64,000 bases of DNA from Nannocystis pusilla. Its GTDB lineage: Bacteria; Myxococcota_A; Polyangia; Nannocystales; Nannocystaceae. Of the stretch, positions 1 through 64,000 are shown piece by piece. The translations under genes and the position numbers were made by a program. The notes under the pieces are model-generated. The model worked only from the letters and a program-made list of their open reading frames with translations, searched no databases and was not told the DNA's origin. The number at the start of each line of letters is the position of its first letter. Positions within the stretch are counted from its first letter, which is position 1. Where the stretch lies: the NCBI RefSeq assembly GCF_026626665.1, contig NZ_JAPNKE010000002.1, positions 1,229,204-1,293,203 of the forward strand, given 5' to 3'.

Positions 1-2664
1 CGGGCGGCGGCGACCGACGGCGGCGTGGCGCTCAGCAACGCCTCGGCGAGGGTGCGGTGGGCGCGAGCGAGGCGCGGGGCCCAGTGCGGGTCGTCGGCGG
101 CGAGGACGGTGAGCTCGGCGACGGCGGCGGCCAGCGGGACGCGGGCCTCGAGCGGCCGGCCGCGGACGAGCAAGTTCTGGCCGAGGACGAGGCGCAGCTC
201 GGCGATCTCCTCGCTCGACCAGGTGGTGTCCGGCATGCGCGCGAGGGTGGCCTGGAGGTGCTCGATGGCGGTGTCGTCGTCGACCGAGCCGGCGAGGCCG
301 CGATAGCCGGCGAGCAGGGTCGCCTCGGGCCCGAACAGGCGCGTGCCGGACAGCTCCGACAGCTCGGCGGCGGCGCGGAAGACCGAGGCGGCGTCGTCGT
401 CGTCGCCGATCTCGGTGGCGGCGCGGCCGAGGTGGAACAGGCACCGCGTGCGACGCACGAGGTCGTCGGGCAAGAACCGCTCGAGGGCGACGCAGCCGGC
501 CTGGAGGATCGACCAGGCCTCGCCCGGCTCGGCGAGCTGGGCGGCGGTGATCCGCGCCTCGATGGTGGCGGGGTGAACGACGCCGAGCTCGGCGTCGAAG
601 ATCTCGAGGGCGCGCGCGAGGAGGTCGTCGCGCGCGGCGCCCGGCTCGGTGACGGAGGCGAGGTTGAGGAGGGTGTAGCCGACGTCGCGGTGGCCGGCCG
701 ACAGGGCGCCCTGGCGCACGCTCAGGGCCTCGGTGAAGTAGCGCCGCGCCTCGGCCGAGTTGCGCTGGGCGAGGTTGGCGACGCCGAGGTTGTGCAGGAC
801 GAGGCCGCGCAGGGCCTCGGGAGCGGCGCCGCGAGAGGCGAGGGCGAGGGCGAGAGGCTCGTCGGCGAGGGCGCGCGCGACCATCTCGGGCCGGCGACTG
901 GCGGCGACGATCCGCGAGGCCACGGCCTCGGCCGCGATCGCGTCGCCGCGCGACTCGATGCCGCTGCGCATGGCCCGGGTCAACCACTCGAGCTCCTGGC
1001 CGGTCTCCTCGGAGGTGTTGAGCGAGAGCCGCCCGCGCAGCAGCGCGACCTCGGCCCGCAGCGGGGCGTAGCCGATCTGCTCGGCGGCGGCTTCGATGTC
1101 GACGGCCTGATCGACGGCGTCGTGGATCCGCCCGAGCTTGGCCAGCGCCTCGACCCGCGCCATGTGATTGCGCAGGTCGGCGACGCGCTCGCCGAGCTCA
1201 GGGTCGTCGGGCGCGGGCGGCTCGGCCTTGAGGAAGGCGAGCTCGTGGCAGGCGGAGGGCGGCACGAGATCGCTGGCGGCGCCGAGCGCCCGCGGGGCCA
1301 TGTCCATGTCGGCGATCGAGAGGGCCTTGACGGTCTCGTCGAAGGCGTCGCGCCGGCGATCGAGGCAGCGGCGCTGGCGATCGAGCAGGGCCTCGGTGTA
1401 GCGGCCCTGGTGCTCGGCGAGGCAGGTGTCGCGGTGGTTCTCGGCCCACGAGGCGGCGAAGCGATCGAGCTTGTCGGCGACCCTGGGCCACAGCACGGCG
1501 GCGTAGTTGGGCGCCGCGTCGCGCAGGGCCGTGGCGACGGCGTTGCGCTGAGCCGGGCCCCAGACGCGGGCGATGTCGGCGTCGGCGTCGGCGCACGGGG
1601 ACTCGGCGGCGGCCTCGGGCACGAAGGCGAGGCCAGCGGCGCCGGCGGTGAGGGCGAGCGCCAGGGCGGCGCCGACGAACCGCCAGGTCCGCCCGCGCGA
1701 CGGGACGAGCGCGCCGAGCAGCGCCTCCATCGACGGGTAGCGGTCGCGCGGCTCGGTCTTGAGGCCGCGCATGAGCGCGGCGATGAGCCACGCGGGCACG
1801 CCGTGGTTGCGCGGCGGGGGCCGCAGGTGGCCGTTGGTGATCGCGTGCGAGAGCGCGAGGATGTCGTTGCCGGCGAACGGCGGCAGGCCGAACAGGGCCT
1901 CGTAGAGGGCGACGCAAGCTGAACTGATCGGAGGCCGGCTCGGCCGCGCCGCCGCGCCAGCGCTCGGGCGCGAGATAGGCGGGCGTGCCGAGGATGTCTT
2001 CGCCGTCGTCGCCGACGCGGATCCGCATGCTCTGACTGGCGCCCGAGGACAGGTCGAGCAGGCCCGGGCGATCGGGGGTGGCGCGCACGAGCCCGAAGTC
2101 GAGGACGCAGGCGCGGCCGGTGGCGTCGATCATGACGTTGCCCGGCTTGAAGTCGCGGTGCAGGAGGCCGACCTCGTGGGCGGCGGCGAGGCCTCGCGCG
2201 GCTTGAGTGAAGACGTCGTGGATCTCGCGCCAGGTCCGCGGCCCGGCGGCCAGCCAGGCCGGCAGCGCGGCGCCGCGGATCAGCTCCATGGCGACGTAGA
2301 CCTGGCCCTTGACGACGCCGGCCTCGAGCACGGTGATGACATTGGGGTGGCTCACGCCGGCCATGGCCTGGGCCTCGCGCAGCAGCCGGATCTGGCCCTT
2401 CGACCCGGTGTCGGGCAGGACCTTGATCGCGACCTTGCGATCGAGGAGCTCGTCGTAAGCGGCGTAGACGACGGCCGTGCCGCCGCCGAGGCGCTCGAGG
2501 ATGGTGAACCGACCGAGCCGCGGAGGCAGGGTCGCAGGGACCGAGATCGCGACACCAGGCAGCGACTGCGTGATGTCCACCGAGATCCCCGACGCGTCCG
2601 TATCGGGAATGATGACGCTCATGGGACTCGACCAGTCTTGCACCGACCCGCACGCACGCCCCAA
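1..2664 (-). CDS. Ser/Thr protein kinase with C-terminal TPR-like repeat domain (runs off window start; apparent 1-nt frameshift near 1920)
   Basis: ORF 1198..2664 (-) begins with a canonical Hanks kinase domain (GxGxxG-like LGGGTAVVY, VAIK, HRDFKPGNV, DFG, APE). After ...DQFS it degenerates into R/P/A junk. The shifted minus frame continues with subdomains IX-XI (CVALYEALFG...RYPSMEALL) and then hundreds of residues of TPR-like repeats. That frame is the antisense of the listed + ORF 57..1922. It continues past position 1. Confidence 0.8.
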
Positions 2665-3269
2665 CCGCGAGGTCGCGAGGCCGATGCAGCGCGTTCAAGC
2701 GGCGCCGCCGGCCCGTGGCGCGTGTCCGCCCGAACGCGACGCGCAGCGGGCGCTAATCATCGCCTGTCCCAAAGTTTTAAATCGGTGTGGGCGACGGAAC
2801 GCCGGCAGAAGCGCGCGCAAGGCGGTCAAACCGCCGTTCTCCTGAAGTTGCCGCGGGCCCGTGATTGTGCGGTTGATCAAGCAACGAGCGGCGATCGTAG
2901 CGACGAAAGACCGAGTATCGGCGGGCGTACCGTGCATCGACGCGATCGTGGCTCGTATGCGGAGTGGGGGCGGATCACGGGCGCCGCGCGGCGGCGAATG
3001 GCACTTGTGCAGTGCGCCACGAATGCGGCGTTTCGGAGTGGTCGAGCTCGCCGTCGGCGCGTGAGACCAGAGTGGCGAAGAGGCGGCGGCGACGCTGGAG
3101 CCGCCGCGCCGTTTTGAGGGGCACGACTGCAAACGCGTGAAGACCGGGCGCGGGGGCGCCGGCGTGGTCGGCGTCACGCTGGGCGGCAGATCGGCGAGCG
3201 AGCGGCCGGTGGGGTTCGTGCCTCGCGCGAGGGTCGACGTCGGCGCGGGGACGTCGGCAGAGAATGACG

Positions 3270-3289
3270 ATATGTCTTTCGGGACATAT
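3270..3289. repeat. 20-bp perfect palindrome ATATGTCTTTCGGGACATAT, a member of the window-wide motif family
   Basis: Read directly: atatgtc-tttcgg-gacatat in the 1.1-kb non-coding gap between the kinase start and guaD. Confidence 0.6.
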
Positions 3290-3549
3290 TGATGACTGGG
3301 GCGAGACCGGGCCGGCGGGGAGGACGGCGCGATGGCTCGGCGGTGAGACTCGTTGCACAGGTGGCGCAGGAGCGCGGCGCGCAGGCGCGAGCGGCGAGGG
3401 CTTCGCGGTCGGCGCCGGAGAGGCCGGGCTTGTCGCCGACGGAGGGCGGCGAGGCCGGCGAGGTCGAGGGAGCGCGAATACGGGTGGCTCGTGGGCGTTG
3501 CGAGCGGTGCTCGGCGATGCGGGACGTCTGGAACGGACGGCCTCGTGAC

Positions 3550-3705
3550 TGCGCTCGCGGAGGGACGAAGGGCTCGCGGGCGGCGCGAACACGACGTCGC
3601 ATTCGCGGAGGCACGCAGGTCTCGCGGGCGGCGCGTACACGGGGCGCGCTCGCGGAGGCACGCGGGCGAGGGCGGGGCGAACACGGGTCGCGCTCGCGGG
3701 TCCAC
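3550..3705. repeat. Degenerate tandem repeat, ~40 bp x3 (CTCGCGGGCGGCGCGWACACG...TCGCGGAGGCACGC)
   Basis: Direct repetition visible in the DNA upstream of guaD. The same periodicity shows in the junk ORF 3174..3770 (VPPRMRRRVRAAREPFVPPRAQ). Confidence 0.6.
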
Positions 3706-3787
3706 GTTGGACTCGTAAGCGCTCGTGCGAGCACTTTGGCGCGGGACCGGATTGCGCGCCGCGGCGGCAACGGGCACCTTCGGCCGG

Positions 3788-5082
3788 ATGTCGACGATCA
3801 CCGACGGCCCCGCGAAGACCCCGTCCCGCGCCCGCGTGCTGCGGGGGCGCATGCTGTGTCCCGATCCGCGGCAGGCGAAGATCGAGCGCATCGCCGACGG
3901 GCTGCTGACGATCGGCGAGGACGGACGGATCGCCGCGATCGCGCCGGCGCCGGAGGACTGCACGCTGCCGCAGTCGTACCCGGGGGCGGTGATTTTGCCG
4001 GGCTTCGTCGACACGCACGTCCACTTCCCGCAGACCCGCGTGATCGGCAGCGCGAGCGGGCCGCTGCTCCGCTGGCTCGAGCGGACCGTGTTCCCCGAGG
4101 AGCAGCGGTTCCACAGCGTGCGCTACGCGGCGGCGGTGGCGTGGGAGTTCTGCGAGGCGATGATCCGCCAGGGCACCACGTGCGCGGCGATCTACGCCTC
4201 GAGCCACGAGGCCGCCACCGACGTGCTGTTCCAGGAGCTGAGCCGCTGCGGGCTGCGGGCGCTGGTCGGCATGACGCTGATGGATCGCGGGGCGCCGCCG
4301 GGGCTGCTCGTCGGGGCCGACGAGGCGATCGCGGGCTGCGAGCGGCTCATCGCCCGCTGGCACGGTCACGACGGCCGGCTCGGGTTCTGCGTCACGCCGC
4401 GGTTCGCCCTCGCTGCACGCCGGAGCTGCTGCGCGCGGCCGGGCGGCTGGCGGAGGCGCACGGATTACATGTCCAAACGCACCTGTCCGAAAATACCGAT
4501 GAGTTGGTGCACACCGCGACGGCGTTCCCGGCGGCCCGCGATTACCTCGAGGTGTACGAGTCGCACGGGCTCAGCGGGCCGCGCTCGGTGTTCGCGCACT
4601 GCGTGCACCTGTCGGACGGCGAGTGGGATCGACTGGCGGCGGCCGGCGGGGCGGTGGCACATTGCCCCGACAGCAACTTCTTCCTCGGCAGCGGCTGCAT
4701 GCGCCTGCGGGCGGCCACCGGGCGGGGCATCCGCGTCGGGCTCGGCACCGACGTCGGCGCCGGCCGCAGCTTCTCGCTGCGCCAGGTGGTCGCGAGCGCC
4801 TACGACGCGAGCCTCATCGCCGGGGCGCCCGCGACGGCCGAGGAGCTGTTGTGGCTGGCGACCCGGGGCGGAGCTTGCGCGCTGGGGATGGCGGCCGAGC
4901 TCGGTTGCCTGCAGCCCGGTCACTCGGCCGATCTGGCGGTGATCGACGCGCCCGAGATCGCGGCCGCCGACGGGCTGTTCGACGCCCTGGCGTTCCGGCG
5001 CGACGCGGCGCCCGCCCGCGCGGTGTTCGTCCGCGGGGCGCTGCTGCGGGGCGCGGTCGCTGCCGGTCCCGAGGTGGTGTAA
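3788..5082 (+). CDS. guaD: guanine deaminase (amidohydrolase family), apparent 1-nt frameshift near 4412
   Basis: N-terminal half in frame of ORF 3725..4942 (PGFVDTHVHFPQTRVIGSASGPLLRWLERTVFPEE...). C-terminal half in frame of ORF 3289..5082 (LHVQTHLSENTDE...HCPDSNFFLGSGCMRL...GLGTDVGAG). Junction RFALA|CTPELLRAAG needs one extra base. ATG at 3788. Confidence 0.8.
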
Positions 5083-5090
5083 ACCGAGGC

Positions 5091-6512
5091 ATGCTCCGCG
5101 AGACATATCCCCTGTTCCTCGGCGGCCGCGCGGTGCAGGCCAACTTCGACCTGCCCGTGCTGGACAAGTTCTCCGGCGAGGAGGCGGCCCGCGTGGCCCA
5201 GGCCGACCCGGGCACGCTCGACGCGGCGATCGCCGCCGCCGCCGGGACGACGCGGGCGATGGCCGCGCTGCCGCCCTACGCCCGCCAGGCCGCGCTCGAG
5301 CACTGCGCGCGCCAATTCGAGGCGCGCGCGGCCGAGCTGGCGATGGTGCTGTGCATCGAGGCGGGCAAGCCGATCCGCGACGCCCGCGGCGAGGTGGGCC
5401 GCCTGATCGAGACGTTCAAGGCCGCGGCGGCCGAGGTGACGCGACCGGCCGGCGAGGTGCTGGCGATGGCGAGCAGCCCGCGCCTGCGAGGCTACCGCGG
5501 CCAGTGGAAGCGGGTGCCGATCGGCGCGTGCTCGCTGATCTCGCCGTTCAACTTCCCGCTCAACCTGGCGGCGCACAAGATCGCGCCGGCGATCGCCGCG
5601 GGCTGCCCGTTCGTGCTCAAGCCCGCCAGCGCGACGCCGATCTCGGCGCTGCTGATCGGCGAGGTGCTGGCCGAGGCGGACCTGCCCGAAGGGTCATGGT
5701 CGATCGTGCCGTGCCCGCGCGCCGGCGCCGACGCGCTGGCCAGCGACGACCGCCTCAAGCTGCTCAGCTTCACCGGCTCGCCGGCGGTCGGCTGGGCGAT
5801 GAAGGCCCGCGCCGGCAAGAAGAAGGTGGTGCTCGAGCTCGGCGGCAACGCGGCCTGCGTGGTCGACGAGACCGCCGACCTCGAGAAGGTGGTGCCGCGG
5901 CTCGTCACCGGGGCGTTCTACCAGTCGGGCCAGAGCTGCATCAGCGTGCAGCGGATCATCGCCCACACGTCGATCTACGCCGAGCTGCGCGAGCGCCTGG
6001 TCGCGGCCGTCCGCGAGCTGCGCGTCGGCGACCCGCGCGACGAGGACACGTTCATCGGGCCGATCATCTCCGAGAAGGAGGCGAGCCGGATCGCCGCGTG
6101 GATCGACGGCGCGGTCAAGGCCGGCGCGCGCCTGTTGTGCGGCGGCCAGCGCGACGGGGTGATGGTGGCGCCGACGCTGCTCGAGAACGTGCCGCGCGAC
6201 CAGCCGATCGCCGCCGAGGAGGCGTTCGGGCCGGTGGCGCTGCTGTCGGAGTTCGCCAGCTTCGACGAGGCGCTGTGGCAGGTCAACGACAGCAAGTTCG
6301 GCCTGCAGGCGGGCGTGTTCACCCGCGACATCGACCGCATGCACCAGGCGTGGGACTCGCTCGAGGTCGGCGGGGTGATCATCAACGACGTGCCGTCGTT
6401 CCGCGCCGACCCGATGCCCTACGGGGGGGTCAAGGACTCCGGTCTCGGTCGCGAGGGGCTCCGCTTCGCCATCGAGGACATGTCGGAGATCCGGATGCTC
6501 GTGGTGCGGTGA
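5091..6512 (+). CDS. NAD(P)-dependent aldehyde dehydrogenase family protein
   Basis: MLRETYPLFLGG...FTGS...ELGGNA...GQSCISVQRII: ALDH catalytic Cys and Glu motifs. GAGG RBS before the ATG at 5091. Upstream residues of listed ORF 4623..6512 are read-through. Confidence 0.85.
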   Translation: MLRETYPLFLGGRAVQANFDLPVLDKFSGEEAARVAQADPGTLDAAIAAAAGTTRAMAALPPYARQAALEHCARQFEARAAELAMVLCIEAGKPIRDARGEVGRLIETFKAAAAEVTRPAGEVLAMASSPRLRGYRGQWKRVPIGACSLISPFNFPLNLAAHKIAPAIAAGCPFVLKPASATPISALLIGEVLAEADLPEGSWSIVPCPRAGADALASDDRLKLLSFTGSPAVGWAMKARAGKKKVVLELGGNAACVVDETADLEKVVPRLVTGAFYQSGQSCISVQRIIAHTSIYAELRERLVAAVRELRVGDPRDEDTFIGPIISEKEASRIAAWIDGAVKAGARLLCGGQRDGVMVAPTLLENVPRDQPIAAEEAFGPVALLSEFASFDEALWQVNDSKFGLQAGVFTRDIDRMHQAWDSLEVGGVIINDVPSFRADPMPYGGVKDSGLGREGLRFAIEDMSEIRMLVVR

Positions 6513-6516
6513 TGTG

Positions 6517-6556
6517 TCTTTTCGGGCATGTCGTCAGGGACATGTCCGAAAAGACC
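6517..6556. repeat. Perfect inverted repeat (17-bp arms GTCTTTTCGGGCATGTC / GACATGTCCGAAAAGAC, 6-nt loop) between convergent genes; motif family; possible bidirectional terminator or protein-binding palindrome
   Basis: Read directly. Starts 5 nt after the aldehyde dehydrogenase stop and ends 6 nt before the SDR stop. No U-tract. Confidence 0.6.
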
Positions 6557-6561
6557 TCTCG

Positions 6562-7365
6562 TCACACGACCGGGACGGTGCCGCCGTCGATGGTGGTCTC
6601 GCTGCCGTGGATCGAGGCGGCGCGGTCGGAGACGAGGAAGGCGACGAGCTCGGCGACCTCCTCCGGCCGGCCGGGGCGGCCGATCGGGATGCCGCCGAGC
6701 GAGGTCATGAGGCCGTTGCGCGCGGTGGCCTCGTCGGTGCCGGCCTCGGCGGCCAGGCGGACGACGAGGGCGTGGGCGGCGGCGGTCTCGACGTAGCCGG
6801 GGGCGATGCTGTTGACGCGCACGCCCTGGGGGCCGAACTCCTTGGCGAGGCCCTTGCTGTAGGTGCTGAGGGCGGCCTTGGCCGCGGCGTAGGCGAGGGT
6901 GGACTCGTAGAGCGGCATGCGCCGCTGGATCGACGAGACGTGGAGGATGACGCCGTAGCGCTGGGCGACCATGCCGGGCAGGAAGGCGCGGTCGAAGCGG
7001 ACGGCGGCGAGCAGGTTGAGGTCGAGCTCGTGGCGCCACTGGTCGTCGTCGAGGGCGAGGGCGCCGCCGCCGGGAGCGGTCGAACCACCGGCGTTGTCGA
7101 CGAGGATGTCGAGGCCGCCGAAGGCGTCGGTCACGGCGCGGACGACCCGCTCGACGCCCTCGCGGGTGGAGATGTCGGCCCGCACGAACAGGGCCGGCTC
7201 CTGTCCTTCGGGCAAGGCGGAGCGCGCGGTGGTGGCGACCGACGCGCCGCCGGCGGCGAGCCGACGCACCATCGCGGCGCCCATGCCCTGCGTGCCGCCG
7301 GTGACGAGGACGCGCTTGCCGGTGAATTCGCGGGGGTCGTAGAAGAGGGGCGTTGCCTGGCTCAT
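6562..7365 (-). CDS. SDR family oxidoreductase
   Basis: VLVTGGTQGMG (Rossmann TGxxxGxG), NAG, and a Y-x3-K triad region (YAAAKAAL). Confidence 0.85.
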   Translation of the reverse strand: MSQATPLFYDPREFTGKRVLVTGGTQGMGAAMVRRLAAGGASVATTARSALPEGQEPALFVRADISTREGVERVVRAVTDAFGGLDILVDNAGGSTAPGGGALALDDDQWRHELDLNLLAAVRFDRAFLPGMVAQRYGVILHVSSIQRRMPLYESTLAYAAAKAALSTYSKGLAKEFGPQGVRVNSIAPGYVETAAAHALVVRLAAEAGTDEATARNGLMTSLGGIPIGRPGRPEEVAELVAFLVSDRAASIHGSETTIDGGTVPVV

Positions 7366-7451
7366 GGGTCATCTCCGGGCGAGCGCACGCGCGGCGCGTG
7401 GTTCGCCGCCGCCGATTGCTCGGACCGCGAAGATGGGACGAGTCTGGTGGA

Positions 7452-7700
7452 GTGACAAGTACGCACGAAAAAGTCAGCCACTCACCCGCAGGTAAGTCCG
7501 AGCCGCTGACGCCGGAGGCGGTGGCCGAGGCGGTGGGCGAGGCGCTGGCGCTGCTCGAGGGGCGCTGGAAGCTGCGGATCTTGTTCAACCTGTTCGGCGG
7601 CAAGGTGCTGCGCTACTCGGAGCTCGAACGCGCCATTCCGGAGGTGTCGCAGAAGATGCTGGCGCAGGTGGTGAGCCGAGGACGGCGGCTCGGGGCGTGA
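7452..7700 (+). pseudogene. HxlR-family transcriptional regulator, truncated after the HTH region (~65 aa of an expected ~110-120)
   Basis: ALALLEGRWKLRILFNLFGGKVLRYSELERAIPEVSQKMLAQ is a typical HxlR wHTH. The ORF stops 15 aa later. The 76-bp tandem repeat array lies immediately downstream. Confidence 0.55.
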
Positions 7701-7759
7701 GAGGAGCGCAGCGAGCAGGCGCCGGCGAGCGCGAGCGAGGCGGAGCGTTGGGGTTGCGA

Positions 7760-8110
7760 GGCGGATGTCTCTTCGGACAGATGATCGAGGATGTCCGAAG
7801 AGGCAGGTGCTCGCGGCCGTGAGGCGCGGGCGTTTCGGACAGGCGCGCGCTTCGGTCGCGGAGTGACTGTCGCTTCGGACAGGTGCTCGCGGCCGTGAAG
7901 AGCGGGCGTTTCGGACAGGCGCGCGCTTCGGTCGCGGAGTGGCTGTCGCTTGGGACAGGTGCTCGCGGCCGTGAGGCGCGGGTTTTGGACAGGCGCGCTT
8001 CGGTCGCGGAGTGGCTGCTTCGGACGGGCGGGGCGCGGCGCCAGCTGTCGCTTGGGACAGGCGCTCGGCGCTGCAGGGCGGGGCTGTCTCTTCGGACAGG
8101 TGAACCGGCG
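7760..8110. repeat. Tandem repeat array, ~76-bp unit x ~3.5-4, each unit with two motif cores (TGTCGCTTCGGACAGGTG and CGTTTCGGACAGGCG)
   Basis: Units starting ~7803, 7877, 7953 and 8051 align with few substitutions. Terminal copy is ...CTGTCTCTTCGGACAGGTGAACCGGCG. Confidence 0.8.
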
Positions 8111-8195
8111 CTACTCGAAACGCAACGCCGGAGCGCGGTCGCGACGAAGCCGCCCGGAGTCGCGGGACGCCGGGCGGACGGGGCTCGGGCGCGGT

Positions 8196-8579
8196 TCAGC
8201 GCAGCGAGTTGCGGAGCCGCGGGATGGTGTCCGGGAGGACGACGCTGACGAGGATGCCGAGCGGCGCCTTGATGCAGTCGACGGCCATGCCCATGCGGTA
8301 CTTGTCGGTCAGGTCGACGACGATGATCATGACGTTGCCCTCCTCGCCGAGGCGCAGGAGCGTCTGATAGACGAAGTCGGGCACCGGCAGCTGGGACTTC
8401 TTGAGCGCCTCGGTGATTCGTTCACAGAGGATGTTGAAGAGGGCGCACGCCTTGGGCGAGCTGCGGATGCCGGCGACCGACATACCGGACGTCTTGCTGA
8501 AGACGTCGATGGTGGCGAGGCCGCCCATCAGGCCGTCTTCGATCTCGGTGAGGGTCGAATTCACGTCTTTCAGGTTCAT
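8196..8579 (-). CDS. Roadblock/LC7 domain protein (MglB-like)
   Basis: 127 aa with unbiased composition (MNLKDVNSTLTEIEDGLMGGLATIDVF...) and the size/pattern of Roadblock/LC7. Locally lower GC. GGAGGCACACC-type RBS. Confidence 0.7.
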   Translation of the reverse strand: MNLKDVNSTLTEIEDGLMGGLATIDVFSKTSGMSVAGIRSSPKACALFNILCERITEALKKSQLPVPDFVYQTLLRLGEEGNVMIIVVDLTDKYRMGMAVDCIKAPLGILVSVVLPDTIPRLRNSLR

Positions 8580-8929
8580 CTCGGTGTGCCTCCGGGCCGC
8601 GATCAGCGAGCGAGGACCACACTACATGGAGCCGGGGTCCGATCGGTGGGGTGTCGGCGAGAAAGCGGCCCTGCCGTTCCGCGGGGGCGAGCGCGTCGCG
8701 GGTTGCACGCGTTCCGCGAAAGCGGCCGCAGGGCCACCTCCGCGGCGGTTTGGCGTCGTTTACGGTTGCGCAAACGGCGCCAGGCGGCGAGAAATCCCCT
8801 TGGTCCGGGGGCATCCGGGGGCCTGGGGGGCCGGCGGCCGTAGATCACCCCCGCCCGGTCCCGGCGGGTCGGCCGGCCAACTGTCCTGCCAGTCAGGGTG
8901 GTGCGGAGAGGGGGGCGCGCTCGCAAAGG

Positions 8930-9250
8930 GGAGCCGGCGGCTGTCCTTGAGGGCAGGTCAGGAGCGCCCGGCGACGCGCGGCGGTCGATCGGAGGCTGTC
9001 CTGGGGGACAGGTGGCGTCGCGGCGGTAGCGAGCATCGGTGGAGTGCCGTCGCGGCGGCGGTCTCGAGCATCGGTGGAGTGGCGTCGCGGCGGCGGTAGC
9101 GAGAGCGGTTGCCCGGTAGCGACCGCGGCGAGGTCGGGGCGGCGGACTCGAGCATCGGTGGAGTGGCATCGGGGCGGTGGTGGCGAGAGCGGTTGCCCGG
9201 TCGCGACTGCGGCGAGGCCGGGTGCACCGACCTCGCCGCTCGAGCTGTCC
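8930..9250. repeat. Complex direct-repeat region: CGAGCATCGGTGGAGTGSCGTCGCGGCGGCGG x3 and GCGAGAGCGGTTGCCCGGTMGCGACYGCGGCGAGG x2, flanked by CTGTCC-N5-GGACAGG palindromes
   Basis: Read directly. The periodicity reappears as RSLPGNRSRYRRRDATPPMLE repeats in junk ORF 8958..9227. Confidence 0.6.
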
Positions 9251-9276
9251 TTGCGGACAGGTTTTTTAGATGTCTC

Positions 9277-10658
9277 TCAGGCCAGGAGGGCGGCGCACGG
9301 GGTGTTGGAGTAGCCGTCGCCGTCGGCGTTGGTGGCGCCGACCTCGGTGGCCTCCGGCACGACCGACTGCAGGCAGGCGAGCAGGATGTCGGAGGTGTTC
9401 TCGCTCGACGGCGAGTGGTAGTGCTCGGCGGGGTAGCGCAGGGTGCCGCCGCCGCGGCCGGCGACGATGCAGGGCTGGTCGAACACGCTGTGGGTGTAGC
9501 CCGAGGCGGCGTCGCTGCCGAGGATCACGACCGAGTTGTCGAGCAGGTTGCCGTCGCCCTCGACCGTCTCCTTGAGGCGGTTGAGCAGGACCGCGAAGCA
9601 CTCGACGGTCTTGATCGTGCACTGGTCGACCGCCTCGTTGTCGGCGGTGTCGTGGGTCATGTCGTGGTGACCCTTGGCGTGGCCGAGGCTCTTGAAGATG
9701 TGGTAGCCGACCGAGCCCGAGAACTGGATGCTGACGATCCGGGTGAGGTCGCAGCGGAACGCCTCGATGATGATGTCGACCATGGCCGCGTTGACGAGCT
9801 CGATCGGCTCGGCGCCGTCGATGTCCATGTTGGTTTCGATCGGCATGCCCGGCAGGGTGCAGGCCGGCGGCAGGGTCTCGATCTGCTTCTTGATCTGCTC
9901 GACGCTGGCGAGGTGGGCGTCGAGGCGGATCTTGTCGGCGCTGCCGACCCGCAGCTTGAGCGCCTTCACGTCCTCGCGCACGGCGTCGAGGATGTCGACG
10001 CGCGGGCCCTTGGTCGGGTCGTCGGGCGGGACGAAGCTCTCGAACAGGGCGGCGAAGGCCTCCTGCGGGTTGAAGAAGGGCGGCAGCGGCTGGTCGGGGC
10101 CCTTGTGCGAGAGGTACTGCAGGGTCGGCCCCTCGCCGGTGATGACCCGCTTCGACACCGCGAGCTGCAGCGACGGCAGGAAGGTCTGAGCGCCGACGGC
10201 GGCGGCGGCGACCTGGTCGATCGAGGGGCCGCCGAACTTCGACGAGTAGCTGTTCTCGGCGTGCGGCAGCTCGATGAAAGGGAAGCCGGAGAAGAAGCCG
10301 GCGCAGCCGTCGTGGTGGCCGCGGCGGTGCTTCGACGAGGCCTTGATGTCGAAGCCGGTGAGGAGGTTGCAGTAGTCGCGCACGCCCTCGAGCGCGGCCA
10401 GCTGCGGGTCAGCGGGTAGTTCGGCCCGGTCTCGGCGGGGGCCCAGCGGTTGCCCTTGCCGACGTCGGCGGGGTCGACGAGGGCGACGCCGTTGCCGAAG
10501 TGCCAGGTGATCATGCGCCGCGGCAGGTTGGTGCCGTCGGCGTGGGCGGTGCCGTTCGAGTTGAGCATGGCCTCGAGCAGCGGGAGCGCGAGCGCGACGG
10601 AGGTGCCCCCGGCGACGCCGCGGAGCAGGGTGCGACGGCTGAGTTGATGGCGCTTCAT
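9277..10658 (-). CDS. DUF1552 domain protein (planctomycete/myxobacterial family), apparent 1-nt frameshift near 10405
   Basis: N-terminus MKRHQLSRRTLLRGVAGGTSVALALPLLEA (Tat-like signal) lies in the frame of ORF 9966..11570. The remainder is ORF 9277..10383 (RDYCNLLTGFDIK...). Junction NYPLT|PQLAALEGV needs one extra C in a CCC run. AAGGAG RBS. Start is 14 nt after the upstream gene's stop. Confidence 0.8.
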
Positions 10659-10672
10659 GACTCGTGCTCCTT

Positions 10673-12445
10673 TCACTCCGGGGTGCCCACGCGCAGGAAG
10701 GCGGGGCTGGCGACGAGCTCGGCGAGGAGCTCCTTCATGCGGTACTCGTTGTCCTCGAACGCCTGGTCGAGGTCCTTCAGCGCCCCGGCCTCGCCGGGCA
10801 CCTCGAGGTGGCCGGTGGCGTGGCGGAACAGGTTGCGCACGAGGCAGCGCGTGACCGCGGGGCTCTGGCGCAGGAGGCTGCCGAGCTCGCGGGCGCCGTC
10901 GAACTCGCCGAGGCCGTCGAGGTTGCTGACGGTGTCGAGGGTGACGCCGTTCTCGACGAGGCGGAACACGCCGATGCCGTCGAAGTTCTCGAGGCCTAAG
11001 CCGATGTCGTCCATGAGCTTGTGGCAGCCCGAGCACGAGGGGTTGGTCTGGTGCTCGGCCAGGCGGTCGCGCATGGTCGGGTAGTCCTCGCCGACCGGCA
11101 GCTCGGTGACGACGTCGGGCGGCGGCGCCGGGATGCCCTGACACATCAAGACCTCGCGCACGAACTTGCCGCGCAAAGTCGGCGAGGTGCTGCTGATGTG
11201 CGCGTAGGCGGCGAGGAAGCCGCCCTGACCGAGCAGGCCGCCGCGCTTGCTGTCGACCGGGAGGTCGAACTGCTGCCAGGTGTCGCCGAGCACCGCAGGG
11301 TCGGGGATGAGGCCGTAGAGCGCGGCGAGCGGGCCGTTGGCGAAGGTGTAGGGGGCGTCGAGGAAGTCGCGGAAGTCGGCCTCGCGCGTGAAGGCGATGT
11401 CGTCGATGAGCTTGAGCGCCTCCTCGCGCATGGCGGTCCCGAGGGCGGGCGACCAGGCGGGGAAGGTGGCGGGATCCTTGGGCAGCGCCTCGAGGGTGCG
11501 CAGGCGCAGGACCTCGGCGAAGAAGCCGCCGAGAGCGCCGCGCGCGGCTGGCGTTTCGAGCATGGTCCAAGCGACATCCCGGACGGCGTCGGCGGTGGCG
11601 AGGCCGTCGCCCTCGCCGAGGTCGATGAGCTCGCGCGTCGGGGTGGTGTCGAGCAAGAAGAAGCTGAGGCGCGTGGCGAGCTCGACGCCGGTCAGCACCC
11701 GCTGCGCCGGATCGTCGGGATCGGGCTCGCCGACCTCGACCTGGTAGAGGAAGTAGGGCGACTGCAGCAGGCCGGCGACGGCGTATTCGCGGCCCGACTC
11801 CCAGCTGCCGAACGCCAGCGCGGCGTCGCGGCCGACCGCGCCGTAGCGATCGATCTCGGCCTGGGTGAGGCTGCGGCGCCAGGCGACGCGGCCGAAGTTG
11901 GCGACGAACTCCTTGTGACAGGCCTCGTCGTCGGCGCCGGTCGGCACGCAGGTGTGGTAGCTGGCGAGGATGGCGTCGTCGGCGGCGGCCGCGACCTTGC
12001 GCGCAGACTTCTCGTAGGTGTCGACGGCCTGATCGCCCAGCGCGAGCTGGGCGGCGCCGATCGACTCGAAGCCGTTGAGCGCGCTGTCCGGCGGGGTCTC
12101 GACCTCGGCGGCCGCGGCGTCGCCGAGCAAGTAGGCGACGGAGCTCCGGTACTGACGCGCGAGAAGGAGGCGCAGCCGCGCGGGGGCCGGAGCGAACTCT
12201 TCCCCACCGCCGTCAGTCGGGTCGGTGCCTTCGGTCGGATCGCCGTCGGTGCCGGCGGAGTTCGGCCCGCCGGTCTCGGTGGGATCCTCGCCGCCGGTCA
12301 GGGTGGGGTTGCTGGCGCTCTGGTCCTGGCCGGCGCCGTGGTAGCAACCGCCGGCGAGGCTCGCCGTGAGAGTGAGAAGGACCGCGAGCTCTCCCGGACC
12401 TTGCGGCCTGGATGGTGCGCGGGCGAAACGAGGCTGCCTGGGCAT
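10673..12445 (-). CDS. DUF1592/DUF1585/DUF1588-type lipoprotein, the usual partner of DUF1552 proteins
   Basis: Start MPRQPRFA with lipobox LTASLAGGC and AAGGAG RBS. Body contains a CxxCH-like motif (CSGCHKLMDD) and the conserved DUF158x/159x blocks. Immediately upstream of the DUF1552 gene. Confidence 0.8.
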   Translation of the reverse strand: MPRQPRFARAPSRPQGPGELAVLLTLTASLAGGCYHGAGQDQSASNPTLTGGEDPTETGGPNSAGTDGDPTEGTDPTDGGGEEFAPAPARLRLLLARQYRSSVAYLLGDAAAAEVETPPDSALNGFESIGAAQLALGDQAVDTYEKSARKVAAAADDAILASYHTCVPTGADDEACHKEFVANFGRVAWRRSLTQAEIDRYGAVGRDAALAFGSWESGREYAVAGLLQSPYFLYQVEVGEPDPDDPAQRVLTGVELATRLSFFLLDTTPTRELIDLGEGDGLATADAVRDVAWTMLETPAARGALGGFFAEVLRLRTLEALPKDPATFPAWSPALGTAMREEALKLIDDIAFTREADFRDFLDAPYTFANGPLAALYGLIPDPAVLGDTWQQFDLPVDSKRGGLLGQGGFLAAYAHISSTSPTLRGKFVREVLMCQGIPAPPPDVVTELPVGEDYPTMRDRLAEHQTNPSCSGCHKLMDDIGLGLENFDGIGVFRLVENGVTLDTVSNLDGLGEFDGARELGSLLRQSPAVTRCLVRNLFRHATGHLEVPGEAGALKDLDQAFEDNEYRMKELLAELVASPAFLRVGTPE

Positions 12446-12615
12446 GGGCGGCTCCTTGCTGGGGGATCCACCATAAGGGAGGGTCAAGATCTGCGTCCAC
12501 GGCGCGCATCGTGAGGGGGGCTGTCTACTGAGGTTCCCTGTCCGCAGAAGACCCCACGCGCCGAGGTCGGGCCGTGACGCGCCCACGAAAGCGTTGTATT
12601 ACCGATCGTGGAGCG

Positions 12616-13146
12616 ATGAACCTCGTCCCGCCGACGTACATCTGCCTCGACCTGCCCGAGCCGCAGGCGTCGGAAGTGATGGCGCTGCGTCGCCGCTACT
12701 GTCAGCGCCTCAAAGACTTCCCGCCCGAGATCACGATCACGGGCTCGAGCGGCGTGGGCGCGATGCTGCCGCAGCTCCACTGGGACCGCGTCGAACCCAA
12801 GCTCGAAGCCATCGCGCAGGAGTGGGCGCCGATCCGCGCGAGCCTCGGCGGGATGGTCCGCTTCCCGGACACCGACATCTTCTGCCTCAGCATGTCGGAC
12901 CCGATGCCGTTCATGGCCCTCCACGAGGCGCTCAAACACTCGGGGATCGCGTTCGAGGAGAGCCAGTTCCCGTTCTTCCCCCACTGCACGATCCGCATGG
13001 CGGGGCCGCTCACCGACGCGGACATCAGCGCGCTGTTCTCGCTCACCGTCCCCGGCGAATCCACGATCGCCGAGCTGGCCCTGTATCAGCGCACGACCGA
13101 CGACCGGATCGTCCGCGTGTGGTCGCGGCCGCTCGCCGGCTCGTAG
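12616..13146 (+). CDS. 2H phosphoesterase / LigT-like (2'-5' RNA ligase family) protein, tentative
   Basis: ~175 aa with an H-x-T-x motif (HCTIR) and an ITITGSS block in the position of the first 2H motif. Unbiased composition. Function call is weak. Confidence 0.45.
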   Translation: MNLVPPTYICLDLPEPQASEVMALRRRYCQRLKDFPPEITITGSSGVGAMLPQLHWDRVEPKLEAIAQEWAPIRASLGGMVRFPDTDIFCLSMSDPMPFMALHEALKHSGIAFEESQFPFFPHCTIRMAGPLTDADISALFSLTVPGESTIAELALYQRTTDDRIVRVWSRPLAGS

Positions 13147-13206
13147 GCCCGTCGGCCGGCGAGAAGGTGTTGCCGGTCAGGCCCGCGCTCGGGTACTCGG
13201 TCGATC

Positions 13207-15283
13207 GTGCGCAGATCGAGCCTCGTTTCCCTCGTCACCGTCGGCCTCGTCGCTTGCCAGGATCCGGCCGCGAGCAGCGCGACCGACGGCGCCTCGACCA
13301 CGGGGGCGAGCTCCGAGATGTCCCCGACGACAGGTCCGATGGAACCTGTCCCAACGACCTCGTCATCGGGCAGCTCCGGATCTACCGCCGCGCAGGACGA
13401 TTGCCCCGAGGGCTGCGCGACGGACGAAGCGTGCGTCGGGGGCAGCTGCGAGGCGGTCGGTCGCGCAGACATCGAGGCCGGCTGCCACCCGCTCGGCGAC
13501 CCGGCAGGCCGCGGCCAGTGCGTGTACCCGTGGCCGTCGAACTTCTACACGACGCCGACGGGCGACAGCCCGACGGGCCTGGCAGTGGCGCTGCCGGCGG
13601 CGCTGCTGCCGAAGAACACGCAGCAGGCCGAGTTCCCCGCAGACGAGTTCCTCAATGGGAAGCCAGGGTTCACCCCGAACGCGCAGCTCCGGTTCGCGTC
13701 GGCGCAGCCCGTCGACGGATCGTCGCTGCCGTCGCTCGGCGACATCGGAAGTTCGCTGGCCGAGGAGGCGCCGATCGTGCTGCTCGAGGTCGGCTCGGGG
13801 GAACGCTGGCCGTACTTCGCGGAGGTCGATGCGACGGCCGTGGCAGGCGAGCCCCAGACGATCTTCGTGCGGCCGATGCGACAGCCGCGTGCGGGCGAGC
13901 GCTACGTGGTCGCCGTTCGTGGGCTGCGAGATAAAAACGGCGAGGAGATCCCGACGTCGCCGCTGTTCCGCGCGCTGCGCGATGAACTGACGACCGATGT
14001 GCCGCAGCTCGAGGCCGAGCGCGCGCTACGACGAGATCTTCGCGGCGCTGGTCGCCGCAGGGATCGATCGCGGGTCGCTGCAGCTGGCGTGGGACTTCAC
14101 GACGAACACGCAGGCAGACCTGCAGCGCGACTTCACGGCGATCATGCCGCAGGTGGTGGCGAAGGCGGAGGCGGGCGACCTCGGCTACACGGTCGCGGAG
14201 GTGAGCGAGTTCCCGGGCACGGAGGTGCCGCTGGTGGTGCGCGGGACGTTCACGGTGCCGAGCTGCCTGGAAGGCGACAGCGGGCCCGGCACGGTGTTCG
14301 CCCGCGATCCGGAGGGGCTGCCGGACTGCTCGAACACGGCGACCGCGAACTTCTGGATCGCGGTGCCGCAGGCGATCTACGAGGCGAAGACGCCGGCGCC
14401 GGTGGCGGTGTACGGGCACGGGCTGCTCGGCTCGGGGTCGGAGGCGGAGTCGGTGGCGAAGAAGAACGGGTCGCTCATCATGGCGGGGACGGACTTCTGG
14501 GGGATGTCGGAGGCCGACATCGCAGCGGTGATCGGGATGCTCGGCGGCAACTTCGTCGGCGGCCGCACGCTGGGCGAACGACTGGTGCAGTCGACGGTGA
14601 ACTTCACGACGCTGGCATATCTGGCCCAGGGCGAGCTGGCGCAGGAGCCTGCGCTGCAAGGGTTGATCGACCCGTCGACGGTGTACTACGTCGGCGGATC
14701 GCAGGGCGGGATCATGGGGGCGACGGTGACGGCGATGGCGCCGAACCTGCGCCGCGGGGTGCTGGTGGTCGGCGCGTCGAACTACTCGCTGATGGTGTGG
14801 CGCTCGACGGCGTTCGAGCAGGTGAACTCGGTGTGGGCTGCGACGCAGCCGAGCACGCAGAACCGCGAGTTCCTGTTCGCGCTGTACCAGGCGGTGTTCG
14901 ACGTGGCAGACCCGGTGACGTACCGCTCGGTGATCGAGGAGGCAGGCGACGCGCTGCTGCTCATCGAGTCGATCGGCGACGCGCAGGTGGCAAACGTCGC
15001 GTCGGAAGCGATGGCCCGCTCGTACGGGATGCGGATGGCAGGGCCTTCGATCTATCCGGTGTGGGGAGTGGAGGATGCTCCGCCGGAGTTCACGGGGTCG
15101 GCGCTGCTGCAGGTCGATACGAAGAAAGGGCCGCTGCCTCCGGTCGAGAACCTGCCGGCCGACGGAGACAATGGAGCGCACGGGGCGGCAGTCGACGATC
15201 CGGCGGTGCAGGGGATCCTCGGGGCGTTCTTGCTCGAGGGAGTGGTGGCGAATATGTGCGACGGGGTTTGTGACCCGGGGTGA
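13207..15283 (+). CDS. Secreted lipoprotein, putative alpha/beta-hydrolase fold; apparent 1-nt frameshift near 14025
   Basis: GTG start. MRRSSLVSLVTVGLVAC lipobox, S/T-rich linker, Cys-rich segment. Continues in the frame of ORF 13997..15283 (RYDEIFAALVAAGIDRGSLQLAWDF...) with GHGLLGSGSEAES and GGSQGG nucleophile-elbow-like motifs. Confidence 0.65.
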
Positions 15284-15384
15284 CGGCGGCGGTTCGAGAG
15301 TGGCGGATCCGTGAATTGCTGGGGCGGAGGTTCGAGGGCGGTTCGTGAACCGCTGGGGCGGAGGTTCGAGAGTGGCGGTTCGCG

Positions 15385-15640
15385 ATTGCCGACTGCGCCT
15401 CGCGGGGGGTCCGGGGAAGGGCCGGCCGCGAGTTAACCGGCCGGATGCGCGCTCGTTCCTCGCACCCATCCTGCCTCTAATTCGCGGCCGGCCCTTCCCC
15501 GGACCCCTGGCACGGCTGCAGCCGTGAGAGGCCGCCTCGCCGTCGTCGGCTTCGCTGGGGGCTGTCGTCGGGAGCAGAGCCGGGGCGCCTGTTCGGCGGC
15601 CAGGGCTGGCCGCCGAACAGACGCTTTCTCGCGTCATTGA
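15385..15640. repeat. Structured repeat element copy 1 (~150-bp conserved core 15385..15528 with a long imperfect hairpin, a CACGGCTGCAGCCGTG palindrome and a GGCCAGGGCTGGCC palindrome)
   Basis: ~93% identical to 45644..45787 in the same orientation. Outer stem GGGGTCCGGGGAAGGGCCGGCCGCGA / TCGCGGCCGGCCCTTCCCCGGACCCC. Confidence 0.7.
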
Positions 15641-16059
15641 CGGCGTGGCATCTCCGCGCGGCGAGTGCTGGCGATCGCTGGCAGCGTGGCCGCCTTTGCC
15701 TGTCCCTGTCCCGCCTGCGCGTCTGCATGAGGCGAGTCCGCGGGCGCGAGGTGTCGAGCGTGCCGGGACTTGCTGCCTGTGCGCCCCCGTCGGGCCTCCG
15801 CGTAATCACGGGCGAAGCTGCGCGCGTCGATGAACGGTGAGCAACACGTTTACGAGGCTGTGCCCCGCTGCGGGCGCGCCTCGTCGAGTTTCGGACGATG
15901 AAGCGCGGCCGTCCGGCCCGGCAATGGTGCAACGAGCGGCCGCATGTCGCCGATCCATCGCCGCGCCACACGACGCCCCGGTCGGCGGGGGAGGCCATGC
16001 CTCCAGCGCGCTCGCTCGCGCGCGGAGGGATGTGCGCGGAGGCGGTGAGCCTGGCGACC

Positions 16060-16140
16060 AGGACATGTCCCTTGGAGAATGTCGGCCGGGCCATGTTGTA
16101 TAGGACATGGCCTTTAGGGCATGTCCTTCAGGGCATGGCG
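16060..16140. repeat. Motif cluster (GGACATGTCC / GGGCATGTCC / GGACATGGCC x5)
   Basis: Read directly, downstream of the vWA lipoprotein gene. Confidence 0.6.
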
Positions 16141-17714
16141 TGGAGGGTCGGCTGTAGCATGCCGGCGAGGCAGCCGAGGGCGGCGGTGTAGTCGCTGTCG
16201 CAGACGGACTCGATGCAGCAGCGCATGGCGCGTTCGTTGACGGCGGTGTCGGGGTCGTCGGGGATGTCGAGGGCCTGGCAGACTTCCTGGATCCGCCCGG
16301 GCGGGACGGCCTGGCCGGCAGGGCCGACGCAGCCGGGGCCGATGCCGAACTCGAATTGTTTGTCGGCCGGGGTGTCGGTGTCGCCGGGCAAGATGTCGTC
16401 GGGCTGCCAGTCGCGGTAGACGAGGGCGTCGACGCCGCCGGCGAGGGGCTCGAACGGAGGGGCGTGGTTATGCTCGGTGACCTGGGGGACGCCGCCGAGG
16501 ACGAGCATGACGACGTCCTTGCCGTGGTGCTGGCGCAGGTCGGCGAGGGCCTCGGTGTAGCGGGAGACGGGCTGGAGGACGTGCTTGTCCTCGGACATGC
16601 ACCACTCGTACTCGCCGTCGTCGTCGTCGTCGGCGCAGGTCATGCCGGCGTTCCAGCACACGGCGCTGGTGGGCTCGGTCCGCTGGCCGCTGCTCGGGTG
16701 CGACGGCCAGTACTTGCTGAACTCGGGGTCGTCGTGCAGCTTGGGGTCGAAGTAGGCGAAGTTGAGGGTGGAGCAGTCGGTCTCGTCGGTGACGATGACG
16801 ACCGCGAGCGGGGCGCCAGGGCGCAAGAAGGGCCGCTCGCCGATGTTCCACCGCGCTTCGAGGTCGAGCGCGCGCCGCATGGCCTCGAGCGGCGACTCCA
16901 TGCCGCAGCCGTCGATGCCCTGCGGGCCGATGCAGGCGAGGGCGTCGGCCGCGGGGTCGCCCATGCCGTCAGGGTCGATGACGTTGTGGCTGGTGGGGCT
17001 GAAACGAATGAACGGATCGGTGGGGACGGAGGGAGCAGCCTCGGCGCAGCGCGAGGTGCAGATCTCGGACATCACGGGCGGATCGGCGCCGAGGCCGGTA
17101 AATCGCGCCAGGCGGTCGGTGCACGGGGTGTCGATCGGCTGGCCGTCGGCGGCGTCGTAGTCGGGCTTCTCGAACGGCGTGCACAGCGGGTGCGGCACGT
17201 CGGTGGTGGTGACCATGATGTGCACGTCGGCGCCGACGAGCTGACCGTTGGCGTCGCTGAGGCCGCGCAGCAGCTTGACGAAGGCAGGGAAGCTGTCGGC
17301 GAGCTGGCTCTGCTCCTCGCCCATGGTGCCGGAGTTGTCGATGACGAACAGGACGTCGAGCTGCTCGCAGGCGCCGCCGTCGATGCAACCGGTCTCCGGC
17401 GGCGGATCTTCGCCGGTGGTGACGGGCTCGCCGGTGGTGCCGTCAGGCGGGTCGCCGGTGGTGTCCGGCCCGGCGGTGGTGGTCGGCAGCGGGTCGAGGG
17501 TGGTGTCGTCGACGTGCTGCGAGGTGACGACGAGGGTGTCGACGCTGATGGTGTCGGCGCCGTCGGTGTCGCCGGGGAGCTCGCCCAGAGGGCTAGGATC
17601 GAGGATGCAGCCGAGATGTACGAAAGGACAGGTGAGAACCACGGCGAGGCACGCCCTCGCCGCGGAGGCGATCGGGCTGCGGTGCGTTCGAGAAGTGGGC
17701 ACGGGTCGTCTCAC
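16128..17714 (-). CDS. von Willebrand factor A (vWA) domain lipoprotein
   Basis: Signal and lipobox ...VHLGC. T/P-rich linker. MIDAS motif VLFVIDNSGTM. Many Cys in the C-terminal half. Confidence 0.75.
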   Translation of the reverse strand: MRRPVPTSRTHRSPIASAARACLAVVLTCPFVHLGCILDPSPLGELPGDTDGADTISVDTLVVTSQHVDDTTLDPLPTTTAGPDTTGDPPDGTTGEPVTTGEDPPPETGCIDGGACEQLDVLFVIDNSGTMGEEQSQLADSFPAFVKLLRGLSDANGQLVGADVHIMVTTTDVPHPLCTPFEKPDYDAADGQPIDTPCTDRLARFTGLGADPPVMSEICTSRCAEAAPSVPTDPFIRFSPTSHNVIDPDGMGDPAADALACIGPQGIDGCGMESPLEAMRRALDLEARWNIGERPFLRPGAPLAVVIVTDETDCSTLNFAYFDPKLHDDPEFSKYWPSHPSSGQRTEPTSAVCWNAGMTCADDDDDGEYEWCMSEDKHVLQPVSRYTEALADLRQHHGKDVVMLVLGGVPQVTEHNHAPPFEPLAGGVDALVYRDWQPDDILPGDTDTPADKQFEFGIGPGCVGPAGQAVPPGRIQEVCQALDIPDDPDTAVNERAMRCCIESVCDSDYTAALGCLAGMLQPTLHAMP

Positions 17715-18436
17715 CCGCCGCGGGGGTCAGGCTGCGCGGCCGATCCATTACAGAGCGTGGCCGCCCGGTCGACCAGAGGCGAGCCCGGAAAACGCTGGGG
17801 GAAGCTGGCGACCAGCTCGCGGGCGGCGTCGCGCTGGCCGAGGGCGCAGCGGGCCTCGATCTCGAGCAGGCTGCGCTCGGCGGCCAAAATGCCGCCCGGG
17901 AAGCGCCGGGCGTGCTCCTCGATCAGCTGCAGGCGCTCGGCGGGCGCGGCCAGCTTGGCCCGCCGCAGCAGGTCGACCTCGGCGGCGACGGTGTCCTCAC
18001 GCGCAGGGCGGCGCGCCTTGGAGGTGTCCGCAGGGCCAGGCTTGTCGGTGGGCTGCGCCTCGGGTGCGACCTCGGGCGCCGGATCGGGCGTGGAGGCGCG
18101 GGCCGGATCGGGGCGCTGGACGGACTCGGCGGTCCGGGTCGCGTCGCCCTCGTGGGCCTGATACGGAGCGGCGACGTGGGTCTGCGGCGCCTCGCCGCCC
18201 TTCATGACGGCCCAGGTCAGGGCCAGCAGGACGCCGGCCGCCAAGGCGAAGCCGGCGAGCACCCGCGGGGCGAGGCGCGAGCGAGAGGGCGCTTCGTCGT
18301 CGAGGTCGTCGCCGCCGCCCTCCTCGACGCGCTGCTCGAGCGCGGCGAGGACTCGGTCGGCGATCGCGCGGTCGGGCGACTCGGCGCTGCGAAATGCGGC
18401 CAGGCGCGCCCGCGCCTCCGAACTCAGCGGTTCCAT
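17711..18436 (-). CDS. Putative anti-sigma factor (single transmembrane segment)
   Basis: Starts 13 nt inside the 3' end of the ECF sigma gene. Central hydrophobic helix LAGFALAAGVLLALTWAV. Pro/Ala-rich periplasmic region. Confidence 0.6.
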   Translation of the reverse strand: MEPLSSEARARLAAFRSAESPDRAIADRVLAALEQRVEEGGGDDLDDEAPSRSRLAPRVLAGFALAAGVLLALTWAVMKGGEAPQTHVAAPYQAHEGDATRTAESVQRPDPARASTPDPAPEVAPEAQPTDKPGPADTSKARRPAREDTVAAEVDLLRRAKLAAPAERLQLIEEHARRFPGGILAAERSLLEIEARCALGQRDAARELVASFPQRFPGSPLVDRAATLCNGSAAQPDPRGG

Positions 18437-18990
18437 GCTGCTTGCCTCCCATCCGCTCGTTCGGTCTCGGCGATGGCCCGCTCGAACTCGGCCCGAGCGG
18501 CCCGCAGACGCGAATAAACGGTGTTCAATTTGACATCGAGGGCCTGGGAGATCTCCGGCGCCGTGAAGCCCTCGAGGTCGGCGAGGATGAAGACCATGCG
18601 CTTGTCGTTGTCGAGGCTGTCGAGGAAGCGTTGCACGAAGTCGGCGGCCTCGGCGCGTTCGGCGACGCGCTCGCGCGGTTGATGGGTGTGGACGACGGCG
18701 AATGCCTGGATCCGGCGCTCGTGGCGCCGGAGGCCGCGGCGGAAGTCGCTGGCGACCCGCCGCGCGGTGCCGAACAGCCAGCTGCGCAGCGAGATCTGCG
18801 GGTCGAGGCCCGGGAGGCGGCGGTGCAGGACGAGGAAGACGTCCTGGGCGGCGTCCTCGAGCTGGTCATAAGGGACCCCGAGGCGGCGAAGGATCCGCCA
18901 GACGAGGTCGAAGTAAGCGTAGTACACGGTGGCGAACCCGCGCTGCGCGTGCTCCTCGGGGCCAGATATGGGCGGCTGAAGCTTCAGCAC
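18424..18990 (-). CDS. ECF-type RNA polymerase sigma-70 factor
   Basis: Region 2 (VFLVLHRRLPGLDPQISLRSWLFGTARRVASD) and region 4 (KRMVFILADLEGFTAPEISQALDVKLNTVYSRLRAAR) signatures. Confidence 0.85.
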   Translation of the reverse strand: MLKLQPPISGPEEHAQRGFATVYYAYFDLVWRILRRLGVPYDQLEDAAQDVFLVLHRRLPGLDPQISLRSWLFGTARRVASDFRRGLRRHERRIQAFAVVHTHQPRERVAERAEAADFVQRFLDSLDNDKRMVFILADLEGFTAPEISQALDVKLNTVYSRLRAARAEFERAIAETERADGRQAAWNR

Positions 18991-18999
18991 GGCAGGTAC

Positions 19000-20061
19000 T
19001 TATTTCTTTGGCCGGGCCGAGGTCGATCCGTCACGCCGCGCGCCGGGCCCGAGACGAATCTCGAGGCCGCCGCCGAAGCGCACGCCGACCGGCTGGGTGA
19101 TGAAGACGAGCTCGTCGCTGACGGTGAACTGGGCCCGCAGCGGAGCGATGACGAAGTCGGTGCGGACGCCGAGGCCGACCCGAGGATGCGGCGACCACAC
19201 GAGGCCGAGGCCGAGCAGGACGGCGAACCAGGGCGGGCGGGCCTGTCGGCGGTCGACGGTGATGCCGGCGCCCTCGGCGAGGAGCTGGCCGCCCTCGAGG
19301 CCGAGGCACACCGGGATCTCGAGCGAACCGGGGAGGAACCGGCCGCAACCGCGGACCCCCAGCGCCCAGCGAGCGACGACGCCGACCCGGGCGTCCTCGA
19401 AGGTCAGCGGGCGCGCCGGCATGTAGTGGCCCACGGCCTCGACGCGGAGGCGGTGGTAGAGGAAGCCGAAGGCGCCGCCGATGTCGCCGGCGATCGTCGG
19501 GGTGGCGCCGGCGTCGATCGCCCCGTCGACGCGCAGGAGGACGCTGAGCTTGTGGGCGCGCGCGGGTGGGGGCGCGGGCGGACGCGAGGGCGGAGCGGTG
19601 GGCGGCGCGGGCGGGGGATCGCGGACCGGCGAGGGCTCGGGATCGACGGGGGCAGGCTCGACGGGGTCAGGCGGCGGCGGGACGGGGGTCGGAGGCGCGG
19701 GCTCGGGTTCGGGCTCGGGTTCCGGGGCAGGAGGCGCGAGCTGGTTGGCGAACTCGAGCGGGTCGATGGCGATGGCGATGATCAGGGCCGCGGCGCCGTC
19801 GAGCGAGTCGCAGGCGTCGGCGCGCTCGACCCGGCGCTGGGTGAGGCGCTGGGTGTGGATGTCGAGCCGCAGCTCGTAGCGCCCGGCGACCCTGCGGACG
19901 ACGCCGCGCACGCGCACGCCCTCGAGGTCGGGTGGCCGGGTGAGGGCGGCCAGAGCTTCGAGGACGTCGTCGCGGGTCGGGCAGCCCGCGGGGGCGCGCC
20001 ACTCGATCGCAGGCGGTCCGGCCAGCGACAGGAGGAGCAGCGCGGAGGTCGGACCGAGCAT
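19000..20061 (-). CDS. Hypothetical secreted protein with Pro-rich linker
   Basis: Internal start MLGPTSALLLLSLAGPP (signal peptide) with GAGG RBS. PAPEPEPEPEPAPPTP linker. C-terminal Gly-rich domain. The listed ORF extends 89 aa further upstream as junk. Confidence 0.5.
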   Translation of the reverse strand: MLGPTSALLLLSLAGPPAIEWRAPAGCPTRDDVLEALAALTRPPDLEGVRVRGVVRRVAGRYELRLDIHTQRLTQRRVERADACDSLDGAAALIIAIAIDPLEFANQLAPPAPEPEPEPEPAPPTPVPPPPDPVEPAPVDPEPSPVRDPPPAPPTAPPSRPPAPPPARAHKLSVLLRVDGAIDAGATPTIAGDIGGAFGFLYHRLRVEAVGHYMPARPLTFEDARVGVVARWALGVRGCGRFLPGSLEIPVCLGLEGGQLLAEGAGITVDRRQARPPWFAVLLGLGLVWSPHPRVGLGVRTDFVIAPLRAQFTVSDELVFITQPVGVRFGGGLEIRLGPGARRDGSTSARPKK

Positions 20062-20360
20062 GGCCGCAGCAGCCTCGGATGGTAGACGCGAGCCCCGCCG
20101 GGACGCCAGGGGGCTGCGGCGGGGCGGCGCCGAGTTTGTCCGGCGTTCGGCGGCGGAGCGGTGAGCTGTCCTTCGGGACATGTGAACCGCGAGCGCGACG
20201 CGGCGCCCGGGGCGGAACCGCCCGGCGGTCGCGGGCGCGCCAGGACGCTCGGGGCGGTGTCCGCGGGGTGTCAGCGCGGGCGAGGCGGCGGCGTTGTGGG
20301 GCTGCACGCCGAGGCACGAGGCTGTCAAGCTGGCCCGTGCCCCGGCCCAAGGAGACGCGC

Positions 20361-22529
20361 ATGAACCCGTGGATGAAGTGGATCCTCCTGGCGACCCCGC
20401 TCGCGCTGACGCAGTGCCGCTCGAGCTCGGTGACCCCGATCGGCACGGTGACGCCCGACGGCAACAACAACGTGATGCTGGCCCACGGGCAAGGGGACGT
20501 GGCTTACGAGGCGCCGCCGCACACGTTCTCGGCGCGTCCGCATCCGCCGCGCAACCGGAGCGACGCGCCGCCGCCGAACCTGGCGGCGCTGCCGAAGATG
20601 GTGTCGCGGATCGATCAGTGCTACGGGCCGAGCGGCGGCGCCATCGCTTCCGGTGGCGGTCCCTCGGGCGGGGCGATCCCCAAACCGACCAAGAAGCCGG
20701 CGCCGCCGAAGCCGAAGTACAAGCAGGTGACCTACGGCGGCGGCTCGGCGCCTCCGCCCTCGCCGTCGCCGATCCAGACGACGCCGTCGGCCGGGGCGCT
20801 CGGCAAGGGCGAGGGGGCGGCGGGTCGCGGCAGCAGAGGGGGATTCGATGCCGGCGCAGCGCCGCCGCAGTCTCCTCCGCCGCCGCCGGTGACGGCGTCG
20901 AAGTCGGCGAACTCGCAGGGCGACGCCGACACGCGCCGGGCCGAGAAGGCCGAGCAGAAGAAGCAGAAGAAGGACCGCGGGCGCGACAAGGCGGCGGAGG
21001 AGCGCCCGGGCACCGCCGCGGCGGCGCCGGCCGAGGCGCAGGTGGCCCGTGACGAGGCGGAGGACACGAACTCGGTGGCGTACGAGCCGGTCCAGCAGGT
21101 CGGCGACGGCGAGGCCCAGTACAGCGACTGGGGTCAGGCGACGTACCTGTCGAACGACGACACGATGAGCATGTCGTCGGCGCAGCGGGTGATCTTCGCC
21201 ATCGACAAGTTCCTGCCGGTGCCGCTCGAGCACATCCGGCCGCACGAGCTGCTCAACTACTTCTCGTTCGAAACGGCCGAGGTGGCGCCGACCGACGACT
21301 TCTCGGTGCTGCCCGAGATCGCCAAGGATCCGAAGCAGGACGGGATCTACAACCTGGCGCTGGCGATCCGCGGGCGCCCGGTCGACAAGCAGGCCCGGCG
21401 CAACGGCAACCTGACGTTCGTCGTGGATCGCTCGGGCTCGATGAGCGACGAGGGCCGCATGGACTACCTCAAGCGGGGCATGCGGAAGATGATGGGCGAG
21501 CTCAAGACCGGCGACCTCGTCAACGTGGTGCTGTTCGACCACGAGGTGTGCGTGCCGGTGGAGAACTTCGTGGTCGGGCGCGACAAGCCGGAGGTGCTCG
21601 AGAAGGCGATCGAGCGCATGAAGCCGCGCGGGTCGACCGACGTGCACGCAGGCCTGACCCGCGGCTACGAGCTGGCCGACCGCGGCTACCAGCACACCTA
21701 CAACAACCGCGTGGTGCTGGTCACCGACGCGCTCGCCAACACCGGCAACACCGACCCGCGGACGATGTCGATGGTGGCCAAGTACTACGACGAGCGGAAG
21801 ATCCGCCTGTCCGGCGTCGGCGTCGGCACCGAGTTCAACGACGCGCTGCTCGACAAGCTGACCGAGCGCGGCAAGGGGGCCTACGTGTTCCTCGGCTCCG
21901 AGGCCGAGGTCGACGCGGTGTTCGGCCCGCGCTTCATCTCGCTGCTCGAGACGACGGCGATGGACGTCCACTTCCAGCTGCACCTGCCGCCGTCGCTGCG
22001 CATGAACGTGTTCTACGGCGAGGAGAGCTCGGCGGTGAAGGAGGACGTGCAGGCGATCCACTACTTCGCCAACACGTCGCAGCTGTTCCTGTCCGACCTG
22101 ATGGCGCGCGGCAAGAAGCTGCGGCCGCAGGACCAGATCATGCTGACCATCGAGTACGAGGACCCGGAGTCGGGGCAGAAGATGGTCGAGGAGCGGGCGT
22201 TCCAGCTGGCGGAGATCGAGCGCGAGGCCTACAACATCCGCAAGGGTCGCCTGCTGATCGCCTGGGCCGACCGCCTGGCGCTGATGGCCTCGCGGCCGCA
22301 GCCGATCGGCACGGCGCCGGTCGCAGGGGCGTGGATCGACGCCGACGGCTGGCAGCAGTGCGAGCAGGGCAAGGCCGACCTGCGCGACATGGCCCAGGGG
22401 ATGAACGACCCCGAGGTCACCCGCGTGCTGTCGCTGTGGGACAAGTTCTGCGCGCGCTACGAGCAGCCGCGCAACCCCGTGCGCCGCACCCCGGCGTCCG
22501 GGCCCGACGCGTGGCCGTCGGCCCGCTGA
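20361..22529 (+). CDS. vWA domain lipoprotein (~720 aa)
   Basis: AAGGAG RBS. MNPWMKWILLATPLALTQC lipobox. Long low-complexity linker. MIDAS motif LTFVVDRSGSM, then conserved vWA and C-terminal domain. Confidence 0.8.
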   Translation: MNPWMKWILLATPLALTQCRSSSVTPIGTVTPDGNNNVMLAHGQGDVAYEAPPHTFSARPHPPRNRSDAPPPNLAALPKMVSRIDQCYGPSGGAIASGGGPSGGAIPKPTKKPAPPKPKYKQVTYGGGSAPPPSPSPIQTTPSAGALGKGEGAAGRGSRGGFDAGAAPPQSPPPPPVTASKSANSQGDADTRRAEKAEQKKQKKDRGRDKAAEERPGTAAAAPAEAQVARDEAEDTNSVAYEPVQQVGDGEAQYSDWGQATYLSNDDTMSMSSAQRVIFAIDKFLPVPLEHIRPHELLNYFSFETAEVAPTDDFSVLPEIAKDPKQDGIYNLALAIRGRPVDKQARRNGNLTFVVDRSGSMSDEGRMDYLKRGMRKMMGELKTGDLVNVVLFDHEVCVPVENFVVGRDKPEVLEKAIERMKPRGSTDVHAGLTRGYELADRGYQHTYNNRVVLVTDALANTGNTDPRTMSMVAKYYDERKIRLSGVGVGTEFNDALLDKLTERGKGAYVFLGSEAEVDAVFGPRFISLLETTAMDVHFQLHLPPSLRMNVFYGEESSAVKEDVQAIHYFANTSQLFLSDLMARGKKLRPQDQIMLTIEYEDPESGQKMVEERAFQLAEIEREAYNIRKGRLLIAWADRLALMASRPQPIGTAPVAGAWIDADGWQQCEQGKADLRDMAQGMNDPEVTRVLSLWDKFCARYEQPRNPVRRTPASGPDAWPSAR

Positions 22530-22793
22530 CAACGCAGTGACACCGACGGCCGCGGCCCGACGCTTCGTCGCGGGGCCGCGGCCTGCGTCTGAAGCACGCC
22601 GCGCTGACGCTCCGCCGCGGGGCGACACGGCGGCCGTCGCTGCTTGCGGAGCGCGCTGCGACGCCGCGGGCGGGGCGCTCCGGCGCGGGTGCTGTCGGGC
22701 AGCCGAGGTCGTCGAGCCGGGCTGCCTGGCCTCGGGAGCATGTCCCCAAGAGCCTGCCCCTCGGAGCATGCTCCGAAGGACCTGCCCTGCGGG

Positions 22794-23549
22794 TCACATG
22801 CAGGGCGGCGAGGCCTCGATCGTGTGGCCGCAGTGGACCTGGGCCTCGGCCGGGCCGGTGGCGGCGATCGTGAGGTGGTAGAGGCGGCAGGCGAGGGTGT
22901 TGCCGGCGGCGTCCTCGGTGTTGTACGGCTCGGTGTCCATGAAGTTGGCGCAGGTGGCCATGCAGTCGCCGGGGCTCGGGTGCTCGGTCGGGCAGATCGA
23001 GGTGGCGATGGCGCAGAAGCCCTCGCAGCTCTGACCGCACGCGCCGGCGCCGCTGGGGCCGGCGTGGATGCAGTGCATGCCCGGATCGATCGAGGCCATG
23101 CCGGCGTGGTAGGCCCGGCAGGACAGCGAGTTGCCGGAGGTCTCGCCCGGCGAGCCCGGCGGGAGGCCGCCGCAGGCGCCGAGGCAGCTCTCGTTGCTCG
23201 GGTACTGGGCGTTGGTGCCGGTGCAGCTGCCCATCATCGCCGCGCAGTACATCTGGCAGCCGACGTCGGTGTCGCCGCCGGTGCTCGAGGTGCCGGTGGT
23301 CGGGTCGCCGGTGCTGGTGACCGGATCGACGTCGCTGGTGGTGGTCGAGGAGGTGGGCTCGCCGGAGGTCCAGTCGGTCGTGGCGGTGGTGGTCGTCGTG
23401 GTGGTCGTGACGTCGCCGCTGACCTGGGTCGCGGTCGTGATCATCGCGGTGGTGCTCGCGGCCGAGCCGGTGTCGTCACCGCCCGAGTCGTCGAAGCAGG
23501 CGGGGAGCAGGAGGGTACCGAGGAGGGGAAGGAAGGCGCGAGAGGTCAT
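22794..23549 (-). CDS. Cysteine-rich lipoprotein, paralog A
   Basis: MTSRAFLPLLGTLLLPAC lipobox, poly-Thr linker, ~130-aa C-terminal domain with ~16 Cys that aligns to the next gene. Ends ...SPPCM. Confidence 0.7.
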   Translation of the reverse strand: MTSRAFLPLLGTLLLPACFDDSGGDDTGSAASTTAMITTATQVSGDVTTTTTTTTATTDWTSGEPTSSTTTSDVDPVTSTGDPTTGTSSTGGDTDVGCQMYCAAMMGSCTGTNAQYPSNESCLGACGGLPPGSPGETSGNSLSCRAYHAGMASIDPGMHCIHAGPSGAGACGQSCEGFCAIATSICPTEHPSPGDCMATCANFMDTEPYNTEDAAGNTLACRLYHLTIAATGPAEAQVHCGHTIEASPPCM

Positions 23550-23600
23550 GCGTGGGCCTTGCGTGGCGGCGTGAACCGGCATGGTTGAAGGGACATGTCT

Positions 23601-24293
23601 TTACATGCAGGGCGGGGAGTCCTGGAGGGTGTGCGGGCAGTGCACCGCGGCGTCGGTCTCGCCGGTGGCGGCGACGGTGAGGTGGTAGAGGCGGCAGGCG
23701 AGGGTGTCGCCGGCGACGTCGCCGACGTCGAACTTCTCGTCGTCGGTGAAGCCGGCGCAGGTCGCGAGGCAGACATCGAGGCTGGGGTGCTCGCCCGGGC
23801 AGACGGACACCGCGAGGGCGCAGAAGCCGTCGCAGTTGTCGCCGCAGGCGCCGCCGCCGCCCGGGCCGGCGTGGACGCAGTGGGTCGGCGCGTCCATGGC
23901 GGCGGCGTCGGTGTGGTAGCGGCGACAGGCGTAGCTGTTGCCCGAGACGTCGCCGCGCGCGCCGGCGGGGAAGCTGGCGCAGGCGCGCTTGCAGCTGTCG
24001 GCGTTGGGGTACTGCGCCTGCGGGTCGAGACAATTCGTCATGACGTCGGCGCAGTAGTCGGCGCACAGCGCCTCGTCGACGCCGGTGGTCGAGGTCTCGG
24101 TGTCGCCGGAGGTGGTCGACGTCGACGTGGGCTCGGCGGTGGTGGGCCCGGCGGTGGTGGGCTCGAGGGTGGCGGCAGAGGTCGTGGTGGTGCTGCTGCC
24201 GTCGCTGCCGCTGCCGGTGCTCTCGTCCCCGGGCTCCGACTTGCAGGCGGCGAGCACGAGCGAGACGACGAGCGCGGTGGCCGGCTTCCCCAT
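23601..24293 (-). CDS. Cysteine-rich lipoprotein, paralog B
   Basis: MGKPATALVVSLVLAAC lipobox, S/T linker, same Cys pattern (CxxYCxxxMxxC...AQYP...SGNSxxCRxYH...HCxHAGPxGxGACG...CxGFCAxAxSxCPxEHPS...CxATCAxF...TLACRLYHLTxAATG...HCxHT...SPPCM). Confidence 0.7.
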   Translation of the reverse strand: MGKPATALVVSLVLAACKSEPGDESTGSGSDGSSTTTTSAATLEPTTAGPTTAEPTSTSTTSGDTETSTTGVDEALCADYCADVMTNCLDPQAQYPNADSCKRACASFPAGARGDVSGNSYACRRYHTDAAAMDAPTHCVHAGPGGGGACGDNCDGFCALAVSVCPGEHPSLDVCLATCAGFTDDEKFDVGDVAGDTLACRLYHLTVAATGETDAAVHCPHTLQDSPPCM

Positions 24294-24444
24294 GGCGATC
24301 CGCAGTCTGCGGCCCGCGCGATCGCGTTGTCAACCACGGGCCGTGGGGCCGGAGGGCCGCAGCGGCGCCGCTTGAGACCTGTCTGAAAGGACAGGTGAAC
24401 GGAGGGGGCGAGCGCGGGGCCGCGGCGCGGCGCGTGGGCGCGCG

Positions 24445-24765
24445 TCAGCGCAGGCAGACGTGGCTGATCTCCTCGGCCGAGCCCGCCCGCGCGATGCACT
24501 CGCGCGCGCCCGGCGGGAGCGACAGGCCCTCGCAGCGCTGCAGCTCGGGGACGAACCGCCGCGCGAACTCCTGCTGCTTGCGCCGCGTGAGCTCGGGATC
24601 GCGGTAGCCCTGCTCGGCGAGCTCGAGGGCGACGATCCGGTCGAGGATGACGGCGCAGTCGTCGGCGCCGGCCCGCTCCGAGCGACACGTGAGCAGCAGC
24701 AGCGCGACGCCCAGCGGGGCGAGGCGGCGCGGCTTCGGGGTCGGTGGCTGCTGCGGGTCGAGCAT
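24445..24765 (-). CDS. Small hypothetical lipoprotein
   Basis: LGVALLLLTC lipobox, 106 aa, unbiased composition. Confidence 0.45.
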   Translation of the reverse strand: MLDPQQPPTPKPRRLAPLGVALLLLTCRSERAGADDCAVILDRIVALELAEQGYRDPELTRRKQQEFARRFVPELQRCEGLSLPPGARECIARAGSAEEISHVCLR

Positions 24766-24813
24766 GGGCGGCAGTGAGTGGTCTTCAGGACATGTCTCAA
24801 AGTGCAGGCGACA

Positions 24814-25650
24814 TCAGCGGTCGCGGGTGAAGTGGACGCGGATGGCAGGCGAGGGGGCGCGGACCGGGCGGCCGTCGCGGTCGAGGGCGGGGGTGAAGCG
24901 GGTCCGGCGGGCGCAGGCGAGGGCGGCGGCGCCGAAGCCGTCGCCGGGGTCGGTGACGAGCTCGGCGGACTCGACGACGCCGCGGGCGTCGACGGTGACG
25001 CGGATCGTGGCGACCTGCTCGTCGAGCGCGAGGCCGTCGGCCTCGAGCGGCCAGGGGCAGTTCCACTCGTCGCTGGCGAGGGCGACCGGGCGCGAGCGAT
25101 CGACGGCGCCGGGGGAGGCGGGCGGTGGGCTGGCGGTGGGCGCGGGCGGGGGCGCGGGCGATGGCTCCGAGCTGGCGTTCGGGACAGGTTTGGTACCGGT
25201 GCCGGTCGAGCTGGTGGCGCCGCCGACGTAGGCGCTGGCGTTGCCGACGACGACGACGTCGCCGGTGAGGTCGAGGGCGCCCGGCGGGGCGGCGACGACC
25301 TTGCCGGCGCGCGCGGGGGCGGGCCGGGCCGGTCGTGAGGGGGCGGGCGGGGCGGAGGCGACGGCGGGGGCCGGCTCGCTGGCGGCTGGGGGAGGCTCGG
25401 ACGGCGGGGGCTCGGGCGGCGGAGGCGTTGGCTCGGTGCGCTCGACGTCGGCGAGCTGCAGGCGGGTCAGCTCGTCGTGGACGCGCGCGGCCATGGTGGC
25501 GCTCCAGGTCTCCAGCGTGGGCTGGGCCCGCAAGATCATCACCGCGACGCCGAGGTGCAGGAGGACCGCGACGACGATCGCGTGGTGCCGCCGCGAGGCC
25601 GGCGGCGCGGCGGCGGCGAACACCTGGGCGGCGATGCCCGGCCGAGTCAC
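24814..25650 (-). CDS. tonB: Energy transducer TonB
   Basis: N-terminal TM helix, Pro-rich spacer (PPPPEPPPSEPPP), C-terminal TonB domain. Confidence 0.7.
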   Translation of the reverse strand: MTRPGIAAQVFAAAAPPASRRHHAIVVAVLLHLGVAVMILRAQPTLETWSATMAARVHDELTRLQLADVERTEPTPPPPEPPPSEPPPAASEPAPAVASAPPAPSRPARPAPARAGKVVAAPPGALDLTGDVVVVGNASAYVGGATSSTGTGTKPVPNASSEPSPAPPPAPTASPPPASPGAVDRSRPVALASDEWNCPWPLEADGLALDEQVATIRVTVDARGVVESAELVTDPGDGFGAAALACARRTRFTPALDRDGRPVRAPSPAIRVHFTRDR

Positions 25651-25664
25651 CCGCGGACCTCCGC

Positions 25665-25940
25665 GAAGAACGTCTTATGAAGAGACAGGTGAGGGGCCGG
25701 GGCGCTCGTCCGGGCTCGTGCGGGCGCCTGGACGAGCGCGAAGGAGGATGGCCCGAGGGACAGGTGATGAGCCGCTTCGGGCCCGGCGGAGGATGTCTCG
25801 AAGGACGGGTCATGAGCGGCGGCGAGCGTTCGTGCCGGTGCCTGGGCGAGCGGGGGAGAGGATCGCTCGAGGGACAGGTGAGGAGCCGCGCCGGGCGCTG
25901 CAGAGGATGTCCCGAAGGACAGGTGATTCGGCGACCGGGT
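25665..25940. repeat. Tandem ~100-bp repeat x ~2.5 built from motif cores (GAGGATGTCYCGAAGGACRGGTGA / CGAGGGACAGGTGAKGAG), between exbD and tonB
   Basis: Read directly. Repetition also visible in junk ORF 25335..26006. Confidence 0.6.
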
Positions 25941-26380
25941 CACGGCGCCGCCTCCTGGCCGGCGGGGCCTGGCGCGGGGGACAGGGTGGCGAAGGCGACG
26001 CGGTAGACGCCGCCGCGCTGGAGGGCGTCGATGGTGGCGATCACGCGGCGGTGGGGGACCTCGCCGTCGGCGTGGATGACGGCGCGGACCTGCGGGGTGC
26101 GGGCGCGCACGGAGGCGGCGCGGGTGACGAGCTCGTCGTCGCCGGCGATCGGCTCGCCGTCGACGAGGGTGGCGCCGCGCTCGGGGACGATCACCGACAG
26201 GACGACCTGGACCTCGCCGGCGGTGCTGGCCTCCGGCAGGTCCATCTCGACCGCGGGGGTGACGATGATCTTGGCGGTGACGATGAAGATGATGAGCAGC
26301 ACCAGGACGATGTCGACCATCGGCGTGACGTTGATGCCGACGATCATGCCGCCCGGATCGCCGCTGCCGTGGCCGGCCAT
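25940..26380 (-). CDS. exbD: Biopolymer transport protein ExbD/TolR
   Basis: MAGHGS...INVTPMVDIVLVLLIIFIV. Start overlaps the exbB stop (ATGA). Confidence 0.85.
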   Translation of the reverse strand: MAGHGSGDPGGMIVGINVTPMVDIVLVLLIIFIVTAKIIVTPAVEMDLPEASTAGEVQVVLSVIVPERGATLVDGEPIAGDDELVTRAASVRARTPQVRAVIHADGEVPHRRVIATIDALQRGGVYRVAFATLSPAPGPAGQEAAP

Positions 26381-26382
26381 CA

Positions 26383-27069
26383 GCGCGCCTCCGGCTGGCC
26401 TTCGGGACCTGTCGTATCGGACATGTACGCGAGGACGAGGTTGGTGAGGGCCTCGCTGCCCTGGCACAGCGAGGTGATCTTGCGCTGGAAGGCGTTGTAG
26501 GCGGCGACGGCGGGGAGGGCGACGAGGAGGCCAACCGCGGTGGCGACGAGGGCCTCGGCGATGCTCGACATGACGGCGTTGGAGGCGACCTGCGAGGCGG
26601 CGCCGGTGCCCCCGCCGTGGCCGGGGGCGGCGTGGCCGAGCTCCTCGAAGGCCGCGATGACGCCGATGACGGTGCCGAGCAGGCCGACGAACGGGGCGTT
26701 GTTGCCGAGGGTGCCGAGGAAGATAAGGCCGCGCTCGAGCTGGCCGCGCTCGAGGGCGAGGGCGCTCTGCATGGCGTACTCGGCGGCCTTGGGCCCGCGG
26801 TCGGCGAGGCGCAGGCCGGCGGCGGCGATCGCCGCGGCGACGCTCGGCGAGGCGGCGAGCAGGTTTAGGGCGCCGTCGCGGTCGCCGGCCTGCAAGAGGG
26901 CGGCGACGCGGCCGGCGAGCACGCGCAGGTCGCCGCCGCGGGCGCGCAGGACCAGCCAGCGCTCGACGGTGAGGGCGACGCTGACGACCGAGAGCAGGCC
27001 GAGCAGCCACAGCACCCAGCCGGCGCCGGCGCGGAGGAAGAGCTGCTGGAGGGCGTCGATCGGGGTCAT
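26383..27069 (-). CDS. exbB: MotA/TolQ/ExbB proton channel protein
   Basis: LGTLGNNAPFVGLLGTVIGVIAAF...AYNAF signature. Confidence 0.85.
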
Positions 27070-27073
27070 GGGA

Positions 27074-27802
27074 TCATTCCTCGGCGGCCCAGGCGAACCG
27101 CGGCGGGACGGCGATCATGGCGAAGCGGACGGCGGCCAGGGCGTCGGCGGCGGGCGAGGCCGGATCTTCGGCGGCCAGGGCGGCGAGGTCGTGCGGGCCG
27201 GGGCCGAGCTCGGCGAGCTCGTCGAAGTCGACGCCGGCCCACCAGGCGGCGCCGTCGATCGTGACGTCGAGCGCGCCGCCGACGTCGAGGTCGAAGGGAC
27301 CGACCCGCAGGCCCTCGATGGTGCGGCTGCCGCGGAGCACGGGGGCGACGTCGAGGTCGGCGGTGAACTCGAAGGACATGTCCGCAGAGACAGCCGTGCC
27401 GGCGAACCGGGCCGCGCGCCCGCCCGGCGCGCCGTCCTGGGCGCCCGGCTTGGCCTGCGTCTTGAGCCAGGTGACGCCGTAGTCGAGCATGGCCGAGCGG
27501 ACCTGACCGGGCAGGACGTCGAGCTCGCCGAGCGCCTGAGGCCCGGGGTCGAGCAGGTCGACGGGGGCGACCGCGGCGAACTCGGCGGCCGCGGTGGCGC
27601 ACAGTTCGGAGGAGGCGGCCGCGGTGGCGCACAGGTAGAGCGGGCCGAGGCCGACTTCGGCGCGCGTGAGGGTCACGGTCCAGGCGCCCGCGGTCAGCTC
27701 GGCCGCGGCCCCGCGCGCCCGCAGCGGGGCCTGGAAGGCCGGCTCGCCGGTGGCGCCGCAGGCGGCGCAGAGCAGGAGGAGCATGGCTGGTCGGAGGGAC
27801 AT
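27074..27802 (-). CDS. Hypothetical lipoprotein
   Basis: MSLRPAMLLLLCAAC lipobox. 242 aa. Confidence 0.45.
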   Translation of the reverse strand: MSLRPAMLLLLCAACGATGEPAFQAPLRARGAAAELTAGAWTVTLTRAEVGLGPLYLCATAAASSELCATAAAEFAAVAPVDLLDPGPQALGELDVLPGQVRSAMLDYGVTWLKTQAKPGAQDGAPGGRAARFAGTAVSADMSFEFTADLDVAPVLRGSRTIEGLRVGPFDLDVGGALDVTIDGAAWWAGVDFDELAELGPGPHDLAALAAEDPASPAADALAAVRFAMIAVPPRFAWAAEE

Positions 27803-27814
27803 GCGCGAAAGGAC

Positions 27815-27880
27815 CGGTGACGAGGGACAGGTGCGAGAGGACAGGTCTGGAGGGACAGGCGGCTAGAAGTGCAGGGTGAG
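27815..27880. repeat. Motif cluster (GGGACATGCGCGAAAGGACCGGTGA, GGGACAGGTG, GGACAGGTC, GGGACAGGCGG)
   Basis: Read directly, between the lipoprotein start and the TBDR stop. Confidence 0.55.
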
Positions 27881-30524
27881 GGTGCCCATGACGCTGAGCG
27901 GGGGGCCGGCGGCGAAGTGGCGGGCGGGCAGGAGGGAGGATCGGGCGGGTGCCCCAGTCGGACACGAAGTTGTACTCGGTGGCGGCCCAGCGGCGGGCCA
28001 GCAGGTTGAAGGCCTCGACGCCGACCTCGACGACCGACCAGCGCACGGCGGCGCTGGCGTCGAGGAGGTGGACGGGGTCGGCGAACTGTCCGTAAGGCAA
28101 TGGCCGCGGGGACAGGTAGGAGTAGCCGAGGCCGACGCGCAGGCCGAGCGGGCGACCCTTGAGCTCCACGAGGTCCTTGTCGAGGCCGATGTCGGCGCGC
28201 ACGACGACCGGCGGGACGTAGGGCAGGAGCTGGCCGGGGACGTAGGGCGGGGAGGGGTTCTCGGCGGTGGCCGGCGGCGGGGCGCGCAGGACGGCGTGGA
28301 CGTAGGTGACGCTGCCGGCGGCGACCAGCCACGGGAGCGGGCGCGCGATCAGCTGGAGCGCGGCGCCGGCCCGCCGCGTCGGACCGACTTTCTCGAGCCG
28401 GCCCTCCTCGGGGTCGAAGGCGAGGTCCTGGGCGAGGAAGGTGGCGAAGCCGGCGGCGCTGAGCTGGAGGCGACCGCCGAGCGGGCTCATGCGCACGCCA
28501 CCCTCGGTGCTGTGGACCTTGGCGAACGGGGCCCGCTCGCCCTCGTCGAGCTGGCGCGCCTGCGGCGAGCGGTAGCCCTGGCCGTAGGCGGCGAACAGGC
28601 TGACCCAAGGGACAGGCGCGACCTCGAGGCTGACGCGCGGGCCGGCGGCCACGCCGGTGGCGGTGCGGCGGTGACCGACGAGGTGGCTCTCGACCTGGTA
28701 GGGGGCGATGAAGTTGCCGAGGCGGTCGTCGATGTCGTAGTGGAGGACGTCGGCCCGACCGCCGCCGCGCAGGCGCACGCGCTTGCCGAGGCGGAGGTCG
28801 AGGTCGCCGTAGAGGCCGACGTCGCTGGCGAGGACGGTGGCGTCGACGCGCCGGTCCCAGGTCTCGTTCTGCGGCGCTTGCAGCAGGTTCTGCGCCTGCT
28901 GGATGTTGTGGATCCGGGCGGCGGCGCCGACCTCGAGGGCGGCGTGGAACCACGGGGCGGGGCGCCATCCGGCTGTCCGATGGGACAGGCGCATGCCGCC
29001 GCCGAAGTCGCGGTTCTGCTGCTCGATGAGGTCGCCGCGGCCGACCCACTGCGGCATGACGACGCCGCGCTGGGTGTAGCCGGTGAAGTTCTCGCGGCTG
29101 TGGAGGTCGACGAGGGCGGTCCACACGGCCATGCGGGTGACCGCGCCGCCCTCGCCGCGGCGCTCGAGCTCGAGCGAGAGGTGGCCGCGCGCGGCCGAGG
29201 CGGACTGGCTGTTGGCCGAGGGGTCGCCGTAGCTGTCGTAGAAGCCGACGACGCCGGCGGCGACGTCGTCGCGGCGCAGGACGCCGGCGAGGCCGGCCCG
29301 CGCGGCGTAGGCGGCGACGTGGACCTTGCCGCGCCAGCCGCCCGCGGCCGAGAAGGCGAACTGGCCCATGGCCATGCCCGAGAGGCCGCCGCGGTTCATG
29401 CCGAAGCCGCGGGTGCGACGGACGGCGGCGGCGGCGAAGGTCTCGTCCTCCTGGCCCTTGGGGGCCCACAGGACGAGCTGGCGGAAGGTGGCGAAGGAGC
29501 CGCCGGTGCTGCGCAGCTGGATGCCGCGGCGCGGGACGGCGAGGTCGAAGTCGATGCTGCCGGCGACGGCGAAGTCGCCCTGCCGCGGGTCGTAGACGCC
29601 CTCGGTGACGCGGATCGATCGTACGGTCTCGGGGACGATCCAGTTGAGGTCGGCGTAGCCCTGGCCGTGCAGGTGCGAGACCTGGTTGAGCGGCAAGGCG
29701 CCGGCGGTGATCTCGATGTCCTGGCCGTGCGCGGCGTTGAAGCCGCGCAGGGTGATCTCGTGCGCCACGGCCTCGCCCTCGGCCCGCGCGACGTAGACGC
29801 CGGGGGCGCTGCTCAGCATGTCGGCGGCGCTCTGCCGCGGCGGGGCGGCGAGGACGTCGCGCTCGACGACGAAGTCGCTGGCGGCCCGCGGCGGCGGCCG
29901 CCGGCTGCGCGCGGCGACGTCGAGCACCGGCTCGGGCTGGCTGGCCGAAGGGGCAGGTTGGGACGGGCTGGCCGAAGGGGCAGGTTGGGACGGACCCGGC
30001 TGGCTGGCCGAAGGGACAGGTTGGGGCGGACCCGGCTGGCTGGCCGGAGGGACAGGTTGGGAGGGGGCCGGCTGGCTGGCCGGAGGGGCAGGTCGGGAGG
30101 GACCCGGTTGGCTGGCCGAAGGGGCAGGTTGCCCGGGCGGGGCCGAAGGGGCAGGTTCACCGGCGGGCGCCTCGGCGGGCTGGGCCGGCGGGGCGAAGTT
30201 GAAGGGCACGCGGATCTTGACGGCCACCGCGACGTCGTCCCGGCGCGCCGGGTCGAACCGCCACTGCTTGACCGCGGCGACCGCGGCGTCGTCGAAGGCC
30301 GCGCCGCCGCTCTTCAGCACCTCGACGGCGCCGACCCGCCCGTCGGCCTCGACGGTGACCGCCAGCTTGACCGCGACGACGTCGCTGCGCGCCTCGGCGA
30401 GCGGATAGACGGCGTCGACCCGGGTCCGCGGGCTCGGCGGGACGACCGCGGGCGCGGCCCAGCCCGGCGAGGCCCACAGGCACGCCGCGAGGCAGGTGCA
30501 GAGCGTGGCGCGAGCGCGTGGCAC
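27866..30524 (-). CDS. TonB-dependent receptor with N-terminal TonB-C-like domain and Pro-rich repeat linker; apparent 1-nt frameshift near 27935
   Basis: Signal peptide, TonB-like block (VKLAVTVEADGRVGAVEVLKSGG...AVKQWRFDP), SQPxPSxPAPPA repeats, plug and barrel. The true C-terminus ...PLSVMGTLTLHF* (terminal aromatic) is in a shifted frame. The listed ORF instead runs on to 27066 in the wrong frame. Confidence 0.8.
29930..30170. repeat. ~30-bp tandem DNA repeat encoding the Pro-rich linker of the TBDR (coding)
   Basis: GGCTGGCTGGCCGAAGGGGCAGGTTGGGACGG repeated ~7 times; translates on the minus strand to ...SQPGPSQPAPSASQP... Confidence 0.6.
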
Positions 30525-30749
30525 CGGGATCGAACGGTTAAGAGATCCCGGCCGAGGCCGTCAAGCGAGCGGGCCGCTCTCGCACTCGAGTCGCTGTTGT
30601 CAGCGGACTGCAATTGCAATGCGAGTGCATGTGCGGATGGCGCGCGAACAGGCTTCGGGCGGGCGAGAGGGGCGTGCGCGGGCGCGATGGGCCGATCGAC
30701 GGCGCGAACCGGCGGCGCCGGCGGTCGCCCGGTCGGAGTTAGGTCACGG

Positions 30750-32195
30750 TCAACCCGGCGGGCGGTCGCCGCCGGCGATGTCGGGCGCGCCGTCCATCAG
30801 CGGCCGCGGATCGCCGTCGACGTCGGTCCGCGGGTCGCCCTGCTTCCAGCGGGCGACGCCGGCGAGCGGGAGGCCGTCGCCGAACACGTGCAGGTCGCCG
30901 CCGTTCCAGTCCATGAAGATCTGCGGGACGGCCTGCGGCGGGATGACGCTGGTGTTGGTGTCGGCGTTCTCCAGCTCCGCGGCGCTGACGAGCGAGTCGG
31001 AGAGCTGGGCCGCGCTGGTGGCACAGGAGAAGGTGTCGACGAGGCCGTGGCTGAGGAGCGCCGAGTTGCGCGCGTCGAGCCCGGCGGTGCCGTCGAGGCA
31101 GGCGAACAGGCCCGACTCGTGCTGGGTGACGTCGCCGAGCGTGGTGTAGAGGAGGTTCGCAGTGCTGGCGGCGCCGATCTCGAGCGCGGCGCCCATGTTG
31201 AAGTGGGCGACGAGGCTGTTCTCCAGCCGCAAGGTGGCGCCCTCGGCGATGTGGATCGAGTAGAGGTTCTGCGCGAGCTGGTTGCGGCGGACCACGGTGG
31301 TGCACTCGGCGGCCGAGATGGCGCGACCGCCGTAGCCGACGATCCGGACGTCGTCGAGCCACAGCTGGGCGGCGGCGCGGCAACGGACCGCGGCGGCGCC
31401 CTGACCGTCTTCGATGCGGATCCGCGCGACGTAGAGCTCGCTGTCGATGGCGAGGTCCTGCATCTCGAGGCCGAGGAGGACGGCGGGCTCGACGTCGACG
31501 GTGAAGGTGGTGAGCTCGCTGCCGAGGACGGCGATCTTGCGCCCGCCCTGGTCGAGGTGGATGCCGGTCGCGTAGGTGCCGGGGAGCAGGTGGACGACGA
31601 GGTGCTCCGCGTCCTGGTGCTGGGACATGGCCTGGGCGATCGAGCAGCACGGCTGGTCCTCGGCGCAGGACTGCGCGCCGCAGACGAGCGCGGGGTCGAT
31701 GAAGGCGTGGCTGGTGCTGGCCTTGGGGAAGCAGACGCCGTCGTCGAGCTCGCAGGCGGTCTCCGGGCAGTCGTCGTGCTCGCGGCAGGCGCGGCAGACG
31801 TGGTCGACGGGGTCGCACACGCGGCCGTCGCAGGTGGCGCTGTCGATGCACTCGACGCACTGGCCCTCGTGACACTGCTGGCCGGGCCGGCACTCGGTGG
31901 CGCTGTCGCAGGGGCACACGTCGAGGTCGCAGGGCTCGCCGGTGGTGTCGGTGCCGGTCGAGGTGTCGCCGGTGAGGGTGACGGTGCCCTCCTCGCCGCT
32001 GGTGGGCCCGGTGGGGCCCAGGCTGGTGGCCGGGCCCTCGCCGCTGCTCGTGCTCCCGGGCCCGACCGTGGCGGTGCTCGTGGTGGTCGGGCCGTCGCTG
32101 CCGCCGGTGTCGGTGGTGTCGCTGCCCGCCGGGTTGAAGCAGGCGGCGAGGAGGAGGGATGACGCGAGGGACAGGGGGGATGTCTTCACGGTCAT
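30750..32195 (-). CDS. Secreted lipoprotein with Cys-rich module and probable parallel beta-helix region
   Basis: LLLAAC lipobox, T/S/G linker, Cys-rich block (CDLDVCPCDSATEC...CVEC...CRAC), then NxxG/right-handed beta-helix-like repeats. Confidence 0.55.
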   Translation of the reverse strand: MTVKTSPLSLASSLLLAACFNPAGSDTTDTGGSDGPTTTSTATVGPGSTSSGEGPATSLGPTGPTSGEEGTVTLTGDTSTGTDTTGEPCDLDVCPCDSATECRPGQQCHEGQCVECIDSATCDGRVCDPVDHVCRACREHDDCPETACELDDGVCFPKASTSHAFIDPALVCGAQSCAEDQPCCSIAQAMSQHQDAEHLVVHLLPGTYATGIHLDQGGRKIAVLGSELTTFTVDVEPAVLLGLEMQDLAIDSELYVARIRIEDGQGAAAVRCRAAAQLWLDDVRIVGYGGRAISAAECTTVVRRNQLAQNLYSIHIAEGATLRLENSLVAHFNMGAALEIGAASTANLLYTTLGDVTQHESGLFACLDGTAGLDARNSALLSHGLVDTFSCATSAAQLSDSLVSAAELENADTNTSVIPPQAVPQIFMDWNGGDLHVFGDGLPLAGVARWKQGDPRTDVDGDPRPLMDGAPDIAGGDRPPG

Positions 32196-32393
32196 GCTCT
32201 TTCGGTCATGGTGGTTGGGTCATGAAACGAAGGACAGGTGAGCGGCGGCGCCGACCAGGCCCGGCGAAGCGGCGCCGGTCGGCCCGCAGCGGCGCAGCGA
32301 GCCGACGAGCGGCGGGCTCGACCCGAGGAGGACGCGGGCGAGGGCGAGCGAGCGGGCATGACGGCGCCTGGTCGTCAGGCCGCGGGCAGGGCT

Positions 32394-34094
<1,701 letters not shown>

Positions 34095-34911
34095 GCCTGG
34101 TCTGGCTTACCTACACCAGCCGTCGCCGATCTGCACGCTAGAACGAAGTCCGTTCTGGAGCGAGGCGGTGTGCGGGCGGCGGTGCGCCGGGCGGGCGGAT
34201 CTGCGCTGAAACGGCGTCTTTTGCCATGTTGGGGGCGAAACGTCGAACGGCACGGGTGTGCTCGCGGCGATCGATCGCCGGCGGTGCAGGTGTCCGGGAT
34301 CCTCCCGGCTGCTGGCCGTGATGTGGGTCCCCGGCGCTGTTCGCTGCCCGTCGGCTGCGGTTCTCGTGCAGCGACCGCTGCGCCGGGAGGCGTCGTCGCG
34401 TGCGTGCGCCGACCTCGGGGCGCGGGGCCTCAGGCTCGTCGCACGAGGCTGGCGGACGCGACGGGAGATGACTGGGCGAAGGTCGACGAGGGCCGTGAAA
34501 GCCTCGACCGCGAGGGGGCGAGCCGTCGAACGCGAAGGCGTCGCCGTCACCGGGACGAGGGGCGGCGAGCGGCGCTGCAGCGAGGTGGCGGTCGGCGCCC
34601 TGGACCCCCGCAGCGGCCCTCGCAGCGGCTGCCAGAGGCCCGGCGGCGCGCCGGCGGCGCGGATCAGCGCGACGCTCGACGGGCGCAGGTGTTGTACACT
34701 CGCGCCGGTTTTTCCCCGGATGTCGCGCCGCCTCGCCCGCACCTGGTCGGTCGCCCTCGTCGAGGTCGACTGTGCCTGTGCGGGCCCGGACGGGCCGCCC
34801 CCTCGGCCCTGCCTGCAGCCCGGCCCTCGCCCCCCGAGGCGCCCTGCTGACCGCGCCGGCGCGACGCACCGGTCCGATCCGCCCTGCCCCTTCGGACATC
34901 CCCCCCACGAC

Positions 34912-35796
34912 ATGAAGCACGCCACGCGTCCCTCTCGGGTCCTGTCCCTCCTCACCGCGCTCGCGTTGCTGGCGCCCTCGCCGGCGCCGGCGGCCCCCGC
35001 CCAGGACACGAAGGCGCTGGCGGCGTTCGAGGCCGGGTTCAACGAGGGACAGGCCGAGTTCGACCGCGGCGAGAACCTCGCGGCGGCGCGCACGTGGATC
35101 GCGGCGGCGGCCAACCTCAAGGAGACGACGGCCCACCGGGACAACCGCGCCGCGGTCTACGAGTACGTGGTCGACGCGTTCACGCGCGGGCTGCAGGGCG
35201 AGACGCGGCCCGAGGCGCTGCGCGAGGCGGCCCAGGCGCTCGACGCCTACTGCGAGGGCTTCACCCGCGCGTACGGGACCGAGACGCCGATCAGCCCGAA
35301 GATCGTGGCGGCGCGCGACGACTTCAAGCAGCGGCTGGCCGAGGCCGAAGCGGCGGCCGCGGCCGAGAAGCCGCAGGTGCCGGACGCGGTCGAGGGCCCC
35401 GAGGAGCTGCCGCCGCCGCCGCCCGACGCCGTGCCGGCGGCGAAGCCGTGGAAGGGGCTGGCGATCGGCGGCGGGGTGATGATCGGGCTCGGCGTGGGCG
35501 CGGCGGTGGTGGCCGGGGTCGGCGGGGCCCGCGTCGCTTCGCTCGAGAAGCAGGTCGACGACCCGGCCAACATGTGCGTGCTCAGCATGCCGTCGCCGTC
35601 GTGCCAGGACCTGCTCGACCGCGGCAAGGCGGCCGAGTCGATGACCATCGCCGGCGCGGTGCTGGCCCCGCTGCTGGCGGGCGCCGGCGTGGCCCTGCTG
35701 GTCGTCGGGCTCAAGCGCCGCTCGCAGGCCAACACGGCGTTCGCGCCGGCGCTGGCGCCCGGGTTCGTCGGGCTCAGCCTGCGCGGCTCGTTCTGA
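34912..35796 (+). CDS. Hypothetical secreted/membrane protein
   Basis: MKHATRPSRVLSLLTALALLAPSPAPA signal, two C-terminal hydrophobic helices. A motif copy (CCCCTTCGGACATCCCCCCC) sits 10 nt before the ATG. Confidence 0.5.
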   Translation: MKHATRPSRVLSLLTALALLAPSPAPAAPAQDTKALAAFEAGFNEGQAEFDRGENLAAARTWIAAAANLKETTAHRDNRAAVYEYVVDAFTRGLQGETRPEALREAAQALDAYCEGFTRAYGTETPISPKIVAARDDFKQRLAEAEAAAAAEKPQVPDAVEGPEELPPPPPDAVPAAKPWKGLAIGGGVMIGLGVGAAVVAGVGGARVASLEKQVDDPANMCVLSMPSPSCQDLLDRGKAAESMTIAGAVLAPLLAGAGVALLVVGLKRRSQANTAFAPALAPGFVGLSLRGSF

Positions 35797-35814
35797 GCGG
35801 GGCGGCCGGTCGGG

Positions 35815-36110
35815 GCGCTCGGCAGGGGTGAGGGACATGTCCGAGAGGGCATGTGATCGGGGGCATGTTTTTTCGGGCATGTCCGAAGAGGCAGGCTTCG
35901 CGGGCGGTGAGCGCGGGGTCGGCGCGGGCATGTGTTCGGGGGGATGTTTTTTCGGGCATGTCCGGAGAGGCAGGCTTCGCTTGGTCGGTGCGGGCACGTG
36001 CTCGGGGCATGCGCTCGCGGACTCCGCGGGACAGAGGGCGTTCGAGGGGCGGGCGGACATGTCCTCGGCGACATGTGCTCGCGGGCATCCGCGATGAGCA
36101 GGTCGCGGGC
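35815..36110. repeat. Dense motif cluster with a ~80-bp direct repeat (GGGCATGTTTTTTCGGGCATGTCCGRAGAGGCAGGCTTCGC x2) upstream of the RND efflux operon
   Basis: Read directly. At least 8 GGGCATGT/GGACATGTCC cores in 300 bp. Confidence 0.7.
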
Positions 36111-36264
36111 TCTCAGTCCAGGTGAAGGCGCGGAGGTGCGGGCCGGCGCTGTCGACCCGTCGATGCCGGGCGGCGACGGGTCACTGACTGAAGCTGTCTG
36201 AAGGAGCATGTCCTGAAGGCCATTTTCATCCCGGCCGCCGACCCCGAGGCGGCCGGGCGCCCGC

Positions 36265-37599
36265 TTGCCGGCCGTGGCCGCTGGCATACACCGTCGCGTG
36301 TCTCGCTCGCAGGCCCGTGCGCGCCGGCTCCGCGTCCGCGGGGCGGGGCTCGTGCTCATCTGGCTCTCGGGCCAGGCGAGCGCGGCGCCGCCGACGCCGG
36401 TGGAGGCGATGCGCGTGGAGGAGGCGGTCGACGAGGCGCTGGGGCACAACCTGGAGCTCCTGGCGCGGAGATACGAGGTGCCGCTGGCGCGGGCCGAGAT
36501 CGTCTCGGCGCGGCTGCGCCTGAACCCCACGCTCAGCTTCGGCGCCGACCACCTCGACCTGCTCGGCACGCACTACGACAACGTCAACCACGCGGGCCCC
36601 GAGGAGTTCTTCGTCCGCACCGACTGGCTGTTCCGCGTCGGCCGCAAGCGCAAGCGCCGGATCGAGGTCGCCGAGACCGGCGTGGCGGTCGCCGAGCAGC
36701 GCCTCCGCGACGCGGTCCGCCTCCTGGTCCGCGACGTGCAGTCCGCCTGCGTCGACGTGCAGGCCGCGGCCGCGGCGGTCGAGCTCGCCGAGGTGAACCG
36801 CGACCTGTACGCCCGCGTGGTCGCGCTCAACGAGGTCCGCGTGGCCAACGGCGACCTGGCCAAGGTCGACCTGACGCGCGCGCAGATCGCCGAGCTGCAG
36901 GCGAGCAACGAGCTGCGGCAGGCGGAGGGGGCGCAGCGGGTCGCGAGCAACAACCTGGCGCTGCTGCTCGGCCGCACCGCGTCGGCGGCTGCGATCTTCG
37001 TCACGGGCGAGATGCGGGCCGACGCGAGGCCGCGGGCGCTGGCGGAGATCCAGGCCCGGGCGCTGCGCGAGCGGCCCGATCTGCGGGCGGCGCACGGCGA
37101 GCAGCGCTTCACCCAGCTCGACGTGCGCCGCCAGATCGCCGAGGGCAAGATCGACCTGAGCGTCGGCGTCGAGGCGCGGCGCCAGCAAGGTCTGGCCGGC
37201 ACCGGCAACTCGCTCGGGTTCTTCGTGGTGGTGCCGCTGCGGCTGTTCGACCGCAACCAGGGGCAGATCGAGCGCTCGCGCCAGCAGGCGGCGCAGGCCG
37301 ACCAGCGGGCGCTGGCGGTGGAGCAGGCGATCCGCTTCGAGGCGGCCAACGCCCACGTGGCCTACGAAGTGGCGCGCGAGCTGCTGGCGAGCTTCGAGGG
37401 CGGGATGCTGGCGCGGGCCGAGCGGGTCCTGGCGACGGCGGAGTACGCGTACCGCCGCGGCGAGGCCAGCCTGATCGAGCTGATCGACGCCCAGCGAGCC
37501 CACAACGACACGCGCCGGACCTACAACGAGGCGCGGGCGGCGTTCGCCCGGGCGCTGTACGAGATCGACGCGGTGACGGCGAGCGGAGGATGGCAGTGA
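36265..37599 (+). CDS. TolC-family outer membrane efflux protein (CzcC-like)
   Basis: Signal peptide and two TolC repeat halves. First gene of the three-gene efflux operon. Confidence 0.8.
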   Translation: MPAVAAGIHRRVSRSQARARRLRVRGAGLVLIWLSGQASAAPPTPVEAMRVEEAVDEALGHNLELLARRYEVPLARAEIVSARLRLNPTLSFGADHLDLLGTHYDNVNHAGPEEFFVRTDWLFRVGRKRKRRIEVAETGVAVAEQRLRDAVRLLVRDVQSACVDVQAAAAAVELAEVNRDLYARVVALNEVRVANGDLAKVDLTRAQIAELQASNELRQAEGAQRVASNNLALLLGRTASAAAIFVTGEMRADARPRALAEIQARALRERPDLRAAHGEQRFTQLDVRRQIAEGKIDLSVGVEARRQQGLAGTGNSLGFFVVVPLRLFDRNQGQIERSRQQAAQADQRALAVEQAIRFEAANAHVAYEVARELLASFEGGMLARAERVLATAEYAYRRGEASLIELIDAQRAHNDTRRTYNEARAAFARALYEIDAVTASGGWQ

Positions 37600-38759
37600 G
37601 CGCGCGCGGGTGGTCGGTCGCGCTGTGGCTGATCGGTTCGCTCGGGCCGTGTCGACCGCGGGCGCCGCAGCGCGACGCCGCGTCGACGCCGGCGGCGGTG
37701 CCGGGCGGTTCGCCGCAGATCGAGCTGCCGGCCGACTCGCCGATGCTGTCGAGCCTGAAGATCGGCGAGGTCACCGCGCGCGAGCTGTCGACCGACGAGG
37801 TGGTGTCGCCGGCGCAGCTCGAGATCGATCCGGGCAGGTTGTCGCACGTGCTCCTGCCGGTGACCGGGCGCGTGCGCGAGGTCGACGTCCGCGTCGGCGA
37901 CCGCGTGGCGGCCGGCGACGTGCTGCTGGTGCTCGACAGCCCGGAGGCCGACGCGGCGATCGCCCACTATGAGCAGTCCGAGGCCGACGTGCTGGCGGCG
38001 CGGGCCGGGCTGGTCAAGGCCACGGCCGACCGCGAGCGCGTCCACGGGCTCTTCGCCCACGACGCGGTGGCGCGCAAGGAGGTCGACAACGTCGACGCGG
38101 CCCACGCCGAGGCCCGGGCGGCGCTGGTCCGCAGCGAGGCCGATCGCAGGCAGGCGCGCCGACGCCTCGGGCTGCTCGGGCTGCGCGCGGGCGACCGGCG
38201 CGACACGATCTCGGTGCGCGCGCCGATCGCCGGCAAGGTGCTCGAGCTGCACGTCGCGCCGGGCGAGTTCCACTCCGACACGGCCCAGCCGCTGATGACG
38301 ATCGCCGACCTCAGCGTGGTGCTGGTGACGGCCGACGTGCCGGAGAACCTGATCCGCTTCGTCGGGCTCGGCGAGTCGATGCAGACCGAGCTGGCGGCCT
38401 ACCCGGGCGAGACGTTCGCGGCCAAGGTGGTGCGGATCGCCGATACGGTCGAGCCGAAGACGCGGACGATCAAGGTGCAGGCGGCGCTGCCGAACCCCGA
38501 CGGCCGCCTGCGCCCAGAGATGTTCGGTCGCGTGCGTCACTCGCGGGCGACCACGTCGATGCCGGCGGTGCCGCAGTCGGCGGTGCTGCACCGCGACGGC
38601 GGCGACGTGGTGCTGGTCGAGCGCGGGCCGGGCCGCTTCGAGGTCCGGCCGGTGCGGATCGGGGCGCGCAGCGGCGAGTGGCTCGGGCTGGCGGAGGGGG
38701 CGAAGGTCGGCGAGCGGGTGGTGATCGACGGCGGGCTGTTGCTGCTGCCGTCGGAGTGA
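37590..38759 (+). CDS. Efflux RND periplasmic adaptor subunit (HlyD/CzcB-like)
   Basis: Lipoyl/beta-barrel adaptor blocks (VDVRVGDRVAAGDVLLVLDSPE...IRAPIAGKVLEL). Overlaps the upstream gene by 10 nt. Confidence 0.85.
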   Translation: MAVSARGWSVALWLIGSLGPCRPRAPQRDAASTPAAVPGGSPQIELPADSPMLSSLKIGEVTARELSTDEVVSPAQLEIDPGRLSHVLLPVTGRVREVDVRVGDRVAAGDVLLVLDSPEADAAIAHYEQSEADVLAARAGLVKATADRERVHGLFAHDAVARKEVDNVDAAHAEARAALVRSEADRRQARRRLGLLGLRAGDRRDTISVRAPIAGKVLELHVAPGEFHSDTAQPLMTIADLSVVLVTADVPENLIRFVGLGESMQTELAAYPGETFAAKVVRIADTVEPKTRTIKVQAALPNPDGRLRPEMFGRVRHSRATTSMPAVPQSAVLHRDGGDVVLVERGPGRFEVRPVRIGARSGEWLGLAEGAKVGERVVIDGGLLLLPSE

Positions 38760-38765
38760 GGATCG

Positions 38766-41700
38766 ATGCTGACGCGGCTGCCGCTCCTCGCCCTGCGCTT
38801 CCGCCTCGCGGTGCTGCTGGCCGCGGCGGTGTGGATCGCGGCGGGGGCGTACGCGCTGGCGACGCTGAAGATCGAGGCCTATCCGGACGTGTCGGACACG
38901 CAGGTGGTGGTGATCACGATGCTGCCGGGCTACGCGGCGGAGGAGGTCGAGCAGCTGGTGACGGTGCCGATCGAGCGGGCGCTCGGCAGCGTGCCGCACG
39001 TGATCGGCCGCCGCTCGCGGACGATCTTCGGCCTGTCGGTGGTCGAGCTGACCTTCGACGACGCGATCGACGACCTGGTCGCGCGCCAGGTGGTGCTGGA
39101 GAAGCTGCGCGACGCCGATCTGCCGCCGGGGGTGGAGTCGTCGCTCGGGCCGATGTCGACGGCGATCGGCGAGATGTTCCGCTACCACCTGGTGAGCGCG
39201 ACGCTGACGACGATGCAGCTGCGCACGCTGCAGGACTGGGTGGTGGCGCCGCGGCTGCTGCAGTCGCCCGGGGTGGCCGACGTCATCACGTTCGGCGGGG
39301 AGGTCCGGCAGTACCAGGTCGAGGTCGACCCGCTCGCGCTCGACAAGTTTCATCTGTCGATCGACGACATCGCGGCGGCGATCGAGGAGAACAACGAGAA
39401 CGCCGGCGGCGGGGTGATCGACAACGGGCAGCAGTCGATCGCGGTGCGCAGCGTGGGCCAGCTGCAGTCGGCCGAGGACATCGCGTCGACGCTGGTCGGG
39501 GTCGACGGCGGGGTGCCGATCTTCGTCCGCGACGTCGCCACGGTGCGGATCGGCCCGGCGCCGCCGACCGGGATCTTCGGCCTCGACGCGGCCCAGGGCG
39601 GGGTCGAGGGCGTGGTGCTGATGCGGCGGTGGGAGAACCCGAGCGAGGTGCTGCGGGGCATCCACGCCCGCGTCGACGCGCTGAACGCCGGCGAGGAGCT
39701 GGCCGGGGCCCGCATCGAGGGCTTCTACGACCGCAGCGAGCTGGTCGGTCGGACGCTGCGCACCGTCTCGCGCACGCTCGCCGAGGGGGTGACCATCGTC
39801 GTGTTCGTGCTGGTGCTCTTGCTCGCCAGCGTGCGCGCGGCGCTGCTGACGGCGCTGATGATCCCGCTGTCGCTGCTGTTCGCGTTCGTGTGCATGAAGC
39901 TGGCCGGGGTCCCGGCCAACCTGCTGAGCCTCGGGGCGATCGACTTCGGCATCATCGTCGACGGCACGCTGGTGATGGTCGAGGCGATCGTGCACCGGCT
40001 GCAGCAGCGGCCCGACCCGCGGGCCCCGGCCGAGCCGGACGAGTTCGCCGCGGCGGCCCGCGAGGTGACGCGCCCGATCGTGTTCTCGCTGGCGATCATC
40101 ATCGCCGCGTACCTGCCGCTGTTCATGCTGCAGCGGGTCGAGCGGCGGCTGTTCACGCCGATGGCGTTCACCGTCAGCACGGCGCTGCTGGGCGCGCTGC
40201 TGCTGAGCTTGACGCTGACGCCGGTGCTGGCCAGCTACGTGTTCCGCCGCGGGGTGAAGAGCCGCCCCAGCCGGGTGATGTCGGCGATCGCGGCCGGCTA
40301 CGCGGGGCTCGTCCGGCGCCTCGTGCGGCGGGCCAGACCGGTGGTGGCGGGCGCGGCGGTGGTGACGGTGGCGGCGCTGGTGCTGGTCGGCGGCCGCGTC
40401 GGCACCGAGTTCCTGCCGCAGCTCGACGAGGGATCGATCTGGATCCGCTGCAACCTGCCGCGCGGGCTGTCGCTGTTCAAGTCGGCCGAGATCGCGTCGA
40501 CGATCCGGGGCCTGGTGCTGCAGTCGCCCGAGGTCCGGCAAGTCGCCTCGCAGACCGGCCGCAACGACTCGGGCACCGACCCGTACGGGCCCAACCGCAA
40601 CGAATTCCTGGTCGGCCTGCAGCCGTACGACACGTGGCCGAAGGGACAGGTCAAGGCCGACCTGGTCGAGGCGCTGGCGCGGCGGCTGCGAGCGGCGATC
40701 CCCGGCGCCACGTTCAGCTTCACCCAGCCGATCCTCGACAACGCGACCGAGGCGGCGACGGGGTCGTCGGCCGACCTGGCGATCATCGTCCGCGGCCCCG
40801 ACCTCGGCGAGCTGCGGCGGCTGGCGGTGCAGAGCCGCGCGATCGTGGCCGGGATCGCGGGCGCGGCCGACACGGCGATCGAGCAGGAGGCGGCCCAGGA
40901 GCAGCTGCGACTGCGCCTGCGCCGGGCCGACATGGCGCGCTACGGGGCCGACGTGGCGGACGTGCAGCAGCTGGTGAGCCTGGCGATCGGCGGGCGGCCG
41001 ATCGCCACGGTGTACGAGGGCTCGCGGCGGTTCGCGGCGGCGTTGCGGTACATCCCGGAGGCGCGCGCCAGCGGGGAGGCGATCGGGCGCCTGATGGTGA
41101 TGCCGCACCGCGGCGGCCGGGTGCCGCTGGCCGAGGTCGCCGACATCGAGGTGGCCGAGGGCGCGACGATCATCGCCCGGCGCGAGAACCAGCGCCAGGT
41201 CACCGTGCGCACCAACATCCGCGGGCGCGATCAGGGCAGCTTCGTCGCCGAGGCGCAGCGGCAGCTGCAGGCGGCGCTGCAGCTGCCGCCCGGCTACCGG
41301 CTCGAGTGGGGCGGGCAGTTCGAGAACCTGACGCGGGCGCGGCGACGCCTGGTGGTGATCCTGCCGCTGACGCTGGGCATCATCCTGGCGCTGCTGTGCT
41401 TCGCCTTCCGCTCGCTGCGCTGGGCGCTGCTGGTGCTGGCGTGCGTGCCGTTCTCGCTGCTCGGCGGGGTGCTCGCGCTGTGGCTGCGCGGGATCCACCT
41501 CAGCGTGTCGGCGGCGGTCGGGATGGTGTCGCTGTTCGGCGTGGCGGTGATGAGCGGGGTGCTGCTGGTCGAGTCGATCCGCGCGGTCGCGGCCGGCGGC
41601 GACGCGGTCGAGGACACGGTGCAGGGGGCCACCCGGGCGGTGCGCCCGCTGCTGCTCATGATCCTGGTCGCGCTGCTCGGGATGGTCCCGGCGGCGCGGG

Positions 41701-41861
41701 CGACCGGGATCGGCTCCGACGTGCAGCGGCCGCTGGCGACGGTGGTGGTCGGCGGGCTGGTGTCGACGCTGCTCCTGACGCTGCTGGTGCTGCCGTGCGC
41801 GGCGTCGCTGGTGCGGCCGCGGCGGCGGGGTGGCGCGAGGGACATGTCTTCAGGGACATGA
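38766..41861 (+). CDS. CusA/CzcA-family heavy-metal efflux RND transporter
   Basis: 1031 aa, 12-TM RND architecture. Conserved N-terminus MLTRLPLLALRFRLAVLLAA...YPDVSDTQVVVIT. Confidence 0.9.
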   Translation: MLTRLPLLALRFRLAVLLAAAVWIAAGAYALATLKIEAYPDVSDTQVVVITMLPGYAAEEVEQLVTVPIERALGSVPHVIGRRSRTIFGLSVVELTFDDAIDDLVARQVVLEKLRDADLPPGVESSLGPMSTAIGEMFRYHLVSATLTTMQLRTLQDWVVAPRLLQSPGVADVITFGGEVRQYQVEVDPLALDKFHLSIDDIAAAIEENNENAGGGVIDNGQQSIAVRSVGQLQSAEDIASTLVGVDGGVPIFVRDVATVRIGPAPPTGIFGLDAAQGGVEGVVLMRRWENPSEVLRGIHARVDALNAGEELAGARIEGFYDRSELVGRTLRTVSRTLAEGVTIVVFVLVLLLASVRAALLTALMIPLSLLFAFVCMKLAGVPANLLSLGAIDFGIIVDGTLVMVEAIVHRLQQRPDPRAPAEPDEFAAAAREVTRPIVFSLAIIIAAYLPLFMLQRVERRLFTPMAFTVSTALLGALLLSLTLTPVLASYVFRRGVKSRPSRVMSAIAAGYAGLVRRLVRRARPVVAGAAVVTVAALVLVGGRVGTEFLPQLDEGSIWIRCNLPRGLSLFKSAEIASTIRGLVLQSPEVRQVASQTGRNDSGTDPYGPNRNEFLVGLQPYDTWPKGQVKADLVEALARRLRAAIPGATFSFTQPILDNATEAATGSSADLAIIVRGPDLGELRRLAVQSRAIVAGIAGAADTAIEQEAAQEQLRLRLRRADMARYGADVADVQQLVSLAIGGRPIATVYEGSRRFAAALRYIPEARASGEAIGRLMVMPHRGGRVPLAEVADIEVAEGATIIARRENQRQVTVRTNIRGRDQGSFVAEAQRQLQAALQLPPGYRLEWGGQFENLTRARRRLVVILPLTLGIILALLCFAFRSLRWALLVLACVPFSLLGGVLALWLRGIHLSVSAAVGMVSLFGVAVMSGVLLVESIRAVAAGGDAVEDTVQGATRAVRPLLLMILVALLGMVPAARATGIGSDVQRPLATVVVGGLVSTLLLTLLVLPCAASLVRPRRRGGARDMSSGT

Positions 41862-41985
41862 AGACGGCGGCGGGTTCGCGCGACGCTGGTGTCCCTGGCG
41901 ACATGTCCGATACGACATGCGCCCAGGGGCATGTCCAGGGAGACATGCGCTTACGGGCATGTCCCGGGCGACATGCGGCAGCGGC
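41848..41985. repeat. Motif cluster (GGGACATGTCTTCAGGGACATGAAGAC ... GACATGTCCGATACGACATGCGCCCAGGGGCATGTCCAGGGAGACATGCGCTTACGGGCATGTCCCGGGCGACATGCGG)
   Basis: Read directly. Spans the last codons of czcA and the convergent gap to the GGT gene. Confidence 0.7.
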
Positions 41986-41993
41986 CGCGCCGC

Positions 41994-43605
41994 TCACTCG
42001 CCGCCGAGGCAGACGCCGTCGCGGCGGGGGTCGCCGAAGCCCGACAGGCGGCCGTCCTTGGCGCGCTGGACGGTGTGGACGCCGCCGAAGAACATGTTGA
42101 GGCCGGGCCAGGCGGTGGTGCGGTCGAACAGGCCGGCGAGGAGCTCGGCGGCGGCCGGGGAGAGGCCGGCCTCGAAGCTGACGTGGTCGTCCTCGACGTG
42201 GATCCGCGGGGCCGCGATCGCCGCGGGCAGGGGCAGGCCGAAGTCGAGGACGTTGGAGACGACCTGGAGGACGGCGGTGCGGATCCGCTTCGAGCCGCCG
42301 CTGCCGCACACGAGCAGGCTGCCGTCGTCGCCGACGATCGCCGTCGGCGACATCATCGACGCCAGGCGCTGATCGAGCGGCCAGGCGTGCGGGCCCGGCG
42401 GGTTCACGTCGTCCTCGCCGAGCATGTTGTTGAGCATCATGCCGGTGCCGGGGACGATCTCGCCGCAGCCCTCGCCGTTGCTGACGGTGGCCGAGGCGGC
42501 GTTGCCGGCGGCGTCGATGACGCTGACGTGGGTGGTGCCGCGGCTGCGCAGCGGGCCGGCCAGCGCCGCGGCGTGGGCGGCCAGCAGGTCGCCGCCGAGC
42601 CAGGTCGCCTCGACGCCCTCGCGCGGCGGGCCGGCGGTCGCGCGCGCGCACCGTCTCGGCCTGGACGCGGGCCAGCAGGGCCGCGTGCTCGGCTGTCTGA
42701 AAGCCCATGTCTTTCAGGGCATGTCCGGAGAGCAAGGCGAGGGCGAAGGCGATCATCAGCCCGCCGGCGGCCGGCGGCGGGTTGGTGAGCAGGGTGGCGT
42801 CGCGGTAGCGCAGGCGCAGCGGGGCGCGGGCGTTCACGCGGTAGGCGGCGAGGTCGTCGGCGGTGATGTGGCCGCCGGCCTCGCGGCTCTGGCGGACGAT
42901 CGCGGCGGCGACGTCGCCGCGGTAGAACAGGTCCTCGCCCTCGCGCGCGAGCTGCTCGAGCATGTCCCCGAGGACAGGATTGACGAGGCGCCCGCCGGCC
43001 TTGACCGGCGTCGGCGCGCCGCCCTCGACGGCCGCGGGGTCGCCGAAGATCGCGCGGGCGGCCGGCAGCTCGAGGTAGATCGGCGCCACCAGCGTCATGA
43101 GGTAGGCCATGAACGGCGACACGGCGATGCCGTCGCGGGCGGCCTGCACCGCGGGGGCGGCGATGACGGGCATCGGCAGGCGCGCGAGCTCGCGGTGGAC
43201 GGCGAACATGCCGGCGACGAGGCCCGGCGTGGCGGCGCAGCCGACCCCGATGTGGAACGCCTGCTGCGCGGTGCCCCAGTCGGTGATCACCTCGCGCGCG
43301 TTGGCCTCGGCCTGCGGCCGGCGCACCCGCGGCGTGTGTACGAAGGCGTCGTAGAGCCGCGGCTCGCCGCCGGCTGGGAGCGCGAGGATGAAGCCGCCGC
43401 CGCCGGGCGAGGCGAGCACCGGCTCGGCGACACACGCGGCCATCAGCGCGGCGAGCACGGCGTCGAACGCGTTGCCCCCGGCCGCGAGCGCGTGCATGGC
43501 GGCCGCTGCGGTGACGGGGTGACCGGCGGCGACGCAGCCGCGGCGGTCGTGATGGAACTCGGGTGGCGTGACCGCTGTGTATCGTGCGTGAGGGGTCGCG
43601 CGCAA
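41994..43605 (-). CDS. ggt: gamma-glutamyltranspeptidase, apparent 1-nt frameshift near 42655 in a GCGCGCGC run
   Basis: N-terminal part in frame of ORF 41656..43605 (...MHALAAGGNAFDAVLAALMAACVAEP...). C-terminal part in frame of ORF 41994..42440, with the catalytic GTTHVSVIDAAGNAAS in the shifted frame between them. Confidence 0.8.
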
Positions 43606-43707
43606 CGGCGCTTGGCGCGTCGGGGGGCCGCCGGTATCCTCGCCGCCGATGTCGACCCCGCATCCTGCTTCGCCCGAGGCCCAGTGATCGTCTGGTGCTG
43701 GGAGTCG

Positions 43708-44576
43708 TCGGCGGCTCGGGGCTGTACGAGATCGAGGGGCTCGAAGAGGTCGAGCAGGTCGCGCTCGAGACGCCCTTCGGACGACCGTCCGACGCCTACA
43801 CGGTGGGGCTCCTGCCGCGCGCGGACGGGCTGCCGCCGGTGCGCGCGGTGTTCCTGCCGCGGCACGGACGCGGACACGTGCTGCTGCCGTCGGAGATCAA
43901 CTTCCGCGCCAACGTGCACGGCTTCAAGCAGCTCGGCGTGACCCACCTGCTCAGCGTGTCGGCGGTCGGCTCGCTGCGCGAGGACATCGCGCCCGGCGAC
44001 GTCGTCATGCCCGATCAATTCATCGACCGCACCGCGGGCCGCGCCCAGACCTTCTTCGGCGGCGGGCTGGTGGCGCACGTGCAGATGGGCGACCCGGTCG
44101 ACGCCGGGCTGTCGCGCCGCGTCGCCGGCGCGGCCGAGGCCGAGGGCGCCCGCGTCCACGTCGGCGGCACGTGCGTGGTGATGGAAGGCCCGGCGTTCTC
44201 GACCCGCGCCGAGTCCAACCTGTACCGCTCGTGGGGCGCGCACGTGATCGGCATGACCGCGCTGCCCGAGGCCAAGCTCGCCCGCGAGGCCGAGATCGCC
44301 TACGCCCTGGTGGCGCTGGCCACCGACTACGACTGCTGGCACCAGAGCGAGGGCGAGGTCAGCGTCGAGGCCGTGATCGCGGTGCTAGGGGCCAACGTGG
44401 CGCTGTCGCGCCGCCTCATCGCCCGCGTGGCCGCCGGCCTGCCGGTGTCGACCGCGGAGCTGCCGTACCCGCGCGCGCTGCAGCACGCGCTCATCACCGA
44501 TCCCACGCGCATCCCGGCGGAGACGCGCAAGCGCCTCGAGCTGATCGCGGGGCACCTGCTGCAGGCGCCGGAGTGA
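43708..44576 (+). CDS. mtnP: S-methyl-5'-thioadenosine phosphorylase (purine nucleoside phosphorylase family)
   Basis: LGVVGGSGLY...HLLSVSAVGSL...TCVVMEGPAFSTRAESNLYRSWGAHVIGMTALPEAKLAREAEIAYALVALATDYDCWH. Start uncertain: GTG at ~43708, or an upstream ATG at ~43660 (MSTPHPASPEAQ) joined by yet another indel. Confidence 0.75.
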
Positions 44577-44577
44577 G

Positions 44578-44648
44578 ATGTCCCAGAGGACATGTGCCAG
44601 TGCGCATGTCCGTCGATGCCTGTCCTTTCAGGCATGTTTGAACGAACA
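44578..44648. repeat. Motif cluster (GATGTCCCAGAGGACATGTG, GCATGTCCGTCGATGCCTGTCCTTTCAGGCATGT) between mtnP and the PfkB kinase
   Basis: Read directly. Ends ~20 nt before the PfkB start. Confidence 0.6.
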
Positions 44649-44665
44649 GCAACGAAGAGAGAGCC

Positions 44666-45607
44666 ATGACCGTCAGTAAGCCCCACCTCGTCGTCGTCGG
44701 CAGCGTCGCCATCGACTGGATCATCACGCCCCGCGCCGAGCGGCCCGAGAGCGTCGGCGGATCGGCGACCTTCTTCGCGATGGCGGCGTCGTACCTGTCC
44801 CAGGTGCGGCTGGTCGGCGTGGTCGGGCGCGACTTCCCCGACTACGCGGTGGCCGACCTCAAGGCGGCGGGCGTCGACACGTCCGGCCTCGAGATCGTGC
44901 AGGACGGGCTGACCTTCCGCTGGAAGGGCCAGTACCACGAGAACATGAACGACCGGACGACGCTCGAGACGCACCTCAACGTGTTCGAGAAGTTCCAGCC
45001 GCGCCTGCCGGACGAGTTCCGCGGCAGCGAGTTCCTGTTCCTGGCCAACATCCAGCCGCGCCTGCAGAGCGACGTGTTCGCGCAGATGCAGCGGCCCCGC
45101 CTGGTCGGCCTCGACACGATGAACCTGTGGATCTCGATCGCCAACGACGACCTCAAGGCGGTGCTGAAGAACGTGGACGTGCTGACCCTCAACGACGAGG
45201 AGGCCCGCCAGCTCAGCGGCGAGCACAACATCGTGAAGGCGGCCCGCGCGGTCCGGGCCCTCGGACCCCGCAACGTGGTGATCAAGCGCGGCGAGTACGG
45301 GGCGCTGCTGTTCGACGCGGACGGCGAGGTGTTCTCGGCGCCGGCGCTGCCGCTCGAAGAGGTGGTCGACCCGACGGGCGCCGGCGACAGCTTCGCGGGC
45401 GGCTTCATGGGCTACCTGGCCCGCCCAGGCGTGGAGACCAGCGGGGCCTCGCTGCGCACGGCCATGATCTACGGGTCGGTGATGGCTTCGTTCTGCGTCG
45501 AGGGGTTCTCGTACGACCGGCTGAAGGGGCTCGATGCGGCGACGATCCAGAAGCGCTTCGAGACGTTCGCTTCGCTGACGAACTTCGCTCGGGCCTCGTT
45601 GACCTGA
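44666..45607 (+). CDS. PfkB-family carbohydrate/nucleoside kinase
   Basis: Ribokinase-like fold: N-terminal VVVGSVAIDWI, C-terminal DPTGAGDSFAGGF (anion hole/GAGD) motif. Confidence 0.8.
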   Translation: MTVSKPHLVVVGSVAIDWIITPRAERPESVGGSATFFAMAASYLSQVRLVGVVGRDFPDYAVADLKAAGVDTSGLEIVQDGLTFRWKGQYHENMNDRTTLETHLNVFEKFQPRLPDEFRGSEFLFLANIQPRLQSDVFAQMQRPRLVGLDTMNLWISIANDDLKAVLKNVDVLTLNDEEARQLSGEHNIVKAARAVRALGPRNVVIKRGEYGALLFDADGEVFSAPALPLEEVVDPTGAGDSFAGGFMGYLARPGVETSGASLRTAMIYGSVMASFCVEGFSYDRLKGLDAATIQKRFETFASLTNFARASLT

Positions 45608-45639
45608 GCTGTCTTTCGAGACAGAGGCGCAGAGGCTTC

Positions 45640-45890
45640 GCTAATTGCCGACTGCGCCTCGCGGGGGGTCCGGGGAAGGTCCGTCCGCGAGTTAACCGAC
45701 AGGATGGACGCTCGTTCCTCGCGCCCATCCTGTCTCTAATTCGCGGCCGGCCCTTCCCCGGACCCCTGGCACGGCTGCAGCCGTGAGGAGCCGCCGCGCC
45801 GAACCCGGCTCCATTCGGGAGCGGGGCCGAGAGGCGCTCGTCGGCGTCGATGCGACGGCCAGGGCTGGCCGTCGCATCGACGCTTCTCGC
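45640..45890. repeat. Structured repeat element copy 2 (core 45644..45787)
   Basis: Matches 15385..15528 in the same orientation. Inner stem GACAGGATGG / CCATCCTGTC is perfect in this copy. Confidence 0.7.
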
Positions 45891-46210
45891 GGGCTTTCGG
45901 CGCGGCTCGCTTCGTTGGTGGGTGCGCGAGCGAGGGGCCAGCGGCACGGTGGGCGAGTTCGAACCGACCGCGGCGCCGATCGTCACAGTGGTGACCGGTC
46001 GTCGACGAGGAGCATGCATCGCTCAGGTGACCATGGTTAATTTCGACGCGGTGAGAGCGAGCGAGTTACGCGCTGATCGGGTGAATCTCCTGTAGGAAAT
46101 CGACGCAGCAGAGTCGGCATTCGGAAGGGTAGACGCAGGACCTACGACCTCGGGCGCCTGAGACGCACTGTGTTGTGGGGACGCGGCGCCGCGCGTATCG
46201 TCACTCGAGC

Positions 46211-47158
46211 GATGGACATCACCCAGCTGCGCTACTTCGCGAGGTCGCCCGGCTCGGCAGCATGAGCGCCGCGGCGCGGGCGCTCAAGGTCAGCCAGCCC
46301 ACGCTGAGCGTCGCGGTGCGCCAGCTCGAGGAGTCGCTGGGAGCGACGCTGTTGCTGCGCCACCGCGGCGGGGTCAGCTTGACTGCTGGGGGCGCCGAAC
46401 TGCTGCGGCACGCGGAAGAGGTGTTCGCCGCGCTCGAACGGGCGACGGCGGCGGTCGCCGGGCTCGAACGCGACCTCGTCGGCAGCTACGTGCTTGGTTG
46501 TAACGAGTCGCTCGGAGCCTACTTTCTGCCGCGGTTCTTGCCGGGCTTCCTGCGCGAGGCCCCGCAGATCGCTCTGACGCTGCACAACGCGAACAGCGAC
46601 GACGTCCTGCGCGCCGTCGTCGAGCGCGAGATCCCCTTCGGGCTGGTCGTCAACCCGACGTCGCACCCGGACCTGGTGATCCTGCGGCTATGCCGCGACG
46701 CCGTCGATCTCTTCGTCGCCGCGCCCCCCGACGCGCCCGTCCCCGCGGGGGCGGCGCTGTACGGGCCTGCCGGCTGCTTCACCGCCGACCTCGCTGTCGC
46801 CGCGGCGCTGCTGCGCGACCGCCCGCTGATCGTCGCGGGGCGGGTCCATCAGTGCACCTGGCTGATAGACCAGCTCGCCGAGCACGACATGGTGCCGCGG
46901 CGACTGTTGTCCTGCGGCGACTTCGAGCTCGTCAAGTCGCTGGCGCTCGCGGGCGTCGGCCCGGCGATCTTGCCGCGCCGGATCGCCGCCTACCACCACG
47001 AGGGTCGGCTGCGCCGGCTGCACGCGGAGCTGCCGATCTTCCCCGACGACATCTCGCTGATCTACCGCGCCGACATGCCGAAGACCCGCGCCGCGATGTT
47101 CATCAAGGACGCGCTGGTCCGCTGCGGGCAGCAGATGCCGGACGTCGGCGTGCCGTGA
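46211..47158 (+). CDS. LysR-family transcriptional regulator, apparent 1-nt frameshift near 46240
   Basis: MDITQLRYF(A) then stop in frame. The shifted frame continues EVARLGSMSAAARALKVSQPTLSVAVRQLE (LysR HTH) and a substrate-binding domain. Confidence 0.75.
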   Translation, partial: DGHHPAALLREVARLGSMSAAARALKVSQPTLSVAVRQLEESLGATLLLRHRGGVSLTAGGAELLRHAEEVFAALERATAAVAGLERDLVGSYVLGCNESLGAYFLPRFLPGFLREAPQIALTLHNANSDDVLRAVVEREIPFGLVVNPTSHPDLVILRLCRDAVDLFVAAPPDAPVPAGAALYGPAGCFTADLAVAAALLRDRPLIVAGRVHQCTWLIDQLAEHDMVPRRLLSCGDFELVKSLALAGVGPAILPRRIAAYHHEGRLRRLHAELPIFPDDISLIYRADMPKTRAAMFIKDALVRCGQQMPDVGVP

Positions 47159-47217
47159 CGAACGATCCTGTGTCTCTTCGGACATGTTCCTACGTTCATG
47201 GTGAAAGTCTCTGAAGC

Positions 47218-48348
47218 TCAGCGCGGGCCCTCCGCCGCGCGGACCGCAGGGTGCGTACGCATCACGCGGCCCTGCGACGGGCTGAACCCGAGCGAACCGG
47301 CCAGCTCGGTGCGGGGATTCATGATGTTGTCTGCGTCGGTGTCATCGAGCGGATCGGCGAGGCCGTCCGCCTCGACCGCGTGGTAGAGCCCGAGGTAGTG
47401 CCCGAGCTCGTGCGCGAGCACGCGAGCCTGGGCGCCCAGGGGTATGTCGACTGGGCCGGCGCCTTCCGCGAAACAGTCGAGGCCCGGCATGAACACGCCG
47501 TCGGCAGGGCCGGCGCCGCCGGGGATCCTCGGCGTGAATCCGTTGACCGCGCGGGGCGGTCCGAAGACCGGGTCGTCGTAGAGCAGGCACCCGCCGAAGA
47601 CGACATCGACGGTCGTCTCGTCCTTGGGCGGAGCACCCGCGAACGCCGCCGCCAGCTCGGAGACGTCGCCGGCGTGGAAGCGGAGCGTCGCGGGGATTTC
47701 TTCGAGTTCGCGTGACTCGACGAGCCGCGGGGCGACGCCGCTCGCGGCGAGCTCCTGCTCGAGCAACGCGATCAACTCCCGTTGGCGGTCGTCGTCGCCG
47801 AACAGGATCGAGCTGTCCGCGACGTGGAAGCGCAGATCGATCGTCGCCCGCTCCGGCACCACCTCGACCGGCTGCGCGTCGATCCGCAGCGGCGGGCGAT
47901 CGTCCGGCGTGGAGAGCGGCGTGAGGGTCTGACAGTCGACGCGGGCGAAGCGGAGCGAGGCGCCGGTGTCCGGCGCGAAGCGGCCGGACTCGACGGGGAG
48001 GACGAACACGCCGGCCTCGACGGCGACCGAGGTGCGCAGCTCGCAGTCGCGGCAGAACGACCCCGCGCTGCGGCCGTCGATCACCGTCCGCCCCGCGCCG
48101 TCGACCGCCCCGCTGAGCTGGAAGCACACGCCGGGCGCGGTCGTGATGCGCAGCGCGAGGGCGGCGAGGGGCGCCTGCGCGGCGATCGTCACGCGACCGC
48201 TCTCGCCGTCGCCCTCGAACTGCGTGGCGCCGACCTCGAGCCAGGCCGACGCGAGCGCGCCGTCCTCGTCGACGGCGAGGTCCGCCTCGGCGCACCCGGC
48301 GAGCAGCGCCGCCAGCGTGACCTTCGCTAGTTCGACGGGCCGGCTCAT
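47218..48348 (-). CDS. Metzincin-like zinc metalloprotease lipoprotein
   Basis: MSRPVELAKVTLAALLAGC lipobox. HELGHYLGLYH (HExxHxxGxxH). Start ATG overlaps the upstream gene's stop (ATGA). The listed 855-aa ORF is a wrong-frame 5' extension. Confidence 0.7.
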   Translation of the reverse strand: MSRPVELAKVTLAALLAGCAEADLAVDEDGALASAWLEVGATQFEGDGESGRVTIAAQAPLAALALRITTAPGVCFQLSGAVDGAGRTVIDGRSAGSFCRDCELRTSVAVEAGVFVLPVESGRFAPDTGASLRFARVDCQTLTPLSTPDDRPPLRIDAQPVEVVPERATIDLRFHVADSSILFGDDDRQRELIALLEQELAASGVAPRLVESRELEEIPATLRFHAGDVSELAAAFAGAPPKDETTVDVVFGGCLLYDDPVFGPPRAVNGFTPRIPGGAGPADGVFMPGLDCFAEGAGPVDIPLGAQARVLAHELGHYLGLYHAVEADGLADPLDDTDADNIMNPRTELAGSLGFSPSQGRVMRTHPAVRAAEGPR

Positions 48349-50183
48349 CGCAGCTCCGAGGCGGGCACGAAGGCGCCGATCTGCTGCACCAGCCGCGCAT
48401 GGGTCTCCTCGCGCACGTGGGCCGCGAGCAGGCTGCGCGCCTCGGGTCGGGTGCGCGAGGCGGACCCGAGCCAGGCGATGATCGCCGACCGCTCCGTGAT
48501 CGACGTGCTGGCCGCGAGCTTGTCCGACATCAGCGCGACCGCGTCGCCCGTGGGAGGCCCGCGCAGGGCCTTCACGATCGCGGCGCCGACGGCCGGGTCG
48601 GTCTCCTCGCGGAGGCGGTCCAGGAGACGCGGGCCGGACTCGGCCGGATCGAGGCGACCGAGCGCCTCGACCGCGTGCTGCCGCGTCGTCGCGCTGTCGG
48701 CGTCGGCGTGCGTAGCGAGCACGTCGACGAACGCAGCGTCGCCGCTGTTGCCCATCGCGTCGAGGACGAGGTGGGTCTGCTCCGTGCCCGCGGCGCTCGC
48801 CAGCTCGCCCGTGAGCGAGTCTTGGACGTAGGTGCGGAGCTCGTCGTCGCCGCTGCGCCGGGCCATGCTGCCGAGGCCGAGCAAGCTGACGTTGGCGACC
48901 ATCGGGTCGGCCTCGCTCCTCGCCTGCGCGAGGAGCAGCTCGGCCGTGCTCCGCGTGGGCTCGCCGATGTCCGCCAGCGCCGAAGCGGCCCGGGCGCGAT
49001 CGACGGCGCGGAGGCGCGGGTCCACGAGGGCGTCCGTCAGCGCGTCGCGGGCGGCCTCGGTGCCCGACAGCTCGAGCGCGAGGAACAGCGCCGGGTGGAC
49101 CGCCTCGTCGAGGTCGCCGGCTCGCAGCGCGGCGATCAGGGGGCTCGCTGCCTCGGGGTGAGCCTTCAGCCACGCCGCCAGCGAGCGCGCCGCGGCGTAG
49201 CTCGCCTCCTCGGCCCCGCCGAGGCGAGAAAGGAAGGCCTGCAGCGCCTCCTCGTAGGAGAGCCGCGCGACACGCTCGTCGACGCGGACGTCGCGTTCGG
49301 CCGCGAGCGCGAAGGCGTCGCCGAAGTCGACCTCGTCCGCGTTCAGGGCGCGCACGGCGACGAAACGCCCGTCGTCGCGAGTCAGATGGAACTGCTGCAG
49401 CAGGTCGGCCTCGACCTCGCCCTGCACGAGGATCTGCACCCGCTCGAGGCCGGACGACGTCGTCAGCCAGTGCGGGCGCTCGCGGTCGAAGCTCGCGGTC
49501 GCCTCCGAGCCGACCATCACCACCGACACGCCGAACGTCGCGGCGCCCGTCTGCCCCTCGTACGCGGCCTTGCGCCGCTTGACGCGGACCGCCGGGCCGC
49601 GCGCGGCGGATGCCATCGCATAGCTCGCCTCGAACGCGCCGATGCCGTCCGACTGCGCCGCGCTCCAGCGCTTCGCGCCCTGCTTCGCCGGCAGCACGAA
49701 CTCGTGGGTCAGCAGCGTCGACTGGACGAGTTGACGCCGGCGCGGGTCCCAGTCGCGCGCGAAGCCGAAGCCGACGAAGCGGCACGACGCGTCGACGTCG
49801 ACGAAGAAGGGGTCGGTGAGCCGCCCCTCGACGCGCTCCTCCGGCAGGGTCAGCTCCTGGCTCTGCGACACGTCGGTGAGCGCGGCGCGGAGCCGCCAGC
49901 GATCGGCCGCGAGCTGCGCGTCGACCTGCCAGCTCAGCGTGGCCCGAAGGTGGTCCTCCTCCTCGTCGCGGACGTCTCGGACCGTGGACTCGAGCGTGAA
50001 CGCGGCCGTCTCGCCGGGGCTGAAGCGGCAGCGCGGGGCGGCCGAGGCCGCGGCCGAAGCCGCGGTCTCTCGGGTCGGTGTGCGGGGCTCGGTCGCCCGC
50101 AGCAGGCCGAGCGCGATCACCACGATCGAGCCCGCTGCGAGCGACAGCTTGAGGGAGCGGCCGGCCGTCGCCATGGCGCTCAC
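48345..50183 (-). CDS. Secreted HEAT/PBS-lyase-repeat protein
   Basis: GTG start overlapping the upstream stop (GTGA). Signal-anchor SLKLSLAAGSIVVIALGLL. C-terminal half made of ~30-aa helical repeats (…DPRLRAVDRARAASALADIG…, …DPAVGAAIVKALRG…). Confidence 0.65.
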   Translation of the reverse strand: MSAMATAGRSLKLSLAAGSIVVIALGLLRATEPRTPTRETAASAAASAAPRCRFSPGETAAFTLESTVRDVRDEEEDHLRATLSWQVDAQLAADRWRLRAALTDVSQSQELTLPEERVEGRLTDPFFVDVDASCRFVGFGFARDWDPRRRQLVQSTLLTHEFVLPAKQGAKRWSAAQSDGIGAFEASYAMASAARGPAVRVKRRKAAYEGQTGAATFGVSVVMVGSEATASFDRERPHWLTTSSGLERVQILVQGEVEADLLQQFHLTRDDGRFVAVRALNADEVDFGDAFALAAERDVRVDERVARLSYEEALQAFLSRLGGAEEASYAAARSLAAWLKAHPEAASPLIAALRAGDLDEAVHPALFLALELSGTEAARDALTDALVDPRLRAVDRARAASALADIGEPTRSTAELLLAQARSEADPMVANVSLLGLGSMARRSGDDELRTYVQDSLTGELASAAGTEQTHLVLDAMGNSGDAAFVDVLATHADADSATTRQHAVEALGRLDPAESGPRLLDRLREETDPAVGAAIVKALRGPPTGDAVALMSDKLAASTSITERSAIIAWLGSASRTRPEARSLLAAHVREETHARLVQQIGAFVPASELR

Positions 50184-52282
50184 TGCAGCTCCTCGGAGGC
50201 GTCCATCGCCAGGCTCAGGAGCCGCGTCGTGATCTCCGGCGAGGAGAAGCTGAAGAGGTGGACCTTCAGCGACTTGGCGAAGCGACGGAAGCCGACCTTG
50301 CCGACGATCGAGACGTCGCCGGACAGCGGCCGGAACGACATGTCCCAGGTCGCGCTGCCGCGGACCAGCAGCCGCTCTTCGTCGGTGAGCCCGAAGCCGA
50401 GCGTCGTGTCGAGCGGGAACCGGGTGGTGGCGAAGCGGAGGTCGGCCGCCACGCCCGCCTTCACCAGCTTCAGGTCGATGCCGCCCTCGATCTCGCCGGT
50501 CAGGCCGAAGTTCGGGGTGGTCACGCGGGTCAGCCGGCCGCAGGCGGCGAAGCTCTCGGCCGAGTTCAACAGCTCCTGGCAGGTGGCGTCGTCGGTCAGC
50601 GCCTCGAGGGTGTCCTCGACCTCGATGCCGATGGTGCCGCCGACGCCGATCTTGAAGCCGACGCGCACCGGACCGAAGCCGAAGCCGAGGTTGCCGATCG
50701 TGAAGGACTTGGCGGCGCTGAAGTCCTCGCTGTTGACGATCGTCGTCTCCTGCCGCTCGAGGCCGTAGAGGCGCTGGCCGAAGGCGTCGACGCCGATCTC
50801 GTAGGCGTTCTTGGTCGGGTCGACGGCGAGGGTGGCGGTGCCGAAGGCGCGCGCCAGCGTCAGGTCGAACTTGGCCCCGAGATTTCCATGGAGCGCGACC
50901 TCACCCTCGATCCGGCTCGACGCGCCGCTCAGGTCGAGGCGGTTCTGCGTCGACATCGTGCTGTCGATGCCGATCCGGTCGTTGCCGAGCGTGCGCTCGA
51001 ACTCCTTGTCGAAGCTCAGCGACGAGGCGCCCGAGGCCGGCGCGGTCTCGTGGACCAGCACCACCTCCAGCTCGCGGCAGTCGTCGACCGAACCCTCGCC
51101 GCGGTTGCCGTCCTGGGGGAACTCGGCGTTGAAGCAGCCGCGGACGACGAAGTCGCTCTGGTCCTCCCAGATGCCGCCCGCCGACACGGCCGCGAGCGCC
51201 TCGTCCGCGAGGAACAGCTCGTGCACGACGTCGTTGGCGGTGCCCGGCACGACCCGGTCGATGAGGGCCTCGGCGATCGTGTTGGCCGGGTCGGCAGGGT
51301 CGCGGATGGTGAGGGACAGCCGCGTGGTGCTGTCGGCCGCCGACTCGATCGTGTAGGACACGACCGCCTTGCCGGGCAGCGCGGAGAGAGCGGCCAGCCC
51401 GGCGGGGTCGAGGCCGAATTGCAGGTCCTCGACGATCGAGGGGACAGCCTCGACGAGCGACGGAGGGATCAGCGCCGGATCGACGGCGGAGGTGTAGGGG
51501 TCGCGTCCGTTGACGACGAAGCGCGACTGGACCACGAGGCTGGGCTCGAGGTCGGCGGGCCCGTCGACGCCGATGTTCTCGGTCGGCCGGTACGGCACGA
51601 CGGCCACCGACGAGGTCGCGCTGAGCGCGTAGCGGACGTCGATCAGTGTCCCGCCACCCTCGCTGGGAGTCGGTTGCAGGTCGATGGCGTGGACGCAGCC
51701 GAGCTTCGGGTCGGCGCCGTCCAGCGAGGCGCGGCAGCGCTGGTTGAGCTCGTCGCCGCGGTGCGCCTCGGTCAGCACGACGCTCGGGGCGTCGATGTCC
51801 GACTCGAGCTCGCTCGCGAGCTCCTCACCGCCGTTGAAGTCGACCTGGAGGTTCACCGGGGCGCCCTTCGCCGCGAGCGCGGCGCACAGCGAGGTCGGCC
51901 AGATGAAGCCCTCGACGATCTGCTCCTTCCCGTCGCCGGTCACCTCGACGTCGATCGCGCTCGAGCTGCACGCGAGCGGTTTCTCCGGGTCGCTCGGCTC
52001 GGCCTCGACGAAGGAGAAGGTGACGGCGACGTTGCGGGTGACGGGGTTCGCCGGGTCGGCGGCGTCTGCGGTGATGCCGAAGGTGATGGGGACCCGATTG
52101 TTGACATAGACCGGCTGCGAGAGGTCATAGCGGACGTCGAGGTGCGTCAATCGCACCTGAACCGCGGCGGGGATGCACTGTCCGTCGCGTTCGACGCTCC
52201 CCTCCTCACAAACGGCGGTGCCCTCCTGACAGGCGGCCGCGAACAAAGAAAAGGCAATGAGAGATGGTGTACGAAAATGCAT
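50180..52282 (-). CDS. Large hypothetical lipoprotein (700 aa)
   Basis: MHFRTPSLIAFSLFAAAC lipobox, unbiased composition, AT-richer 5' end. First gene of a three-gene translationally coupled operon. Confidence 0.65.
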   Translation of the reverse strand: MHFRTPSLIAFSLFAAACQEGTAVCEEGSVERDGQCIPAAVQVRLTHLDVRYDLSQPVYVNNRVPITFGITADAADPANPVTRNVAVTFSFVEAEPSDPEKPLACSSSAIDVEVTGDGKEQIVEGFIWPTSLCAALAAKGAPVNLQVDFNGGEELASELESDIDAPSVVLTEAHRGDELNQRCRASLDGADPKLGCVHAIDLQPTPSEGGGTLIDVRYALSATSSVAVVPYRPTENIGVDGPADLEPSLVVQSRFVVNGRDPYTSAVDPALIPPSLVEAVPSIVEDLQFGLDPAGLAALSALPGKAVVSYTIESAADSTTRLSLTIRDPADPANTIAEALIDRVVPGTANDVVHELFLADEALAAVSAGGIWEDQSDFVVRGCFNAEFPQDGNRGEGSVDDCRELEVVLVHETAPASGASSLSFDKEFERTLGNDRIGIDSTMSTQNRLDLSGASSRIEGEVALHGNLGAKFDLTLARAFGTATLAVDPTKNAYEIGVDAFGQRLYGLERQETTIVNSEDFSAAKSFTIGNLGFGFGPVRVGFKIGVGGTIGIEVEDTLEALTDDATCQELLNSAESFAACGRLTRVTTPNFGLTGEIEGGIDLKLVKAGVAADLRFATTRFPLDTTLGFGLTDEERLLVRGSATWDMSFRPLSGDVSIVGKVGFRRFAKSLKVHLFSFSSPEITTRLLSLAMDASEELQ

Positions 52283-52526
52283 ACGATTGTCCGGTGCAAG
52301 GCTGAGGGTGAAAAAGAGCCCGTGCGCGACCGCGATCGGCGCGCACCCATTGGAGGCGTCTTGCCCGTGTCATCGCCCTACCTGGCGCCGGTCGGTTATA
52401 GCCGCGGCGCCACACCGAGTCTCATAGGCCGCATGTATGGCTGCCATAGCGAGCTGCACCGCCGCCGGGCCGCTCCGCAGGCGGAGATTCGGGCGCGACG
52501 GCCGCGGAGCGCTGCATCCGGCCGAT

Positions 52527-53600
52527 TCACGCGCACGGCGACGAAGGCAAAGATCGGCAAATCCTCATGACCCCTCTCGGGCGCGACCCGGAAGACATGT
52601 CCCTTGGGACATGCCGTATCAGGCGCGCGCGAGGCGGCGGGGGCCGCAGGGCGGCGACGACGAGGGCGCGGAAGAACTGCGCGCCGGGGTCGGCGTCGGT
52701 GCGCGCGTGCCAGTGCAGGGCGAGCGGGAAGTCGACGATCTCGAGCGGGGCGGCGACGGTGCGCAGGGGTAGGCGACGGCTGACCTCGGCGGCGAAGCGG
52801 CGCGGGAGGCCGGTCATCCAGTCGGTGCGCGAGACGGCGACGGCGGCGGCCATGAAGTGCGGGACGGTGAGGACGACGCGGCGGCGCAGGCCGGCGCGGG
52901 CGAGGTTGTCGCGGGCGACGCGGTGGCCGTGGCCGCCCTCGCCGAGGATCTGCACGCCGACGTAGGGGGTGGCCTCGAAGCCGGCGCGGTCGAGGCGGCG
53001 GCCGACCTTGCGGTTGTCGCGGCGGACGACGAGGACGCCCTGTTCGCTGTAGAGCGGGGTCTGGCGCAGGCCGGGCGCAGTGACGGCGGCGGGGGCGAGG
53101 GCGAGGTCGACGAGGCCGGCGGCGAGGCCGTCGCTGGCGAGCAGCCGCTCGACGGTGATGACCTGCAAGGAGGCGCGCGGGAGCTGGCGCTCGAAGCGGG
53201 CGACGATCCGCGGCAGGTCGGAGACCTCCTGGTTGTCGGTGAGGGCGATGGAGAAGCGGCGGGTGGTGGTGGCAGGGTCGAACTCGCGGCCGGCGGCGAG
53301 GGCAGCCCGCAGCTCGTGCAGGCCGGCGGCGATCCGCGGCTGCAGCTGGAGCGCCACCGGGGTCGGCGCCAGGCCGCGGCCGCGGCGGACCACGAGTGGG
53401 TCGCCGACGACCTCGCGCAGCCGCGCGAGGGCGTTCGAGACCGCCGACTGGGTGACGTGCAGACGTCGCGCCGCCGCGGTCGCGCTGCCCTCGGTGAGCA
53501 CCGCGTCGAGGACGAGGAACAGGTTGAGGTCGATCGCCGCGAGGTCCACGAGTATCACCGCTGGTGATGGATGAGATGAGGAAGTATCACTGGTCGTCAT
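52527..53600 (-). CDS. LysR-family transcriptional regulator (3' end uncertain)
   Basis: LFLVLDAVLTEGSATAAARRLHVTQSAVSNALARLRE (HTH) plus LysR substrate-binding domain. The last ~35 aa (…PPPPRARLIRHVPRDMSSG…) read through a motif copy and are probably not real. Confidence 0.7.
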   Translation of the reverse strand: MTTSDTSSSHPSPAVILVDLAAIDLNLFLVLDAVLTEGSATAAARRLHVTQSAVSNALARLREVVGDPLVVRRGRGLAPTPVALQLQPRIAAGLHELRAALAAGREFDPATTTRRFSIALTDNQEVSDLPRIVARFERQLPRASLQVITVERLLASDGLAAGLVDLALAPAAVTAPGLRQTPLYSEQGVLVVRRDNRKVGRRLDRAGFEATPYVGVQILGEGGHGHRVARDNLARAGLRRRVVLTVPHFMAAAVAVSRTDWMTGLPRRFAAEVSRRLPLRTVAAPLEIVDFPLALHWHARTDADPGAQFFRALVVAALRPPPPRARLIRHVPRDMSSGSRPRGVMRICRSLPSSPCA

Positions 53601-53625
53601 CGCCGGCCAGGGCTACTCCGATCGC

Positions 53626-54099
53626 ATGCAAACCGAGGAGGCGGAGATCCGTGGGCATGTGCTGGCGACCTTCGAGGTGTGGAGCCGCGGCGACGCGCGG
53701 GCCTTCGCGGCCCTGTTCGCGCCGGAGGTCGATTACGTGACGTTCGACGGCGGGCTGGCGCGCGGGCGGGCGGAGGTCGAGCGGGCCCACGCGGCGCTGT
53801 TCGCGACGGTGCTGCGCGGGACGAGCCTGCGCGGGGAGGTCACCGACGTGCGCACGATCGGCGAGGACGCGGCGGTGGCCCACGCGATCGGCGGGGCGGT
53901 GTGGCCGTGGCAGCGCGGGATCCCGGCCGACCGGCTGTCCCGGCAGACCTACGTGCTGGTCCGCGCCGGCGAGGGCTGGACGATCACCGCGTTTCACAAC
54001 ACGCGCGTGCGGCCGCTGCCGCGGCCGGAATCGCTCGCGTTCAAGCTGTTCGCGTGGTTCGTGCGGCTGCGGCTGCGGCTGCGCGGGGCGATCGGGTGA
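53626..54099 (+). CDS. SnoaL-like / NTF2-fold (DUF4440-type) protein
   Basis: 157 aa (WSRGDARAFAALFAPEVDYVTFDG...WTITAFHNT), divergent from the LysR gene. Confidence 0.55.
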   Translation: MQTEEAEIRGHVLATFEVWSRGDARAFAALFAPEVDYVTFDGGLARGRAEVERAHAALFATVLRGTSLRGEVTDVRTIGEDAAVAHAIGGAVWPWQRGIPADRLSRQTYVLVRAGEGWTITAFHNTRVRPLPRPESLAFKLFAWFVRLRLRLRGAIG

Positions 54100-54240
54100 G
54101 GCGAGCATCCGCGCGCAGGAGGCCGCGGGCGGGCCGCCCGCAAGCGAGGGCGGGGGAGGTTCGGCGCAGCACGCGGACGGGCGAGAGGGCGCTTCGACGC
54201 GCGCGTCGCCGAGCCGGGCCGAGGGGCGCCGGCGGGCCCG

Positions 54241-57200
54241 GTGGTTTTCCCCGGCGGGCTACGCCACGGTATTTGCATGGGCGACGCAGGGACAGCGGAC
54301 CCGGCGAAGTACCGCACCACCGGACTGCTCAGTCAGAGCGCGGGCGCGGGCATCTATCGCGCGGTCCGGCTGGAGGACAACTGCGCGGTCGTCATCAAGA
54401 CGCTCGACCCACGGCTGCGCCCGGCGCGGGAGCTCGAGCGGTTGCGGGCGGAGTACGAGCTGGGGCGGTCGCTCGACCTCCCGGGGACGGTCAAGCCGAT
54501 CGCGCTGGACACGTACCGCGGCATGCCGGCGCTGGTGCTCGAGCACTTCGAGGGGACGTTCCTCGAGCAGCTGCTCACGGGGACGCCGCTGCCGCTCGAG
54601 CGCTTCCTGACGCTGGCGATCGGCATCGCCGGGGCGGTCGAGGAGCTCCACCGAAGCGACGTGGTCCACAAGGACCTCAAGCCCGACAACATCGTGGTCG
54701 ACCCGGTCCGCGGCGAGGTCAAGCTGGCCAACCTCGGCGTGGCGTCGCCGCAGCAGCGCGAGTCCGGGCTCGCGCCCACCGCGGGGATCCTGACCGGATC
54801 GCTGCCGTACATGTCGCCGGAGCAGACCGGGCGGATGAACCGCCCGCTCGACTTTCGCAGCGACCTCTACTCGCTGGGCGTGACGTTCTACCGCATGCTG
54901 ACCGGACGCCTCCCGTTCCGCGCCAGCGACCCGCTGGAATGGATCCACTGCCACGTGGCGCGCCGCGTCACGCCGCCGTCGGCGCTGCGCCCGTCGGTGC
55001 CGGAGGTGGTGTCGGCGATCGTGGTGAAGCTGCTGGCCAAGGTCGCGGAGGACCGCTACCAGAGCGCGCGGGGGCTCCGCCGCGATCTCGAGCGGTGCCT
55101 GGCGGCATGGCGCGCGCGCGGGCAGATCGAGCCGTTCCCGCTCGGCGAGGAGGACCTGGCGGAGCGGCCCCGCGTGCCGCTGCAGCTGTACGGGCGCGAG
55201 CGCGAGCTGGCGGCGCTGCGCGGCGCGTTCGAGGCGATGGTCGAGACCGGGGCGCCGGGGGTCGTGCGCGTGTCCGGCTATTCCGGGGTGGGCAAGTCGT
55301 CCCTGGTCCACAAGCTGCAGCGACCGATCGTCCAGGCCCACGGGTTCTTCCTCTCGGGCAAGTTCGATCAATACCAGCGCGGGATCCCCTACGCGACGAT
55401 CTCGCAGGCCTTCCGCGCGCTCGTCCGCGACATCCTCGCCGAGCCGGAGGAGCGGGTCACCGAGTGGCGCGGGCGCTTGACGGCGGCGCTCGGCCTGAAC
55501 GCGCGGCTCATCGTCGACATCATCCCCGAGCTGGCGCTCGTGATCGGCGAGCAGCCGCCGGTGCCCGAGCTGTCGGGGTCGGACGCGCAGAGCCGGTTCC
55601 ACCTGGTCTTTCGCCAATTCCTCGGGGTGTTCGCGGCGCGTGAGCACCCGGTGGCGCTGTTCCTCGACGACCTGCAATGGGTCGATCCGGCCAGTCTGGC
55701 GCTGCTCTCCCACCTGATCACGCACCCCGACATCCACTATTTCCTGTGGATCTGCGCGTACCGGGACAACGAGGTGAGCGCGGCGCATCCGTTGATGACG
55801 GCGCTCGCCCGGGTGCGCGCGGCGAACGTCGCGATGTGCGACATCTTCCTCACGCCGCTGTCCGAGGAGCACCTCGCGTCGCTCGTCACGGCCACGTTCG
55901 GCGGGCGTGTCCGCGACGCGGCGGCGCTCGCTCGCCTGATCCACGGCAAGACCGACGGCAACCCGTTCTTCGCGCTGCAGTTCTTGAACATGCTGCATCA
56001 GGAGGGGCTCATCGCGCTCGACCTGTCGACCGGGACGTGGGCGGGGGACATCCCGCGGATCCAGGCCAAGACGACGACGATCAACGTGGCCGAGCTGATG
56101 GTGCAGACGCTGCAGCGCCTGTCGCCGGGGGCGCGCGAGGCCCTCGAGCTGGCCGCGTGCCTCGGCGGGACCTCCGAGCTCGGCCTGCTCGCGGCGCTCG
56201 CCGACCGGCCGGAAGAGGAGGTGCGGCGCGACCTGGCGGCGGCGGTCCAGGCAGGGCTGGTGCTGCGCGACGGCGACGCCTACAAGTTCGCCCACGACCG
56301 CGTGCAGGAGGCGGCGTTCAGCCTGATCCCTGCGGCGGAGCGAGCCGCCGTCCACCTGCGGATCGGGCGGGCGCTGCTGGCTCGTCTGGGGCGCGAGGAG
56401 CTCGAGGCGCAGCTGTTCGAGGTCGCCGGTCATTTCGAAGAGGCCGCGCACCTGCTCGAAAGGACAGACGAGAAGGTCCGCGTCGCCGCGCTCCACCTGG
56501 CGGCCGGGCGTAAGGCCCAGGCGTCGACGGCCTACGACGCGGCCGTGCGCTACCACGCGGCCGGGAGCGCGCTGCTCGGCCCCGAGGCGTGGGACGAGCA
56601 GCACTCGCTGGCCTTCTCGCTGGGCTTCGCGCAGGCCGAGTGTGAATATTTGCGGTGCCGATTCGACGCGTCGGTGTCGCAGTTCGCGGCGCTGTTCGAG
56701 CGCGCGCGGACCCGCCGCGAGCGGGCGGAGATCCGGCGGGTCGAGGTCGATCTGTTCACCAGCCGACAGGAGCTGCACACGGCGGTCGAGCGCGGGATCG
56801 AGGGCCTGCGCTGGCTCGGCGTGGAGGTGTCGGCCCACCCGACGCGCGCGCAGGTGCACCGCGAGCTGCAGACGATCCAGGACGCGCTCGGCGAGCGGCA
56901 GATCGAAGACCTCGTCGACCTGCCGCCGCTCGTCGACCCCGACATGCGCGCGGCGCTGGGGATCCTCGCGGTGCTGTTCGCGCCGGCGCTCAACACCGAC
57001 CCCGAGCTGCCGTCCCTCTGCTATTGCCGCATGGTCGAGATCAGCCTGCGCCACGGCAACGGCGAGGCCTCGGCGCTGGGCTACGCGTACTTCGGGATGG
57101 TGCTCGGCCCGTCGTTCGGCCGCTATCGCGAGGGCTACCAATTCGGCAAGCTCGGGTACGACCTGGCGGAGCGGCTCGGGCTGGTGGCCTATCGCGCCAA

Positions 57201-59970
57201 GCTGCATTTCATCTTCGGCGACTGCGTCTGCTCGTGGACGCAGCACCTGCAGGGCGCGCTGCGCTACCTCGAGAGCGCGTTCCAGGCGGCGCTCCAGTCC
57301 GGCGACCTCACGTTCGCCTGCTACTGCTGCAATCATTACGTGGTCGACCTGCTGGTCCTCGGCGAGCCGCTCGAGCAGGTCGAGCGCGAGACGGAGCGCC
57401 GGCTGGAATTCACGCGCAACGCCGACTTCGCCGGCTCGTCGCAGGTGCTGATCGGGATCCAGCGGCTGGTCCGCCACCTCCTCGGGCGGACGCGCAGCCG
57501 CGCGAGCTTCCGCGACGACGCGGCGTACGAGGCGGAGGTGAATGCGTCGCCGTGGACGGTGGTGAAGTGCTGGTACTTCATCATGAAGCTGCAGGGCCTG
57601 TTCATCAGCGGCGATTACGCAGCGGCGCTGGCGGCCGGCGACGCGGCGGCGCCGCTGCTCTGGTGCTCGCTGGCGCATATCCAGGAGCCCGAGTACTGGT
57701 ATTATTACGCGCTGGCGCTGGCGGCCCACGTGTCGTCCGCCGCGCCGGTGCGGCAGCGCGAGGCGCTCGTGGTGCTGGCGCGCCACGAGGCGAAGCTGGC
57801 GGAGTGGGCGGCCTCGTGCCCGCAGAACTTCGGCCACAAGCACGCGCTGGTCTCGGCCGAGATCGCCCGCCTGGAGGGCCGCGAGCGCGACGCGCTGCAA
57901 TGCTACGACCGCGCGATCAGGGGGGCGCGCGAGCACGGCTTCGTGCAAAACCAGGCGATCGCCGACGAGCTGCTGGCCCGCTTCTACCGCGACCGCGGGC
58001 TCGAGATGCTGGCCGAGACGCACCTGCACGCGGCCCGCGCCTGCTACGTGAAGTGGGAGGCGCACGCCAAGGTCCGCCAGCTCGACGAGCAGGAGGAGGG
58101 CCTGTCCGACGGGCGGCCGGACGGCTGCGAGGCCAGCGACACGTTCACCGCGGAGCACGTCGATCTGCTGGCGGTGACCAAGGCGTCGCAGTCGATCTCG
58201 AGCGAGATCGTGCAGGAGAAGCTGCTGCGACGCTTGCTCAGCGTGGTGCTCGAGCAGAGCGGGGCCCGCACCGCGCACCTCATCGGGGTCCGGACCGGCG
58301 AGCTGACGCTCGAGGCCAGCGCCACGCTCGACGAGTCGGGGATGCACGCCGACCTGCGCCGACGCGGCCCCGAGGAGCTAGCGAGGCTGGTGCCGGCGTC
58401 GATCGTGCAATACGTGCAGCGCACCGGCGAGCGCGTGCTCCTCGACGACGCGCGCGCCGACCCGGGTCGGTTCGGCCTCGACGAGTACGTCGCGCAGGTC
58501 CAGCCGCGCTCGCTCCTGTGCTTCCCGATCCGCCGCCGCGGCACGGTGCAGGACGTCCTCTACCTCGAGAACAGCCTGGTCCCGAGCGCGTTCCGCAGCG
58601 AGCACTTGACGGTGCTCGAGCTGCTGGCCGCGCAGGCGGCCATCTCGCTCGAGAACGCGACGCTGCTGACGCAGGAGCAGGCGGCGCGGCAGGCGGCCGA
58701 GGCGGACCACCGGCGCGCGGCGTTCCTCGGCGACGCGAGCAAGCTGCTCGGCGAGTCGCTCGACTACGAGGAGGTGCTGCACCGTCTGGCCGACCTGTGC
58801 GTGGGCTCGTTCGCCGACTGGTGCGCGATCGATGTCGTCGAGGGCCAGGAGATCCGCCGCCGCACGTCGGCGCCGAGCAGCCCGGCGCAGGCGGCGGTGC
58901 TCGAGGAGATCCGGGCTCGCTATCCGCCGCGCCTGGACTCACCGCACCCGTCGTCGACGGCGATCCGCGCCGGCGCGCCGCTCCTCGTCGAGATGACCGA
59001 GGAGAACCTCGCGCGCTACTGCGTCGACGAGGGGCACGCCCGGCTGCTGCGCGAGCTCGGGGTCAGGACGGCGATCGTGGCGCCGCTGCCGACCGGGTCG
59101 CGGATCCTCGGCGCCATCACTCTCGGCTCGGGGCGGCCGGACTTTCACTACGCGGCCGCCGACCTCGATCTCTTGGTGGAGCTCGCCCGCCGCGCGGCCA
59201 TGGCGATCGACAACGCCCGGCTCTACCGCCAGGCCCAGGCCGCGCTGCGGCTGCGCGACGAGTTCCTGTCGGTCGCGTCGCACGAGCTGCGCACGCCGAT
59301 GACGTCGCTGACCCTCGCGCTGCAGACGATCGTCAAGCCGACCCCGACCGGCAAGCCGCTCGATCCGCAGATCACGAGCAAGCTGCTCGACCTGGCGATC
59401 CGTCAGTCTGGGCGGATGAACCGCCTGATCGGCGACCTCCTCGACGTGTCGCGCATCGAGACCTGGCAGCTCGCGCTGTCGCTCGGCGAGGTCGAGCTGA
59501 GCGGCCTCGTGCGCGAGGTCCTGGCCCGGTTCCAGCCCGATCTGGCCCGGGCCGGCAGCTCGGCGACGATCGAGGCCCCGGCGCCGGTGGTCGGACGCTG
59601 GGACCGTTCGCGCCTCGAGCAGGTCGTCTCCAACATCCTCTCGAACGCGGCCAAGTTCGGGGCCGGGGCGCCGATCGAGATCACGGTGAGGCGCCTGGGC
59701 GACGTGGCGCGGTTGACGATCCGCGACCACGGGCTCGGCATCGACCCGGACCGTTTGCCGAAGATCTTCGACCGCTTCGAGCGCGGCGTGTCGGCGCAGA
59801 ACTACGGCGGGCTGGGGCTGGGCCTCTACATCGCCCGCAAGATCGTCGAGGGCCACTGTGGTACGATCCGCGCCACGAGCACGCCGGGCGAGGGGACGAC
59901 GTTCATCGTCGAACTGCCGTGCTGCGCGAGCACGCCGCCGACGGCGACGGGCGGAGGTCCACGGTCATGA
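54241..59970 (+). CDS. Multidomain signalling protein: Ser/Thr kinase + AAA/NTPase (P-loop) + TPR-like + 2xGAF + histidine kinase (HisKA/HATPase_c)
   Basis: Kinase motifs (HKDLKPDNIV, SPEQ). P-loop GYSGVGKSS. GAF-like blocks. H-box SHELRTPMTSL. N/G1/G2 boxes (NAAKFG, DHGLGID, GGLGLGL). Alternative start at ATG 54277. Confidence 0.85.
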   Translation: MVFPGGLRHGICMGDAGTADPAKYRTTGLLSQSAGAGIYRAVRLEDNCAVVIKTLDPRLRPARELERLRAEYELGRSLDLPGTVKPIALDTYRGMPALVLEHFEGTFLEQLLTGTPLPLERFLTLAIGIAGAVEELHRSDVVHKDLKPDNIVVDPVRGEVKLANLGVASPQQRESGLAPTAGILTGSLPYMSPEQTGRMNRPLDFRSDLYSLGVTFYRMLTGRLPFRASDPLEWIHCHVARRVTPPSALRPSVPEVVSAIVVKLLAKVAEDRYQSARGLRRDLERCLAAWRARGQIEPFPLGEEDLAERPRVPLQLYGRERELAALRGAFEAMVETGAPGVVRVSGYSGVGKSSLVHKLQRPIVQAHGFFLSGKFDQYQRGIPYATISQAFRALVRDILAEPEERVTEWRGRLTAALGLNARLIVDIIPELALVIGEQPPVPELSGSDAQSRFHLVFRQFLGVFAAREHPVALFLDDLQWVDPASLALLSHLITHPDIHYFLWICAYRDNEVSAAHPLMTALARVRAANVAMCDIFLTPLSEEHLASLVTATFGGRVRDAAALARLIHGKTDGNPFFALQFLNMLHQEGLIALDLSTGTWAGDIPRIQAKTTTINVAELMVQTLQRLSPGAREALELAACLGGTSELGLLAALADRPEEEVRRDLAAAVQAGLVLRDGDAYKFAHDRVQEAAFSLIPAAERAAVHLRIGRALLARLGREELEAQLFEVAGHFEEAAHLLERTDEKVRVAALHLAAGRKAQASTAYDAAVRYHAAGSALLGPEAWDEQHSLAFSLGFAQAECEYLRCRFDASVSQFAALFERARTRRERAEIRRVEVDLFTSRQELHTAVERGIEGLRWLGVEVSAHPTRAQVHRELQTIQDALGERQIEDLVDLPPLVDPDMRAALGILAVLFAPALNTDPELPSLCYCRMVEISLRHGNGEASALGYAYFGMVLGPSFGRYREGYQFGKLGYDLAERLGLVAYRAKLHFIFGDCVCSWTQHLQGALRYLESAFQAALQSGDLTFACYCCNHYVVDLLVLGEPLEQVERETERRLEFTRNADFAGSSQVLIGIQRLVRHLLGRTRSRASFRDDAAYEAEVNASPWTVVKCWYFIMKLQGLFISGDYAAALAAGDAAAPLLWCSLAHIQEPEYWYYYALALAAHVSSAAPVRQREALVVLARHEAKLAEWAASCPQNFGHKHALVSAEIARLEGRERDALQCYDRAIRGAREHGFVQNQAIADELLARFYRDRGLEMLAETHLHAARACYVKWEAHAKVRQLDEQEEGLSDGRPDGCEASDTFTAEHVDLLAVTKASQSISSEIVQEKLLRRLLSVVLEQSGARTAHLIGVRTGELTLEASATLDESGMHADLRRRGPEELARLVPASIVQYVQRTGERVLLDDARADPGRFGLDEYVAQVQPRSLLCFPIRRRGTVQDVLYLENSLVPSAFRSEHLTVLELLAAQAAISLENATLLTQEQAARQAAEADHRRAAFLGDASKLLGESLDYEEVLHRLADLCVGSFADWCAIDVVEGQEIRRRTSAPSSPAQAAVLEEIRARYPPRLDSPHPSSTAIRAGAPLLVEMTEENLARYCVDEGHARLLRELGVRTAIVAPLPTGSRILGAITLGSGRPDFHYAAADLDLLVELARRAAMAIDNARLYRQAQAALRLRDEFLSVASHELRTPMTSLTLALQTIVKPTPTGKPLDPQITSKLLDLAIRQSGRMNRLIGDLLDVSRIETWQLALSLGEVELSGLVREVLARFQPDLARAGSSATIEAPAPVVGRWDRSRLEQVVSNILSNAAKFGAGAPIEITVRRLGDVARLTIRDHGLGIDPDRLPKIFDRFERGVSAQNYGGLGLGLYIARKIVEGHCGTIRATSTPGEGTTFIVELPCCASTPPTATGGGPRS

Positions 59971-60365
59971 CGGTCGAGAAGAAGGAGGCGGGCGGGCTGG
60001 TGCTCGTGGTCGACGACGACCCGGACGTCTGCGAGACGCTGCAGACGGTCCTCGAGGTGTCGGGCTATCGCGTCGCCGCGGCGGGCAACGGCGAGGAGGC
60101 CCTGAAGACGCTGCGCAGCGGGGTTCGTCCGTGTCTGGTCTTGCTCGACCTGATGATGCCGGTGATGAACGGGCAGGAGTTCCGCGCCCGGCAACGCGAG
60201 GACCCGGCGATCGCCGGGGTCCCGGTGGTGGTGGTCTCGGGCGATCACCGCGTGGCCGAGAAGGCGGTCGAGATGGGCCTGGAAGGGCTGAGCAAGCCGA
60301 TCGACATCGACGACCTGCTGCAGCTCGTGGGCCGGTTCTGCGGGCCGCCGGCTTGTACGTGCTGA
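59967..60365 (+). CDS. Single-domain response regulator (receiver)
   Basis: LVVDDDPDVCE...LLDLMMPVMNG...SKP. ATG overlaps the kinase stop (ATGA). Confidence 0.8.
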   Translation: MTVEKKEAGGLVLVVDDDPDVCETLQTVLEVSGYRVAAAGNGEEALKTLRSGVRPCLVLLDLMMPVMNGQEFRARQREDPAIAGVPVVVVSGDHRVAEKAVEMGLEGLSKPIDIDDLLQLVGRFCGPPACTC

Positions 60366-60417
60366 CGCCCACGCGCCCCGGCCGATGCGTCGAAGCGTCC
60401 GCGAGCGGGCGCCCGCG

Positions 60418-61923
60418 TCACTGCGGGAGGACGAGCTTGAGGCCCTGGCCCGTCATGTCCGAGTAGGTGTACGGATTGACGAGGCCGGTGACGACGAGCT
60501 TGATCTCGTAGGTGTCGGGGTCGACCTTGTAGGCCTTGTTGGCCTTGTCGACGACCCATACGTAGCCCTCGTTGTCGATGCTGACGCCCCACGGCGAGCC
60601 GCAGTCGGGCAATGTGATGTTCTGGTTGGTCCAGGTCTTGGTGTCGCCGTCGAGCTCGATGAGGCGGCACGGGCCGTTGGCGGCGCCCCACACCCGATTC
60701 TCGTCGTCGACGGCGATGCCGAGCGCGCCGCCGCCGTTGTTGCCGCCGTTGCCCATGCCCTGCCACTGCTTGGCGACCGGATCGTAGAAATACATGTGGT
60801 CGGTGCCCGAGAAGCTGCCGACCCACATGTTGCCGTTCTGGTCGACGCCCATGCCGTACTTGTACTGGCCGGGGGAGAGGCCGAGCTCCTCGATCTCGAG
60901 GGTGGTCGCGTCGATGCGGATCGAGACCTCGTTGTCGTAGCCGATGACGAACAGGTCGCCGGCGGAGTTGACGGCGCCGCCGTAGGGGCCGAACGTGTTG
61001 GTGGTCCAGCCGGGGCGCTGGACGTCGTCGAGGATCGCGCCGGTGTCGCCCTCGAGGCGCGCGAAGTGAGCGACGCCGTTCACGTCCTTGTAGCCGACCC
61101 ACAGCCGCGGGACCGGGGTCTCGCAGGTGACGGGGTCCTGGGCCACGCCCTCCCACGCGGTCGGGCGCGCGCCGCCGTAATAACCGTCGGCCAGCGGCAG
61201 CGTGGTGTGCCACAGCACGCATTCGTCTTGACCCCACGGGCGAATGTCGCCAGGGCCGGTCGAGGTGTCGATCACGCCGTTGGCGTTCTTGTCGACGCAC
61301 TTCTCCGGCAATGCCATGACCTTGGTGACGCTGCCCGGGTTGCGGTTGCTGACCGCGACGTCGCCGAACTGGTTGACGGAGGTGCGCGACGGCTCGCCGC
61401 TGCCCGGCACCGGGTTGGTGTAATAGCGGCCCTCCTCGACGCCCGTCATCGTGTTGATTTTGGAGACGGTGCCCTGGGTGGTGTTGGCGATCCAGATGTA
61501 ATCGAAGGTGACGGGCTGATCGTCGGGCGGACAGACCGGCGGACCGCCCATGTCGAGCTTCATGCCGCCCGTGGTGGTGGTCGTGGCGGTGGTGGCGGTG
61601 CCGTCGGTATCGGTGAGCGTGACGCCCTCGGTGGTGGTCGCGGTGGTCGTGCCGGTGGGCGTGGTCGTGGTGGGCGCGGTCGTCGTGGTGCCCTGCGTCT
61701 CGCCCTGCGTGCCGGTGCCGGTGGGTACGTCGCCCGAGGTCTCGGTCGCGGTGCCGGTGCCGGTGCCGGTCATCGTCCCGGCGGTACCGGTCGGGCTGGT
61801 GCCCTGGGTGGCGCTGCCGTCGCTCGTCGTGCTGCCGCCGGCGTCGCCGCATCCGTGGATCGCCGCGAGGGTGGCGAGGGTAACTGCGGTGGATCTCCAG
61901 CGAAGACGAGGCGAACTACGCAT
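60418..61923 (-). CDS. Secreted lipoprotein with Thr/Gly-rich linker and beta-propeller-like C-terminal domain
   Basis: LATLAAIHGC lipobox, T-rich region, repeated G..D/N..VW/Y.V blocks. Confidence 0.55.
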   Translation of the reverse strand: MRSSPRLRWRSTAVTLATLAAIHGCGDAGGSTTSDGSATQGTSPTGTAGTMTGTGTGTATETSGDVPTGTGTQGETQGTTTTAPTTTTPTGTTTATTTEGVTLTDTDGTATTATTTTTGGMKLDMGGPPVCPPDDQPVTFDYIWIANTTQGTVSKINTMTGVEEGRYYTNPVPGSGEPSRTSVNQFGDVAVSNRNPGSVTKVMALPEKCVDKNANGVIDTSTGPGDIRPWGQDECVLWHTTLPLADGYYGGARPTAWEGVAQDPVTCETPVPRLWVGYKDVNGVAHFARLEGDTGAILDDVQRPGWTTNTFGPYGGAVNSAGDLFVIGYDNEVSIRIDATTLEIEELGLSPGQYKYGMGVDQNGNMWVGSFSGTDHMYFYDPVAKQWQGMGNGGNNGGGALGIAVDDENRVWGAANGPCRLIELDGDTKTWTNQNITLPDCGSPWGVSIDNEGYVWVVDKANKAYKVDPDTYEIKLVVTGLVNPYTYSDMTGQGLKLVLPQ

Positions 61924-62192
61924 CGCTCGATGAGAGCAGAAACCCTCGATCGAGACAAGCGCGAGAGCGCTCGCAAGGCCCGTGGAGGGCCCCGGCAGGG
62001 GTTTGCGGGCGCTGGTGAGACATGGGTCGGGGAAGTGCGCGGGGAAGCATCGGCGCTTCCCGTGCGCGAGACCGCGAGCGCGCCGGGACGCGTCGTCGGT
62101 GACGGCGACGAGAGCCGGACGCGGTCGCGCTCGAGAGGATGGTGCGAAGACGGGTCGGCACGTCGCGTGCGCCGCCTGCCTCGCCGCACGGA

Positions 62193-63723
62193 TCAGCGCG
62201 GCGGGAACGGGAGGGTCCAGATGCCCGGCCTGGACGCCTCGAGGTCGAGGTACAGGAGCCCGACGCCCTCGACGAGCGCCGCCTCGCCTGTCCTTTCGAC
62301 CAGGAGCTCGTAATCACCGGTGTCGGGGTCGACCAGCGCATACTCGAACTCGTGCTCGATCTCGTCGTCGCTGATGTCGAGGCGCGAGAGGAGGCGGCCG
62401 TCCTCCAGGACGAGCCACTCGTCGCCCAGGCGCGGGATGACGGTGGTGGCCTCGCCCGAGGCCAGATCGACGGCGATTCGCCGCATGCTGCCGTCGGCGT
62501 TCGGGCGCTCGTAGTGCACGCGACCGCTGTCGTGGCTCAGGCGGAACCGCCAGTCCGGCTCGGGGCCGCGGTAGACCTCGACCATCGCGCCAGTCAGCGC
62601 GTTCCACACGGCGATCACGTGGTCCTCGGGATCGGGCACGACGAGCGCGAATCCGGGGTAACTCCCCTGAATGAAGGTCGAGGTGCCGACGTGGTCCGGG
62701 ATCGCGAGGGGCTCGAGGGTGTCGAGGCGGTAGGCCTCGACGAAGCGAGAGTCGAGGCCACGGAGCGCGAACACCGTGGTGTCCGGGCCGGCCGCCACGC
62801 GCCAAAGGCCGGCGCCGGTCGTCGGACCGCGGCCCCAGGATTCGGCCGCGAAGTCGTTGACGGTGACCTCGCGCTCCTCGCCGGTCTCGAGGTCGCGGAT
62901 GCGCACGGGCTCGGACGTGTCGTCGCCCATGACCTGGTAGAGCAGGTGGAGGTGGCCGTCCGCGGTCCACACCGATTCGATGTAGCGGGCGCCGTCGAGG
63001 ACGTGCGCGGCCTCGCCGGTCTCGCGGTCGAAGGTGTCGACGCTGCCGTCGTCGCCGAGCATGAAGGCGAGGTTCTCGGCCTGGTAGTAACGGACGATGT
63101 CGTCGCCGATGAGCACGGTCGGCGTGTCGGGTTCGCCGCTGTGGAAGTAGTAGCGCGAGCGCCCGCCGCCGAGCCCCGCCACCCCGTCGACCACCACGGG
63201 GTCCGGATCTCTGGCGGTGACGGTGAATCCGTACATCATGCCGAAGTCACCGCCGCGGAACGACACCGACATCAGGGAGCCCTCGCTCGCCTGGGGCGGG
63301 GCGAATTCACCGGCTCGCCGGACCTCGTCGCGGCCGGGGACCTCGAGGCGATCGATCACGTCCAGCGTGTTATCCCCGAATCGATAGAGCACCGGGCCTT
63401 GCTCGGATTGATCACCGAATAGGAGGTGAACGAGGGGCTCTTCTCGGCGACGAACTCGGGGGCGCCGCCGCAGAGCGGGACGAGGTCGAACCGGCCTTTT
63501 TTCCCCGCCTGATCGAAGGAGTAGAGCAGGTGATTCTCGGTGACCCACATATTGACGCCGGAGGACGGCTCGTCCGGATCCCAACCGGCGGGGAGAGGCA
63601 CGAGGAGGGACGGCTGGTCGAGCGCGCAACCATCCTCGGGCTGGTCCTCGAGCGGGCGATCGCCGCACGCGGAGAGGAAGAGGGTCGATACGGCGAATAC
63701 GGCGGACAGGCTTCGAGTTCGCA
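62193..63723 (-). CDS. Hypothetical lipoprotein, apparent 1-nt frameshift near 63415
   Basis: N-terminus in ORF 63356..63751 (MRTRSLSAVFAVSTLFLSAC lipobox). Body in ORF 62193..63890 from ...LVHLLFGDQSEQGPVLYRFGDNTLDV onward. The first ~170 aa listed for the long ORF are wrong-frame. Confidence 0.55.
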
Positions 63724-64000
63724 TGAAGTGGGGCCCGACAGGGCTGCTCAAGCCTGGATCGACGGCGCAGGGTGTTCAAGGGCGGACCGGCGGTCGCGTG
63801 CAGACGCCCGGTGGCGGCGTGCTGGGAGCGGGACGGAGACCGGCAGGGTGGCCCCATCGGCGCGCGCTGGCGGCCTCGCGGGTGGGGCACCAGGGCGCAC
63901 TCGCAGGCCGGGGTCGGATTGCCACGGCGAGGTCGCCACCTCCCCTCAGGACGCGAGGTCCGCCTCGCTGCGAGGCGCGCTGTTCCTCACCCGCCTGGCA

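Follow-up and report, generated by a model that had tools for sequence, protein, structure and literature searches.

Frame breaks in a 64-kb stretch of the Nannocystis pusilla genome almost certainly stem from residual consensus errors of a long-read assembly

RESULTS

Genes and frame breaks in the window

The window, by which we mean the whole 64-kb stretch of Nannocystis pusilla DNA analysed here, contains ten genes with an interrupted reading frame and one intergenic cluster of deletions. These features, with protein sizes given for the intact genes where applicable, are as follows.

1–2622, minus strand: Ser/Thr kinase with TPR repeats, C-terminally cut off by the window start
3788–5082, plus strand: guanine deaminase-like amidohydrolase (guaD), 443 aa
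8592–8927, no strand: three intergenic 1-nt deletions
9277–10658, minus strand: DUF1552 (HXXSHH) protein, 460 aa
13207–15283, plus strand: secreted lipoprotein hydrolase, about 692 aa
17711–18436, minus strand: BamD-like hypothetical protein
27863–30524, minus strand: TonB-dependent receptor (TBDR), 887 aa
41994–43497, minus strand: gamma-glutamyltransferase (ggt), 501 aa
43649–44576, plus strand: MTA phosphorylase (mtnP)
46212–47158, plus strand: LysR-family regulator, 315 aa
62193–63724, minus strand: lipoprotein, 510 aa

All nine frame breaks that the initial annotation had listed were found in the window, each within 17 nt of the position given there, with that in ggt lying exactly at 42638 as compared with about 42655. 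This included mtnP, proposed there as a possible case at about 43690, which indeed has an extra base at 43683. The breaks had all been described as 1-nt indels, which does not hold, as the kinase, hydrolase, TBDR and ggt genes carry 2-nt deletions; those in guaD, DUF1552, LysR and the lipoprotein are 1-nt deletions, and mtnP has a 1-nt insertion. The list of breaks, although correct in what it named, was also incomplete, since we found four additional 1-nt deletions, with a tenth coding indel at 17729 in the BamD-like gene and three intergenic deletions at 8592, 8795 and 8927. The window total is hence 13 indels, being 12 deletions and one insertion.

Using Viterbi segmentation based on codon usage, a same-strand frame switch lacking stop and start codons was seen at seven of the nine listed sites, including that in the hydrolase, while for TBDR and LysR the path ran through a segment called non-coding. 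After repair, a single Pfam domain match crossed the junction in the kinase (Pkinase and PK_Tyr_Ser-Thr), guaD (Amidohydro_1), DUF1552, ggt and LysR (HTH_1) genes, and the remaining listed sites were pinned down by DNA alignment to relatives. Downstream of each break the codon-usage signal was undiminished in the new frame, and no in-frame nonsense codons were found inside genes in the window. Nine further same-strand switches in the segmentation (at 5079, 10659, 18459, 26388, 27078, 37587, 48348, 50181 and 59916) were rejected because stop and start codons marked them as ordinary boundaries between genes; the internal stops within Viterbi segments were likewise gene boundaries. An apparent frame change at about 12440–12480 lies upstream of the true ATG of a DUF1592 gene, and a 5-nt gap at 7667 marks a break in synteny.

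Comparison with an independent read set

Logan contigs L016–L020, assembled from the run ERR2215891, cover 24,077 bp of the window and differ from it by nine indels and one substitution. Six of these indels are listed breaks (guaD, DUF1552, TBDR, ggt, mtnP and the lipoprotein), with the genes intact in the contigs, and the other three are the intergenic deletions. As a check, the initial annotation had suggested a second assembly of the same strain; in the stretches covered, the ERR2215891 contigs lack every one of the nine window indels. We found no mention of this run in the literature, but it presumably represents the same strain as the window genome, because there is a single mismatch in 24 kb as compared with the 1.3–2% divergence seen for other N. 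pusilla strains. The indels are present in the window, specific for this assembly and absent from independent reads of an essentially identical genome.

At individual sites, contig L017 is identical to window positions 3434–7237 except for one base, this being a lone A missing between 4411 and 4412 in guaD (CTC[A]GCTGC), and encodes the intact 443-aa protein; the same A is present in five of five other Nannocystis species. Contig L020, compared with window positions 7912–10863, revealed the intergenic deletions, of which that at 8592 removes a lone A and those at 8795 and 8927 each shorten a run of five to four; the deletion at 8795 is window-specific also against five species. The same contig holds the C missing from DUF1552 at 10405, where a C4 run has become C3, a deletion again specific to the window against five other Nannocystis genomes. 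In the TBDR gene, a CC is lost at 27937 from a C4 run (GATCCCCTCC to GATCCTCC), 25 codons before the end, and contig L016 (8098 bp), which encodes the intact 887-aa receptor, is identical to window positions 23678–31773 except for this 2-nt gap and one mismatch, the latter being the substitution at 30368, where the window encodes Lys and ERR2215891 Glu. The break in ggt at 42638 is the loss of one CG unit from (CG)6, whereby the longest CG run of the window goes from 12 to 10 nt; the extra CG is present in L001, L005 and L018, all having the same in-frame 12-nt tract. L001, L005 and L018 likewise lack the extra A of mtnP, which in the window lies 12 codons after an upstream ATG. A downstream GTG start would yield an unaffected 293-aa product of mtnP, and its relatives are given as 308 aa in the NCBI annotation versus 293 aa by the Logan gene caller. 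Finally, contig L019 equals window positions 62064–64000 except for the T that is missing at 63406 in the lipoprotein gene (AATTCC to AATCC), where homologues read ...SYSVINS(E/K)QGPVLY... through the junction.

Protein sequences repaired at the junction and written before look-up gave exact matches in Logan assemblies for five genes. For ggt, DUF1552 (460 aa) and the lipoprotein (510 aa) these matches were in ERR2215891. The BamD-like protein was matched in its repaired 236-aa form, a length shared by all other Nannocystis versions, as compared with 241 aa when the deletion at 17729 (G3 to G2 on the plus strand, just before the stop) is retained; this deletion is window-specific against five species. 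The LysR regulator, having a 1-nt deletion at about 46238 (TACTT[C]CGCGAG) after codon 9, was found as MDITQLRYFREVA... (315 aa), with R at the repaired position; no exact match was obtained for A, G, S, D or V there. Exact look-ups of the deposited fragment P0124 and of a 501-aa open reading frame at 60421–61923 gave no match.

Two of the listed breaks are supported at the between-species level only. The kinase gene has lost TC between 1915 and 1916 (AGCT--TGCGTC in the window, AGCTTCTGCGTC (DQFSFCVALYEA) in relatives), a deletion specific to the window against five Nannocystis species. The hydrolase gene has a 2-nt deletion at 14020–14023 that is window-specific against four species, with GAGCGCG--CGCTAC in the window where relatives, having AA or GG at the gap, read GAGCGCGAACGCTAC or GAGCGCGGGCGCTAC; mapped onto the window, a 712-aa open frame of RBIL2 follows frame 1 as far as 14022 and frame 2 from 14024 onwards. 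The hydrolase is without same-strain support because exact look-ups of all eight repaired variants, having E, G, A, D or V at the junction or an alternative start, were empty.

Frame integrity in other Nannocystis genomes

At none of the sites open to comparison was an orthologue out of frame, the comparison covering five species for the sites up to 22.9 kb and, for ggt, mtnP and the lipoprotein, further N. pusilla strains. Over the same 22.9 kb, we counted zero to two apparent lineage-specific frameshifting indels per comparator genome (n = 4), with none in RBIL2, N. exedens and N. punicea, versus five in the window, of which four came from the automatic count and that at 14020 from targeted alignment. 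The number in the window is far above chance.

A milder case was seen in N. exedens DSM 71, where a single C-run deletion in 20.5 kb sets the long-read, single-contig assembly (NETK01) apart from the Illumina draft (FOMX01) of that strain. This deletion lies in the same gene, ggt, in the same genus and is absent from the short-read data, but at another site and at a rate of one in 20.5 kb as compared with at least 13 in 64 kb here. The symptom recurs, less frequently, in other Nannocystis assemblies that consist of a single contig.

Sequence signature and deposited record

Four of the 12 deletions fall in homopolymer runs of at least four, as compared with 3.7% of bases at baseline. The initial annotation had placed several breaks in homopolymer or dinucleotide runs, and this was borne out for the CG run of ggt, but only about one-third of the deletions are in such homopolymer runs and about half of the indels lie outside any repeat. 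Both coding and non-coding DNA is affected, with three events being intergenic. Two of the 13 errors are in or beside CAGCTG, with the guaD deletion removing its A, and three of 13 lie within 6 nt of GATC; a post hoc test of these and eight other motifs gave no significant enrichment.

Six deposited N. pusilla fragments of the OV079 record, a single contig of 11,948,136 bp, are exact translations of the window after the initiator residue, including the out-of-frame heads and tails that the indels create. The lipoprotein is deposited in two halves, OV079_05720 (388 aa) and OV079_05725 (122 aa), both exact window translations, and the BamD-like protein as OV079_05570 (241 aa). For DUF1552, the fragments MCY1005041.1 (389 aa) and WP_338089053.1 (409 aa, compared over its first 72 residues only) agree with the shifted frame of the window, and those of ggt (MCY1005063.1 and WP_338089054.1) also agree with the window. 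The LysR regulator is deposited as MCY1005067.1 with 327 aa, equal in length to the window open reading frame from the GTG at 46175, the N-terminus of which lies in the shifted frame.

DISCUSSION

We regard it as almost certain that the frame breaks arose as consensus errors left in an N. pusilla ONT R9.4.1 assembly that was polished with long reads only. The initial annotation had likewise favoured indel error in an unpolished long-read assembly over genuine pseudogenes, a reading that is now sustained by the intact genes of ERR2215891 and by a published ONT-only method. The breaks are a problem of data quality and not of biology, because the genes are intact in separately obtained reads from a strain that is essentially identical. 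The genome of N. pusilla Na p29T was determined using an ONT Flongle R9.4.1 cell, followed by Guppy 6.0.1, by Flye 2.9 and by two rounds each of Racon and Medaka, and short reads are not mentioned in that report (PMC10435759). Organism name, contig size, accession block and sibling locus tags all point to the OV079 record being the ASM2662666v1 assembly of that study (PMC10435759), and the window genome is very probably that of the type strain, Na p29 (DSM 14622). Assemblies from R9.4.1 data need short-read polishing for removal of homopolymer indels (PMC9262707). The consensus would here have lost one or two bases, and once gained one, at about one place per 5 kb, with losses favouring short G/C homopolymers and a CG dinucleotide run, but also isolated A or T residues in very GC-rich sequence. 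Gene callers would then have split or mis-started the affected genes, which in the organism itself should be intact.

The window resembles other ONT R9.4.1-only assemblies (Flye, Racon, Medaka) in having deletion-biased 1–2-nt indels every few kb that split genes, are enriched in homopolymers or short repeats, and are gone when compared with independent reads; residual ONT indel errors of this kind have been described (PMC9262707, PMC12007338). It departs from the textbook error in that about one-third of the events are 2-nt deletions, and in that several remove an isolated A or T in DNA of about 72% GC and not part of a long homopolymer. Flongle coverage of a 12-Mb genome was probably low, which may explain these less classical errors. 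We consider it unlikely, but somewhat less so than the alternatives discussed below, that a minority of the sites are non-random, reflecting either tract lengths that truly vary within the culture (as by slippage at the (CG)6 of ggt) or systematic basecalling failures at modified bases. The proximity of some errors to CAGCTG or GATC could hint at a Nannocystis methylation motif.

Genuine mutation of the sequenced culture, giving recent pseudogenes as in a mutator laboratory stock, would also account for breaks that truly stand in the deposited sequence, and mismatch-repair-deficient lines are known to gain frameshifts in short repeats. Real divergence and mutator spectra, however, consist mostly of substitutions, as opposed to the nine indels and one substitution found in 24 kb, and ten broken genes in 64 kb, housekeeping genes included, would imply that about one-fifth of all genes had been inactivated. 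The window shares with bacterial genomes in reductive decay the frameshift-interrupted genes annotated as fragments, but it is free of nonsense mutations, large deletions, insertion sequences and relaxed codon bias, it has almost no substitutions, and data obtained independently do not show its lesions. Moreover, codon bias is kept downstream of the breaks, the same lesions occur in intergenic DNA, and the sequencing method used is known for exactly such a pattern. We therefore judge genuine mutation to be very unlikely.

Still less probable, in our view, is that some of the sites serve recoding, by programmed ribosomal frameshifting or by slippage in transcription, or phase variation at a contingency locus such as the (CG)n tract of ggt. 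That break does lie in the longest CG run and several others in short homopolymers, but the ggt tract is equally long and in frame in L001, L005 and L018, and at each tested site the orthologues, from five species and from three further strains of N. pusilla, keep the frame. The shifts are, furthermore, a mixture of -1, -2 and +1 without a common slippery motif, and equivalent indels occur between genes. That the window should be right and the comparators wrong, that is the ERR2215891 contigs and the other assemblies, has a probability we consider negligible. Short-read assemblies can in principle mis-assemble repeats, though nothing specific suggests that they did so here, and assemblies given as PacBio or Illumina in their papers or records agree with the Logan assemblies against the window, in a version that restores full-length Pfam domains and conserved motifs.

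With residual consensus error as the explanation, there is nothing new for biology in the frame breaks themselves. If the density of at least ten broken genes per 64 kb holds genome-wide, which is an extrapolation and not a measured value, about 1,900 genes would be in pieces or have a wrong start. For this genome, so many errors would bias the number of pseudogenes, work on its pangenome and orthologues, calls of biosynthetic gene clusters and estimates of completeness. What appears to be the N. pusilla type-strain genome should be treated with caution and needs polishing with accurate reads before use.

Detection of frame breaks within the window

Using a codon-usage model trained on long ORFs, with Viterbi segmentation over six frames and a non-coding state, we found same-strand frame changes without a stop or start at 1914/1915, 4410/4411, 10404/10405, 14019/14020, 42636/42637 and 63396/63397, together with late entry into the coding state at 27934 and 46240. 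Nine further same-strand switches were rejected as frameshifts, being normal gene boundaries. The Viterbi segments of the window held no in-frame nonsense codons inside genes, and no coding signal was seen in any frame in the 1.26-kb gap between the kinase gene and guaD (2509–3768). When the gene halves were joined, single Pkinase and PK_Tyr_Ser-Thr matches crossed the kinase junction in Pfam, and the Amidohydro_1 and DUF1552 (HXXSHH) matches were continuous over the junctions of guaD and the DUF1552 gene, respectively. Likewise, G_glu_transpept crossed the ggt junction (profile positions 3–512 of 512) and HTH_1 that of LysR (positions 2–59 of 60).

Comparison with other Nannocystis genomes

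Local and global alignments of window positions 1–22,900 with the syntenic loci of five other Nannocystis genomes revealed the following indels.

Window-specific deletions in positions 1–22,900
1915, kinase: 2 nt (TC), AGCT--TGC against AGCTTCTGC
4412, guaD: 1 nt, the lone A in CTC[A]GCTG
8795, intergenic: 1 nt in a C/G 5-run
10405, DUF1552: 1 nt, C4 to C3
14020, hydrolase: 2 nt, GCG[AA/GG]CGC in four species
17729, 236-aa protein: 1 nt, G3 to G2, directly ahead of the stop

In the same alignment, RBIL2 (a sibling Nannocystis genome), N. exedens and N. punicea had no lineage-specific coding frameshift indels. Support for the kinase and hydrolase deletions comes from the between-species comparison only. 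Farther along, two contigs at 98% (N. pusilla JBMPIV01) and 98.7% (a Logan contig) identity to the window both showed that it has one CG unit fewer in ggt at 42638 and one base more at the 5' end of mtnP at 43683. The lipoprotein homologues read SYSVINS(E/K)QGPVLY straight through the junction, which implies the loss of a T at 63406.

The nine frame breaks listed in the initial annotation are thus real, but it had taken all of them to be 1-nt indels, which holds for the others and not for four of the nine, which are 2-nt deletions. Four sites were also added, including the coding indel at 17729, which had escaped that list. Three of the affected genes are as follows.

17711–18436, minus strand: 236-aa BamD-like protein, extended to 241 aa (OV079_05570) by the deletion at 17729 before its stop
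27863–30524, minus strand: TBDR with an N-terminal TonB_C domain, a long Pro/Ala/Ser/Gln repeat linker, then Plug and barrel; first in an operon with a 242-aa protein of no assigned function, ExbB, ExbD and a TonB-like protein
46175–47158: LysR, deposited as MCY1005067.1 with 327 aa

Contigs of sequencing run ERR2215891

An exact-protein look-up with the ExbD of the window retrieved an 8,098-bp Logan contig of ERR2215891 that aligned to positions 23678–31773, differing at 30368 by a single mismatch and at 27937 by a gap of 2 nt. This gap is the TBDR break, and TBDR is intact in ERR2215891, at 887 aa.

Differences of the window from other ERR2215891 contigs
L017, 3434–7237: solely the loss of the A at 4412; intact 443-aa guaD
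L018, 38084–45362: solely a CG lost at 42638 and a base gained at 43683
L019, 62064–64000: solely the missing T at 63406
L020, 7912–10863: C missing at 10405; one base lost at each of the intergenic sites 8592, 8795 and 8927

The last three deletions fall within 340 nt, a very high local error density. Over the five contigs, window and run differed by one substitution and nine indels in 24,077 bp. Because other N. pusilla strains diverge from the window by 1.3–2%, that single substitution suggests that ERR2215891 derives from the strain of the window itself or from one of its clones. Position 30368, in the TonB_C domain of TBDR, is AAG (Lys) in the window and GAG (Glu) in ERR2215891, either through a substitution error or as a true variant. 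Restoring the frame across the indels, we first predicted the repaired ggt, DUF1552, lipoprotein, LysR (MDITQLRYFREVA...) and 236-aa proteins, each of which was then matched exactly in Logan assemblies.

Relation to the deposited record and its sequencing method

Window translations were identical, after the initiator residue, to six deposited fragments of the OV079 record of N. pusilla.

Deposited fragments matching the window
ggt: MCY1005063.1 and WP_338089054.1
DUF1552: MCY1005041.1 and WP_338089053.1 (the latter compared over its first 72 residues)
Lipoprotein halves: OV079_05720 and OV079_05725

Since these matches extend into out-of-frame stretches created solely by the indels, the window is the OV079 GenBank record. 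There are also N. pusilla proteins 99% identical to the repaired ggt, whose 90% cluster holds truncated ggt fragments of that record, a single contig of 11,948,136 bp. For LysR, the deposited protein agrees in length, the property compared, with the window ORF starting from GTG at 46175; the N-terminus of this ORF is read in the shifted frame, thereby hiding the indel from a pseudogene count.

Judging by its organism, its accession block and the series of its locus tags, we infer that the OV079 record is ASM2662666v1, the assembly of N. pusilla Na p29T, produced using ONT Flongle R9.4.1, Guppy 6.0.1 and Flye 2.9 and corrected with long reads only (Racon ×2 and Medaka ×2) (PMC10435759). The RBIL2 (OV090) and ILAH1 (OV203) genomes were published in the same paper (PMC10435759). 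A one-genome-per-species collection returned RBIL2 for the species cluster, not the 11.95-Mb type-strain assembly, which would fit RBIL2 serving as the species representative in that collection.

Error signature and alternative explanations

The window has 13 known indels (10 coding, 3 intergenic), comprising eight 1-nt and four 2-nt deletions and one 1-nt insertion, a count that small errors between 45.6 and 62 kb, where there is no close DNA comparator, would escape, especially near gene ends. Homopolymer runs of at least 4 contain 4 of the 12 deletions but only 3.7% of bases, and one deletion shortened the window's longest CG run by one unit. About half of the indels lie outside repeats, tending to hit isolated A/T in GC-rich context; GC is 72–75% across the window. 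R9.4.1 assemblies are known to need short-read polishing because of homopolymer indels (PMC9262707, PMC12007338). A motif test of the 13 sites gave no significant association. CAGCTG loses its A in the guaD deletion (4412) and lies 1 nt from the DUF1552 deletion (10405) and 9 nt from that in LysR (46224–46238), which may hint at methylation-related basecalling error, although this post hoc observation is not significant.

If the genes were real pseudogenes, indels would have to outnumber substitutions 9:1, with zero nonsense mutations and undiminished codon bias, and a free-living type strain would have about one-fifth of all its genes inactivated; the independent reads of ERR2215891 contradict this reading. 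Programmed frameshifting or phase variation is likewise contradicted, as orthologues are in frame at all sites tested, the shifts are a mixture of −1, −2 and +1, and equivalent indels occur in intergenic DNA. The frame breaks are an assembly artefact, and the initial annotation was right in ascribing them to indel error. The ERR2215891 contigs lack all nine indels in the 24,077 bp that they cover, and carry the genes there intact.

Other features of the window

The palindromic 10-mer GGACATGTCC (at most 1 mismatch) has 24 copies in the window against 1.6 expected, mostly clustered in intergenic gaps, frequently with multiple copies in one gap, and has the appearance of a REP-like or terminator-like intergenic repeat of Nannocystis.

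Sites of GGACATGTCC
6476–6547, 16061–16126, 23591, 24788, 25640–25940
35833–36064, 41840–41964, 44588, 47180, 52593

Synteny with N. pusilla JBMPIV01 is absent over a 7-kb block (45608–52619) that encodes LysR, an M12B-like lipoprotein, a HEAT-repeat protein and a 700-aa protein; at this position JBMPIV01 has a different block of ~9.6 kb.

Parallels in other Nannocystis assemblies

For N. exedens DSM 71, the single-contig long-read assembly NETK01 and the Illumina draft FOMX01 differed in 20.5 kb solely in that NETK01 lacks one C of a C6 run of ggt (~9923 in its contig, ~10870 in that of the draft); the draft was matched exactly by the Logan assembly of a different run. NETK01 serves as a parallel control, its deletion likewise lying inside ggt. 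In a 12,694,743-bp single-contig N. pusilla assembly, the deposited proteins included a truncated ggt (P0125, 174 aa) and a truncated copy of the 236-aa protein (P0179, 172 aa), which suggests that the same class of problem is present also in that assembly.

Follow-up and report, generated by a model that had tools for sequence, protein, structure and literature searches.

An undescribed, REP-like family of repeats is present in Nannocystis, and its 14-nt palindromic unit is found at most gene ends in the 64,000-nt stretch of Nannocystis pusilla DNA analyzed here (the window). We tentatively interpret the family as genus-specific, dispersed miniature palindromic repeats, similar to REP/BIME elements in behavior and, within genes, to the Rickettsia palindromic elements (RPEs), for which a reader, a mode of spread, and an effect at transcript ends may be proposed.

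Occurrence and structure of the repeat

A first-pass annotation had described a short inverted repeat in more than 40 copies in this DNA, and that observation is confirmed and is stronger than was reported there. The instances quoted (3270, 6517, 8088, 20170, 24375, 45608, and 47178) and the clusters (16060, 25665, 27815, 35815, 41848, 44578, and 52590) were all found, at most a few bases off, and the regular expression given for the repeat has 6 matches, compared with 0 in 100 shuffles. The TGTC-N6-GACA unit is complete 23 times across about 25 sites (Table 1), which contain about 60 core words, and the figure of more than 40 copies is therefore a fair one. The site density is one per about 2.6 kb.

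A frame-aware coding map gave 10,138 nt of non-coding DNA in the window, to which an unbiased k-mer test was applied. The top words were GGACAGG (24 observed, 2.0 expected), GACAGGT (17 observed, 0.8 expected), and GGACATG (15 observed, 0.8 expected). The perfect word GGRCAKGYCC occurs 10 times in the non-coding DNA, against 0.48 ± 0.69 in second-order Markov simulations, and matches at 9 or more of the 10 positions occur 39 times, against 6.5 ± 2.8. There is no enrichment of GGRCAKGYCC in the coding DNA of the window. The earlier suggestion of an uptake- or restriction-related word is not supported, given this lack of enrichment within coding DNA and the phasing of the copies; Neisseria-type uptake sequences, by contrast, are enriched inside genes. 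Two motif-like stretches were rejected as elements. That at 4466–4490 is coding, the HLSEN motif of an amidohydrolase, and that at 42690–42740 lies inside a gamma-glutamyltranspeptidase and aligns to orthologues without gaps.

Table 1. Sites of the repeat in the window, with strand, gene context, and folding where available.
Position	Strand	Feature	Context	Fold
3270–3289		Single unit ATATGTC-TTTCGG-GACATAT	Divergent intergenic region	
6516–6557		42-nt perfect hairpin GTCTTTTCGGGCATGTC...GACATGTCCGAAAAGAC, unit at tip	Fills convergent spacer, aldehyde dehydrogenase (+)/SDR (−)	DNA fold −16.8 kcal/mol, z = −7.7
7766–8102	+	Five units (7766, 7868, 7944, 8046, 8085) within 76-nt higher-order tandem repeat; GGTG tails on + strand	Convergent region	
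8995–9014	+	Single unit GGCTGTCC-TGGG-GGACAGGTG		
9244–9269	+	Single unit GCTGTCC-TTGC-GGACAGG, then TTTTTT	17 nt from 3′ end of − strand gene	
13317–13352		Unit and reverse half-unit, in frame (..EMSPTTGPMEPVPTT..)	Low-complexity N-terminal linker of secreted protein, ORF 13207–15273	
16059–16137	+	Six-unit array, 14-nt period	Abuts stop codon of − strand gene 16128–17642	z = −4.2
17613–17636	+	Degenerate unit GATGTAC-GAAA-GGACAGGTGA	Intra-operon spacer (−/−)	
20165–20188	+	Single unit GGTGAGCTGTCC-TTCG-GGACATGTGAA	Divergent region	
22730–22790		Variant 28-nt repeat GGGAGCATGTCCCCAAGAGCCTGCC, two copies	Convergent region	
23578–23601	+	Two phased core words GGCATGGTTGAAGGGACATGTC	51-nt intra-operon spacer	
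24376–24399	+	Single unit ACCTGTC-TGAAAG-GACAGGTGAA	Intra-operon spacer	z = −3.9
24785–24800		Palindrome AGGACATGTCT	48-nt intra-operon spacer	
25680–25927	+	Complete unit at 25908 plus four GACAGGTGA tails, all within a higher-order tandem repeat of 114 nt	Intra-operon spacer upstream of TonB/ExbD genes	
27794–27861	+	Five-unit direct-repeat array, GGGACAKG + 6 nt, 14-nt period, no hairpin potential	Fills spacer from TonB-dependent receptor stop codon to next start codon	z = +1.4 (27794–27866)
32227–32242	+	Tailed half-unit GAAGGACAGGTGAG	About 40 nt upstream of − strand lipoprotein gene	
35821–35975	+	GGGCATGT unit array, 14-nt period, and 79-nt local duplication	+/+ spacer upstream of RND efflux operon	z = −4.1
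36054–36077	+	Palindrome and unit GGACATGTCC-TCGGC-GACATGTG		
41839–41977		Two units, then seven-unit array with GACATGC and GCATGTCC alternating (TRF period 28)	Two units over AcrB-like stop codon; array in convergent spacer	z = −4.5
44577–44638		Four-unit array	Starts 1 nt past MTAP stop codon, fills MTAP–PfkB spacer	z = −5.4
45608–45625		Single unit GCTGTC-TTTCGA-GACAGAG	Directly after PfkB stop codon	
47169–47190		Single unit TGTGTC-TCTTCG-GACATGTT	59-nt convergent spacer	
52592–52617		Two-unit array AGACATGTCC-CTTG-GGACATGCC	Near 3′ end of LysR-type gene	

The unit is a 14-base palindrome, TGTCC-NNNN-GGACA, that is, TGTC-N6-GACA, with the 14-bp module consensus (C/A)TGTC(C)-NNNN-(G)GACA(G/T), and it occurs singly or tiled. 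The spacer from TGTC to GACA is exactly 6 in all 23 non-coding pairs of the window, in 28 of the 33 pairs when coding DNA is included, and in 39 of 42 pairs over the whole of sequences L083, L084, L103, and L172. Tiled units abut head to tail, giving a GGACA/TGTCC junction, and thus the distances between motif centers in the window are, with almost no exceptions, 14, 28, or 42 nt. Arrays reach about seven units, isolated single units are common, and half-sites are present both in inverted arrays and in direct-repeat arrays such as that at 27794–27866. Higher-order tandem repeats around the units have periods of 76, 114, 28, 21, and 36 nt. Contrary to what had been stated, the center is not often CTTCGG, since the four central bases are nearly free and TTCG is found in only 3 of 23 units. 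The 3′ extension that had been given as GGTGAACCG does exist, but its true form is a GGTGA tail, seen as GACAKGTGA 9 times. The exact 14-nt period, the fixed 6-nt spacer, and the strand polarity described below are not in the first-pass annotation.

Comparison with other genomes

In another Nannocystis species, arrays occupy the corresponding intergenic sites, with the core words kept, the loops randomized, and no indels; per-position identity between species is 45–68% for the core and 18–36% for the spacers. The window and Nannocystis sp. SCPEA4 each have an MTAP–PfkB spacer of 89 nt that contains an array, and between species the core words of this array are identical at 32 of 34 positions and its spacers at 9 of 25, with zero indels within the array. 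The same spacer lacks the array in a distant Nannocystis MAG (27 nt), Enhygromyxa salina (20 nt), and strain ST9 (18 nt). In one case, an array that is palindromic in one species has an orthologue of the direct type in another, with the register unchanged. The unit density is 0.24–0.44 per kb in Nannocystis loci, compared with 0–0.05 per kb in the two outgroups, and it is very uneven within the genus. The differences between two near-identical strains are one unit and a 79-nt duplication. The Lhr helicase of a Nannocystis-like contig has an in-frame insert of about 110 amino acids made of array units with a 21-nt period, which is missing from five orthologues, among them a Nannocystis protein 85% identical, and in-frame inserts are also seen in a tape-measure gene. 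The word and its spacing are common to about 25 unlinked sites of the window and to independent metagenome contigs. These sequence comparisons show that the Nannocystis lineage gained copies by insertion, mostly into spacers at gene ends and at times in frame into protein linkers. The arrays then grow and shrink locally by whole units, with the core words and spacing held constant while loop and spacer bases randomize. Exact phasing, saturated spacers, and the lack of indels would be demanded by cooperative duplex binding and not by a string of hairpins.

The array ends carry GGTGA, a specific word rather than a sign of general enrichment in G. In all 9 loci with an absolute skew > 0.09, GACAKGTGA is on the G-rich strand (25 sites to 0), although this polarity is only moderately above the prediction from G-richness alone (about 2:1), the excess over the compositional expectation being only about 1.5–2 times. 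The polarity is the same in +/+ and −/− gene contexts and follows the chromosome strand, not the transcript.

It is possible, though on balance unlikely, that the repeats persist through use by the host and not through mobility, as a lattice of phased sites for an abundant protein that binds duplex DNA sequence-specifically, for example a nucleoid-associated protein or a roadblock-type terminator. A dimer would bind each TGTCC-N4-GGACA site, with half-site centers 10 bp apart and neighbors touching at 14-bp steps, and three units would be 42 bp, or four helical turns. The operator-like 6-4-6 geometry with its invariant spacer, the exact 14/28/42 spacing, the inverted and direct arrangements of half-sites (at 27794–27866 and in the orthologous array that switches), the words and register kept between species as spacers randomize without indels, and the lack of U-tract terminators in a scan of positions 33–53 kb are all consistent with such a lattice. 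Omega heptads and ParR/parC iterons provide a precedent, being short words iterated at a fixed step and bound cooperatively, which function in direct and inverted orientation with free intervening bases; the Nannocystis repeat shares the fixed step, the two orientations, and the free bases. However, those arrays occupy one or a few plasmid loci, whereas the Nannocystis repeat occupies a large fraction of chromosomal gene ends, and no array of the omega/ParR type is known to have a 14-bp step. Furthermore, a lattice does not predict the in-frame inserts in the Lhr helicase and tape-measure genes, the speed at which near-identical strains have come to differ in their units, or the confinement to a single genus in which the density is very uneven. 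It would also leave the strandedness of the GGTGA ends unexplained unless the function is replication-oriented.

Gene context and folding

Within the window, the motif is carried by all six convergent spacers, by about 11 of 16 tandem spacers, and by only 2–3 of 7 divergent regions, all as single units there. Arrays often start at a stop codon or a few nt from it. Most arrays fold strongly, with z = −4 to −7.7 for the palindromic ones; some are direct repeats without folding (Table 1). Because of these non-folding arrays and the orthologous array that switches between palindromic and direct forms, hairpins are not the sole selected feature. A terminator or RNA-stability hairpin, as had been proposed, agrees only in part with the evidence; the position at gene 3′ ends fits it, but the non-folding arrays do not. 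Hairpin-plus-U-tract terminators number 0 in the scan of 33–53 kb on either strand and were rejected there, and the asymmetric end tracks the G-rich strand of the chromosome whether the context is sense or antisense. Throughout the genome the stems keep the same words, with no compensatory substitutions, and no Rfam family matches the repeat.

We consider it improbable that the repeats act purely at the RNA level, as cis-acting hairpins in 3′-end and inter-cistron positions (factor-independent terminators, 3′-exonuclease blocks, or targets of an RNase or RNA-binding protein), with the DNA-level features as by-products. Besides position and folding, the few UUCG or GAAA loops and the T6 after the unit at 9244–9269 favor this idea. 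On the other hand, the loops are otherwise free and the stems do not covary, and folding alone does not require one stem sequence genome-wide.

Still less probable are non-functional minisatellites, that is, slippage-prone 14-nt tandem repeats of a word favored by mutation or repair bias, with polarity from strand-asymmetric mutation. The changes in unit number and local duplications between strains, the higher-order tandem repeats, and the small excess of polarity over composition are what such repeats would show. However, the sharing of word and spacing by unlinked sites and independent contigs, the persistence of words in register across species beside saturated spacers, the common single units, and the specificity of the GGTGA tail all argue against them.

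A global regulator site had also been proposed, but it is very improbable that the motif is the operator of a classical transcription factor of this kind (for example a CRP/MrpC-, PadR-, or TetR-type dimer) with a large regulon. The 6-4-6 palindrome with its strict spacing is operator-like, but few divergent promoter regions have a site and convergent spacers have the most, arrays reach seven units, the density is one site per about 2.6 kb, in-frame coding inserts occur, and none of the non-coding DNA of the window shows the N8 between TGTC and GACA that is the MrpC spacing. The resemblances to MrpC GTGTC-N8-GACAC, and of ATGTC-N6-GACAT (ATGT-N8-ACAT) to the PadR-type dyad, are leads only, and no known regulator site was accepted as the identity of the repeat.

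Comparison with known repeats

Of the readings offered earlier, the REP-like one is favored, since the repeats are dispersed, extragenic, palindromic, clustered, genus-specific, gained by insertion, and variable between strains. A MITE-like element does not fit, as the unit measures just 14 nt, a body flanked by terminal inverted repeats is absent, and so is a target-site duplication. The REP/BIME elements of Enterobacteria and Pseudomonas (REPIN/RAYT) are likewise high-copy, extragenic, and imperfectly palindromic, single or in regularly spaced clusters, concentrated within operons and at the 3′ ends of genes, and lineage-specific with strain-variable number. The single-strand hairpin intermediate proposed below would account for the strand polarity here. 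However, the Nannocystis unit of 14 nt with a 5–7 bp stem is far below any described REP (20–40 nt), and the repeat has no GTAG-type head, both of which count against a REP identity. Its units also abut without a linker, with the loop sequence free and the loop length fixed, a GGTGA tail marks the array ends, and direct-repeat arrays exist. A crude regex screen of the loci examined found no Y1/HUH (RAYT) gene.

The SMAG-type GTAG palindromes of Stenotrophomonas are also very short (22–25 nt) and GC-rich, and they number in the hundreds to thousands, lying alone, in pairs, or in clusters. SMAG and similar small REPs differ in having a GTAG end, a link to RAYTs, and no known strict tiling period. 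Intrinsic terminators and the inverted pairs of Neisseria-type uptake sequences share with the Nannocystis repeat a GC-rich hairpin just past stop codons and a word reused at many gene ends, but the Nannocystis repeat is in phased arrays and, in the 33–53 kb scan, without the U-tracts of terminators. RPEs are a palindromic family between genes which also insert in frame into genes, adding peptides to conserved proteins (PMC10969869), much like the Lhr insert. An RPE, however, is a single element of about 100–150 bp encoding a conserved peptide, whereas the insert of the Nannocystis type is a tandem array of 14-nt-derived modules, with a period of 21 or 36 nt, in an unrelated phylum.

Proposed mechanism

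If the repeats are REP/BIME-like, something sequence-specific would read TGTCC/GGACA at fixed spacing, and the likeliest reader would be a dimeric protein. This reader may see the duplex 6-4-6 site, or, like the Y1/HUH enzymes of REPs, it may recognize a hairpin that forms when the lagging-strand template is single-stranded. Hairpins in that template are what Y1/HUH transposases and REPs act on (PMC6006769), and reading of this kind would explain the location of the GGTGA end on the G-rich strand. Spread would then occur via a single-stranded intermediate together with replication slippage. For the host, the effect would be at transcript ends, where the 3′-end and inter-cistron hairpins may stop or stabilize RNA in a region whose scan (33–53 kb) gave no U-tract terminators.

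Results

The window is 70–75% G+C, and its + strand is G-rich throughout. Its MTAP gene (S-methyl-5′-thioadenosine phosphorylase) encodes a protein with 99% identity to a Nannocystis pusilla protein. An independent Logan assembly of the same genome has this 7.3 kb as well; relative to it, the window has two small indels, at about 42639 and 43683 (2 bp deleted from a (CG)n run and 1 bp inserted), and these break the gamma-glutamyltranspeptidase (GGT) ORF. Similar frame switches are seen in other long genes, near 1915, 4411, and 27932. The window assembly thus appears to carry small indel errors, so several of the apparent frame breaks are assembly noise, and plain ORF-based calling is unsuitable. 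It was replaced by a frame-aware Viterbi coding map, tolerant of frame breaks, which leaves a noncoding remainder of 10,138 nt and matches the Pfam annotation of genes on homologous contigs (RND efflux operon, GGT, MTAP, and PfkB).

The first-pass annotation had described a short palindromic word recurring through the window. The regular expression that it offered has 6 copies in the window and 0 in 100 shuffles, and all the coordinates that it quoted were confirmed. In a motif-blind ranking, the top over-represented 6- and 7-mers of the noncoding DNA are GACAGGT (17 observed, 0.8 expected), GGACAGG (24 and 2.0), GGACATG (15 and 0.8), and GACATGT (10 and 0.3). Noncoding DNA has 10 perfect copies of the 10-mer GGRCAKGYCC, compared with 0.48 ± 0.69 in second-order Markov simulations, and 39 matches of at least 9/10, compared with 6.5 ± 2.8; the excess in coding DNA is small. 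The family amounts to about 25 sites, with 23 complete units in the 64 kb. The motif-like stretch at 4466–4490 is plain coding sequence for the HLSEN motif of an amidohydrolase. An insertion in the GGT gene at 42690–42740 was also rejected, as the orthologues align without a gap over the motif-like 42 nt. That stretch, which encodes LSGHALKDMGFQTAE, holds three motif-like words in 14-nt phase and a 7-bp inverted repeat, CTGAAAG..CTTTCAG, and would be either a chance resemblance or a case of in-place convergence.

The spacer between TGTC and GACA is exactly 6 nt in 23 of 23 noncoding pairs, whereas the pairs in coding DNA (n = 10) have chance-like spacers of 4, 6, or 7 nt. The outer spacer bases are mostly C/T and G, giving a 14-nt module, (C/A)TGTC(C)-NNNN-(G)GACA(G/T). 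The central four vary almost freely, TTCG occurring there only 3 times, so the CTTCGG center that had been called frequent is not typical. Modules are joined head to tail, and the junction GACA|TGTC yields the palindrome GGACATGTCC, which had been taken for a second motif. Motif centers in noncoding DNA are 14 nt apart in 28 pairs, 28 nt in 18, and 42 nt in 10, while every other distance up to 45 nt has 0–6 pairs. A position-specific profile likewise shows neighboring copies at −14 and +14, for noncoding instances only. The module also builds higher-order local tandem repeats of 28, 76, 79, and 114 nt.

The stem of a unit is 5–7 bp. As single strands, the palindromic arrays fold with z = −4.1 to −7.7 relative to shuffles, single units do so only to a modest degree (z = −1 to −3.9), and the direct-repeat array at 27794–27866 does not fold (z = +1.4). 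Hairpins are thus common in the family without being universal; the universal feature is the word and its phase.

On the Viterbi map, the motif is carried by 6 of 6 convergent spacers of nonzero length, by roughly 11 of 16 same-strand spacers, and by only 2–3 of 7 divergent regions, where it occurs as single units. Arrays frequently start at a stop codon or a few bases from it (see table). The description of the family as mostly intergenic was borne out: the units lie chiefly outside genes, with a minority in frame in protein linkers.

Positions of arrays, units, and other features in the window
Position	Feature	Context or content
9014–9222	Tandem repeats of 35 and 84 nt (GGTAGCGAGCATCGGTGGAGTG..), ~90% identical	690-nt noncoding gap between two − strand genes, two motif units flanking
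13317–13352	Unit plus reverse half-unit	In frame, linker of secreted protein
15385–15626 and 45644–45885	Second, unrelated dispersed repeat, 242 nt; copies 83% identical	Both downstream of + strand genes; each with ~105-nt near-perfect long hairpin (15404–15509 in first copy)
16137	Array end	Adjoins stop codon of − strand gene
22796–23095 and 23603–23902	Adjacent − strand genes, paralogous Cys-rich secreted/lipoproteins (..CRLYHLT.AATG...HC.HT..)	DNA 77% identical over 300 nt
27794–27861	Array	Occupies whole 78-nt gap from TonB-dependent receptor gene to next gene
29944–30159	36-nt in-frame repeat, proline-rich PSASQP-type (..QPAPSASQPGPS..)	TonB_C-Plug-barrel receptor linker
36298–41861	RND efflux operon (OEP-MFP-AcrB)	
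41841	Array	Overlaps stop codon of AcrB-like gene
41890–41977	Alternating array	Units GACATGC and GCATGTCC by turns
43695–44576	MTAP gene	
44577	Array	Begins 1 nt past MTAP stop codon
45608	Unit	Directly past PfkB stop codon

The 242-nt repeat looks MITE/REPIN-like. In Rfam, its hairpin gives generic miRNA-precursor-like hits on both strands, below all gathering scores. At the PfkB site, a second N. pusilla genome (GCA_049337375.1) has only a short stretch like the start of this repeat, followed by unrelated sequence.

Units were also found inside genes of other contigs. A metagenome scan for TGTCYNNNNGGACAGGTGA gave mostly chance matches, together with a set of 70–77% G+C contigs dense in units with the 6-nt spacer. 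In one contig, L103, an array of about 300 nt with a 21-nt period encodes GELSAGT-type repeats between the WH2 and WH3 domains of an Lhr helicase, whose 1786-aa ORF is intact. These ~110 residues are absent from 5 Lhr orthologues, including a Nannocystis protein that is 85% identical, and a near-identical strain has a second such Lhr insert further downstream. In another contig, L195, an array with a 36-nt period lies inside a contractile-injection tape-measure ORF. Array periods are divisible by three inside ORFs and 14 nt between genes, which is direct evidence that arrays were gained through insertion or expansion and that selection filtered the outcome. These in-frame inserts recall the Rickettsia palindromic elements (PMC10969869), which are inserted in frame as a palindrome of ~100–150 bp encoding a conserved peptide; the Nannocystis insert differs in being a tandem array of short modules, unrelated in sequence and in a different phylum. 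The complement strand of the TonB-receptor linker at 29944–30159 reads GGGCAGGT/GGGACAGGT (also given as GGGCAGGTT/GGGACAGGTT). Such proline-rich linkers either were seeded by the repeat family or merely resemble it. In a more distant Nannocystis MAG (L084), a TonB-receptor linker at 7380–7680 has complete TGTC-N6-GACA units (PVPSDS).

The syntenic region was compared in GCA_049337375.1, in Nannocystis sp. SCPEA4 (MTAP 87% identical), and in the MAG (MTAP 77% identical). Arrays occur at the same three intergenic sites in GCA_049337375.1 and SCPEA4. Between the window species and SCPEA4, the MTAP-PfkB array shares 32 of 34 core-word positions and 9 of 25 loop and spacer positions, with no internal indel. 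Over all three sites, per-position identity is 45–68% in the core and 18–36% in the spacers, and orthologous units switch between the two bases at the G/T position. The AcrB-GGT array, palindromic in the window, is mostly a direct repeat, GGGCAGG/GGGACAG, in SCPEA4, in the same 14-nt register. The array upstream of the efflux operon is not the same in two strains with ~99% identical proteins: one whole unit and a 79-nt duplication set the two versions apart, along with numerous changes in the spacers. These comparisons show that word and phase are under constraint in the arrays, while the number of units and the filler are dynamic; an inert minisatellite is a less likely reading of such arrays.

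Where the MTAP-PfkB spacer lacks an array, it is 27 nt (the MAG), 20 nt (Enhygromyxa salina), or 18 nt (Nannocystaceae strain ST9). TGTC-N6-GACA occurs 28 times in the 64 kb of the window and, per 21 kb, 8 times in GCA_049337375.1, 5 times in SCPEA4, 8 times in the MAG (several in TonB-type proline-rich linkers), once in strain ST9, and 0 times in E. salina. From these lengths and counts, the family is a gained Nannocystis trait, most expanded in the pusilla clade. The MAG has a different, 54-nt direct repeat (CTGTCTCTCGGGCCAGGCTGCGATCGTTCGCGCA..), not a 14-nt array, in the spacer after a TonB receptor gene (5177–5298), so intergenic repeats at one site differ between lineages. Among the GTDB species genomes scanned, the AcrB-like pump has only distant matches (≤62% identity), in Acidobacteria and others; the closest are Acidobacteria (Solibacter/Bryobacter, 57–62% identity), not Myxococcota. 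This suggests that the efflux operon may have been acquired horizontally, though it is common to N. pusilla and SCPEA4.

The arrays have a polarity, their ends carrying GGTGA. In the window, 12 of 12 intergenic GACAGGTG sites lie on the + strand, in −/− and +/− contexts and, as GACATGTG, in +/+ contexts. In 9 of 9 loci whose coding-sequence GC skew has a magnitude above 0.09, the G-rich strand carries every GACAKGTGA (25 sites to 0); the word is sense to the genes in L103 and antisense in L195, in L128 (another locus), and in the window. The core word in noncoding DNA of the window is on the + strand only at 59 sites and on the − strand only at 21, where composition alone predicts about 2:1 for a G-rich word on a G-rich strand. 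The whole-locus correlation (rho = 0.84) is largely compositional and uninformative and is given little weight. Only the specific GGTGA tail was used as evidence of polarity, and it is significant only at about the 10^-3 level when each cluster of copies is taken as one. The G-rich strand is the lagging-strand template and is transiently single-stranded (PMC6006769).

Discussion

The results very probably describe a genus-specific, dispersed family of 14-bp palindromic modules, acquired through insertion at gene ends and, now and then, within linkers, which changes locally by whole units while its word and spacing are constrained. We infer from the constant word and the free but length-fixed filler that a sequence-specific reader exists. 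Literature searches gave no bacterial match to GGACATGTCC (p53 papers only) and nothing on myxobacterial REPs or Nannocystis palindromes; the family is undescribed in the searchable literature.

We tentatively prefer a REP/BIME-like reading, at somewhat short of an even chance. The REP likeness raised in the first-pass annotation holds for high copy number, short imperfect palindromes outside genes, and clusters of regularly spaced units in alternating orientation (14, 28, and 42 nt here). It fails for unit size, REP/BIME units being ~20–40 nt with a 10–12 bp stem, and for the GTAG-type tetranucleotide at the hairpin foot, which is absent; on the G-rich strand, the units are flanked by 5′ GGAG/GAG and 3′ GGTGA. 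REPIN-RAYT systems are further defined by a cognate Y1/HUH transposase gene (RAYT) with the repeats on its flanks; a crude regex found no HUH/Y1-like ORF in the fetched loci. In this mechanism, a hairpin on the lagging-strand template would be recognized and mobilized by a Y1/HUH-type enzyme, and the hairpins would then act as transcript-end structures. This explains the dispersal, gene-end bias, polarity, and coding inserts, but does not account for how small the unit is, how exactly it is tiled, or why some arrays do not fold. A MITE-like origin, also raised earlier, does not fit, since the units are bare 14-nt palindromes without terminal inverted repeats round a body. No duplicated flank, the mark of a target-site duplication, was found at filled versus empty sites.

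A duplex lattice is possible, if on the unlikely side. A dimer would bind every 6-4-6 site, and neighboring dimers would touch at steps of 14 bp, 42 bp making four helical turns. Such a lattice accounts for spacing, phase, and the use of units in direct as well as inverted form, but not for the mobility-like behavior. The lattice and the preferred REP-like reading are not exclusive, since the BIMEs of E. coli serve as protein-binding sites as well as being REP arrays.

A further reading, improbable but with a real minority chance, takes the phased polar arrays not as selfish DNA but as chromosomal signals of a new kind: a strand-polar GGRCAKG on the lagging-strand template, set every 14 bases at gene boundaries and read by a protein. 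A putative Nannocystis protein would read either a cooperative duplex lattice or the single-stranded template, and the purpose might be roadblock transcription end, gene insulation, or the organization of lagging-strand replication or priming. The exact phasing, free spacers, direct or inverted usability, and GC-skew polarity are all compatible with such a signal.

A pure RNA element is less likely. The earlier proposal of a terminator hairpin fits the gene-end position, but the elements do not match an intrinsic terminator with its U-tract: the span 33,001–53,000, scanned on both strands and holding 8 of the elements, has 0 hairpin-plus-U-tract sites (shuffles, 3.5), and only the unit at 9244–9269 has a T6 tail. 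No Rfam covariance model matched at gathering score in the whole window. A consensus scan of both strands of 33,001–53,000 also gave 0 sigma-70-type promoters (shuffles, 0.2); evidently, Nannocystis pusilla does not follow E. coli-pattern transcription signals. AAGGA-CA-GGTGA looks like a full Shine-Dalgarno sequence and its complement like the 3′ end of the 16S, but this reading was rejected because the orientation of the motif is unrelated to gene direction. G-quadruplex, sigma-54, FruA, CsrA, and Rho-rut readings were dropped from the sequence, given inconstant G-runs, misfitting spacing and words, and strand behavior that argues against an RNA-level reading.

A classical regulon operator is less likely too. 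An MrpC/CRP-type site (GTGTC-N8-GACAC or TGTGA-N6-TCACA) was rejected, as the noncoding spacer is never 8 and the units lie mainly at 3′ ends and not upstream of regulated genes. A KOPS/FtsK-like polar octamer (GGGNAGGG, 5 versus 3 times, hence no skew) and a viral origin (only chance singletons, in low-GC contigs, in a viral contig scan) were discarded.

Myxobacterial genomes are very large and GC-rich, and both the ends of their transcripts and the signals between their genes are poorly understood. One 14-base module is present here at a large share of gene ends, keeps its word and phase between species, and at times writes peptide linkers into proteins. It offers a starting point in the search for a new nucleic-acid-binding protein, a possible explanation of operon punctuation in these genomes, and a fast-evolving marker for Nannocystis strain typing. 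Mobilization by a Y1/HUH enzyme would make the unit the smallest known substrate of REP type; otherwise, these phased polar arrays would represent a new class of element in genome architecture.

Follow-up and report, generated by a model that had tools for sequence, protein, structure and literature searches.

Intragenic copies of a clade-specific dispersed palindrome in Nannocystis

The Nannocystis window (the whole 64-kb stretch of DNA that was analysed) contains a family of short palindromic repeats that is mostly extragenic and enriched at the 3' ends of genes. Copies of the motif also occur inside genes, in excess of what synonymous recoding of the same proteins allows. One low-GC patch in guaD is probably, although with considerable room for other readings, a whole or half copy, embedded in the gene, of a REP-like dispersed element that is specific to the clade, and we extend this reading, at the same strength, to sites in ggt, exbB, a 236-aa open reading frame (ORF), a TonB-dependent receptor (TBDR) gene, a kinase linker and a TonB linker. 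Comparison of orthologues supports a constraint at the nucleotide level (or a non-adaptive drive) acting on the motif word, and we favour as its reader a sequence-specific factor that recognises the REP-like element.

The setting makes such copies conspicuous. Nannocystis, a group of soil myxobacteria, has a GC content of ~72% in the window, where 96% of codons end in G or C. A/T-ending (AT3) codons make up 4.2% of the 17,835 codons, and TTA is used only twice in the entire window. The cross-species comparisons were drawn from two syntenic regions in a single clade, in which sister species are non-independent and effectively one evolutionary origin is represented.

The dispersed repeat

The core of the repeat is a 14-bp palindrome, TGTC-N6-GRCA, with the extended form RCMTGTC-N6-GACAKGY. 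The core has 66 matches in the 64-kb window, against 3.38 expected (maximum 11). There are 38 distinct sites in the 64 kb, 32 of which fall in the 10.3 kb of noncoding DNA, and motif words are about tenfold denser in noncoding than in coding DNA. The spacer is exactly N6 in all 33 of 33 noncoding copies. Motif density is 7.0/kb between convergent genes, 2.8/kb between tandem genes and 1.1/kb between divergent genes. In the logo, the right arm is followed on its 3' side by a conserved GTG (on the opposite strand, a CAC on the 5' side). Tandem copies abut in a 14-bp register, in arrays that reach nine cores, and array orientation tracks the DNA strand rather than the direction of transcription; a Rho rut-site reading was dropped for that reason. 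Readings as LexA, sigma-54, KOPS or Chi sites did not fit the copy number, the arrays or the extragenic bias and were dropped. Maximum-order Markov k-mer enrichment gave no information on TGTC-N6-GRCA, no Rfam family matched anywhere in the window at gathering thresholds, and a search of the literature on Nannocystis or myxobacterial REP/RAYT repeats found nothing relevant.

Evidence for clade restriction came from motif density, which is 0.56-1.75/kb in nine clade loci and at most 0.28/kb in 75 other myxobacterial loci. These values provide strong evidence that the repeat is limited to the N. exedens/pusilla/punicea/radixulma/bainbridge clade, whose genomes are also the ones with the guaD patch. 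Among noncoding orthologous copies, identical columns make up 74% of arms, 30% of spacers and 33% of flanks, although the contrast between arms and spacers is possibly inflated, since alignment of repeat-rich spacers may anchor on the motif.

Several intergenic copies are organised into larger structures. A hairpin between convergent genes (6515-6556) has the apex CATGTC-N6-GACATG and is 100% paired (z = -6.5). Five species show compensatory pairs in this hairpin (GAG/CTC, GGG/CCC, GCG/CGC), columns 2 and 23 pair as AU, CG or GC depending on species, and the covariation score was reached by 1 of 500 shuffles. Its arm, GGACATGTCCGAAAAGACC, is similar to the word found in guaD, CCTGTCCGAAAATACC. 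A direct array of five GGACAKG units at 14-nt spacing (27794-27861, + strand) lies between the stop codon of the TBDR gene and the start of the following gene, with cores conserved and spacers variable in relatives. A CsrA-type GGA sponge was rejected for the 14-nt arrays, given that the GGCA variant lacks GGA and that GGA falls within the stem rather than in the loop. An array of abutting 14-bp sites separates the convergent czcA and ggt genes (41840-41977), and arrays of motif units lie upstream of the czc operon (35827-36080). Motif sites bound the units of a 76-nt tandem repeat (7766-8098). Units of a 114-nt repeat are likewise bounded by motif sites. Across the stretches scanned for terminators (3600-7000 and 7400-9400), a T tract follows the hairpin only at the copy at 9245-9270, and the copies there do not otherwise show the combination of GC-rich hairpin and U tract that marks an intrinsic terminator. 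In high-GC bacteria, hairpins without U tracts may still terminate transcription.

Motif copies within coding sequence

The guaD gene (3787-5082, + strand) encodes a guanine deaminase, scoring 399 bits against an NCBIfam equivalog cut-off of 375.4; the window copy has a 1-nt deletion, an apparent frameshift, near 4405 relative to all six relatives. Apparent frameshifts are also present in ggt and the TBDR gene. The low-GC patch at 4462-4509 on the + strand reads GGA TTA CAT GTC CAA ACG CAC CTG TCC GAA AAT ACC GAT GAG TTG GTG and encodes the catalytic-motif peptide GLHVQTHLSENTDELV. The first-pass annotation described these rare codons as lying in a row. Rare they are (8 of 16 are AT3, compared with 4.2% window-wide), though not literally consecutive. 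The patch is the joint-top AT3 window among the 17,835 codons, the other being a ribosome-binding site/start region. The proposal that the guaD DNA spells the repeat motif was borne out on the antisense strand, where two tandem units 14 nt apart (4464-4492, - strand) match the type that makes up the direct arrays between genes: GTTTGGACATGTAAT at 4464-4478 (13.9 bits) and TTTCGGACAGGTGCG at 4478-4492 (15.7 bits). No other tandem motif pair in the coding sequence (CDS) scores as high as these two together, at 29.6 bits; the highest score among 200 synonymous shuffles is 25.5, so that 0/200 reach the observed value. Across six species, CAT, GAA and AAT are fixed while GGA, TTA, CAA, GAT and TTG vary, and the conserved AT3 codons are exactly those within the motif words. 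Taken on its own, guaD gives a P of only about 0.08 for the clustering of the three AT3 codons that are derived across the clade, out of seven in the gene.

The patch at 42691-42730 in ggt (- strand) reads TCC GGA CAT GCC CTG AAA GAC ATG GGC TTT CAG ACA GCC and contains a full site at 42708-42721 and three motif units ~14 nt apart. It is the second-best tandem pair in CDS (27.2 bits). In four relatives the codons TTG, GGA, CAT, TTT and ACA are conserved and the intervening amino acids vary. A second full ggt site, AAT CCT GTC CTC GGG GAC ATG (42963-42976, - strand), retains CCT in 4/4 relatives. The remaining sites are also on the - strand. In the exbB/tolQ-family gene (26404-26429; full site 26410-26423), the motif falls within the final 20 codons, in the C-terminal tail, and the ribosome-binding site of exbD follows ~20 nt downstream. 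The full site in the 236-aa ORF, GCT GTC TCT GCG GAC ATG TCC (27374-27392), has conserved arms and a spacer that swaps an amino acid (A/S/G) among species. The full TBDR site, CTG TCC CAT CGG ACA G (28974-28987), conserves CAT and ACA and forms the apex of an extended hairpin (z = -4.0). A 35-nt hairpin in a Ser/Thr kinase gene (32681-32715; full site 32690-32703) lies in a Pro-rich linker and is an island of nucleotide identity within a poorly conserved segment, with an identical 24-mer in a relative of 56% local protein identity. A half-site in a TonB-like linker, AAA CCT GTC CCG (25178-25192), is conserved in three relatives.

All the other motif strings cited in the first-pass annotation are present in the genes to which they were assigned, and those in ggt, exbB, TBDR and the kinase are conserved in sister species. 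The exception is the match in czcA, GAAGGGACAGGTCAA (40640-40654, + strand), which is not conserved: its GGA codon occurs only in the window and locus L084 and is GGG in L082 and L083 (N. punicea and N. radixulma), and it therefore looks like a chance match. A GGA codon at 35047 is also not conserved. The description of the host sequence as conserved coding sequence fits the guaD peptide, which is strongly conserved, but not the variable residues of ggt, the exbB C-terminal tail or the Pro-rich kinase linker.

Coding sequences were evaluated using synonymous shuffles that preserve protein sequence and codon usage, decoy words of matching composition, and cross-species retention. TGTC-N6-GACA occurs five times in CDS against 0.31 expected under synonymous recoding, and 0 of 11 decoy palindromes exceed expectation. 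GGACAGG/CCTGTCC occurs 18 times against 5.1 expected (z = 5.9; maximum for 60 decoys, 2.5), whereas GGACATG is not enriched (12 versus 10.1). PWM matches number 32, compared with 18.0±3.2 in synonymous recodings, and tandem motif pairs eight, compared with 2.2±0.8, with guaD ranked first and ggt second. The surplus amounts to ~15 copies per 54 kb of CDS. The proline codon CCT, used at 4.2% overall, appears in 4 of 13 Pro-Val(GTC)+C contexts and in 0 of 70 other Pro-Val contexts.

Further evidence came from codon retention. AT3 codons are kept in sister species at 13 of 17 positions inside motif words compared with 27 of 100 (p = 1.5e-4), and at 15 of 23 positions in PWM windows compared with 66 of 237 (65% versus 28%; p = 4.5e-4), while G/C-ending codons in motif windows are no better conserved than elsewhere (78% versus 80%). 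These data provide strong evidence that A/T-ending codons that spell the motif are retained at two to three times the rate of other rare codons. The first-pass annotation argued that selection at the DNA or RNA level, rather than chance, acts on the word itself. Three independent tests, namely the excess over synonymous recoding, the retention of AT3 codons and the codons of orthologues, agree with that argument, but the czcA match is due to chance, and the data are compatible with selection as well as with a non-adaptive drive. Rare-codon use is a by-product, because the A/T positions of the motif land on third codon positions; it is also not an independent signal, since in a genome with 96% GC3 an embedded word containing A or T needs rare codons.

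Orthologues indicate how the copies originated. Where the dispersed motif is missing from a genome, the same guaD peptide is spelled with common codons, and where it is present the rare ones are used, an outcome that speaks for the first-pass annotation under its own refutation test. Of 15 codons at this peptide, 4-8 are AT3 in the clade and 0-2 in 47 non-clade orthologues with locus GC of at least 0.69. The nearest outgroup (L005) has none, and its core peptide differs by one residue; low-GC orthologues use different codons (ATC/ATT, TCT). The patch is ungapped against 74 guaD orthologues, its core differs from the outgroup by synonymous changes, and the core has been common to six species since their shared ancestor. 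The ggt patch likewise aligns without gaps to E. coli GGT, from which its amino acids differ. As the alignments to distant homologues are ungapped, insertion is rejected for both genes, and the comparison provides strong evidence that point substitutions built the copies in guaD and ggt in place. The suggestion of recombination or insertion patches is thus excluded for these two genes. Insertion could have produced the kinase, TonB and TBDR sites, which lie in Pro-rich linkers.

Candidate readers and rival explanations

The favoured reading is that the constraint would arise because one sequence-specific factor engages both intergenic and intragenic copies. This factor would most likely be a dimeric protein that binds duplex DNA at two GACA half-sites one helical turn apart. 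Alternatively, the target could be the hairpin of the palindrome in RNA or single-stranded DNA. However, folding gave no hairpin for either the guaD patch (z = +0.9) or the ggt-42691 patch (z = +1.5), and a pure hairpin function therefore fails to cover them. The element probably acts mainly at gene ends, where its role may be termination, 3'-end protection or insulation.

Non-adaptive drive is a less probable explanation, but one that deserves weight. Copying bias, through ectopic gene conversion from the many copies of the repeat or in-frame insertion into tolerant linkers, would both make and keep functionless intragenic copies, with selection merely removing damaging ones. All six full intragenic sites (6/6) fall within 26.4-43.0 kb and adjoin the densest arrays, so local spread also fits. 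Moreover, the ggt site CATGTCTTTCAGGGCATGT is two positions away from the intergenic copy CATGTCCTTCAGGGCATGG at 16118. The 15-mer AACCTGTCCCTTCGG is common to the kinase and N-terminal TBDR sites, which occupy Pro-rich linkers or repeats, plausible places for an insertion. The difficulty for drive is that the guaD and ggt copies are ungapped substitutions and that, judging from known minimal pairing lengths, proto-sites would have too little contiguous identity with a donor for ordinary homologous conversion. In addition, arms are kept while spacers drift, within genes too, which points to half-site constraint rather than copying of whole tracts. Another explanation is that the guaD patch has nothing to do with the repeat and is a rare-codon or AU-rich element that resembles the motif only incidentally: it might make translation pause where the metal-binding motif is encoded, be cleaved by an RNase E-type enzyme, or serve as a promoter, internal or antisense. 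While the patch is less structured than its shuffles and its flanking codons drift toward A/T in several lineages, a scan of both strands around guaD found no sigma-70-like promoter or terminator. The 0-2 AT3 codons in other high-GC orthologues indicate that the patch is not a conserved feature of guaD, and its conserved AT3 codons fall exactly inside the words of the top tandem pair in CDS; this explanation is unlikely.

Chance combined with ascertainment has a genuine basis, in that a word containing A or T can be found in CDS only where rare codons occur. This circularity is real: GGACATG shows no enrichment, many 7-mer matches are ordinary Asp-Met-Ser or Leu-Ser residues with 0 of 16 AT3 codons, and the GGA codons in czcA and at 35047 are not conserved. 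Codon-usage-preserving shuffles, decoy words and cross-species retention nevertheless reject chance for the set, making it improbable as a general account, although it holds for czcA. We assign a similarly low probability to a DUS/USS-like uptake signal creeping into genes through biased uptake and recombination. In favour of this, the Nannocystis motif is clade-specific, gene ends carry inverted pairs of it, and its single intragenic copies are at poorly conserved residues, as in the account of USS/DUS (PMC2817400). However, its density in CDS is ~10x below that in spacers, unlike that of uptake signals, which often lie in genes; a palindrome with strict N6 spacing and arrays of abutting 14-bp sites are foreign to uptake signals, and the core is short and degenerate. 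The least probable of these explanations, to the point of being nearly negligible, is a recombination tract from a lower-GC donor. The patch does form a local GC dip, but it is one residue from the nearest outgroup, its core differs at third codon positions, low-GC orthologues use other codons, and the core is ancestral to six species. Divergence between the window and RBIL2 is not raised inside the patch (3/54 versus 30/1241; p = 0.16).

Comparison with known repeat and operator systems

There are clear parallels with the REP/BIME elements of enterobacteria and pseudomonads, which are associated with RAYT. Like these, the Nannocystis repeat consists of short, imperfect, lineage-specific palindromes at high copy that can form hairpins, are mainly extragenic in the 64-kb window, often follow genes or lie between convergent genes, and cluster in arrays. 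One difference is the absence of a GTAG/GTGG head (5' GT[AG]G), and others are the strict N6 core and the abutting 14-bp register. No RAYT (IS200/IS605-type Y1 transposase) gene was seen in the 64-kb window or among Pfam calls for the 21-kb loci L081-L084. To our knowledge, copies written into conserved CDS through substitution are not a described property of REP elements.

Neisseria dRS3/NIME elements consist of a fixed-spacer palindrome, ATTCCC-N8-GGGAAT, that bounds longer intergenic repeat units, and dRS3 is tied to phage integration. The palindromes that bound the 76-nt and 114-nt units in Nannocystis are similar in arrangement, but the sequence and the clade differ, and viral contigs scanned with CTGTCCTTCGGGACAKGT gave no match and hence no evidence of a phage link. 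Uptake signals resemble the Nannocystis motif as short genomic words that accumulate in genes and shape codon and residue choice. In USS/DUS systems, inverted pairs occur at gene ends, intragenic copies prefer poorly conserved residues, and 34.5-65% of signals are located in ORFs (PMC2817400). In contrast to uptake signals, which favour preferred codons and are common in genes, the Nannocystis copies are rare there, use the rarest codons and belong to a fixed-spacing palindrome; the motif is not spread at about one copy per kb through genes and spacers.

The operators of dimeric HTH regulators with 5-N6-5 geometry (CRP family, TGTGA-N6-TCACA; PadR family, ATGT-N8-ACAT) share the strict 14-16-bp palindrome, half-site centres 10 bp apart, fixed spacing, conserved arms and a free spacer, and ATGTC-N6-GACAT literally contains ATGT-N8-ACAT. 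Unlike a promoter regulon, however, the Nannocystis copies are far too many, are arrayed and are rarest in divergent (promoter) spacers. Rare-codon clusters linked to co-translational folding also occupy a fixed position in an enzyme and are kept across species, but the guaD cluster is absent from that position in other high-GC orthologues and coincides with the motif words.

A broader claim is that one Nannocystis clade has a genome-wide recognition system, not of the REP/RAYT kind, in which a protein would read TGTC-N6-GACA in a 14-bp register. The degenerate arm would be oriented with the G-rich strand (probably the leading one), and the system would matter enough to override the strongest codon bias of the genome inside conserved enzymes. 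As a joint claim this is doubtful. If true, it would amount to a second, clade-specific code over coding DNA that might serve to organise the chromosome, insulate transcription or mark the DNA as self.

If the constraint is real, the findings carry a caution, namely that a cluster of rare codons in a high-GC genome can mark the footprint of a nucleic-acid motif instead of a translational signal. Embedded copies stand out, and lend themselves to testing, in a genome in which 96% of codons end in G or C, and guaD 4462-4509 and ggt 42691-42730 are specific targets for recoding. Nannocystis would then be a clean natural system for asking what recognises REP-like elements and what role they have. 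The dispersed repeat would likewise be more than mere intergenic junk, as it would impose measurable synonymous constraint, and even residue choice, on enzymes.

A clade-specific repeat family in noncoding DNA

The words GGACATGTCC, GGGCATGTCC and CTGTCC-TTCG-GGACAGGTG are abundant in intergenic regions, and the 14-bp palindrome TGTC-N6-GRCA has 66 matches on the two strands, against 3.38 expected and a shuffle maximum of 11. The spacer is exactly six bases in 33 of 33 noncoding copies, and the logo approximates RCMTGTC-N6-GACAKGY, with T-rich spacers such as CTTCGG. Abutting 14-bp sites also run head to tail in 14-nt and 28-nt periodic arrays (27794-27861, 41914-41977 and 35827-35980); where arrays are purely direct, the left arm is degenerate, reading GGTG or GGTC on the + strand. 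Noncoding DNA (10.3 kb) carries motif words at about ten times the density of coding DNA (53.7 kb). Sites number 7.0 per kb in convergent spacers, 2.8 in tandem and 1.1 in divergent ones, an order that suggests an association with the 3' ends of genes and not with promoters. The motif occurs at 0.56-1.75 per kb in nine loci of the N. exedens/pusilla/punicea/radixulma/bainbridge clade, and at no more than 0.28 per kb in 75 other myxobacterial loci, three other Nannocystis MAGs among them. This clade-specific, REP-like repeat family is real. REP/BIME elements and the Neisseria dRS3/NIME arrays are among the closest known systems; in lacking the GTAG head, the family departs from REP/RAYT, and an Rfam search of the whole window returned no family.

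The degenerate arms are polarized. On the + strand of the window GGACAGGT occurs 20 times and ACCTGTCC three times, and GRCAKG is found in noncoding DNA 79 times on the + strand and 38 times on the − strand. In the window and in the N. punicea, N. radixulma and N. pusilla loci (L082-L084), this polarity is independent of flanking-gene direction and is mirrored in reversed loci. Window GC is 69-76%, with positive GC skew along the whole length and a + strand that is G-rich throughout; the polarity could have a link with replication or could follow from the skew. A 690-nt stretch without coding signal (8587-9277) may represent an unannotated RNA of the + strand. Within it lie tandem repeats of 35 nt and 84 nt (9020-9222), and a motif hairpin closes it (9245-9270, + strand), the only one with a T tract behind it in the stretches scanned (3600-7000 and 7400-9400). 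A 242-nt dispersed repeat (15385-15626 and 45644-45885, 83% identity), with 39-nt inverted arms 42 nt apart in each copy and no match in Rfam, looks like a MITE or structured RNA; it has no kinship with the TGTC-N6-GRCA family.

Rare codons and motif words in coding sequence

The first-pass annotation had pointed to motif words spelled with rare codons in guaD, ggt, exbB, a TonB-dependent receptor (TBDR) gene, a kinase gene and czcA, and the guaD sequence that it quoted is exact. Coding frames were taken from a codon log-odds Viterbi pass, giving 17,835 codons; these gene calls are statistical, and each intragenic site cited lies in an ORF that relatives support through conservation, a gene call or a Pfam annotation. 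Codons ending in A or T make up 4.2% of the total, with TTA used twice in the entire window, AAT for 20 of 339 Asn codons and CAT for 22 of 347 His codons. When every 12-codon window was scanned without bias, the guaD patch (4462-4509, + strand) ranked joint top with 6 of 12 A/T-ending codons, alongside a ribosome-binding site/start region. Thirteen windows have at least five such codons, and the three holding several motif words are the guaD, ggt and kinase examples already singled out. Rare codons appear in motif copies because an A/T-containing word sits in a genome where 96% of codons end in G or C; their use is a consequence of the word and no second line of evidence. A second cluster of conserved A/T-ending codons (10632-10673, − strand), unlike the guaD patch, has an ordinary cause: it reads AAAGGAGCACGAGTCATG, a Shine-Dalgarno sequence with a start codon that overlaps the end of the gene preceding it and is unchanged in 5 of 5 relatives.

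Synonymous codons were then shuffled within each coding segment, leaving protein and codon usage unchanged. On the + strand, GGACAKG and CMTGTCC were each observed 15 times, against 8.7 and 6.3 in shuffles. Five full TGTC-N6-GACA sites compare with 0.31 (0 of 300 shuffles as high), while 11 decoy palindromes with permuted half-sites gave none, or one in a single case, against 0.01-0.98. GGACAGG/CCTGTCC was observed 18 times against 5.1 (z = 5.9), the maximum z of 60 decoy 7-mers of the same composition being 2.5; GGACATG (12 against 10.1) is not enriched because it is mostly Asp-Met-Ser in common codons. A position weight matrix (PWM) from 117 noncoding copies gave 32 matches of at least 10 bits (shuffles 18.0±3.2) and eight tandem pairs 13-15 nt apart (2.2±0.8). 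The guaD patch is the top tandem pair of all coding sequence at 29.6 bits (shuffle maximum 25.5), and the ggt patch (42691-42730, − strand) the second best at 27.2 bits. Of 13 Pro-Val(GTC)+C contexts, in which CCT completes CCTGTCC, four use that codon for Pro; none of the 70 other Pro-Val contexts does, and CCT makes up 4.2% of all Pro codons. The intragenic copies exceed what the encoded proteins account for.

All six full intragenic sites lie within 26.4-43.0 kb (TonB/ExbB/TBDR operon, kinase, ggt), an interval in which intergenic arrays, too, reach their highest density; both are scarce at 46-64 kb.

Retention and origin of the intragenic copies

The comparative evidence covers two syntenic regions in one clade: 1-15.3 kb, aligned with five relatives, and 22.7-44.2 kb, aligned with N. 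pusilla, N. punicea and N. radixulma loci found via kinase orthologues. At conserved residues, the codon is identical in all relatives for 25-28% of A/T-ending and 74-80% of G/C-ending codons. Within motif words, 13 of 17 A/T-ending codons are kept (Fisher p = 1.5e-4), and within PWM windows of both regions 15 of 23, against 66 of 237 elsewhere (p = 4.5e-4); the needed rare codons are preferentially retained. In ggt, TTG, GGA, CAT, TTT and ACA are kept in four relatives while intervening residues vary (A/G/D, K/R, D/G/S/A). A 236-aa ORF keeps GCT GTC ... GAC ATG around a spacer residue that varies (A/S/G), its N. punicea site being CTGTC-TCTTCG-GACATG, the commonest intergenic form. CAT and ACA are kept at the TBDR site, ACA, GGT and GAA in the exbB tail (GAT in 2 of 3 relatives), and the kinase 24-mer is intact in one relative despite 56% local protein identity.

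The guaD ORF (about 3787-5082, + strand) scores above the NCBIfam guanine deaminase equivalog cut-off, and comparing it with reference genomes assigns the window to Nannocystis. Its closest relative is Nannocystis sp. RBIL2 (98% protein and 97.5% nucleotide identity), followed by N. exedens, N. punicea, N. bainbridge and N. radixulma (97-86% protein identity) and, as nearest outgroup, an uncultured Nannocystis MAG (L005, 73%). The 15 codons for GLHVQTHLSENTDEL carry 4-8 A/T endings across the motif-bearing clade, none in L005, where a peptide one residue different reads CAC GTC CAG ACC CAC CTG TCC GAG AAC, and 0-2 in all other orthologues with locus GC of at least 0.69. Patch and motif share a distribution; the refuting check proposed in the first-pass annotation (orthologues with the same peptide and codons but no dispersed motif) speaks for the finding. 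The motif-word endings CAT, GAA and AAT are fixed in 6 of 6 species, and GGA, TTA, CAA, GAT and TTG of the patch vary. Taken by itself guaD is a weaker case, with three of the gene's seven clade-wide derived A/T endings inside ten codons (P ~0.08); a rare-codon or AU-rich element of an unrelated kind is an improbable explanation of its patch.

Neither the guaD peptide, over 80 orthologues, nor the ggt patches, against E. coli GGT (2e0w), show gaps in alignment, and the ggt patches cover positions whose residues depart from the E. coli protein; judged from these alignments, the copies in both genes were written by substitution, not inserted. A recombination tract from a low-GC source is scarcely credible. 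In-frame insertion or duplication is a possible origin where CCT GTC CC encodes Pro-Val-Pro, in the kinase linker, the TonB linker and the 36-nt tandem repeats of the TBDR N-terminus, the 15-mer AACCTGTCCCTTCGG being common to kinase and TBDR repeats. A non-adaptive copying drive that makes the intragenic copies is unlikely, if the strongest of the alternatives. USS/DUS in coding regions (PMC2817400) are among the closest systems to these copies; a drive of the uptake-signal type is very improbable here. Chance is just as poor an account of the whole set, although it does explain the proposed czcA example, whose GGA codon is not conserved. A GGA at 35047 is likewise not kept and is a chance match.

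The TBDR repeats (29903-30145, − strand) are Pro-rich units like QPVPSASQPGPP, each including CCTGTCCCTTCGG, the 15-mer context of the kinase linker site; the frame caller scored them noncoding, yet they lie within the receptor ORF. Relative to sister genomes, frameshifts are apparent in guaD (4400-4410; near 4405 a 1-nt deletion, CTC-GCTGC where others read CTCAGCTGC, absent from 6 of 6 relatives), ggt (about 42620-42640, immediately ahead of the GTTH catalytic motif), the TBDR gene (27866-27934, where stop codon and gene body are in different frames) and the first gene (1915-1916, a frame switch). Fragmentation of a similar kind is seen in the N. pusilla assembly L084. Long-read indel errors are the probable cause of the frameshifts, though the genes may instead be pseudogenes. 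Upstream of guaD, 1.26 kb (2507-3767) lacks coding signal, and 48-nt units repeat in tandem at 3551-3699; over about 2850-3720 only RBIL2, the closest relative, can be aligned, and the other four species cannot.

Hairpins and half-site recognition

The copy at 6515-6556, in the spacer where an aldehyde dehydrogenase gene and an SDR gene converge, forms a strong fold (z = -6.5). Its apex, CATGTC-N6-GACATG, is invariant in five species, and three pairs beyond it vary in a compensatory manner (GAG/CTC, GGG/CCC, GCG/CGC); 54 of 54 alignment cells are paired, and the covariation score was matched by just one shuffle in 500. These changes suggest that at least some motif copies are under selection as hairpins. 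Extended hairpins also have the TBDR and kinase sites at their apices (z = -4.0 and -1.8, respectively); the folding test found no fold for the guaD patch or the ggt patch at 42691.

Half-site centres lie 10 bp apart with invariant spacer length. In orthologous noncoding copies, identical columns make up 74% of arms, 30% of spacers and 33% of flanks, although repeat-rich alignments may be motif-anchored, and GGGACAKG cores are kept in direct arrays unable to pair. The invariant spacer, conserved arms and unpaired conserved cores count in favour of a factor reading half-sites, and the element may be hairpin and protein site both. On these data, nucleotide-level constraint on the motif through recognition by a putative sequence-specific factor is the explanation we consider probable. 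Such a factor would use, or at least bind, the intragenic copies.

Follow-up and report, generated by a model that had tools for sequence, protein, structure and literature searches.

In the 64,000-nt stretch of Nannocystis DNA analysed here (the window; 72.6% GC), an aldehyde dehydrogenase (ALDH) gene and a short-chain dehydrogenase/reductase (SDR) gene converge on a gap of 49 nt that is largely taken up by a hairpin, and the locus raises the question of what this hairpin is and what it might do for either gene. The features of the gap and its surroundings are listed below, with strand given for the genes.

5091-6512, + strand: aldehyde dehydrogenase gene (Pfam Aldedh PF00171, E 3.7e-141; GC3 0.98), ending in TGA at 6510-6512
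6507-6514: outer, weaker extension of the stem, which pairs with 6560-6568 and takes in the ALDH stop (RNA fold)
6516-6532: left arm of the hairpin, GTCTTTTCGGGCATGTC (sequence match and RNA fold)
6524-6533: core unit of the repeat family described below, GGGCATGTCG, with CATG at 6527-6530
6533-6538: loop GTCAGG (in other species GCAGAG, GCCTGG, GAAAGG or GTGAGG)
6538-6547: core unit GGACATGTCC, a perfect 10-bp palindrome with CATG at 6541-6544, 14 nt past the first CATG
6539-6555: right arm of the hairpin, GACATGTCCGAAAAGAC (sequence match and RNA fold)
6560-6568: partner side of the outer stem extension, which takes in the complement of the SDR stop at 6562-6564 (RNA fold)
6562-7365, − strand: SDR gene, convergent with the ALDH gene (Pfam adh_short_C2, E 7e-45, and adh_short)

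The element, GTCTTTTCGGGCATGTC-GTCAGG-GACATGTCCGAAAAGAC, spans 40 nt (6516-6555) and consists of two 17-bp arms and a 6-nt loop. Its sole non-Watson-Crick position is 6526 G against 6545 T; transcribed from the + strand it can pair as G·U, whereas the − strand transcript has A·C mismatched there. The initial annotation had already described a hairpin with 17-bp arms and a single mismatch, wedged between convergent ALDH and SDR genes; the sequence and the Pfam assignments of both genes (ALDH on the + strand, SDR on the − strand) bear this out. It had placed the hairpin at 6517-6556, starting 5 nt past a stop codon, whereas it lies one base further left and begins 3 nt past the ALDH TGA; the 6 nt given for its distance from the SDR stop and the lack of a U-tract were both correct, as no T-run follows the stem on either strand. 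Traced outward, the hairpin becomes an inverted repeat with 32-nt arms that are 75% complementary and include the outer extension, and in the extended stem the two TGA stop codons can pair with each other. The fold energy, proposed earlier as a check, came to −37.3 kcal/mol for RNA (z = −7.0, with none of 200 shuffles folding equally well) and to −18.5 kcal/mol for DNA (z = −5.0). By our own estimate from the base composition of the window, 64 kb should contain about 0.03 such hairpins by chance, counting those with a 17-bp arm, no more than one mismatch and a loop between 3 and 10 nt.

We compared this gap with its counterparts in related genomes. The first ~17-19 kb of the window are collinear with Nannocystis sp. 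RBIL2, N. punicea and N. bainbridge, in which the ALDH is 97%, 94% and 93% identical, respectively (other relatives reach at most 68%), and a hairpin occupies the orthologous gap in five other sequences: these three, Nannocystis sp. SCPEA4 and a JGI metagenome contig. In RBIL2, N. punicea and N. bainbridge the centre, CATGTC-N6-GACATG, is the same and the arms are different, while the metagenome contig carries the arms of RBIL2 with a different loop. Nannocystis sp. SCPEA4, with an SDR 86% identical, has the hairpin in another register, CGCATGTGTCC-CATG-GGACATGTGCG, with CATG spacings of 9 and 7 nt. Among further sequence look-ups, that of the ALDH returned one Logan contig with an identical protein, an exact look-up of the SDR protein returned no match, and a degenerate pattern of the ALDH C-terminus retrieved three metagenome contigs, all from outside Nannocystis (59-69% GC) and none with the hairpin. 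A small extra GC palindrome of the GCCCGGGCGGGC type sits between hairpin and SDR stop in the RBIL2 sequence (11473-11500) and the N. punicea sequence (11472-11505), and is missing from the window and from N. bainbridge.

Across four aligned species the top of the hairpin, GCATGTC/GACATG, is invariant, and the outer stem changes fast yet stays paired. In this alignment 91% of cells are paired, both sides have changed in 4 of the 17 pairs, and one stem position is G-C, A-U or C-G depending on the species. The covariation score was 0.275 against 0.122 in shuffles, none of 500 of which scored as high, and pairing fell to 20-47% when the partner was slid. The spacers co-vary in every ortholog, reading TTTTC/GAAAA in the window and CGTTCGA/TCGAACG in RBIL2. 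Species pairs differ at 6-9 of 20 positions in the outer stem, 1-4 of 6 in the loop and 0-1 of 14 in the CATG core; at four-fold degenerate sites of the adjacent ALDH gene the difference is 6-18% among the four aligned species and 19-20% with SCPEA4 included. The outer stem has therefore turned over several times faster than four-fold sites with its pairing kept. Judged by these rates, constraint acts in two layers, the core being held in sequence and the outer stem only in its pairing. Because the outer stem outpaces silent sites, independent compensatory mutations are unlikely, which suggests that one arm has been copied from the other, for example by template switching at a DNA hairpin. The covariation shows that a hairpin forms in vivo, without telling whether selection sees the RNA or the DNA form; since templated DNA copying explains paired turnover more easily, it is not clean proof of selection on RNA.

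The hairpin belongs to a repeat family, as the initial annotation had supposed. Its 17-mer occurs 11 times in the window at up to three mismatches against 0.04 expected, and the copy in the ALDH-SDR gap is indeed the cleanest; within one mismatch there are only three further matches, one of which is the right arm of the hairpin itself. The proposal that this copy marks the functional unit has to be revised, however, since the family is built from a module of 14 nt, in which the near-palindrome GGRCATGYCC is joined to 4 nt of spacer, GARA-like or the complement thereof, and four such modules in palindromic arrangement make up the ALDH-SDR hairpin. The same sequence can equally be read as abutting TGTCC-N4-GGACA mini-hairpins, at whose junctions CATG arises; core variants with CAGG or CCTG also occur. 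Distances between CATG sites in the window peak at 14, 28, 42 and 56 nt (21, 14, 8 and 3 pairs), and phased peaks are found in each of three related Nannocystis loci, whereas the 14-nt peak is absent from 1.24 Mb of 77 other bacteria, among which are four MAG contigs of other Myxococcota. Perfect matches to GGRCATGYCC number 11, compared with about 0.7 expected by our own estimate from base composition. Loose matches (at least 8 of 10 positions) do not exceed shuffles, at 194 versus 195, so only phased or structured copies are significant. We discarded the CATG pair at 42706/42720 as a coding false positive within a gamma-glutamyltranspeptidase gene.

From 16 hairpin-type copies we built a covariance model, R1, which gave 51 strand-hits in 160 kb of Nannocystis DNA, corresponding to about 30 sites, and many of these hits lay outside the training set; in 1.24 Mb of other bacteria its one match was a His/Met-rich coding repeat, a false positive. 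Arms differ between the training copies and are nevertheless complementary, with both sides changed in 12 of 17 pairs, although the 83% pairing of these copies is inflated because they were chosen for it. Mean column identity in their alignment is 67%, and only the CATG columns are invariant, an invariance that is built in by the choice of copies through CATG pairs. Further members of the family in the window are as follows.

7767-7804: copy with no CATG in its core (GGACAG/GGATGTCC type), where an HxlR gene and a gene of 127 aa converge (covariance model E 0.003)
16061-16148: 4-5 units that together fold as one long hairpin between convergent genes and extend over the stop codon of gene 16128-17642 (− strand)
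22736-22795: array with a 28-nt period in a co-directional gap (covariance model match)
23580-23600: weak two-unit copy at a convergent junction
27794-27861: direct purine-rich array of the GGACAGG type, 14/28-nt period, non-folding
35825-36092: largest cluster, with a tandem pair of 79-nt copies and additional long hairpins, 3' of gene 34318-35796 (+ strand)
41840-41986: array of eight units spaced exactly 14 nt apart, between convergent genes and extending over the stop codon of an RND pump gene (41861)
44574-44640: copies between a phosphorylase gene and a PfkB kinase gene (covariance model match)
47172-47200: weak two-unit copy at a convergent junction
52585-52624: family hairpin in the 3' tail of a LysR ORF (covariance model match)

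Both 79-nt copies in the largest cluster contain GTTTTTTCGGGCATGTC, one mismatch from the left arm of the ALDH-SDR hairpin. Several palindromic arrays fold into long hairpins (35820-35900, z = −5.4; 41830-41985, z = −5.6; 16050-16150, z = −3.9). Hairpin formation is not universal in the family, because some direct arrays fold on neither strand (27785-27865 and 32165-32240, z about 0).

We next consider where these copies lie relative to genes. With our own crude, GC3-based gene map, copies were found at 6 of 7 convergent junctions, 5 of 26 co-directional gaps and none of 7 divergent gaps (Fisher P = 0.0007, convergent versus the rest), and independent gene calls in two further Nannocystis loci gave the same positional tendency. 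In SCPEA4, a copy or a related hairpin is present at 4 of 5 convergent junctions. In many cases a copy overlaps a stop codon or starts only a few nucleotides from one. In every Nannocystis genome compared, arrays occupy the same three junctions; one of these is shared even by a relative with an SDR of only 81% identity, and the 16061-16148 array is found at the same site, beside a gene of 690 residues, in six Nannocystis genomes; unit number varies between orthologous arrays. The convergent junction without a family copy, at 60365-60418, has an unrelated GC-rich hairpin (GCGGGC...GCCCGC).

How, then, might such an element act? We give about an even chance to the reading that the ALDH-SDR hairpin is a REP/REPIN-like palindromic repeat serving as the shared 3' stem-loop of both convergent mRNAs. 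While the structure, its membership of a family, a conservation marked by compensatory change and the preference for 3' ends of genes are all observed, we infer RNA rather than DNA as the probable working form, along with each functional step. Built from four palindromic modules, the element would fold, when either strand is transcribed, into a very stable 17-bp stem, which the flanks would lengthen to about 25 bp. Such a stem would block 3'-to-5' exonucleases and set the mature 3' ends once transcription has terminated further downstream; even with no U-tract, it may also slow RNA polymerase or bring it to a halt. A terminating ribosome would have to open the base of the stem, and because the stem lies so near both stops (3 and 6 nt) translation termination could be damped, as reported for the REPs of E. 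coli. Messenger RNAs are stabilised by REPs, which can also make ribosomes stall immediately upstream of stop codons (PMC12306157). The invariant CATG-centred core points to a sequence-specific factor, either an enzyme that spreads the element or a protein that binds it. As the U-tract is missing, an exonuclease barrier or 3'-end-defining stem is more likely than a self-sufficient terminator. Sequence analysis does not tell apart the roles suggested by the initial annotation (bidirectional terminator, RNase-protective stem-loop or dimeric protein site). Upkeep of the structure across species by compensatory changes supports actual formation of the stem-loop; the form of a classic bidirectional terminator was not found.

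Several observations bear on this 3'-stem role from the other side. Some co-directional genes with a copy between them may be co-transcribed, and strong termination there would do harm; perfect stems of 17-25 bp could be targets of RNase III instead of being protective. Most arrays fold better on the + strand, and copies downstream of − strand genes are mixed in this respect. We set aside the excess of G·U over A·C on the + strand as evidence for an RNA role, since the window has an overall + strand G/T skew that makes it uninformative. The + strand GC skew is +0.03 to +0.19 in every 4-kb bin regardless of gene orientation, and G/T-rich k-mers are extremely strand-biased (GGTGGTG, 55:4), which points to the + strand as the leading one over the whole window. 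A KOPS- or Chi-like reading of GGACAGGTG (strand bias 11:1) was likewise dropped, as many other G-rich k-mers match its skew.

A true factor-independent bidirectional terminator, releasing RNA polymerase from either gene, strikes us as quite improbable at this site. It would account for a very stable, GC-containing stem at the sole place where both transcripts must end, and with 17 bp and a 6-nt loop the stem is well within the canonical range (at least 5 bp, GC-rich, loop of 3-8 nt); most convergent junctions carry family copies, and canonical terminators are not in excess in the window. However, no U-tract (~5 or more U within 8 nt) follows the stem on either strand (+ strand tail CTCTCGTCAC, − strand tail ACATCACCGC), nor is there the 5' A-tract and 3' U-tract of a bidirectional terminator; the T4 and A4 runs sit inside the arms, in the wrong orientation and in reversed order. 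A scan with consensus terminators did not list the site, and hairpin-plus-T-tract sites were not above chance in the 40 kb scanned (3 versus 4.6 expected, and 1 versus 3.7), as was the case for a canonical promoter scan. The mycobacterial RNA polymerase studied by Czyz et al. in 2014 reportedly needs a U-tract for intrinsic termination in vitro. In Streptomyces, 3' ends without U terminate less efficiently (PMC8780764). Canonical terminator-like sites are very few in the window; at one of them, 9245-9270, a family-type mini-hairpin does have a T-tract, CTGTCC-TTGC-GGACAG being followed by GTTTTTT.

The remaining explanations place the element at the level of DNA, or deny it a role. In one, which we regard as unlikely, a dimeric protein would bind each 10-bp palindrome GGRCATGYCC; with a 14-bp spacing, each dimer would be rotated by about 120 degrees relative to the one before, so that four helical turns hold three of them, and the arrays might be a nucleoid or topology element, for example a platform for gyrase or a nucleoid protein at places where positive supercoils accumulate through convergent transcription. 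Consistent with this are the invariance of the CATG core at the orthologous site while the remaining stem turns over, the exact 14-nt phase in direct and inverted arrays, including non-folding ones, the excess of perfect GGRCATGYCC and the enrichment of copies at convergent junctions. REP/BIMEs of E. coli are gyrase and IHF sites, which we count in its favour; recruitment of IHF is mentioned in PMC3479197. A protein reading single units, however, would need no complementarity between spacer 1 and spacer 3, which is kept in every ortholog; no candidate protein is known, and SCPEA4 retains the hairpin with its CATG spacings of 9 and 7 nt. Also improbable in our judgement is a selfish or neutral repeat without host function that persists where it is harmless, at gene 3' ends, having spread by slippage of 14/28-nt units or by an HUH-type enzyme, with palindromy arising through template switching in replication. 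An outer stem and loop that outpace four-fold sites while paired, unit numbers that vary between orthologous arrays, and tandem duplications of 28 and 79 nt all agree with such a repeat, and empty divergent (promoter) gaps are what purifying selection alone would yield; REPINs are regarded in the same way (PMC3337134). Yet the same three junctions are occupied in all Nannocystis compared, which argues that copies are retained for long and do not turn over, and hardly any convergent junction is left empty (6 of 7 have a copy). In a weak test, tblastn with an approximate E. coli RAYT query found no transposase in ~190 kb of DNA.

That the palindrome arose by chance, or simply from the likeness of the two gene ends, has next to no probability. 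The complementary TGA stops would add a few chance pairs at the base of the stem, but the 0.03 hairpins expected, a fold z of −7, the 11 relatives of the 17-mer against 0.04, the hairpins in six Nannocystis sequences and their covariation together refute it. More speculatively, the 14-nt-phased GGRCATGYCC arrays may be the cis-elements of an undescribed, lineage-specific Myxococcota system, in which a dedicated core-reading factor would turn nearly every convergent boundary into an insulator of transcription and topology and the arms would be kept complementary by templated copying and not by ordinary compensatory mutation; we hold this tentatively and consider it, on balance, doubtful. The factor could be a domesticated HUH-type enzyme, a nucleoid protein or an RNA-binding protein, and would read CATG in the hairpin or in the duplex. 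The shared 3' stem-loop remains the explanation that we prefer.

The window holds other repeats as well. A second dispersed repeat of ~250-270 bp occurs at 15370-15640 and 45630-45900, and again in the RBIL2 sequence at 20001-20270, with 87% identity between copies (~95% over the first 160 nt). It contains an inverted repeat with 39-nt arms and a hairpin with 19-bp arms followed by CTTTCTC, the arms of which differ between copies by compensatory changes (15585-15624 versus 45844-45883); it has no Rfam match, and could be an sRNA gene or a MITE. The window is also unusually rich in longer tandem repeats, several of which embed mini-hairpins of the family's TGTCC-N4-GGACA type.

3551-3699: 48 nt repeated 3.2 times, in a stretch of overlapping ORFs
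7804-8017: 76 nt repeated 2.9 times, intergenic by our gene calls
9049-9222: 84 nt repeated 2.1 times, intergenic by our gene calls
25716-25924: 114 nt repeated 1.8 times, intergenic by our gene calls
29966-30131: 36 nt repeated 4.6 times, inside a predicted gene

On the − strand at 32193-32235, three CATGACC units 14 nt apart create two mini-ORFs of five codons in which each TGA overlaps the next ATG (ATGA), and the third ATG starts a lipoprotein gene (30750-32195); this may be coincidence or a translational leader. The gamma-glutamyltranspeptidase gene (41994-43605, − strand) is split over two frames by a frameshift near 42440-42660, and is either a pseudogene or the product of a sequencing error.

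A hairpin between convergent genes is ordinary by itself; what appears to be undescribed is the family, with its 14-nt phase, invariant core and concerted arms. Nannocystis genomes are very large (12-13 Mb), 72% GC and rich in natural-product genes, and their transcription signals are essentially unmapped. Were a density of about one element per 5 kb to hold for the whole genome, the elements would number some two thousand, and the family would be the dominant recognisable 3'-boundary signal, classic terminators not being in excess. Should this be true, operons would be easier to annotate, and the engineering of high-GC myxobacteria would gain native parts for use as terminators or insulators. 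The modular 14-nt build and the concerted evolution of the arms also make the family a good case in which to separate selection on RNA structure from templated palindrome upkeep.

We compared the hairpin with several known systems. Bidirectional intrinsic terminators likewise offer one symmetric hairpin to two convergent genes, but have an upstream A-tract and a downstream U-tract, both of which the ALDH-SDR hairpin lacks. The DUS of Neisseria and the USS of Haemophilus are over-represented motifs of 10-12 nt that often stand as inverted pairs after genes and act as terminators. The Nannocystis motif resembles them as a short over-represented motif in inverted pairs 3' of genes, and differs in being itself palindromic and phased in arrays, with no evidence of sequence-specific uptake. 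Nor is the hairpin a MITE, for which target-site duplications and presence/absence polymorphism would be expected: flanking duplications are lacking, and it is at the same site in all six genomes. No Rfam model matched the window at gathering thresholds, and a local search by E-value gave only chance matches to eukaryotic miRNA hairpin models, far below threshold. GGRCATGYCC also matches the p53 half-site RRRCATGYYY letter for letter, a coincidence that is irrelevant to a bacterium, and literature hits for the motif were all to p53.

The stems found in other high-GC bacteria come closer. In Streptomyces avermitilis (>70% GC), 3' ends mapped by Term-seq follow GC-rich palindromes, ~25% with a U-rich tail, and stems at Rho-dependent ends are discussed as protection from decay (PMC8780764). 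The ALDH-SDR hairpin shares with them a GC-rich palindrome without a U tail just past the stop at >70% GC (PMC8780764), and the 'I-shaped' terminators proposed for Actinobacteria are likewise 3' stem-loops without a U-tract in high-GC bacteria. The stems of Streptomyces and Actinobacteria are unrelated in sequence, whereas those of Nannocystis have a common core motif and phase, which implies common origin or common recognition.

The closest likeness is to REP, BIME and REPIN elements. Like these, the family consists of short imperfect palindromes in many extragenic copies, placed at gene 3' ends and outside divergent promoter gaps, clustered in both orientations and persisting at orthologous sites. 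The ALDH-SDR hairpin has the size and fold of a REP (an imperfect palindrome of ~20-40 nt that forms a stem-loop), and the 160 kb of Nannocystis DNA contain many dispersed extragenic copies with a 3'-end bias. Roles reported for REPs include mRNA stabilisation, attenuation and ribosome stalling near stops, and as genomic GC rises REP numbers go up and Rho-independent terminators go down (PMC12306157). REPINs combine a short conserved core with variable sequence that keeps the hairpin, their spacers varying freely while the hairpin is always kept (PMC3337134); in Nannocystis, too, core units lie 14 nt apart between arms that are variable yet paired, in copies partly chosen for pairing. There are differences. 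The conserved part is ~10 nt as against ~20-35 nt of near-identity in REPs, so that no master sequence of that length unites the Nannocystis copies; a GTAG-type head is absent from the alignment of 16 copies, and the approximate E. coli RAYT sequence had no tblastn match in ~190 kb, which is a weak test. In the literature searched we found no description of Nannocystis repeats, no link between RAYT and Myxococcota, and no REP-like family described in this phylum. The strict 14-nt phase in direct and inverted order, in turn, is a feature of the Nannocystis family that REPs lack. We therefore describe it as a REP-like and apparently undescribed family with a modular, phased build.
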